A stretch of 24,296 nucleotides of DNA from an uncultured delta proteobacterium (GTDB taxonomy: Bacteria > Desulfobacterota > WTBG01 > CAIYCZ01): the NCBI GenBank assembly GCA_963803975.1, contig CAWDOY010000043.1, positions 1-24,296 on the forward strand, given 5' to 3'. Every line of letters begins with the position of its first letter. Position 1 is the first letter of the stretch. The notes under the pieces were generated by a model. It saw only the letters and a list, made by a program, of their open reading frames with translations, was not told where the DNA came from and did not search any database. Of the stretch, positions 1 through 24,296 are shown one piece after another. The translations under genes were made by a program, and so were the position numbers.

Positions 1-62
1 CATCTTATACTTGCAATGGATAAACACAAGTTTAGCGGTTAAGGAAAGTGGACAGAAGCAGG

Positions 63-215
63 GGACAAATACCAACATCTTGTGGTGAGTATTAACCATT
101 GAAAAGTGCAGCTTATGTATCAACAGCGAGAGTAGTTTAGCAGCTTAAATTCATTGATGACTTCTATTTGGAAAGCGTTAGTGGTAGTTCAAAAAAATAA
201 GCAGTCTGCATGAAT
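63..215 (-). repeat. Dispersed non-coding 'module A', copy 1 (downstream of the 699-aa gene)
   Basis: The reverse complement of 80-164 aligns without gaps to 15136-15220 (68/85 identical by hand count), with gapped similarity out to 215/15088. Positions 63-123 also match 2670-2729 as a direct repeat. Confidence 0.85.
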
Positions 216-447
216 ATTGTAACCTTAAGCCACCAAAATATATATATTGATGCAGAAAAGGCAGGGCCATTGCTGAGGCAGCCCGGCTAATCTTTAGCGC
301 CACCCCAGATGGCCACCCAAACTGCCCAGAATTAGGAATTGTGACCCGGCCACATTGGTTCAAAATATTCTTGCTATACTTGGTGATATGAGGTTTTATA
401 ATGCCTTAACGGGCGTTGTCCCCTTTGAAGCTTAATTCATCTGCCCG

Positions 448-2547
448 TCATTTCTTCACTCCAGCACGAAACAGTCCGAGTACCTGCGTCTTAAACGTGA
501 CCAGCCCCTGTGCCGCATCAACGACCGCATTGTCAACCTCGTCCCAGTCTTTGGTAAGATGATTATAAATATACGCTCCCACCGTGCCGGAGCCGACCAT
601 GCTCTTAGCATAGGGAATCGAGATGGTCACATCGCGGTTAAAAAAATTCCGGTACGGGCCAAAATGGACCGCTGGCCCTGCCGGCCGAGCGCTTTTCATG
701 GCCGGCGCGCCGAGCTGCCGACCGATGGTTATAACCGTGTCCTCCCAGAGGCAGTCCATGGTATCATTGGGGTCATTGACCGGTACGGCTGTTGCAAAGG
801 TGAACCCCTCCGGCCTGTCCGGATAGGGGTCAGGGGGAATATCGATACGGGCACCCTTAATCGGGCTGAACTGGCGGGTGACTTCCAGTGTGCCTCCGTC
901 AAGTTTTTTTACCAGCTCGCTTTTCTCAATCTTAATAAAGGTATTTCCCGGATACAGCCCGAAGCGCTCCAGGGTGCCGCGCAGCACCACATAGTAGCTC
1001 GTGGCAAACTCCTGCGTCAGATTGCTGTAGGAGGGTGCTATGGTAATTTCAGCCGCAGAGCCTGCGCTGTTGCAGGACGTCTGGTTTCCCTCAGCGTCCT
1101 CACAATAGGTGATATCAAATTTACCCGCTTCCATGTCCTGTCGCGGCACAAGGGGAAGATTGTTCATCTCGCGCATGTTAACGAGGTTGTCAGAGTTATC
1201 ATAGAGCCAGTGGCACGGAGCAATTATTATTTTATCAATGCCGTCTTCCTTCGCCCATTGCAGGGCCTGGCGGATACTGTAAAAATGCCCGGCAAGATCT
1301 TTCTCGGTTGACATGCCATAGGTAAAAAAGTTGTCTCGCATGAGATCGCTCTTTACCCCGCCCTTGGTAAACACCAGATTGTACCGGTCACCGAAGGCCT
1401 TCTGCATCGCCCGCTTCCACGAGAGGTAGTTCAAAAAGCCGTTTTCATGATAGACCTCCTTTTCCCAGGGATGCTGCGTGCCCATGGTCTTCGCGCTTGT
1501 CTCAACTCCCCAGGGCAGCCCCCTGGTCACATAGACGATGCCGATAGTGCTCCCTTCGGGATACTGTTCGATAAAGGGTTTCATGTTGATGATATTCAGG
1601 GCATTGAATTCAGGGGTTCTGCCGACCTGGCGGGTCTGGTAGATCTCAGTTTCGTTAAGCACGCCGAGCTCGCAGAGCTTCTCCCGCACATAGCCGCCTG
1701 ACATATAGTTATTTGCATAAAAATTATTGTCCGTGGTTTCGCGGGCGACAAGCAGCTTCCTGAAGCCTTCTTTTGCAAAATCCTCGGTTGTGTCAATTTC
1801 ATGCGGTGTATAACCGGAGATTCTTCCATAGGAACCGAAGCGCACGTCAATCCGGCTGCCAAATGAGTCCTCAAGCATCTGTTTCGTGTAGCTGCCGATC
1901 TGCCTGACATAGATGCTCTCAAGATACGCATCAGGCGGCTCTGTCGGGCCGCCGAGAATCCCGAACCTTCTTAAGAAACCGAGCGGGCCCTGCTCATATA
2001 GATCGCCGCTGCCATTAGGGAATGGCACGCTGCTATTGCCTATCTTGTACCATCCGGCAAGATGGTCTTTCCCGTCCCGCGGGTCAGGCGGCCAGCTGAG
2101 CACACCGGTCATCGCGCTTTTTGCTTCCACCACCGGAACTATGGGAACCGTGGGCGGTATCATGTCTGGAGTAAGCGAGGGGAGCTTTGGATCCATTGGT
2201 ACATACACACCGTCAACTAATTTATAGATACCTGAATTATCATATATCAACCCTCCACCCGGCATCTCACAGGTAAGGCCCATGGGCAGGAATCCGAGGT
2301 GGAGCTGGTAGGGAAACTCACCCACATGCCCTTCTTTGCAGGGCTGCCCCGGATACTGTGTCCGGTCGCCGACCCGGCACCATGCGTGACTGTCCCAGGC
2401 ATATTCAAAATTAAAACCCGCGGGAGCACCCCAGCTGGTTATGAGCACGGCGACTCTGTCTTTTACCGCAGCTCCATAGGCAAGGCTTGAGGAGAAGAGA
2501 AAAATAACGGCGAGGATAACTGGCGCATACATTTTTTTTGCTCTCAT
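448..2547 (-). CDS. Secreted protein with a ferrochelatase-like (class II chelatase) fold and C-terminal ZU5-like domain, 699 aa
   Basis: Long ORF with a GGAG RBS and an N-terminal signal peptide (…SLAYG/AA). Colinear chelatase-like motifs: VAVLITSWGAP, GIVYVTRGLP, IIIAPCHWLYDNSDNL. The C-terminus GGTLEV…GARIDIPP…GPAVHFGP…FNRDVTISIPY resembles ZU5. The gene call is secure; the fold call is by eye. Confidence 0.75.
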   Translation of the reverse strand: MRAKKMYAPVILAVIFLFSSSLAYGAAVKDRVAVLITSWGAPAGFNFEYAWDSHAWCRVGDRTQYPGQPCKEGHVGEFPYQLHLGFLPMGLTCEMPGGGLIYDNSGIYKLVDGVYVPMDPKLPSLTPDMIPPTVPIVPVVEAKSAMTGVLSWPPDPRDGKDHLAGWYKIGNSSVPFPNGSGDLYEQGPLGFLRRFGILGGPTEPPDAYLESIYVRQIGSYTKQMLEDSFGSRIDVRFGSYGRISGYTPHEIDTTEDFAKEGFRKLLVARETTDNNFYANNYMSGGYVREKLCELGVLNETEIYQTRQVGRTPEFNALNIINMKPFIEQYPEGSTIGIVYVTRGLPWGVETSAKTMGTQHPWEKEVYHENGFLNYLSWKRAMQKAFGDRYNLVFTKGGVKSDLMRDNFFTYGMSTEKDLAGHFYSIRQALQWAKEDGIDKIIIAPCHWLYDNSDNLVNMREMNNLPLVPRQDMEAGKFDITYCEDAEGNQTSCNSAGSAAEITIAPSYSNLTQEFATSYYVVLRGTLERFGLYPGNTFIKIEKSELVKKLDGGTLEVTRQFSPIKGARIDIPPDPYPDRPEGFTFATAVPVNDPNDTMDCLWEDTVITIGRQLGAPAMKSARPAGPAVHFGPYRNFFNRDVTISIPYAKSMVGSGTVGAYIYNHLTKDWDEVDNAVVDAAQGLVTFKTQVLGLFRAGVKK

Positions 2548-2570
2548 GTGAATACTCCTGTATTGGCTGT

Positions 2571-2680
2571 AAAATTGATATGAACTCGCTTTCGGATGAA
2601 GGAAGTATAGGCCGGTGATGATTGTGTGTCAATAAAAAATCCGTCGCAAAATATGGAGTGGGGTTGCCCGGACAAAAATC
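2571..2680 (-). repeat. 'Module B' promoter region, copy 1
   Basis: The reverse complement aligns without gaps to 13551-13660 (81/110 identical by hand count). Confidence 0.85.
2604..2632 (-). promoter_or_regulatory. sigma70-type promoter of the 699-aa gene
   Basis: Minus-strand TTGACA (2632-2627), 17-bp spacer, TATACT (2609-2604). Confidence 0.8.
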
Positions 2681-2729
2681 AACATCTTGTGGTGGGTATT
2701 ACAGGAAAAAAGTGAAGCTTATGTATCAA
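2670..2729 (-). repeat. 'Module A' partial copy 2, abutting module B
   Basis: GGACAAAAATCAACATCTTGTGGTGGGTATTA…AAAAGTGAAGCTTATGTATCAA matches 63-123. Its reverse complement shares the exact 18-mer CTGTAATACCCACCACAA with 15203-15220. Confidence 0.85.
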
Positions 2730-2772
2730 AGTGTGCAAAAGATTTAAAAAGCAACCCACCTTCCATACACGT

Positions 2773-2794
2773 GTTGACCAAACCGTTGACCAAA
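2773..2794. repeat. Tandem GTTGACCAAA x2 (12-bp period), possible integrase arm-type sites
   Basis: Exact 10-mers at 2773-2782 and 2785-2794, about 150 bp beyond the tRNA-Cys 3' end. The function is inferred. Confidence 0.5.
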
Positions 2795-2895
2795 ACCCTG
2801 CTGAAATAAAAAAGAGGTCACGCCGTATGACGTAGCCTGTTCACTTGCTTCCCCATTTAATTTTCTGTGACGCATAGTGACATTTATCAAGGAAC

Positions 2896-2938
2896 AAAAA
2901 AAGGGATGCCGCTGTGAAGAAAGCGTGCATCCCTTTTT
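2896..2938 (-). terminator. Rho-independent terminator after tRNA-Cys
   Basis: Perfect 12-bp inverted repeat AAAAAGGGATGC / GCATCCCTTTTT, with a U-tract on the minus strand. Confidence 0.75.
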
Positions 2939-2945
2939 AAATTCA

Positions 2946-3021
2946 TGGAGGCGGCGAGCGGATTCGAACCGCTGAATAAAGGTTTTGCAGACCTCCGCCT
3001 TAGCCACTTGGCTACGCCGCC
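2946..3021 (-). tRNA. tRNA-Cys(GCA)
   Basis: GGCGGCGTAGCCAAGTGGCTAAGGCGGAGGTCT-GCA-AAACCTTTATTCAGCGGTTCGAATCCGCTCGCCGCCTCCA folds into a full cloverleaf with U73 and an encoded CCA. Confidence 0.97.
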
Positions 3022-3031
3022 GAAATTAATT

Positions 3032-3106
3032 AACCGCTGAGAACACAAAGCGCGCAGAGAATATGTTTGCTGACAATCTCTGCCGCTTTCTGTGCCCGCT
3101 GTGGTT
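3032..3106. repeat. Imperfect palindrome built of 9-mer (nCGCAGAGn-like) units in the tRNA spacer
   Basis: Left arm AACCGCTGAGAACACAAAGCGCGCAGAGA (3032-3060); right arm TCTCTGCCGCTTTCTGTGCCCGCTGTGGTT (3077-3106). Confidence 0.7.
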
Positions 3107-3121
3107 TTGATTATAAAAAAA

Positions 3122-3196
3122 TGGAGCGGGAAACGGGATTTGAACCCGCGACACCAACCTTGGCAAGGTTGTACTCTACCACTGAGCTATTCCCGC
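3122..3196 (-). tRNA. tRNA-Gly(GCC)
   Basis: GCGGGAATAGCTCAGTGGTAGAGTACAACCTT-GCC-AAGGTTGGTGTCGCGGGTTCAAATCCCGTTTCCCGCTCCA folds into a cloverleaf with an encoded CCA. Confidence 0.97.
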
Positions 3197-3256
3197 TCTG
3201 ATGTATTATACTTATATTACTGCACTTTTTTTGTCAAATGAAAAGTTGCGGCATTA

Positions 3257-3284
3257 AACCGCAGAGAACGCTGAGAGCGCAGAG
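3257..3284. repeat. 9-mer tandem repeat arm CCGCAGAGA-ACGCTGAGA-GCGCAGAG
   Basis: Same unit family as 3032-3060; only one arm is present. Confidence 0.6.
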
Positions 3285-3321
3285 CAACTATATGGTTTAA
3301 CTATCCTTTTAAGTCCCAGCC

Positions 3322-3363
3322 CTTGACTCTTGAACCCTCGAACCCACTGACCCCTCGAACCCT
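3322..3363. repeat. Degenerate ~8-mer tandem repeat (CTCGAACC-like, about 5 units)
   Basis: CTTGACT-CTTGAACC-CTCGAACC-CACTGACCC-CTCGAACC, just past the pgsA stop. Confidence 0.6.
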
Positions 3364-3371
3364 GTCTTTTC

Positions 3372-3995
3372 TTACGCTATGCGAAAAAAGACCTGCCTGA
3401 AGAATTTCCTGAAGTAATCAATGCCCGACCAGACGGTTATAACCAGAGCGACCCAGAGGAGCCCCATGCCCACCTGATGAAAATTAATGAGCAGGTACGG
3501 GGATTCAATAAACAGATGGTATTCGTAGTGCAGGAGGAGGCAGGTGACCGATACAATCTGAAATACGGTCTTGTATTTACCCAGCTTGCTTGCTGCTATC
3601 ACCAGGCCTTCGGTGATGGCAACGACCCGCAACCCGGTCACCAGAATCTCCCTGCCGATAATCACCGCAACCATCCAGGAGGGGACCCGGCCAAGCGGTA
3701 TGAGCATTATCAGCGCAACGGCAACCAGCAGCTTGTCTGCCAGCGGGTCAAGAAATTTCCCCAGAGATGTCTCAAGATTCCAGCGCCGTGCTATATAGCC
3801 GTCAAGAAAATCGGTGAGCGATGCCAGAGCAAACAGCACTGAGGCGAGCAGGCTGAAAACTTTGGTGGGAAAATAGTAGAACAGGATAAAAAACAGGGGG
3901 GTCACCACGATGCGAAACAGCGTGAGCAGGTTGGGAATGGTGAACACACGGCTGCGGTTCTGTTCGGCAGTAATTTTCTGTGCTGCTGCATTCAT
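3372..3995 (-). CDS. pgsA: CDP-diacylglycerol--glycerol-3-phosphate 3-phosphatidyltransferase
   Basis: TIPNLLTLFRI and DFLDGYIARRWNLETSLGKFLDPLADKLL CDP-alcohol phosphatidyltransferase motifs. The ATG at 3995 overlaps the metG stop (ATGA). Confidence 0.95.
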   Translation of the reverse strand: MNAAAQKITAEQNRSRVFTIPNLLTLFRIVVTPLFFILFYYFPTKVFSLLASVLFALASLTDFLDGYIARRWNLETSLGKFLDPLADKLLVAVALIMLIPLGRVPSWMVAVIIGREILVTGLRVVAITEGLVIAASKLGKYKTVFQIVSVTCLLLHYEYHLFIESPYLLINFHQVGMGLLWVALVITVWSGIDYFRKFFRQVFFRIA

Positions 3996-5554
3996 GGTGT
4001 ATTGTTTTGTTCTATGCGCGGAAACAGCGCTGGTATTTTCCGGATTCTGGTCCCGGCCGTTACGGTCATCCACTGGCCGGCAGAGGAAAGCTTCTGCTCT
4101 TCGAGGCGTCCTTCGCCTCCGATGGCTTCCCACATGCTTTCACTTGATGCGGGCATGAACGGCCACAGCAGTACCGACACCAGCCTGAGCGCCTCAAGCA
4201 GGCAGCGCATGACGGTTGCCAGCCGCTCTTTTTTTGCAGCATCCTTTGCCAGCACCCAGGGGGCGGTAGCATCGATATATTTATTGAGTAAAGAGATAAG
4301 CTCCCAGATTGCGGTAAGGGCGCGGTTAAACGCAAGCTGGTTCATGTATTCAGCAACTGCCTTGAGCACGGCAGCCTGTTTGTCTTTGATCTCTTCGTCG
4401 CTCGCTTCAAGGCTGCCGCCCTGCGGCACGTCGCCGTTAAAATATTTATGCACCATGGCAATAACCCTGCTGAAGAGGTTGCCCAGGTCATTTGCCAGGT
4501 CACTGTTGATCCTGCCGACGATTGCCTGCCGGGAAAAATCAGCATCAAGGCCGAAGGGCACTTCCCGCATGAGAAAGTAGCGCAGCTGGTCAACGCCGTA
4601 CTCGTCAGCCAGTGCGTAGGGATCAATGGCGTTGCCCAGAGACTTTGACATCTTTTTACCCTCAATGGTCCAGAAGCCGTGGGCAAAAACCTGCTTTGGC
4701 AGGGGCAGCTCTGCTGCCATGAGCATGGCGGGCCAGTACACGCCATGAAACCTGACAATGTCCTTGCCCACGATGTGCACTTGAGCAGGCCAGAACGCCT
4801 GAAAGCTTTCGCCGCCGCCGCAGTAGTCAAGAGCGGAAATGTAATTGAGCAGCGCGTCAAACCAGACGTAGATGACGTGCTTCGGGTTTCCCGGAACCGG
4901 TATGCCCCAGGAAAAACTGGTGCGGCTGATGCTCAAATCCCGCAGACCTTCCCTGACAAAACTCACGATCTCATTATACCGCGATTCGGGCTGGACAAAT
5001 CCCGGATTTTCTTCGAGATACCTCAAAAGCTGCTGCTGGTATTTTGACATCCGGAAAAAGTAGCTCTCCTCGCGCAGCTTTTCCACCGGCCTGCGGCAGT
5101 CCTGGTTCGGACATTTGCCGTCAACGAGCTGGGTATCGGTCCAGAAGCTTTCACAGGGCACGCAGTACCAGTCCTCGTATTCGCCCCGGTAGATGTCCCC
5201 CTTTTCAACAAGCGTGCGGAAGAACTTCTGCACTGCCTCCTGGTGGCGGGCCTCCGAGGTGCGAATAAAATCGGTGTTAGCGATGTTGAGCCGTACCCAG
5301 AGGTTTTTAAAGCGCTGCATGACGCGGTCTGCAAGCTGCAGCGGCTCCTCTCCTGCCTCCCGGGCCGCCTTCTCCACCTTGATGCCGTGCTCGTCAGTGC
5401 CGGTGAGGAAAAATATCCGGTAGCCGGACAACCGCTGGTAGCGTGCCAGTACATCCGCGGCAACAGTGGTATAGGCATGGCCGATATGCGGCACATCATT
5501 GACGTAATAAATCGGCGTTGTTACATAAAAAGTCTTTTCCATTGTCGCCTTCAC
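3992..5554 (-). CDS. metG: Methionine--tRNA ligase (short form without C-terminal tRNA-binding domain)
   Basis: YVTTPIYYVNDVPHIGH (HIGH motif), KMSKS and a Cys knuckle. An alternative start is the ATG at 5542. Confidence 0.97.
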   Translation of the reverse strand: MKATMEKTFYVTTPIYYVNDVPHIGHAYTTVAADVLARYQRLSGYRIFFLTGTDEHGIKVEKAAREAGEEPLQLADRVMQRFKNLWVRLNIANTDFIRTSEARHQEAVQKFFRTLVEKGDIYRGEYEDWYCVPCESFWTDTQLVDGKCPNQDCRRPVEKLREESYFFRMSKYQQQLLRYLEENPGFVQPESRYNEIVSFVREGLRDLSISRTSFSWGIPVPGNPKHVIYVWFDALLNYISALDYCGGGESFQAFWPAQVHIVGKDIVRFHGVYWPAMLMAAELPLPKQVFAHGFWTIEGKKMSKSLGNAIDPYALADEYGVDQLRYFLMREVPFGLDADFSRQAIVGRINSDLANDLGNLFSRVIAMVHKYFNGDVPQGGSLEASDEEIKDKQAAVLKAVAEYMNQLAFNRALTAIWELISLLNKYIDATAPWVLAKDAAKKERLATVMRCLLEALRLVSVLLWPFMPASSESMWEAIGGEGRLEEQKLSSAGQWMTVTAGTRIRKIPALFPRIEQNNTP

Positions 5555-6402
5555 TTGGATGGCTGGGCAGGGGCAAGCATTTCGGGCTTGAATTCATCTG
5601 CATTCATCTCGACAATGTGGCCATCTTCCATTTCTATCAGAATTTTCTGGGTGATGACATTGACCTGCCTGATTTTCCCGGTTCCCTGGGAGGTGGTGAT
5701 CCTTTTTCCGATTTTGGGCAGGTTCTTTTTCAGCTCTGCATAGGTTTCATATTCGTATGACAGGCAGCACATGAGCCGGCCGCAGACGCCGGATATTTTT
5801 GCCGGGTCCAGAGCCAGACCCTGCTCCTTGGTCATTTTAATGGTAACCGGGCAGAACTGATGCAGAAATGACGTGCAGCACAGCTCGCGGCCGCAGCAGC
5901 CGATCCCTCCCAGTATCTGCGCCTCATTGCGCGCGCCGATCTGGCGCATCTCGATGCGCGTGCGCAGATCAGCTGCCAGCTCTTTGACCAGCGAGCGGAA
6001 ATCAACCCGGTTTTCCGCGGTAAAGAAAAAGATGATTTTGCTCCCGTCAGGCACAATCTCCACATTGATCAGCTTCATGGGCAGGTTATACTCGGCAATC
6101 TTTTTCCGGCAGACCTGGGCATATTCACGCTCTTTCAGAATATTCAGCTCCTCCTGCCGGATATCGATCTGCTCGGCCTTCCTCAGCACCTTGTTGGCAG
6201 CAGGGGACGATGATGCAGCGCAGCAGCGGTGCGCCGGCCGGGGCACCACGACCCCCAGCTGCTGGCCTGATTCTGTTTCCACGATAATCTTGTCACCGAT
6301 ATTCAGGTGCAGCTCGCCGGCGTCGCAGTCAAAAACTCTTCTCTGTTTTCTCAGTTTTATACTTCTCATTGTGTCCATGATTGGTTCCGTATGCTCATTC
6401 AT
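5551..6402 (-). CDS. ricT: PSP1-domain / RicT (YaaT) family protein
   Basis: FFFTAENRVDFRSLVKEL, RIEMRQIGAR, GGIGCCGRELCC, KISGVCGRLMCCL; conserved holB-ricT-metG context. Start is 6402 or a nearby downstream ATG. Confidence 0.9.
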   Translation of the reverse strand: MNEHTEPIMDTMRSIKLRKQRRVFDCDAGELHLNIGDKIIVETESGQQLGVVVPRPAHRCCAASSSPAANKVLRKAEQIDIRQEELNILKEREYAQVCRKKIAEYNLPMKLINVEIVPDGSKIIFFFTAENRVDFRSLVKELAADLRTRIEMRQIGARNEAQILGGIGCCGRELCCTSFLHQFCPVTIKMTKEQGLALDPAKISGVCGRLMCCLSYEYETYAELKKNLPKIGKRITTSQGTGKIRQVNVITQKILIEMEDGHIVEMNADEFKPEMLAPAQPSK

Positions 6403-6406
6403 AGGG

Positions 6407-7375
6407 TTATGCGGTCTGCATGAACATGCTTTCAAGCGCCATGGTGTAGTTAATATTGAAGGCGCCGTGGGCATACATCCACTGCAGCTTTTTCTGTTTT
6501 TGCACGATGCTCTGTCTGGTTTCAGACTTCAGCGCCTCATGCAGCTTATCCAGCACATCCTGGTTGTAAAGCTTTTTTTCCGGGAACCCCTCCAGCAGCA
6601 GCACCAGGTCACGGTACCAGGTCTGCAGGAATTCCAGCACCCGGGGAATCTCCTGCGGGTCCTCGGCAGCAATCTTCGCCAGATGAAACAGGGATTCACT
6701 GGTGCCGGATGCGTGACCGACAACATGCTGCACCAGTTTGTTGCGCTTTGCCAGAAAGTCTGTCTCGCTCAGGAGCAGCGCCCGCTGCAGGCTTCCCTGG
6801 GCAAGGGCCGCAGCGAGCCGGGCTTCTTCCGGCTCTGCCCCCCGTGCCAGAAGAAAATCAATAATAGCCGCATCAGGCAGCGGCGCGAAACGAATTCGCT
6901 GGCAGCGCGACACGATGGTGGGCAAAAGAGTCATGGCAGCATGCGCCACGAGGATAATGACCGTGTCATCGGGGGGCTCTTCCAGGGTTTTGAGCAGGCA
7001 GTTTGCTGCATGCAGGTTCAGCTTTTCTGCCTGATCAATAATGATCACCTTCCGGCGGCCCTCCATGGGCTTGTAAATAATCTTTTTTTGCAGATCCCGC
7101 ACCTGTTCAATCCGGATGACATTTTTGTCCGGTTCTATATAAAAAAAGTCAGGATGCACGCGCTTTTCAATTTTATGACACGAGAGGCAGTCGTCACAGA
7201 AATCTGCTTCCCGCATCCCGCAGTTCAGGGCTTTGGCAAGAGAGACGGCAGTGCTGCATTTGCCGATCCCCTCAATACCTGAAAAAAGATAGGCATGCGC
7301 GATATGGCCGCTTGCGAGGGCGGTTTGCAACTGCCGTACGGGCAGCTGCTGTCCGGAAATAGCATCAAACGGCAT
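6407..7375 (-). CDS. holB: DNA polymerase III subunit delta'
   Basis: HAYLFSGIEGIGK, CxxCxxC zinc motif, HPDF, AANCLLKTLEEPP, LLPTIVSRCQ; lies downstream of tmk. Confidence 0.95.
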   Translation of the reverse strand: MPFDAISGQQLPVRQLQTALASGHIAHAYLFSGIEGIGKCSTAVSLAKALNCGMREADFCDDCLSCHKIEKRVHPDFFYIEPDKNVIRIEQVRDLQKKIIYKPMEGRRKVIIIDQAEKLNLHAANCLLKTLEEPPDDTVIILVAHAAMTLLPTIVSRCQRIRFAPLPDAAIIDFLLARGAEPEEARLAAALAQGSLQRALLLSETDFLAKRNKLVQHVVGHASGTSESLFHLAKIAAEDPQEIPRVLEFLQTWYRDLVLLLEGFPEKKLYNQDVLDKLHEALKSETRQSIVQKQKKLQWMYAHGAFNINYTMALESMFMQTA

Positions 7376-8021
7376 AGCCTTTTTCCCTTAGTTTTTCAGT
7401 GATATTGGAGCAGATCTTTTCGTGTACTGCATCCACGGAAAGCCCGGCGTCAACGATGCGAAAGCGTTCCGGCTCACGGCGGGCAAGCTGCAGATAGCCT
7501 TCCCGGACCCGCTCATGAAACGTTAGCTCCTTGTCTTCAAACCGGCCTTCAGCCTGCTCTTTGCCCTCAAGCCTGATCCGTCGGCGTGACCGGTTCAGTC
7601 CGAGCTCAGCAGAGCAGTCGAGCAGTATGGTCAGATCCGGGGCCAGGCCCTGTAAAAACATGCTGTGCACTTTTTCTATCAGCGGCAGGAGAATGCCTTC
7701 GCCGTAGCCCTGATAGGCTACGGTTGCATCAAAAAAGCGGTCACAGAGCACCATGGTGCCGCTGCTCAGGGCCGGGTTTATAATCTGCTGCAGATGCTGG
7801 ACCTTGGAAGCGGTGTAGAGAAGAAGCTCAGTCAGGGGGATAATATCCGTGTTTTTTGAACTGAGCAGTATCTTTCTGATCTCGTCTCCAATTGGGGTGC
7901 CGCCGGGTTCCCTGGTGATGATGAAGGGAAGATTCTGCTGTTTTAAAAAATCTCCCGCACGCGATATCTGGGTCGTTTTGCCGCACCCTTCGATTCCCTC
8001 AAATACTATAAAAAGTCCCAT
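7365..8021 (-). CDS. tmk: Thymidylate kinase
   Basis: FIVFEGIEGCGKTTQ, TREPGGT, CDRFFDATVAYQG, PDLTILLD. Confidence 0.97.
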   Translation of the reverse strand: MGLFIVFEGIEGCGKTTQISRAGDFLKQQNLPFIITREPGGTPIGDEIRKILLSSKNTDIIPLTELLLYTASKVQHLQQIINPALSSGTMVLCDRFFDATVAYQGYGEGILLPLIEKVHSMFLQGLAPDLTILLDCSAELGLNRSRRRIRLEGKEQAEGRFEDKELTFHERVREGYLQLARREPERFRIVDAGLSVDAVHEKICSNITEKLREKGYAV

Positions 8022-8048
8022 AACTAAAATCCTGCCGGAGCCTGACCG

Positions 8049-8605
8049 CTATGCGCGCCGGGCACCATACTGATCAAAGAACACGAATTCTTCAGCGGCC
8101 CTGCGCTTCGGCGGCCGTCCTTCTTCATCAGGAATCCCCAGCGGCAACAGTTCCACAACCTCAACCGCTGGCAGGAACATTTAAAATCTCTTTTACCTTC
8201 GCGGGTGTCAAAAAAGCCCACATGGACTGTCCCCAGCCCCCGGGAATAAGCGGCAAGCGTCAGGTTCTGCAGAGCAAGTGCTGTGTCAAACATCAGCCAG
8301 TCGCCCTTGTCAGTAGCAGGCGCTGCCTTAAAATAGCCGGCCTTTTCCTTGTGCGCGCAGGCGACAATGACAACCGGGACCTGGGCAAAAGCAGGTCGCG
8401 CGGGATTTGCTTCAGGAAGAGTCTCGGCAAGGCGCTTGCGCAGTTCAAAATCCCGCACCACAATAAATTCAAAGCACTGGGTGTTTGCCCAGGACGGCGC
8501 CCACCGTGCTGCCTCAAGGATGAACTGCAGGTCTTCATCAGAGACCGCTGCCTGTTTGTATTTGCGAATACTGCGTCTGCCCTTGATCGCCTCCATCACT
8601 TCCAT
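8049..8605 (-). CDS. Nitroreductase family protein (two apparent +1 frameshifts, probably sequencing errors)
   Basis: RRSIRKY and EAARWAPSWANTQ motifs, with a GGAG RBS before the ATG at 8605. Removing one base at 8203-8205 and one at 8165-8166 restores AKVKEILNVPASVEVVELLPLGIPDEE… to a TAG at 8049 (184 aa). Confidence 0.85.
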
Positions 8606-8627
8606 GGCTTTTCTCCCCGGCAATAAA

Positions 8628-8668
8628 AACCGCAAAGACACAAAGTGCGCGCGGTGAACCTGGCGGTT
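8628..8668. repeat. Collapsed 9-mer-family palindrome (AACCGC…GCGGTT ends)
   Basis: AACCGCAAAGACACAAAGTGCGC…GGCGGTT resembles the left arm at 3032-3060. Confidence 0.5.
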
Positions 8669-8783
8669 ATCTTAAAAAATGATTTAAAAACGGATAATTA
8701 TCTTTTGCCTGTAACAGTAGTAACAAAAATGGTTTATTGTGTCAAGGCACAGTTCTCCCTCAAGGGGATCGGATTAAAAAACC

Positions 8784-8813
8784 TTGACACTGGAAAAGGC
8801 CGTGTGTTACTTT
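8784..8813 (+). promoter_or_regulatory. Putative sigma70 promoter of the mutase-subunit/meaB/mce operon
   Basis: TTGACA (8784-8789), 18-bp spacer, TGn-TACTTT (-10 at 8808-8813). A divergent TTGACA lies at 8745-8740. Confidence 0.5.
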
Positions 8814-8948
8814 TTGCAAACTTTGTTTTTTATATGTCCTATAGAAATGTTGAGAACGGATTTTTAAGAGATTGCTTAGAATTTAGATAGAAGCATCGAG
8901 ATTTATTAAGTCCGTATAGTTGGTCGCATTATACAAGCGGGAGGTAGC

Positions 8949-9347
8949 ATGGGAAAAGACACAATAGTACGAGTAATGGTTGCCAAACCCGGTCTTGACG
9001 GCCATGACCGGGGGGCAAAGGTTATAGCCCGGGCGCTCAGGGATGCGGGCATGGAGGTCATTTACACCGGGCTGCGCCAGACCCCGGAGCAGATTGTAAC
9101 CGCTGCCCTTCAGGAAGACGTGGATGCGCTTCTTTTGAGCATACTGTCCGGAGCCCACAATCACCTGTTCCCCCGCATCACCCAGCTGCTCCGGGAAAAA
9201 GGAGCAGAGAATATCCTGGTGATTGGCGGCGGTGTTATTCCTCAGGATGATATCCCGGGGTTACAGCAGGCCGGGATCAGGGAGGTTTTCGGCCCGGGAA
9301 CATCTACGGAGTTCATTGTCAACTACGTCAGGGAGAACGTTACCTAA
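8949..9347 (+). CDS. Cobalamin-binding small subunit of a methylmalonyl-CoA mutase-type acyl-CoA mutase
   Basis: [16 protein letters not shown] (DxHxxG), SILSGAH, GGGVIP; GGAGG RBS. Confidence 0.93.
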
Positions 9348-9374
9348 CAACTGTTTCCCGCCCATCACTCCTGC

Positions 9375-10316
9375 ATGACTATCATCGAAGGCGTATTAAA
9401 AGGCAACATCCGGGACATTGCCCGGCTCATCACGATTGTGGAAAATGAACTGCCGGAGGCAACCGCGGCCATGCAGTCCATTTTTCCCCATACCGGCAGT
9501 GCTTACACCATCGGCTTCACCGGCCCTCCCGGAGCAGGCAAAAGCACGCTGGTTGATAAGATCACCCTGCAGCTCTGCCGGCAGGGGAAAAAGATCGGGA
9601 TTGTCGCCATTGACCCGTCGAGCCCGTTTTCCGGCGGCGCGCTGCTTGGCGACCGCATACGGATGCGCGACATCATCACCGAGAAGGATGTATTCATCCG
9701 CAGCGTCAGCACCCGGGGCAGCATGGGTGGGCTTTCGCGCGCAGCAGGAGATATTGCTAAAATCCTTGATGCCGCGGGGAAGGACGTTGTGATCATAGAG
9801 ACGGTAGGCGTTGGGCAGGACGAGGTTGATATATTTAAAACAGCAGACACCTCGGTGCTGGTCCTGATGCCCGGAGCAGGCGATGACATCCAGTCAATAA
9901 AGGCCGGCATCATGGAGATTGCCGATATCTTCGTGGTCAACAAGGCTGACCGGGAAGGAGCTGACGGACTGATTACTTCCATCAGGCAGATGCTTGACTT
10001 GAACACCAAGCCCGGCCCCTGGCGGCCGCCGATTATAAAGACCTCTGCCACCCAGAATGAAGGAATAGATGAACTGCTCAAGGCGGTGCAGGAGCACCGG
10101 GAGTTTCTCACCATTTCCGGCTCTCTTGCCGCCAGAAGAAAAGAGCGGCTCCGCACCGAAATCATCAGGCTTGTGGAGCGCAGGGTTTCACGCCTTGTCC
10201 AGTCACAGATTAAACAGAACGGCCGCTTTGAAAAGCTGGTGGAAAAAGTAGCGGCCCGCGAAGAAGACCCGTACAGCTGCGTGGAGCGGATAGTGGCACC
10301 GCTTGAGGAAGAATAA
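9375..10316 (+). CDS. meaB: Methylmalonyl-CoA mutase-associated GTPase MeaB
   Basis: GFTGPPGAGKST, DPSSPFSGGALLGDRIRM, ETVGVGQDE, VVNKAD. Confidence 0.95.
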   Translation: MTIIEGVLKGNIRDIARLITIVENELPEATAAMQSIFPHTGSAYTIGFTGPPGAGKSTLVDKITLQLCRQGKKIGIVAIDPSSPFSGGALLGDRIRMRDIITEKDVFIRSVSTRGSMGGLSRAAGDIAKILDAAGKDVVIIETVGVGQDEVDIFKTADTSVLVLMPGAGDDIQSIKAGIMEIADIFVVNKADREGADGLITSIRQMLDLNTKPGPWRPPIIKTSATQNEGIDELLKAVQEHREFLTISGSLAARRKERLRTEIIRLVERRVSRLVQSQIKQNGRFEKLVEKVAAREEDPYSCVERIVAPLEEE

Positions 10317-10407
10317 ATGACAAATGTCAAAGCTCAAATGACAAATGCAAGATGTCTGTTTTGGTATTTGGATTTCATTTGGCATTTGGATTTTGAACTT
10401 CGAACTT
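10315..10407. repeat. Inverted pair of 7-mer tandem arrays (AAATGAC)n … (ATTTGG[C/T])n
   Basis: AAATGAC-AAATGTC-AAAGCTC-AAATGAC-AAATGC, followed by TTTGGTA-TTTGGA-TTTCA-TTTGGCA-TTTGGA-TTTTGAA-CTTCGAA. Confidence 0.75.
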
Positions 10408-10465
10408 TTTAATTCAGGATTTCGAAATTAAAATTTAGGATTTATTTCATGAAAAGGAGAAGACT

Positions 10466-10868
10466 ATGAAGGTACTGAAAATTGATCACATTGGTATTGC
10501 GGTAAAGAATATGGACGAGGCGCTCAAGCTCTATCAGGATGTGCTGGGGCTGAAGCTGGCTGCACACGGAAGTGGTGGAAGAGCAGAAGGTGAAGGTCGG
10601 GTTTATACCGGTCGGTGACAGCGAAATCGAACTGCTGGAATCAACATCCCCTGACGGGCCGGTGGCAAAGTTCATCGAAAGCCGCGGGGAGGGGGTCCAG
10701 CATATAGCGCTGCGCGTTGATAATATTGAGCAGGCACTTGAAGAGCTGAAAGCAAAAGGTTTCCGGCTCATTGATGAGAAGCCGCGCTACGGAGCGGGCA
10801 AGGCGCGCATAGCCTTCCTCCACCCCAAAGGCACCGGCGGAATATTGCTGGAGATTTCAGAACGATAA
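10466..10868 (+). CDS. mce: Methylmalonyl-CoA epimerase (one apparent +1 frameshift)
   Basis: [13 protein letters not shown] with an AGGAG RBS. Removing one G at 10558-10559 joins it to [12 protein letters not shown]…IELLE…[11 protein letters not shown]…FLHPK (133 aa). Confidence 0.92.
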
Positions 10869-10894
10869 CAAGCTGAACAGCATCCGGAATATAC

Positions 10895-10920
10895 GAGCAG
10901 CTCCTTATGAGCTGCTCTTT
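10895..10920 (+). terminator. Putative terminator hairpin between converging mce and PNPOx genes
   Basis: GAGCAGCTC-CTTAT-GAGCTGCTC perfect 9-bp stem followed by TTT; it overlaps the PNPOx stop codon. Confidence 0.5.
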
Positions 10921-11336
10921 CCTCCCACCTCAGCAATCAGTATCCGGCGCACGGGAGACTGCTTTGGATTGGCCGCGTATTTCTCTGCCATCTTATCGTA
11001 TAAATTCTTATCATAACCCAGCTTCAGGGCCAGTTCCCTGAAAGCCCGCCTGATGTCTGCCGGGACCATGACCCGCTCCATGGTTCCTTCCACGATGACC
11101 GCTTCCCAGTTTGCGAGCTCATTATCAGCGGTGCATAGTTTGAATGCAGCCTTTTTATTGTTTTTAAAGCAGCGCGCCATCCTGCCGGCAGGGTTGAAAA
11201 TGACATACAGGTACTTCCCGAGAACTGTGTACGCCACCTCGACACCGTAAGGCTTTTTGCCATCAACCCCCATCAGGGTGCCCCATTTTCTCTCTTTAAG
11301 AATCTTTGCGATCTCTTTTTTCGGCAATACCTTCAT
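10905..11336 (-). CDS. Pyridoxamine 5'-phosphate oxidase-like (NimA-type split-barrel flavin-binding) protein
   Basis: EIAKILKERKWGTLMGVDGKKPYGVEVAY…WEAVIVEG pattern; GGAGG RBS. Confidence 0.8.
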   Translation of the reverse strand: MKVLPKKEIAKILKERKWGTLMGVDGKKPYGVEVAYTVLGKYLYVIFNPAGRMARCFKNNKKAAFKLCTADNELANWEAVIVEGTMERVMVPADIRRAFRELALKLGYDKNLYDKMAEKYAANPKQSPVRRILIAEVGGKSSS

Positions 11337-11360
11337 TATGCAGCCTCCCGATCATAGTAA

Positions 11361-11511
11361 CAGGCTGTTGAAAAACGCCCATCTGCTGCGTTGCGCTCAT
11401 CCTTCGTCATTGCGACGTACGATAATGTACGACTCATTCCTCAGGATTTCGCGCGCCTTGCATCTGGATGTTTTTGACCAGCCTGGGAATAATTACTTTT
11501 TTAACAACCTG
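11361..11511. mobile_element. MITE-like non-autonomous element with terminal inverted repeats
   Basis: Left end CAGGCTGTTGAAAAA (11361-11375). Inverted partners at 11471-11485 and 11497-11511 (13/15 each). Internal palindrome CGTAC-N6-GTACG. No transposase. Confidence 0.7.
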
Positions 11512-11522
11512 CAAATAGAACA

Positions 11523-12077
11523 TTATCCCCTGCGCTGCCAGGTGACTTTGAAGACCCCGTCGCGCACCGCACTGTAGGTCATCTTGTCCGGGGCAATTTC
11601 AATGACCCGGTAATTGAATTGCGGGGGAAGCTCTGTCACTCCCATGAGCTTCAGGGCATCGAGCACTTTCATGCGCTTCAGGGCGAGCTCAAACCGGCGC
11701 GGGTCAGTTTGCTTGCTGTACACCCTGGCTTTGCCCCACGCCTGCAGGCCCCGCGCGCCCCAGAAATCCTCTTCCGGTCGATACGGCGCGGCAATGGAAA
11801 AGGAAACGTTTTTATTATCCTTCAGGTTGTTAAATTTACCGCCCCCCTCGGATAGAATATAAAAGGTGAACCCGTCGTACAGGCGGTATTCAAGGGGCGT
11901 GGTGCGCGGGATATCGTTTTTCGTGGTGCTCAGGTGCAGCACATTATTGCCCGCGAGAAATTTTTTCATCTCGCGCTCAAACGCAGCCGCGGTTTTAAAG
12001 GTCTTAATGGTAATGCCTGACTGTTTAAAAACCGGGATGATTGAAGACGGTACTTTCTGATGTTTTATGACTGCCAT
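11523..12077 (-). CDS. Pyridoxamine 5'-phosphate oxidase family protein
   Basis: KKFLAGNNVLHLSTTKNDIPRTTPLEY…KFNNLKDNKNVSFSI…GLQAWGKA; GGAGG RBS before the ATG at 12077. Confidence 0.8.
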   Translation of the reverse strand: MAVIKHQKVPSSIIPVFKQSGITIKTFKTAAAFEREMKKFLAGNNVLHLSTTKNDIPRTTPLEYRLYDGFTFYILSEGGGKFNNLKDNKNVSFSIAAPYRPEEDFWGARGLQAWGKARVYSKQTDPRRFELALKRMKVLDALKLMGVTELPPQFNYRVIEIAPDKMTYSAVRDGVFKVTWQRRG

Positions 12078-12268
12078 AGTCCCTCCTGAAAGCATTGCTG
12101 TTGATGTTGCCGCCATATAAAACATAGTATATGCTGCTGAGCATTGCAAGCACTATCAGTGTCGCAGCCAAGCGGACCTGATAGTACTATTAATAATTTC
12201 AATACTGCATGGCTGTCATATAGAAATTACCTATTTGAAATTATACGACTAAATAGCTCACATTGGAA

Positions 12269-12337
12269 AAATCTGGAACTCATGAAATCAGGAAAATTAC
12301 CCGCTTTTCTCATCGTGAGTTCCTGAGTTCCAGATTT
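12269..12337. repeat. ~68-bp palindromic element built of GGAACTCA 8-mers, copy 1
   Basis: AAATCTGGAACTCA…TGAGTTCCAGATTT perfect 14-bp terminal inverted repeat; homologous in inverted orientation to 16009-16073. Confidence 0.8.
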
Positions 12338-12378
12338 GCTTGAGCTTTCGTTGTGGTTATTTATAAAGAGGTATTCGC

Positions 12379-13449
12379 ATGAAAAACATTTTTGCTTCCC
12401 GGGGCGCAATAGCTGTTGCCGGGCTCATTATCGGAAGCGGTGCGGCGCTGATGCAGAAGCTCGGCAATCCGCCCAATATGGGCATCTGTGTTGCCTGCTT
12501 TGAGCGGGATATTAGCGGCGCGATCGGATTGCACCGGGCCGCCGTTGTGCAGTATATCCGGCCTGAAATCATCGGGCTGGTGCTGGGCGCGCTGCTTGCC
12601 GCCCTTGTCTTCAGGGAGTTCAAGCCGCGCGCAGGTTCAGCGCCGCTGGTGCGTTTTGTCCTCGGCTTTTTTGCCATGGTGGGGGCGCTGGTATTTCTCG
12701 GCTGCCCGTGGCGGGCAATGCTGCGGCTGGCCGGAGGAGATGGAAATGCCATTGTCGGGATAGCCGGGCTTGCCGCCGGTATCTGGACCGGCATTCTGTT
12801 CATCAAGTCGGGCTACAATCTGGGCAGAAACCAGAAGACCTATGCATCAGCGGGCTTAATCCTGCCGGTCATTATGGTCGGGTTATTGATTCTGCTTATT
12901 CTGCAGCCCAAGTTTGAATCAGGCGCACTGTTCTTCAGCGAAAAGGGGCCCGGCTCAATGCACGCTCCGATTGTAATAAGCCTGTTCTTCGGCCTCATGG
13001 TCGGCATAATTGCCCAGCGCACACGGTTCTGCACCATGGGCGCGATTCGCGATATGATACTGGTGCGCGACTATTACCTGGCAGCCGGCGTTGCAGGCCT
13101 TCTGCTCGGTGCCTGCATAACCAATATCCTGCTGGGGCAGTTCAATCCCGGGTTTATTGGTCAGCCCATTGCCCAGACCAACCAGCCGTGGAACTTTTTG
13201 GGCATGGCCCTGGCCGGACTTGCCTACGCGCTTGCCGGCGGCTGTCCCGGCAGGCAGCTGTTCCTCTCCGGTGAGGGAGACGGCGATGCAGCGGTGTTTG
13301 TCCTGGGCATGATGGTCAGCGCCGGGTTTGCCCATAATTTCGGGGTTGCCAGCAGCCCGCAGGGCGTGGGCCCGTGGGGGCCGCTGTTTGTGGTTATCGG
13401 GCTTGCCGCGTGCCTGATGATAGGGTTCACCATGCGGCAAAAGATTTGA
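12379..13449 (+). CDS. yedE: YedE family putative selenium/sulfur metabolism membrane protein
   Basis: GNPPNMGICVACFERDI, QYIRPEIIG, FLGCPWR, QRTRFCTMG, GGCPGRQL; many hydrophobic segments. Confidence 0.9.
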   Translation: MKNIFASRGAIAVAGLIIGSGAALMQKLGNPPNMGICVACFERDISGAIGLHRAAVVQYIRPEIIGLVLGALLAALVFREFKPRAGSAPLVRFVLGFFAMVGALVFLGCPWRAMLRLAGGDGNAIVGIAGLAAGIWTGILFIKSGYNLGRNQKTYASAGLILPVIMVGLLILLILQPKFESGALFFSEKGPGSMHAPIVISLFFGLMVGIIAQRTRFCTMGAIRDMILVRDYYLAAGVAGLLLGACITNILLGQFNPGFIGQPIAQTNQPWNFLGMALAGLAYALAGGCPGRQLFLSGEGDGDAAVFVLGMMVSAGFAHNFGVASSPQGVGPWGPLFVVIGLAACLMIGFTMRQKI

Positions 13450-13550
13450 GTATTTACCAGCGCGCAGTAAAAATTGAGAGTCTTGGTGTTTAATATAAGG
13501 CTACCATATCAGACCTCCTGTGCGCCATACGTTTTTTAAAACGACGCGCC

Positions 13551-13660
13551 GTTTTTTGTCCGCAAACCCCGTTCCCACATCTTGCGACGGCTTTATTATT
13601 GACACGCAACCGCCCCCAGCCTATACTTAACCCATCTAAAAGTGAGTTCCTGTCAATTTA
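13551..13660 (+). repeat. 'Module B' promoter region, copy 2
   Basis: Ungapped 81/110 match to the reverse complement of 2571-2680. Confidence 0.85.
13599..13627 (+). promoter_or_regulatory. sigma70-type promoter of the esterase gene
   Basis: TTGACA (13599-13604), 17-bp spacer, TATACT (13622-13627). Confidence 0.8.
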
Positions 13661-13709
13661 AACCAGCCTTCAGTTTACTGTTAGCTGAGGCTTTCCCCTG
13701 GGAGGCAAG

Positions 13710-14931
13710 ATGAAAAATAAAAAGGCAGTGTTATGTGCACTGGTGTTTTTTTTTATTGCTATCGCTTCCTGCTCAGCACTATTTTTTAAGAGTTCCGGAT
13801 GTGGAGACGGCAGTACGTTTACTACCGGTGAGCATAAAATCATATCAAACGGAATTGAAAGAATATTCTATGTAAAGCTCCCGGAAAATTATAATTCCAA
13901 CACTTCTTACCCGCTCATTTTCGGCTTCCACGGATTTACCAGCGACTATACGGTTTTCACTGAAGGAGACATTGACCTGCAGGAGGTTGTGGGCGATGAA
14001 GCCATTTTAGTGTATCCCAATGCGCTTGGCATAAATGGTGAGCCGCAATGGGATTATGAGAGCGACCTGATCTTTTTTGATGACCTTTACGCTGAGCTTG
14101 AAGCAAACCTTTGTTTTGATAGAAGCAAAGTATTTGCTGTCGGTCACAGCAACGGTGCCGGTTTTACCCATACGCTTGGCTGTAAAAGGGGAAATGTACT
14201 CAGAGCTATTGGTCCGGTGTCCGGCTTCTTTTCAGACTATGATGCGTGCACCGGTCAGGTAGCCGTGATTATGATACATGGAAACAGCGATACTACTATA
14301 CCTCTAACAGGAATTAAGCCCACGCGTGACTACTGGATAGCAATAAACAGCTGCAAAAAAGGGGAAACACCTGGTGGCGTTGATCCTGCTTGTGTGGCAT
14401 ATGCTGATTGTGACCCTCAATTCCCCGTTACATTTTGCGAGCATACCGGAGGACATGCATGGCCCGATTTTGCAAGTACTGCTATTTGGGGGTTCTTTAA
14501 AAGCCTTTTGCCAGCGGCCCCTTCAGACAAAACCGGTCATGGAGATGTCGGGAATCTGGGTAAAGGTTCCGTCAGTTTCAAAATACACTATCCCTCTGAT
14601 TTTGTGGGGACGCCTGAAAAGCTTGCGGTTTCTCTGTATCCGCCCGGTTCGACGCTGCCGCTGTCTGGATCTCCTAACTATATATTAAATATGGACGTCC
14701 CTCTGGGTGATTACACAGTTTGGTGAAGTTACAGAATACAATAATGCAGAGATTAACCTGCTGGGTGTGGACTATGGTGACTATGCGATGGCAGTAAACA
14801 TTTATGTTGCAGGAGGCAACTATCCCATACCAACCAGTGGAAAAGATTATATGGGGTTGCAAAATATTACTATAAACAGCAACACAATCGCAGTAGCGAC
14901 ACCTTTTGCATTAGAAGTTTTGGTATATTAA
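13710..14931 (+). CDS. Secreted/lipoprotein alpha/beta-hydrolase (PHB depolymerase/feruloyl esterase-like) with extra C-terminal domain; one apparent +1 frameshift
   Basis: Signal peptide, YPLIFGFHG, GHSNG nucleophile elbow, HGNSD, GGHAWP. ORFs 13710-14726 and 14707-14931 join by removing one base near 14714-14721 (406 aa). Confidence 0.8.
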
Positions 14932-15087
14932 TAAAACGCAGATTCCCGTATGCGCCTGTACGTGAACGGCTGATGCGATCATGCTATTTCTGTTGATACA
15001 CATCTTCATAATATAAAGTCTATTACTGGGATTGTGACCTCCAATACCTTCCTGGGTTGCATTGTTAGCTATGTATAAATCATAAAA

Positions 15088-15220
15088 ATTCATGCTTTCT
15101 ATGATTTTTTTGACTGCCAGTCATGCTTTGCAGATGAAGTGTGCAATGAATTTAAGCTGCCAAACTTCTATCGCTGCTGATACATAGTCTGCAGCTTTCT
15201 TTCTGTAATACCCACCACAA
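15088..15220 (+). repeat. 'Module A' copy 3 (downstream of the esterase)
   Basis: CAATGAATTTAAGCTGC…TCGCTG.TGATACATA…TAATAC.CACCACAA, shared with the reverse complement of 80-215. Confidence 0.85.
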
Positions 15221-15302
15221 CGTCTGGCACGAAATCTACACTTTTAAATCCCCATCTTTCGTAACCCCTTTGATGTACTTGCTAAAATAAATCGAGCCTA
15301 CC

Positions 15303-15340
15303 AAAAAAAGGCCGCTTCTGCTAAAAAAAGCGACCTTTTT
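15303..15340 (-). terminator. Terminator (possibly bidirectional) downstream of rfbC
   Basis: AAAAAGGCCGCTT…AAGCGACCTTTTT; the single mismatch is a G-U pair on the minus strand. Confidence 0.65.
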
Positions 15341-15364
15341 GATATTTGGCTCCCTTCTTCTTCC

Positions 15365-15907
15365 TTAAAACGGGCTCGCAAAATCCCGGAACAGCGGCGC
15401 CCGGCGGTCCCGTTCGGAGATGATCGGGCTGCTGATGCCCCAGTCAATATTAATATCCGGGTCATTCCACCGGAAGCCCATTTCAGCCTCCTGGTTATAC
15501 ACGTTGGTACATTTATAAAAAAAGATGGTCTCATCTTCAAGGGTCCTGAAACCGTGAGCAAATCCGGCAGGGATCCAGTACATCAGCTTATTCCTGGCGG
15601 AGAGTTCAATGGCGGCCCATTTTCCAAACGTCGGGGAACTCTTCCGGATATCAACCGCAACATCCAGTACTGCGCCGCGTATCACGCGCACCAGTTTCCC
15701 CTGTTCAAAGGGAGGAGCCTGCAGATGCATGCCGCGGATCACATCCTTGGTGGATTTCGATTCATTATCCTGGACGAACGCAGCATCAATCCCGGCCTGC
15801 AGGAATTTTTCCCGGTTAAATGATTCAAAAAAATATCCCCGGTCATCTTCAAACACCTGCGGTTTAATGATGAGCAGGCCTTCAATCTCTGTTGTTATAA
15901 TTTCCAT
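15365..15907 (-). CDS. rfbC: dTDP-4-dehydrorhamnose 3,5-epimerase
   Basis: FEDDRGYFFESF, VQDNES, RGMHLQ, GKLVRV, DVAVDIR, IPAGFAHGF, WNDPDINIDW. Confidence 0.96.
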   Translation of the reverse strand: MEIITTEIEGLLIIKPQVFEDDRGYFFESFNREKFLQAGIDAAFVQDNESKSTKDVIRGMHLQAPPFEQGKLVRVIRGAVLDVAVDIRKSSPTFGKWAAIELSARNKLMYWIPAGFAHGFRTLEDETIFFYKCTNVYNQEAEMGFRWNDPDINIDWGISSPIISERDRRAPLFRDFASPF

Positions 15908-16008
15908 GGATATATACGGATGCTGTTGTTTCCTGAAAGTGTTTCTTGACCCTGACCTGGACAAGCCGGAACCAAAATTAACGGCAAAGACTAAAAAAGA
16001 AAGATTTT

Positions 16009-16073
16009 ATTTGGAACTCAGGAACTCACAAAAGTAAAAACAAAAATTTCCTGATTTCTTGAGTTCCAGATTT
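16009..16073. repeat. GGAACTCA palindromic element, copy 2
   Basis: TTGGAACTCAGGAACTCAC…TTTCCTGATTTCTTGAGTTCCAGATTT matches the reverse complement of 12269-12337 except in the loop. Confidence 0.8.
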
Positions 16074-16177
16074 TTAATTTTTCTTGCCAAAAAAAACACG
16101 AAAATAACAACCAGGGACCTAACCGTGCCTGTCTCTGCCTCCCCCCGGCTCTGTAGCTTTTTTACACTGTTTAGCAT

Positions 16178-16221
16178 AAAAAAACAAGTGCCTGCTGCGC
16201 TATATCCGCAGCAGGCACTTG
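16178..16221 (-). terminator. Rho-independent terminator of the atp operon
   Basis: Perfect 15-bp stem CAAGTGCCTGCTGCG / CGCAGCAGGCACTTG with a 7-nt loop and U7 on the minus strand. Confidence 0.9.
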
Positions 16222-16248
16222 GTAAAAAATCATGTGTTGTGTAGTCTG

Positions 16249-16667
16249 TCAATGGGTCAGGCCGCCCAAGGCAATTTTCAGCCGGCACTCAGCCCGGACC
16301 AGGGCATCCCGTGCTCTCTGCACGTCGGTAGTCTGATCCCGGTGCGCAAGCCGCTGCTCGGCACGCTCTTTTGCAGCAGTTGCCCGCCGCACATCTATCT
16401 TCTCCCCGGCTTCGGCACTCCGGACAAGAATGGTAACTCCCTCAAGGGACACCATGATAAAGCCGTCATTTACAAAAACAAGTTTTTCTTTTTTACCGGT
16501 ATCGCGCACCTTAAGGATGCCGATGCCGACCTTTGATATCAGCGGGGCATGCCCGGGCAGTATGCCCAGGCTGCCGTTACCGGCAGGAAGCACGATGGAC
16601 GCAGCGTCCTGTCTTATGAGGACCTTCTCCGGGGTAATGACCTCAAGGCTGAAACTATCTTTTTTCA

Positions 16668-16668
<1 letters not shown>
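16249..16668 (-). CDS. atpC: ATP synthase F1 epsilon subunit
   Basis: LEVITPEK, GSLGILPGHAPLIS, IDVRRA. The ATG at 16668 overlaps the atpD stop; a GTG at 16671 is an alternative start. Confidence 0.95.
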
Positions 16669-19042
<2,374 letters not shown>

Positions 19043-19054
19043 GGTGTTTGTTTA

Positions 19055-20576
19055 CTATTTAAAATCCTGTTTGTATTCAGCCACTGCCTTCTTCAGCCCC
19101 TCGGTAACTTCACTGGTCAGCTCCTTGGTCGCTCTCAGTTTCTCGCATACCTGGGGATACTTCTCACCGATAAATTTAAGAAAGCCCCGTTCAAAGTCCT
19201 TGATGCGGGGCACCGGCACCTCATCAATGAACCCCTGCCCGGCAACATAAAGGATGACTACCTGCTGGTCTGTCGGGTACGGTTGGTACTGGGGCTGCTT
19301 CAGGATTTCTATCAGCCGCTCTCCGCGGTTCAGCTGGGCCTGCGTTGACTTGTCCAGCTCAGAGCCGAATTTGGTAAAAGCGGCAAGCTCGCGATACTGC
19401 GCGAGATCCAGGCGCAGCGAACCAGCCACTTTTTTCATAGCCTTGTTCTGGGCATTGCCGCCCACGCGGGACACCGAAAGCCCTGCGTTCACTGCAGGCC
19501 GGATGCCGGCATAAAACAGGTCGCTCTCGAGATATATCTGCCCGTCGGTAATGGAGATGACATTGGTGGGGATGTAGGCTGAAAAATCGCCGGCCTGGGT
19601 TTCAACAATCGGCAGCGCGGTTAAGGAGCCGGCACCGAGTGGATTACTCAGTTTTGCGGCCCGTTCCAGAAGTCGCGAATGCAGGTTGAAAATATCGCCG
19701 GGGAATGCTTCCCGTCCGGGCGGGCGCCGGAGCAAGCAGCGATACCTGCCGGTAGGCAACCGCATGTTTCCACAGGTCATCATATATCACCAGGGCATGC
19801 CGTTTGGTATCCCGGAATTCCTCGCCCATGGCGCACCCGGCAAAGGGAGCAATATACTGCATCGGAGCGGGATCGCTGGCTGTCGCGGCAACGATCGTCG
19901 TGTACTCCATGGCGCCGTATTTCTGCAGCGTTTCCATCACGCTCAAGACGGTTGACTGCTTTTGGCCAATTGCTACATAGATACAGTAAACAGGATTGCC
20001 TGCTTCATATTCCGCCTTCTGGTTGATGATGGTATCAATGCAGATAGCTGTTTTACCGGTCTGGCGGTCGCCGATGATGAGCTCGCGCTGGCCGCGACCG
20101 ATGGGAATCATGGAATCAATGGCCTTGATGCCCGTCTGCAGCGGCTCTTTAACCGGCTGCCGCTGGACGACATTGGGGGAACCTCCTTCAATAGGCCGCT
20201 TTTTTTCCGCCAGTATCGGTCCCTTGCCGTCGATGGGCTCTCCCAGAGCATTCACCACCCGGCCGAGCAGAGCGTCTCCGACCGGTACTGAAATAACCTG
20301 GCCGGTGCACTTGACCGTCATCCCCTCTTTTATTTCACTGGCATCGCCCAGCAGGATGGCGCCAACCGTGTCCTCTTCCAGATTGAGCGCAATCCCGTAG
20401 ACGCCGTGAGGAAATTCCAGCAGTTCGGACGCCTTGCATTTATCCAGTCCGTAAATACGGGCAACGCAGTCTCCCACCTGGAGAACCGTGCCCACACTTT
20501 CCATCTTCAGCTCTTCTTTATAATCCTCAATTTCCTTCTGGATTATAGAAGTTATTTCTTCTGCCCTCAGTTCCAA
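19055..20576 (-). CDS. atpA: ATP synthase F1 alpha subunit (one apparent +1 frameshift)
   Basis: [32 protein letters not shown]. Removing one base at 19734-19735 restores SLLLRRPPG (506 aa). TTG start at 20576 with an AGGAG RBS. Confidence 0.95.
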
Positions 20577-20616
20577 GGCTATCAACTCCTTTTTATTTAT
20601 AATAATTTAATTGCAA

Positions 20617-21165
20617 TCAGCTTACATTAAGTTCCAGGATGTGTTTCTGCAGTTTATCCAGCCTGCCGCGGATGCTTCCATCCAGCACATCATTGCCGAT
20701 GAAGATCTGCAGTCCGCCGAGAATGCCGGCTTCAACGGCAAATTGCACTTCAACCATGCTCTTCAATTTCTTTTCCAGGACCGCTTTACAGGTATGCTGT
20801 TGTTCCGGGGAAAGGTCAATGGCAGAATTCACCCGTGCTTTTACAATGCCGCGCATCCTGTCCGCATCATGTTTATAGGCTTCATACAAGACGGCGATAA
20901 TTGCTTCCCGCTTTTTTTCCACCAGAAGATGCAGGAACCGCTTAACGGTATCAGTCAGCCTGGTGCCGAACAAGTCATCCAGCAGCTTCTTTTTGCGCAC
21001 CCGGGATATCTTCGGGTGCAGCAGGATATGCATGAATTCCGCATTGCTTTTCAGGAGCTGGTCAACGTACTGCAGCTGCCGTTCGACCTCTTCGGTCTTG
21101 TTCTGCTGCGCTGCAATATCCAGCAGCGCCAAAACGTAGCGTTCGGTGATCTTGCTCTGGATCAA
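20617..21165 (-). CDS. atpH: ATP synthase F1 delta subunit
   Basis: ITERYVLALL, FLHLLVEKKR, ILGGLQIFIG…DGSIRGRL; operon position. Confidence 0.93.
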   Translation of the reverse strand: MIQSKITERYVLALLDIAAQQNKTEEVERQLQYVDQLLKSNAEFMHILLHPKISRVRKKKLLDDLFGTRLTDTVKRFLHLLVEKKREAIIAVLYEAYKHDADRMRGIVKARVNSAIDLSPEQQHTCKAVLEKKLKSMVEVQFAVEAGILGGLQIFIGNDVLDGSIRGRLDKLQKHILELNVS

Positions 21166-21668
21166 GAGGGCAGTCCCCCTATCTCACGCATGACGTCGTT
21201 GGCGAGCTTTTCAGCAGTTCCCTGATCGATCGTTTTTTCAATCAGCCGGGTGGTGAGAAGCACTGAGAGCTTGACCACTTCCGTGCGAATCTCGGCGATG
21301 GCCTTCTTTTTCTCCTGCTCAAGCTCGGCAAGCCGCTTCTCACGAAGGCTGTCAGCCTCGCGGCGCGCTTTTTCCAGGATCTCCTGCCCGGCCTGCGTCG
21401 CTTTCTTGCCGGCTTCCAGAATGACCGTGTCAGCCTTCTCCTGAATCTCGTTCAACCGTCTCTCATACTGTTCCTTGAGATCCTTCACCTCGGCGCGGGT
21501 CTTTTCATTCTCTTCATAGGTTTTTCTGATTTCATCGCCGCGGGCCTGAATCATGCCGCTGACCCGGCCGAAGAGATATTTTTTCAGTATCCAGAAGAGT
21601 ATGAGAAAGCCGACCAGCTGGACAACAAGGGGCTTAAAATTTAGTCCGAGTGCTTTTATTGCATCCAT
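21162..21668 (-). CDS. atpF: ATP synthase F0 b subunit
   Basis: N-terminal transmembrane segment (VQLVGFLILFWILKKYLF) followed by a coiled coil; operon position. Confidence 0.93.
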   Translation of the reverse strand: MDAIKALGLNFKPLVVQLVGFLILFWILKKYLFGRVSGMIQARGDEIRKTYEENEKTRAEVKDLKEQYERRLNEIQEKADTVILEAGKKATQAGQEILEKARREADSLREKRLAELEQEKKKAIAEIRTEVVKLSVLLTTRLIEKTIDQGTAEKLANDVMREIGGLPS

Positions 21669-21689
21669 GTGAGAGCTTCTTTTACCTTA

Positions 21690-21965
21690 TCAGCCGCCGA
21701 TTGCCTTGATTACTTCAAGCATCTCTGTCGAATTGGGCAATTTCCCCAGCAGGAGAATGCCGATGACCAGGCTGTAAATGGTTAGTGCTTCGATCAGGGC
21801 CGCACCGATAATTAAGGTGGTGCGAAGCTCTCCTGATGACTCCGGCTGTCTGGCTGTTCCCTCAAGTGCTGATGAGGTTGCTCTCCCCAGACCGGCACCG
21901 CCGCCAAGGGCTGCCAGCCCGATTGCTAAACCGATAGCTAAACCTATAAGTCCAAAATACCACAT
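21690..21965 (-). CDS. atpE: ATP synthase F0 c subunit
   Basis: GxGxG-type helix, ARQPE loop, ALIEALTIY carboxylate; GGAGG RBS 8 nt before the ATG at 21965. Confidence 0.95.
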
Positions 21966-22056
21966 TACCACGTCCTCCTTTGCTAATTGTTGGTTAAAGA
22001 CTACGTATATACTGCAGGCACGGATACGAACACTATGCGCTCATATTTCCCGGCTA

Positions 22057-22852
22057 TCAATGCTCGTGCTCGCCGCCCTCCATCGCTCCAATCGCTGACC
22101 CGATGTAGATTGAAGCAAGCAGGGTAAAAACTACCGCCTGCACCGTGCTGAACAGCAGCGCCAGCAGCAGCATAACCACGTGAAAGGGAATGGGGATATA
22201 TCCCAGAATAAACGGCGTTAAAAAAATGAGGCTGGCGATGGCAATATCCTCTCCGGTAAGATTGCCGAACAGACGCAGGGAGAGCGAAATCGGCCGCGCT
22301 ATCTCTCCGATAAGATGTATGGGCAGCATCAGCGGCGCCAGCATCAGCGGCTCCATGAAATGCTTTAAATAGCCCCACACCCCTTTTACTCTCATTCCCT
22401 CATATTGCGTGGTCGCAAATACCACCAGGGCCAGCGCCAGCGTGGTATTTAATTTGTTGGTCGGAGAGTGCATCAGCGGAATGAGCCCCCATAGGTTCAT
22501 AAGGATAATGTACAGGAACAGGGACCCGAGCAGCGGAATATAGCGCGGTGCAGCAGGACCAATGATGCCGGTAAAGAAGTTCGTGAGCGCTTCAACCACC
22601 AGCTCAATAAACGCCTGGGGGCCCCGGGGAACCTTTTCCATCTTTCTGGTGCACCACAGGGTCACGACAATGAGCAGCACCGCAACCATCCAGGACATGA
22701 CAATCGGTATCCAGTCATGGTACCCTATACCCAAGGAACTCGCTGTGCTTATTTATTCCAAGAAAATCAAAAAATGAAGGCAGCTCGTTGGCTGATGATT
22801 CTGCAGCAGCAGCATGTGTTGCTGCTGCGTGACTGGTAGCTTGTTCGGTCAT
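22057..22852 (-). CDS. atpB: ATP synthase F0 a subunit (one apparent +1 frameshift near the N-terminus)
   Basis: RPISLSLRLFGN and VQAVVFTLL motifs. The ATG at 22852 overlaps the atpI stop (ATGA). Removing one base at 22730-22732 gives MTEQATSHAAATH…FLGIGYHDW… (264 aa). Confidence 0.92.
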
Positions 22853-23246
22853 TTGGGTGCTCGGCGTTTTTTAAACAGGTTACTGGTTCCTAAGCAGACA
22901 ATAGCGATTTGGGTCACTCCAATTCCGGCAACCAGAGCAAAAAGATTCATATTCAGGTAACGGAAAGCAAAATACATGGCCACCCCGACAACGGGCAGCT
23001 TAAATACAAAAACGAGAACGGCAAATAATGTTTCAACCGGCCTCTGACCCTCTTTCTTGCGAAATATTACCGAGATCGTCCACCAGAGGGATACAAACAG
23101 GACTATGCTTAATATGGAGCCTACGATTAAGCCGGTGGTAATGGGCCGGTTGTTAAATAAAAGGGATACGGCTATCAAAATAGCGGAGATTAAAATTGAT
23201 AAAAAAAAATACTTTTGGGGTAATCCCGCTTGGAATCAGCCGGCAT
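22849..23246 (-). CDS. atpI: ATP synthase subunit I (4-TM), apparent 1-base deletion in an A9 tract
   Basis: Hydrophobic ORF immediately upstream of atpB. The ATG at 23246 becomes in-frame if one base is added to the A9 at 23201-23209 (132 aa). Confidence 0.7.
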
Positions 23247-23472
23247 TCTTTGACCTTTTTGCAAATCGACTAACGGTTTTGAAAAATTCCGCAAACGCTC
23301 CGATAACACTCAGCAGCAAACAGACAAGCAGACCCCATGGACCGGTTCCCAATTTGTTATCAATATAGCTCCCTATGAAATAACCGACCAGGATGGAAGC
23401 TGCCATCATAAAACCAAAGCTTCCAAAAAGGGCAAAACTGCGGAAGGCTTTTTCCAAGCTTTCCCTCTTCAA
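23236..23472 (-). CDS. AtpZ/AtpI family (ATPase gene 1) small membrane protein
   Basis: GFMMAASILVGYFIGSYIDNKLGTGPWGLLVCLLL pattern; first gene of the atp operon. Confidence 0.85.
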   Translation of the reverse strand: MKRESLEKAFRSFALFGSFGFMMAASILVGYFIGSYIDNKLGTGPWGLLVCLLLSVIGAFAEFFKTVSRFAKRSKNAG

Positions 23473-23674
23473 TGGTCCACAATCTCCTGATATTCACACT
23501 GAGGGAAATAGTAGAGACTATGAATTAAAGAAAACGTGCCGGTTTGTCAAGAACTTTTTGTCTCTACTATGTGCTGCTCGTTATTTATTAAGTTCAGCAC
23601 ACTGCCGCACGCATAGTGCTGTTTAGTTTTTGCGGCTGCACGCGCTACCCTGCGGGCAAGGCTAACGGTGCCCA

Positions 23675-24296
23675 TTAAAAACTGATTGGTCTTTTCCGCT
23701 TGTATCTAAGGCCCTGAAGGATCGCTCCGAACAATATGCCGATTAAAAGCGTGCTTGCTCCTGCAACAAACCACATGAGCATGGTGTAGTCCCGGAGCTG
23801 TTTATTTTTTTCCGTGAGCTGGGTTATGGTGAGCGTGTTTTTGCGGTTTTCTTCCGCTAGCCGGTCATGCTCCTGTTTGATGCCGATGACATTGGCACTG
23901 CTGGCTTTTAGCTCCTGGTACTGACTCTCCAGGGTTTTGGCCTTTTCGCCCAGCAGGGCGGAAGAATCTGCAATCGATTTTCTCTGTTCCTGGAGTTTTT
24001 GATACTCCTGGTTCAGGGCCGCATGCTCTCCTTTCAGCTGTTCAATCTCGGTTCGCAAATTTGCAATCACCATCGGGCCGGGAAGCTCTCTGGTGAGATA
24101 GCGGCGCAGCACCCAGCCTTCAATGCCGCCTTCCGTGCGCACATAATAATAATCATCTTCCGTCTTCAATACCTCAAGGGGCTCATGGGCTTTCTTAATG
24201 GCCAGAATTTTAAATTCCACCCCCTTGACCTCCGCGGATCATAACCTCAAGGTTGTCGTTTACATACATGGTCTCTGCCGCTGCAAAACGCGGCAG
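23675..24296 (-). CDS. SH3-domain/coiled-coil/C-terminal TM protein (YgiM/TIGR04211-like); 5' end outside window, one apparent +1 frameshift
   Basis: AAETMYVNDNLEVMIRGGQG joins VEFKILA…GIEGWVLRRYL after removing one base from the C5 run at 24220-24224. A coiled coil is followed by the TM segment MWFVAGASTLLIGILFG and a basic tail. Confidence 0.8.

Follow-up and report, generated by a model that had tools for sequence, protein, structure and literature searches.

Integrons hold exchangeable cargo in polarised arrays with a distinct head site and repeated internal sites, and ISCR1 carries an integron 3' segment along. Among elements with TGT ends, Tn7-like and IS21 elements are further comparison groups. 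So far, arrays of translocatable units have been described chiefly on resistance plasmids, where whole copies of IS26 or ISCR form the framework. As described for IS26, unique segments lie between directly oriented copies, the unit is cargo plus one copy, and insertion occurs beside an existing copy without a new duplication (PMC4196232). The ISCR1 oriIS has outward promoters and a TTCCTAT-like motif (PMC6218425, PMC13023784), and right-end miniatures are described for IS801 (PMC3189936).

The locus analysed here is a 24,296-nt stretch of DNA (the window) from the genome of an uncultured delta proteobacterium (G000), and it contains copies of two repeats, A and B; the recurrence of A across this genome points to an undescribed gene-shuffling array. 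The explanation that we favour, with a probability of roughly 0.6, is that two unrelated mobile-element ends were combined: a TGTAA-ended cargo transposon (A), with exchange at a junction, and an IS91 oriIS (B). The features are as follows.

1..72, minus: leader of a type that recurs after A, opening the next cargo block; ends at the contig edge
73..195, minus: A copy 1, inner portion (~120 nt) of the left element end (nhmmer E 4e-30; colinear with array-head ends)
196..250, minus: internal junction, truncated right end fused to A (junction-model match 285-180, E 1e-17)
261..285, minus: terminator-like hairpin, from sequence; recurs ahead of junctions and tails
448..2547, minus: 699-aa cargo gene with hydrophobic N-terminus; no family assigned
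2574..2677, minus: B copy 1, terminal ~105 nt of an IS91-family oriIS (right end), followed by the CAAT target
2680..2729, minus: A copy 3, partial left end fused to B (model positions 73-123, E 2e-8)
2946..3021, minus: tRNA-Cys; its flank is a variable site
12379..13449, plus: YedE-type membrane gene (PF04143), left neighbour of the esterase unit
13479..13657, plus: B copy 2, ~180-nt IS91-family right-end derivative; predicted promoter 13599-13627; no A ahead
13710..14931, plus: feruloyl-esterase-like cargo gene, split into 338-aa and 74-aa frames (PDB 8jh8, E 5e-36)
15086..15227, plus: A copy 2, junction-type module without the outer right-end palindrome (nhmmer E 2e-32)
15226..15247, plus: stub of another recurring leader; resembles A's last 50-nt module
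15365..15907, minus: rfbC (PF00908), right neighbour of the esterase unit

The repeats and their copies

The preliminary description had noted that two dissimilar proteins share the same flanks, and this observation is sound. Recomputation gives 81/110 ungapped matches for B (2571-2680, minus strand, versus 13551-13660) and 68/85 for the A core (80-164, minus strand, versus 15136-15220); a repeat search of the window recovers the same pairs (I1, I2, I7, D10), A abuts B without a gap at 2677-2680, and the 699-aa and esterase proteins have a top BLASTP E of 1.0. Three outlines had to be redrawn: the left A module is longer than first given (73-250 plus the hairpin at 261-285), the second B copy reaches upstream to ~13479, and the esterase gene is present, split across two frames rather than a single intact one. 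Further copies, sought in the whole genome by profile search (nhmmer), are many: A has 52 matches (40 near full length, best E ~1e-34) and B has 36 (29 near full length, best E ~1e-28). Both repeats thus exceed chance by far.

Within the window, A copy 1 has an inner palindrome at 73-82 and an invariant block, TGATACATA, near 115-123; the truncated right end at 196..250 is an inverted copy of A's inner ~55 nt, with the inner palindrome at ~229-249. In A copy 2 this palindrome lies at ~15218-15227, and a hairpin of the 261..285 type precedes the right end in many copies. The leader type at 1..72 also follows A at C45, C25, C35 and C3, and 58 nt of it align to G001 C128 at 91%; no overlap of the window's left array with any other contig end was found, so no continuation was located. 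An Rfam search of the window returned just two tRNAs and one sub-threshold match. Other element ends and other promoter-like leaders also follow A.

A as a transposon end

Over ~170 nt, the heads of arrays are imperfect inverted homologues of the tails, and both end in TGTAA read inward. TG...CA termini are present on the inverted ends, and several termini have decayed. Exact 7-bp target duplications are seen at C50 (TTTAATG) and C25 (GCTTATT), and at G001 C187 six of seven positions match; among four linked pairs with readable termini, two are thus exact, one is 6/7 and one (L053) has no match. A blind test for a 7-bp duplication found it at 2/36 left ends versus 0.11 expected, and the 34/36 left ends lacking it mostly lie where the locus is cut short or the tail has decayed. 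The outer flanks carry T at position 3 in 21/26 cases and A at position 5 in 19/26. A is near-free of indels and non-coding, with ~2 stops per 39 codons in every frame; a coding relic was rejected, as stops occur in all six frames and a codon-position signal is absent. By its sequence, A forms the inner portion of one end, the left, of a transposase-less, cargo-carrying element, a non-autonomous family with ~170-nt ends, TGTAA termini and a 7-bp duplication. A DDE-type transposase acting in trans would mobilise it; this family assignment is drawn from the ends and duplications only.

One comparison is with TIMEs, which likewise lack a transposase, have inverted ends, mobilise cargo and insert into AT-rich targets that they duplicate over a short length (PMC4133298). 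The ends here are ~170 nt versus 38 bp, the duplication is 7 bp versus the 5-6 bp given in that source, and the TGTAA termini and internal polarised cassette arrays set the A elements apart. IS3, IS481 and IS1202 share 5'-TGT termini at both ends and further conserved inner boxes (10.1101/2022.12.17.520857); the IS1202 subgroups described there have duplications of 5-6, 16-17 or 27-28 bp, not 7, and no such transposase was found with A-type ends. None of the loci examined contains a transposase with the element's own ends. The mobiliser candidates rve, rve_3 and DDE_Tnp_1 were dropped, as no fetched locus carried these ends, and searches for TnsA and Mu-C were blank, as were their positive controls.

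A has no match in plasmids, phages or viral contigs. In a phylum sample of 151 genomes, the A model has one weak outside match and the left-end model two weak matches outside the class. In a sister family, this end is often closed off by a hairpin, and the right end was not detected.

B and the IS91 family

Full 445-aa transposase genes (PF04986+PF14319) precede B in G011 and G020 (L101, L102), where B lies ~120 nt past the transposase stop, and B follows 16/34 distinct transposase C-terminus matches. Local alignment of B copy 2 with the intact L102 element's right end scores 105 (shuffle maximum 32), and B copy 1 aligns to the IS91-family right end with a score of 69 (shuffle maximum 35). The end of B has a TTCCTAT-like motif followed by CAAT in 19/30 copies, and conservation ceases past CAAT. 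B is thus the right end (oriIS) of an IS91-family transposon, with a history separate from that of A. Its position downstream of a Y2 HUH transposase gene, the TTCCTAT-like end with a preferred tetranucleotide after it, the predicted outward promoter and its survival as orphan right ends all resemble IS91/ISCR elements. It differs from them in that the preferred tetranucleotide is usually CAAT, which reads ATTG on the opposite strand, rather than CTTG/GTTC, this genome has no transposase of this kind, and 13/33 B copies directly follow, as fusions, an end that belongs to an unrelated element (A). A search for PF04986/Y2 transposases in G000 and G001 found only C-terminal fragments; G000 has no autonomous copy with a terIS, and B here is a derivative rather than an intact IS. 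The other IS91 subtypes examined are without A.

How A and B are combined bears on the earlier proposal of a single B-gene-A chassis, which finds no support, as B follows just 13/46 A right ends and A flanks both sides of only 7/33 B copies. The seam between A and B had been read as the junction of head-to-tail or circularised cassettes; it is a left transposon end fused to an oriIS, and a circle joint was not seen in the assembled contigs of three runs (X1-X3). B would have been fused behind A in one cassette lineage, and it also occurs alone.

Could one-ended, rolling-circle transposition of the IS91 type from B have built the arrays, taking A and upstream cargo along? The oriIS identity of B fits this, as do one-ended transposition and right-end miniatures, which are documented (PMC13181058, PMC3189936), a contig of G011 with transposase-oriIS, cargo and fragment-oriIS in tandem, and transposase tails upstream of two A copies. 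We consider it quite unlikely nonetheless: 33/46 A right ends have no B and arrays without any B weaken it, the swaps are located inside A and not at the oriIS end, the Y2 transposase is absent from G000 and G001, and IS91 makes no target duplication according to PMC13181058.

B carries an 11/12 match to the sigma-70 consensus, a predicted outward promoter (in copy 1, -35 at 2632 and -10 ending at 2604), and the gene after B is co-oriented in 31/33 cases. It is predicted that B supplies this promoter to whichever gene is downstream. The preliminary description had offered, as its alternative, that A plus B is one upstream regulatory region reused across genes, and the promoter, the co-oriented genes and the other promoter-like leaders after A are in keeping with it, as is the inner palindrome, which may resemble an NrdR box; by eye, no NrdR-type box was noticed upstream of the ribonucleotide reductase gene. 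The inverted tails, the TGTAA termini, the target duplications and the IS91 origin of B are left unexplained, making this reading very improbable. A regulatory origin is largely refuted, and A and B may still have a regulatory side role.

Cargo exchange at the junction

In this genome, A recurs ~50 times as the joint between accessory-gene blocks that vary by strain. Inside the element, a single fixed junction recurs between these blocks, always pointing the same way; it consists of a truncated right end joined to a truncated left end. As had been anticipated, copies follow gene ends and one orientation: 17/18 neighbour pairs run the same way in G000, the sole exception being a tail read backwards, and 26/26 are co-oriented in 23 metagenome loci (L015-L017 duplicate G001 loci and were not counted separately). 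Array heads differ from internal junctions; 29/50 A matches in G000 could not be typed as either, and 7/20 tails have no co-oriented A within 8 kb.

Flank sharing among 142 copies shows where exchange occurs. Seven pairs share the upstream flank only, ten the downstream flank only and none both, an analysis that rests on 17 non-independent pairs; the mismatch curves intersect at -50 to -40 from A's right end, and the linkage switches at the invariant 10-nt block TGATACATA. Near-identical A-bounded cargo blocks are present at different sites, and G000 carries two copies of a 1-kb block, 96% identical and bounded by the inner palindromes. The esterase unit is found within a different array in the same-genus genome G001 (92.6% and 88.7% identity), and its homology stops at A's right end (15220). 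All genomes are fragmented assemblies, and some swaps may be mis-joins at the repeat. Cassette exchange between related genomes, as the preliminary description had suggested, is supported, with cargo plus A as the unit. A single empty site came to light (C5:1649), recognisable on just one side, and an empty yedE-rfbC site was not found in relatives because yedE and rfbC are not neighbours in G001 or G003. The YedE-type gene has other 3' neighbours in G003 and was not found in G001 or G002; rfbC adjoins an AAA/DUF4143 gene in G001, without A, and the tRNA-Cys neighbours differ in G001, G002 and G003.

Flank linkage shows cargo blocks to be gained, lost and exchanged through crossovers inside the junction, centred on TGATACATA. 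The likeliest route would be that one cargo block with one junction loops out and rolls in at another copy, resembling the IS26 translocatable unit, with host homologous recombination as the probable means. As with IS26, unique segments lie between directly oriented copies. Here, though, two truncated ends fused into ~180 nt of non-coding DNA take the place of a whole IS as separator, and A has no IS6-family transposase gene. Its copies share only ~75-85% identity, which is low for homologous recombination, and the cargo consists of environmental accessory genes, in arrays spread over dozens of chromosomal sites.

A rival reading is that exchange at A is enzyme-driven and site-specific, with a recombinase, or the cognate transposase in an IS26-like targeted conservative reaction, cutting at the invariant block or inner palindrome; the arrays would then be a true integron-like system. 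The linkage switch is sharp and centres on a single invariant 10-nt block, which is also where several partial copies start, the one at 2680-2729 among them. A is near-indel-free and strictly oriented, its heads are unlike internal junctions, and the sister family has an inner palindrome between inverted arms that resembles an empty core. Against this, pairs sharing one flank still differ on that side of the block (0.15-0.22 upstream, 0.14-0.29 downstream), so that no single clean crossover is seen. G000 has only three tyrosine-recombinase matches (PF00589; XerC-like beside hslVU, a probable XerD and a fragment), no resolvase (0/5 genomes) and no IS110, and a conserved single-strand fold is absent. 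We regard an enzyme-driven exchange as less likely than not.

The earlier statement that the window encodes no recombinase is supported, as no mobiliser is encoded near the copies. None of the PF00589 matches adjoins A, so an integron integrase beside an attI is not found, and the eight Y1/RAYT matches in G000 all lie more than 3.8 kb from any A or B match. A Xer/dif module was rejected, as a dif-type pattern matched once in the genome, on C36, at no A. An attC-like fold was likewise rejected: over 24 copies, z averaged 0.0 on one strand and -0.05 on the other. Individual A copies do fold in a few cases. The arrays are thus like integrons in being polarised, with distinct heads, repeated internal sites and exchangeable cargo, and differ in having no integron integrase and no attC-like bottom-strand fold, in cassettes that are predicted to bring their own promoters, and in being bounded by transposon ends. 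A bolder version, that an undescribed transposase-less TGTAA-ended family made its own ends into an integron-like platform, with an enzyme-recognised exchange junction for single-gene cassettes at dozens of sites, the IS91 oriIS as portable promoter and the enzyme in trans, is possible and doubtful.

Alternatively, the arrays may be graveyards of independent miniature insertions in variable islands, their cargo differences arising via unrelated deletions and rearrangements. The cargo is decaying, as the split esterase illustrates (its homologue in G002 is a continuous 409 aa), A is followed by ends of other elements, and the place of the esterase unit is a break in synteny, not a clean empty site. 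For IS801, PMC3189936 attributes most fragments to rearrangement. Independent insertion into a palindromic target would not yield 43/44 co-oriented neighbours, one recurring junction structure is unexpected from it, and the near-identical cargo blocks with A-bounded edges at different sites speak against it as well; we judge it unlikely.

Under the favoured combination of two element ends, a non-coding junction of 180 nt seems to stand in for whole IS copies at many chromosomal sites of an uncultured lineage, where genes for surface proteins and enzymes apparently move from strain to strain. The definition now reached of the ends, the 7-bp duplication and the crossover block is close enough for an autonomous parent to be sought. 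Should there be a dedicated enzyme, the arrays would represent a new cassette system. Exported cargo, proposed earlier, is common near A (surface-type domains in 26/131 ORFs by our own count), and enrichment in signal peptides did not hold up (6/42 versus 331/2898 in this genome, p = 0.47, by a crude heuristic on rough start calls). A DUF1670 gene pair, which was not found in G001, lies directly behind the C35 left end and gives no functional lead. The 699-aa protein has no Pfam match and nothing better than E 0.36 among PDB sequences; its top G001 matches are 66-68%. Pieces of its gene with its flanks are present in runs X1 and X3, and the host lineage is found in sediment and freshwater runs.

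Two repeat modules and their copies

The window samples a real, cassette-like array system that is built out of transposon ends. The preliminary description had recognised two repeats, A and B, flanking unrelated genes, and had matched the B pair at 81/110 and the A core pair at 68/85 positions, ungapped; recomputation gave exactly these figures, a repeat search agreed, and the two cargo proteins are indeed unrelated (best E = 1.0 between the 699-aa protein and the esterase). The features in the window are as follows.

73-250: junction (A)
448-2547, minus strand: gene of the 699-aa protein
2574-2677: B, copy 1
2680-2729: partial left end (A)
13479-13657: B, copy 2
13710-14931, plus strand: feruloyl-esterase-like gene
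15086-15227: junction without outer palindrome (A)

Further copies were predicted, and an iterated profile search of the source genome (G000, 57 contigs) returned 52 matches for A and 36 for B. A 180-position model of A gave 53 matches in this genome, 37 in G001 from the same genus, 7 in G002, 4 in G018 and one each in G013 and G005, so that 6 of 42 class genomes are positive; among 151 genomes of the phylum, a single weak match fell outside the class set. A pattern scan found 55 matches across 54 metagenome loci, and none in the viral contigs, plasmids and phages searched. The modules do not form the single B-gene-A unit that had been proposed: B follows 13 of 46 A right ends, A lies within 4 kb downstream of 12 of 33 B copies, and 7 of 33 B copies are flanked by A on both sides. 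Two loci, L004 (G018 C630) and L058 (G002 C448), are 89% and 95% identical to the source genome over A-linked stretches, across family or genus lines, which suggests transfer or a binning error.

Transposon ends of two kinds

Judged from sequence comparison, A belongs to the end of a transposon. It is non-coding, has few indels and no conserved fold, and occurs in three settings: as the inner 120 nt of a head of about 170 nt; in a tail, the inverted homologue of the head, located past the cargo and a terminator-like hairpin; and in an internal junction, where the inner ~55 nt of the tail is joined to A. Typing of 50 A matches in the source genome gave 16 junctions, 5 heads and 29 unclassified; 20 tails were found there, and for 13 of them an A in the same orientation lies no more than 8 kb upstream. 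Both element ends begin, reading inward, with TGTAA. Four linked head-tail pairs have readable termini (two more had decayed or cut tails), and an exact 7-bp duplication brackets two of them (C50, TTTAATG; C25, GCTTATT), with a 6/7 match at G001 C187 and none at L053. A blind search of 36 left ends recovered the same two duplications, against 0.11 expected from swapped flanks. The target outside the ends is symmetric, with T at position 3 in 21/26 flanks and A at position 5 in 19/26. TGT termini are shared with IS3, IS481 and IS1202 elements; the duplication lengths of the IS1202 subgroups differ from 7 bp (10.1101/2022.12.17.520857).

A model of the left end matches 17 of 42 class genomes, with strong matches in G000-G002 and in every one of the five g11 genomes. 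In genus g11 no right end was detected, and the left end often closes in a hairpin formed about the inner palindrome. In the sister family (L296-L315, in G013, G014, G017 and G020), the same left end often closes in a hairpin that has the inner palindrome at its centre, and certain insertion sites are common to more than one genome. Elsewhere, a left-end remnant marks the inner edge of each copy of a large inverted duplication (G000 C40, 11121-15040 and 51110-55079), and at L182 a complete left end, A and B come straight after a P4-type integrase that adjoins a tRNA gene. In the largest array, two tandem DUF1670 genes lie immediately behind the left end (L011:8900-10466, G000 C35); the pair was not found in G001, and no mention of the DUF1670 family was found in the literature searched.

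B has a different origin. From its match to intact right ends, it is an IS91-family oriIS, a new member of an already known kind. In G011 and G020, a whole transposase gene (445 aa, PF04986 and PF14319) is followed by B about 120 nt past its stop; B copy 2 of the window aligns with the intact right end over ~180 nt (score 105, against at most 32 after shuffling) and copy 1 over ~105 nt (score 69, against at most 35). In the source genome, C-terminal fragments of an IS91-type transposase stand ahead of A twice and ahead of B once, and when one fragment was searched class-wide, B followed 16 of 34 distinct matches and A 2 of 34. PF04986 genes occur in 13 of 42 class genomes, with none in G000 or G001. 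A TTCCTAT-like motif closes B; CAAT comes next in 19 of 30 copies, and the sequence beyond is unrelated. TTCCTAT also occurs in the oriIS of ISCR1 (PMC13023784), and IS91-family elements insert beside a tetranucleotide with no duplication and are capable of one-ended transposition (PMC13181058). For IS801, right-end miniatures are known, yet most genomic fragments are deemed rearrangement products (PMC3189936). B also contains a predicted promoter, TTGACA-17-TATACT (a consensus match), and in 31 of 33 cases the downstream gene points the same way, a likeness to the outward promoters of ISCR1 (PMC6218425). An ISCR-like tandem was seen at L101 (G011 C150), where a whole IS91-family transposase with oriIS is followed by an M36 peptidase gene, a transposase tail and a second oriIS.

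Exchange at the junction

Adjacent A copies point the same way in 17 of 18 pairs in the source genome (49 matches), the sole exception being a tail read backwards, and in 26 of 26 pairs over 23 metagenome loci. Among 142 distinct A copies, 7 pairs share only the upstream flank, 10 only the downstream flank and none both, a small sample of 17 related pairs. Mismatch in upstream-sharing pairs is 0.07-0.22 from -130 to -50, counted from A's right end, versus 0.33-0.47 in random pairs, with baseline values beyond; downstream-sharing pairs stay at baseline up to -50 and from -30 onward fall to 0.29, 0.14 and 0.07, versus 0.48, 0.30 and 0.32. The two mismatch curves intersect at A's invariant TGATACATA block, where several partial A copies also start. 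Residual mismatches on both sides of this block speak against a single clean crossover. The pattern marks the junction as a swap point for cargo. A duplicated 1-kb block within the source genome (96% identity) spans the interval between two successive inner palindromes. Every line of evidence comes from fragmented assemblies, in which mis-joins at a repeat are possible.

At the level of sequence comparison, we regard four elements as shown: inverted ends with target duplication, a polarised recurring junction, flank exchange inside it, and the IS91 origin of B. We propose the following mechanism. First, a DDE transposase would have placed the elements. Second, the unit that moves would be the cargo with one junction, as in IS26 translocatable units (PMC4196232). 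Third, host homologous recombination may carry out the exchange. To the whole account, from transposon ends, junction swaps and the IS91 origin of B to these three steps, we assign a probability of about 60%. That a dedicated site-specific enzyme drives the exchange instead is rather unlikely: the recombinase-type genes of the source genome are a XerC-like gene, a probable XerD and a fragment; and resolvase and IS110 are absent from it. No cognate enzyme was found for A's element, whose ends are on none of the transposase or integrase loci examined. The source genome also has a broken IS21 and an IS6-like gene, and assembled contigs showed no circle joint. Among non-autonomous carriers already described, TIMEs come closest (PMC4133298); no description of A was found in the literature searched, whose coverage leaves out most subscription papers.

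Cargo and insertion sites

Cargo was expected to be exported. Among the 131 ORFs that lie near A in loci from metagenomes and relatives, 26 by our count carry surface-type domains (9 Lcl_C; also PKD, TSP_3, FG-GAP, LRR and others) and 4 are mobile-element proteins, of unrelated kinds; the remainder comprise enzymes, regulators, host genes and ORFs without assignment. Signal peptides, by a crude test in the source genome, are not enriched (6/42 versus 331/2898), thus the cargo tends to be exported but is not always so. For the 699-aa protein, neither Pfam nor PDB sequences gave a match. The other cargo protein matches PDB 8jh8 (E 5e-36); its gene occupies two frames in the window (338 and 74 aa), whereas the homologue in G002 is a single frame of 409 aa, and the copy in G001 has lost an internal segment. 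Contigs from three public runs contain pieces of the 699-aa gene with flanks; one public-run contig covers yedE-B-esterase, and another departs from the window right past the yedE stop.

In G001, the esterase unit lies inside an array with three A and three B copies (92.6% and 88.7% identity to the window, homology stopping at window 15220); in G002, the esterase (74%) has neither A nor B. An empty yedE-rfbC site, as the preliminary description envisaged, did not emerge: rfbC has a different neighbour in G001, yedE stands beside other neighbours in G003, and no yedE was found in G001 or G002. The esterase unit thus sits at a synteny break rather than a clean empty site. One site is empty as judged from one side only (C5:1649 versus G001 C44). 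The flank of tRNA-Cys differs among G001, G002 and G003; where the source genome carries partial A and B, G001 has after the tRNA the start of a gene (L018:4306-4585) that we take from its N-terminus to be RAYT-like. Between tRNA-Cys and the partial A, window 2773-2795 is a short direct repeat, resembling the end of an integrative element, and a similar repeat precedes A at C45:96.8 kb, following a tRNA-like 3' end.

Elsewhere in the window, the ATP synthase alpha-subunit gene (19055-20585) is in two frames (313 and 242 aa), possibly an assembly error. High-copy non-coding repeats at 11360-11510, 12267-12337 and 15950-16090 are unrelated to A and B and have many copies in G000, G001 and G002.
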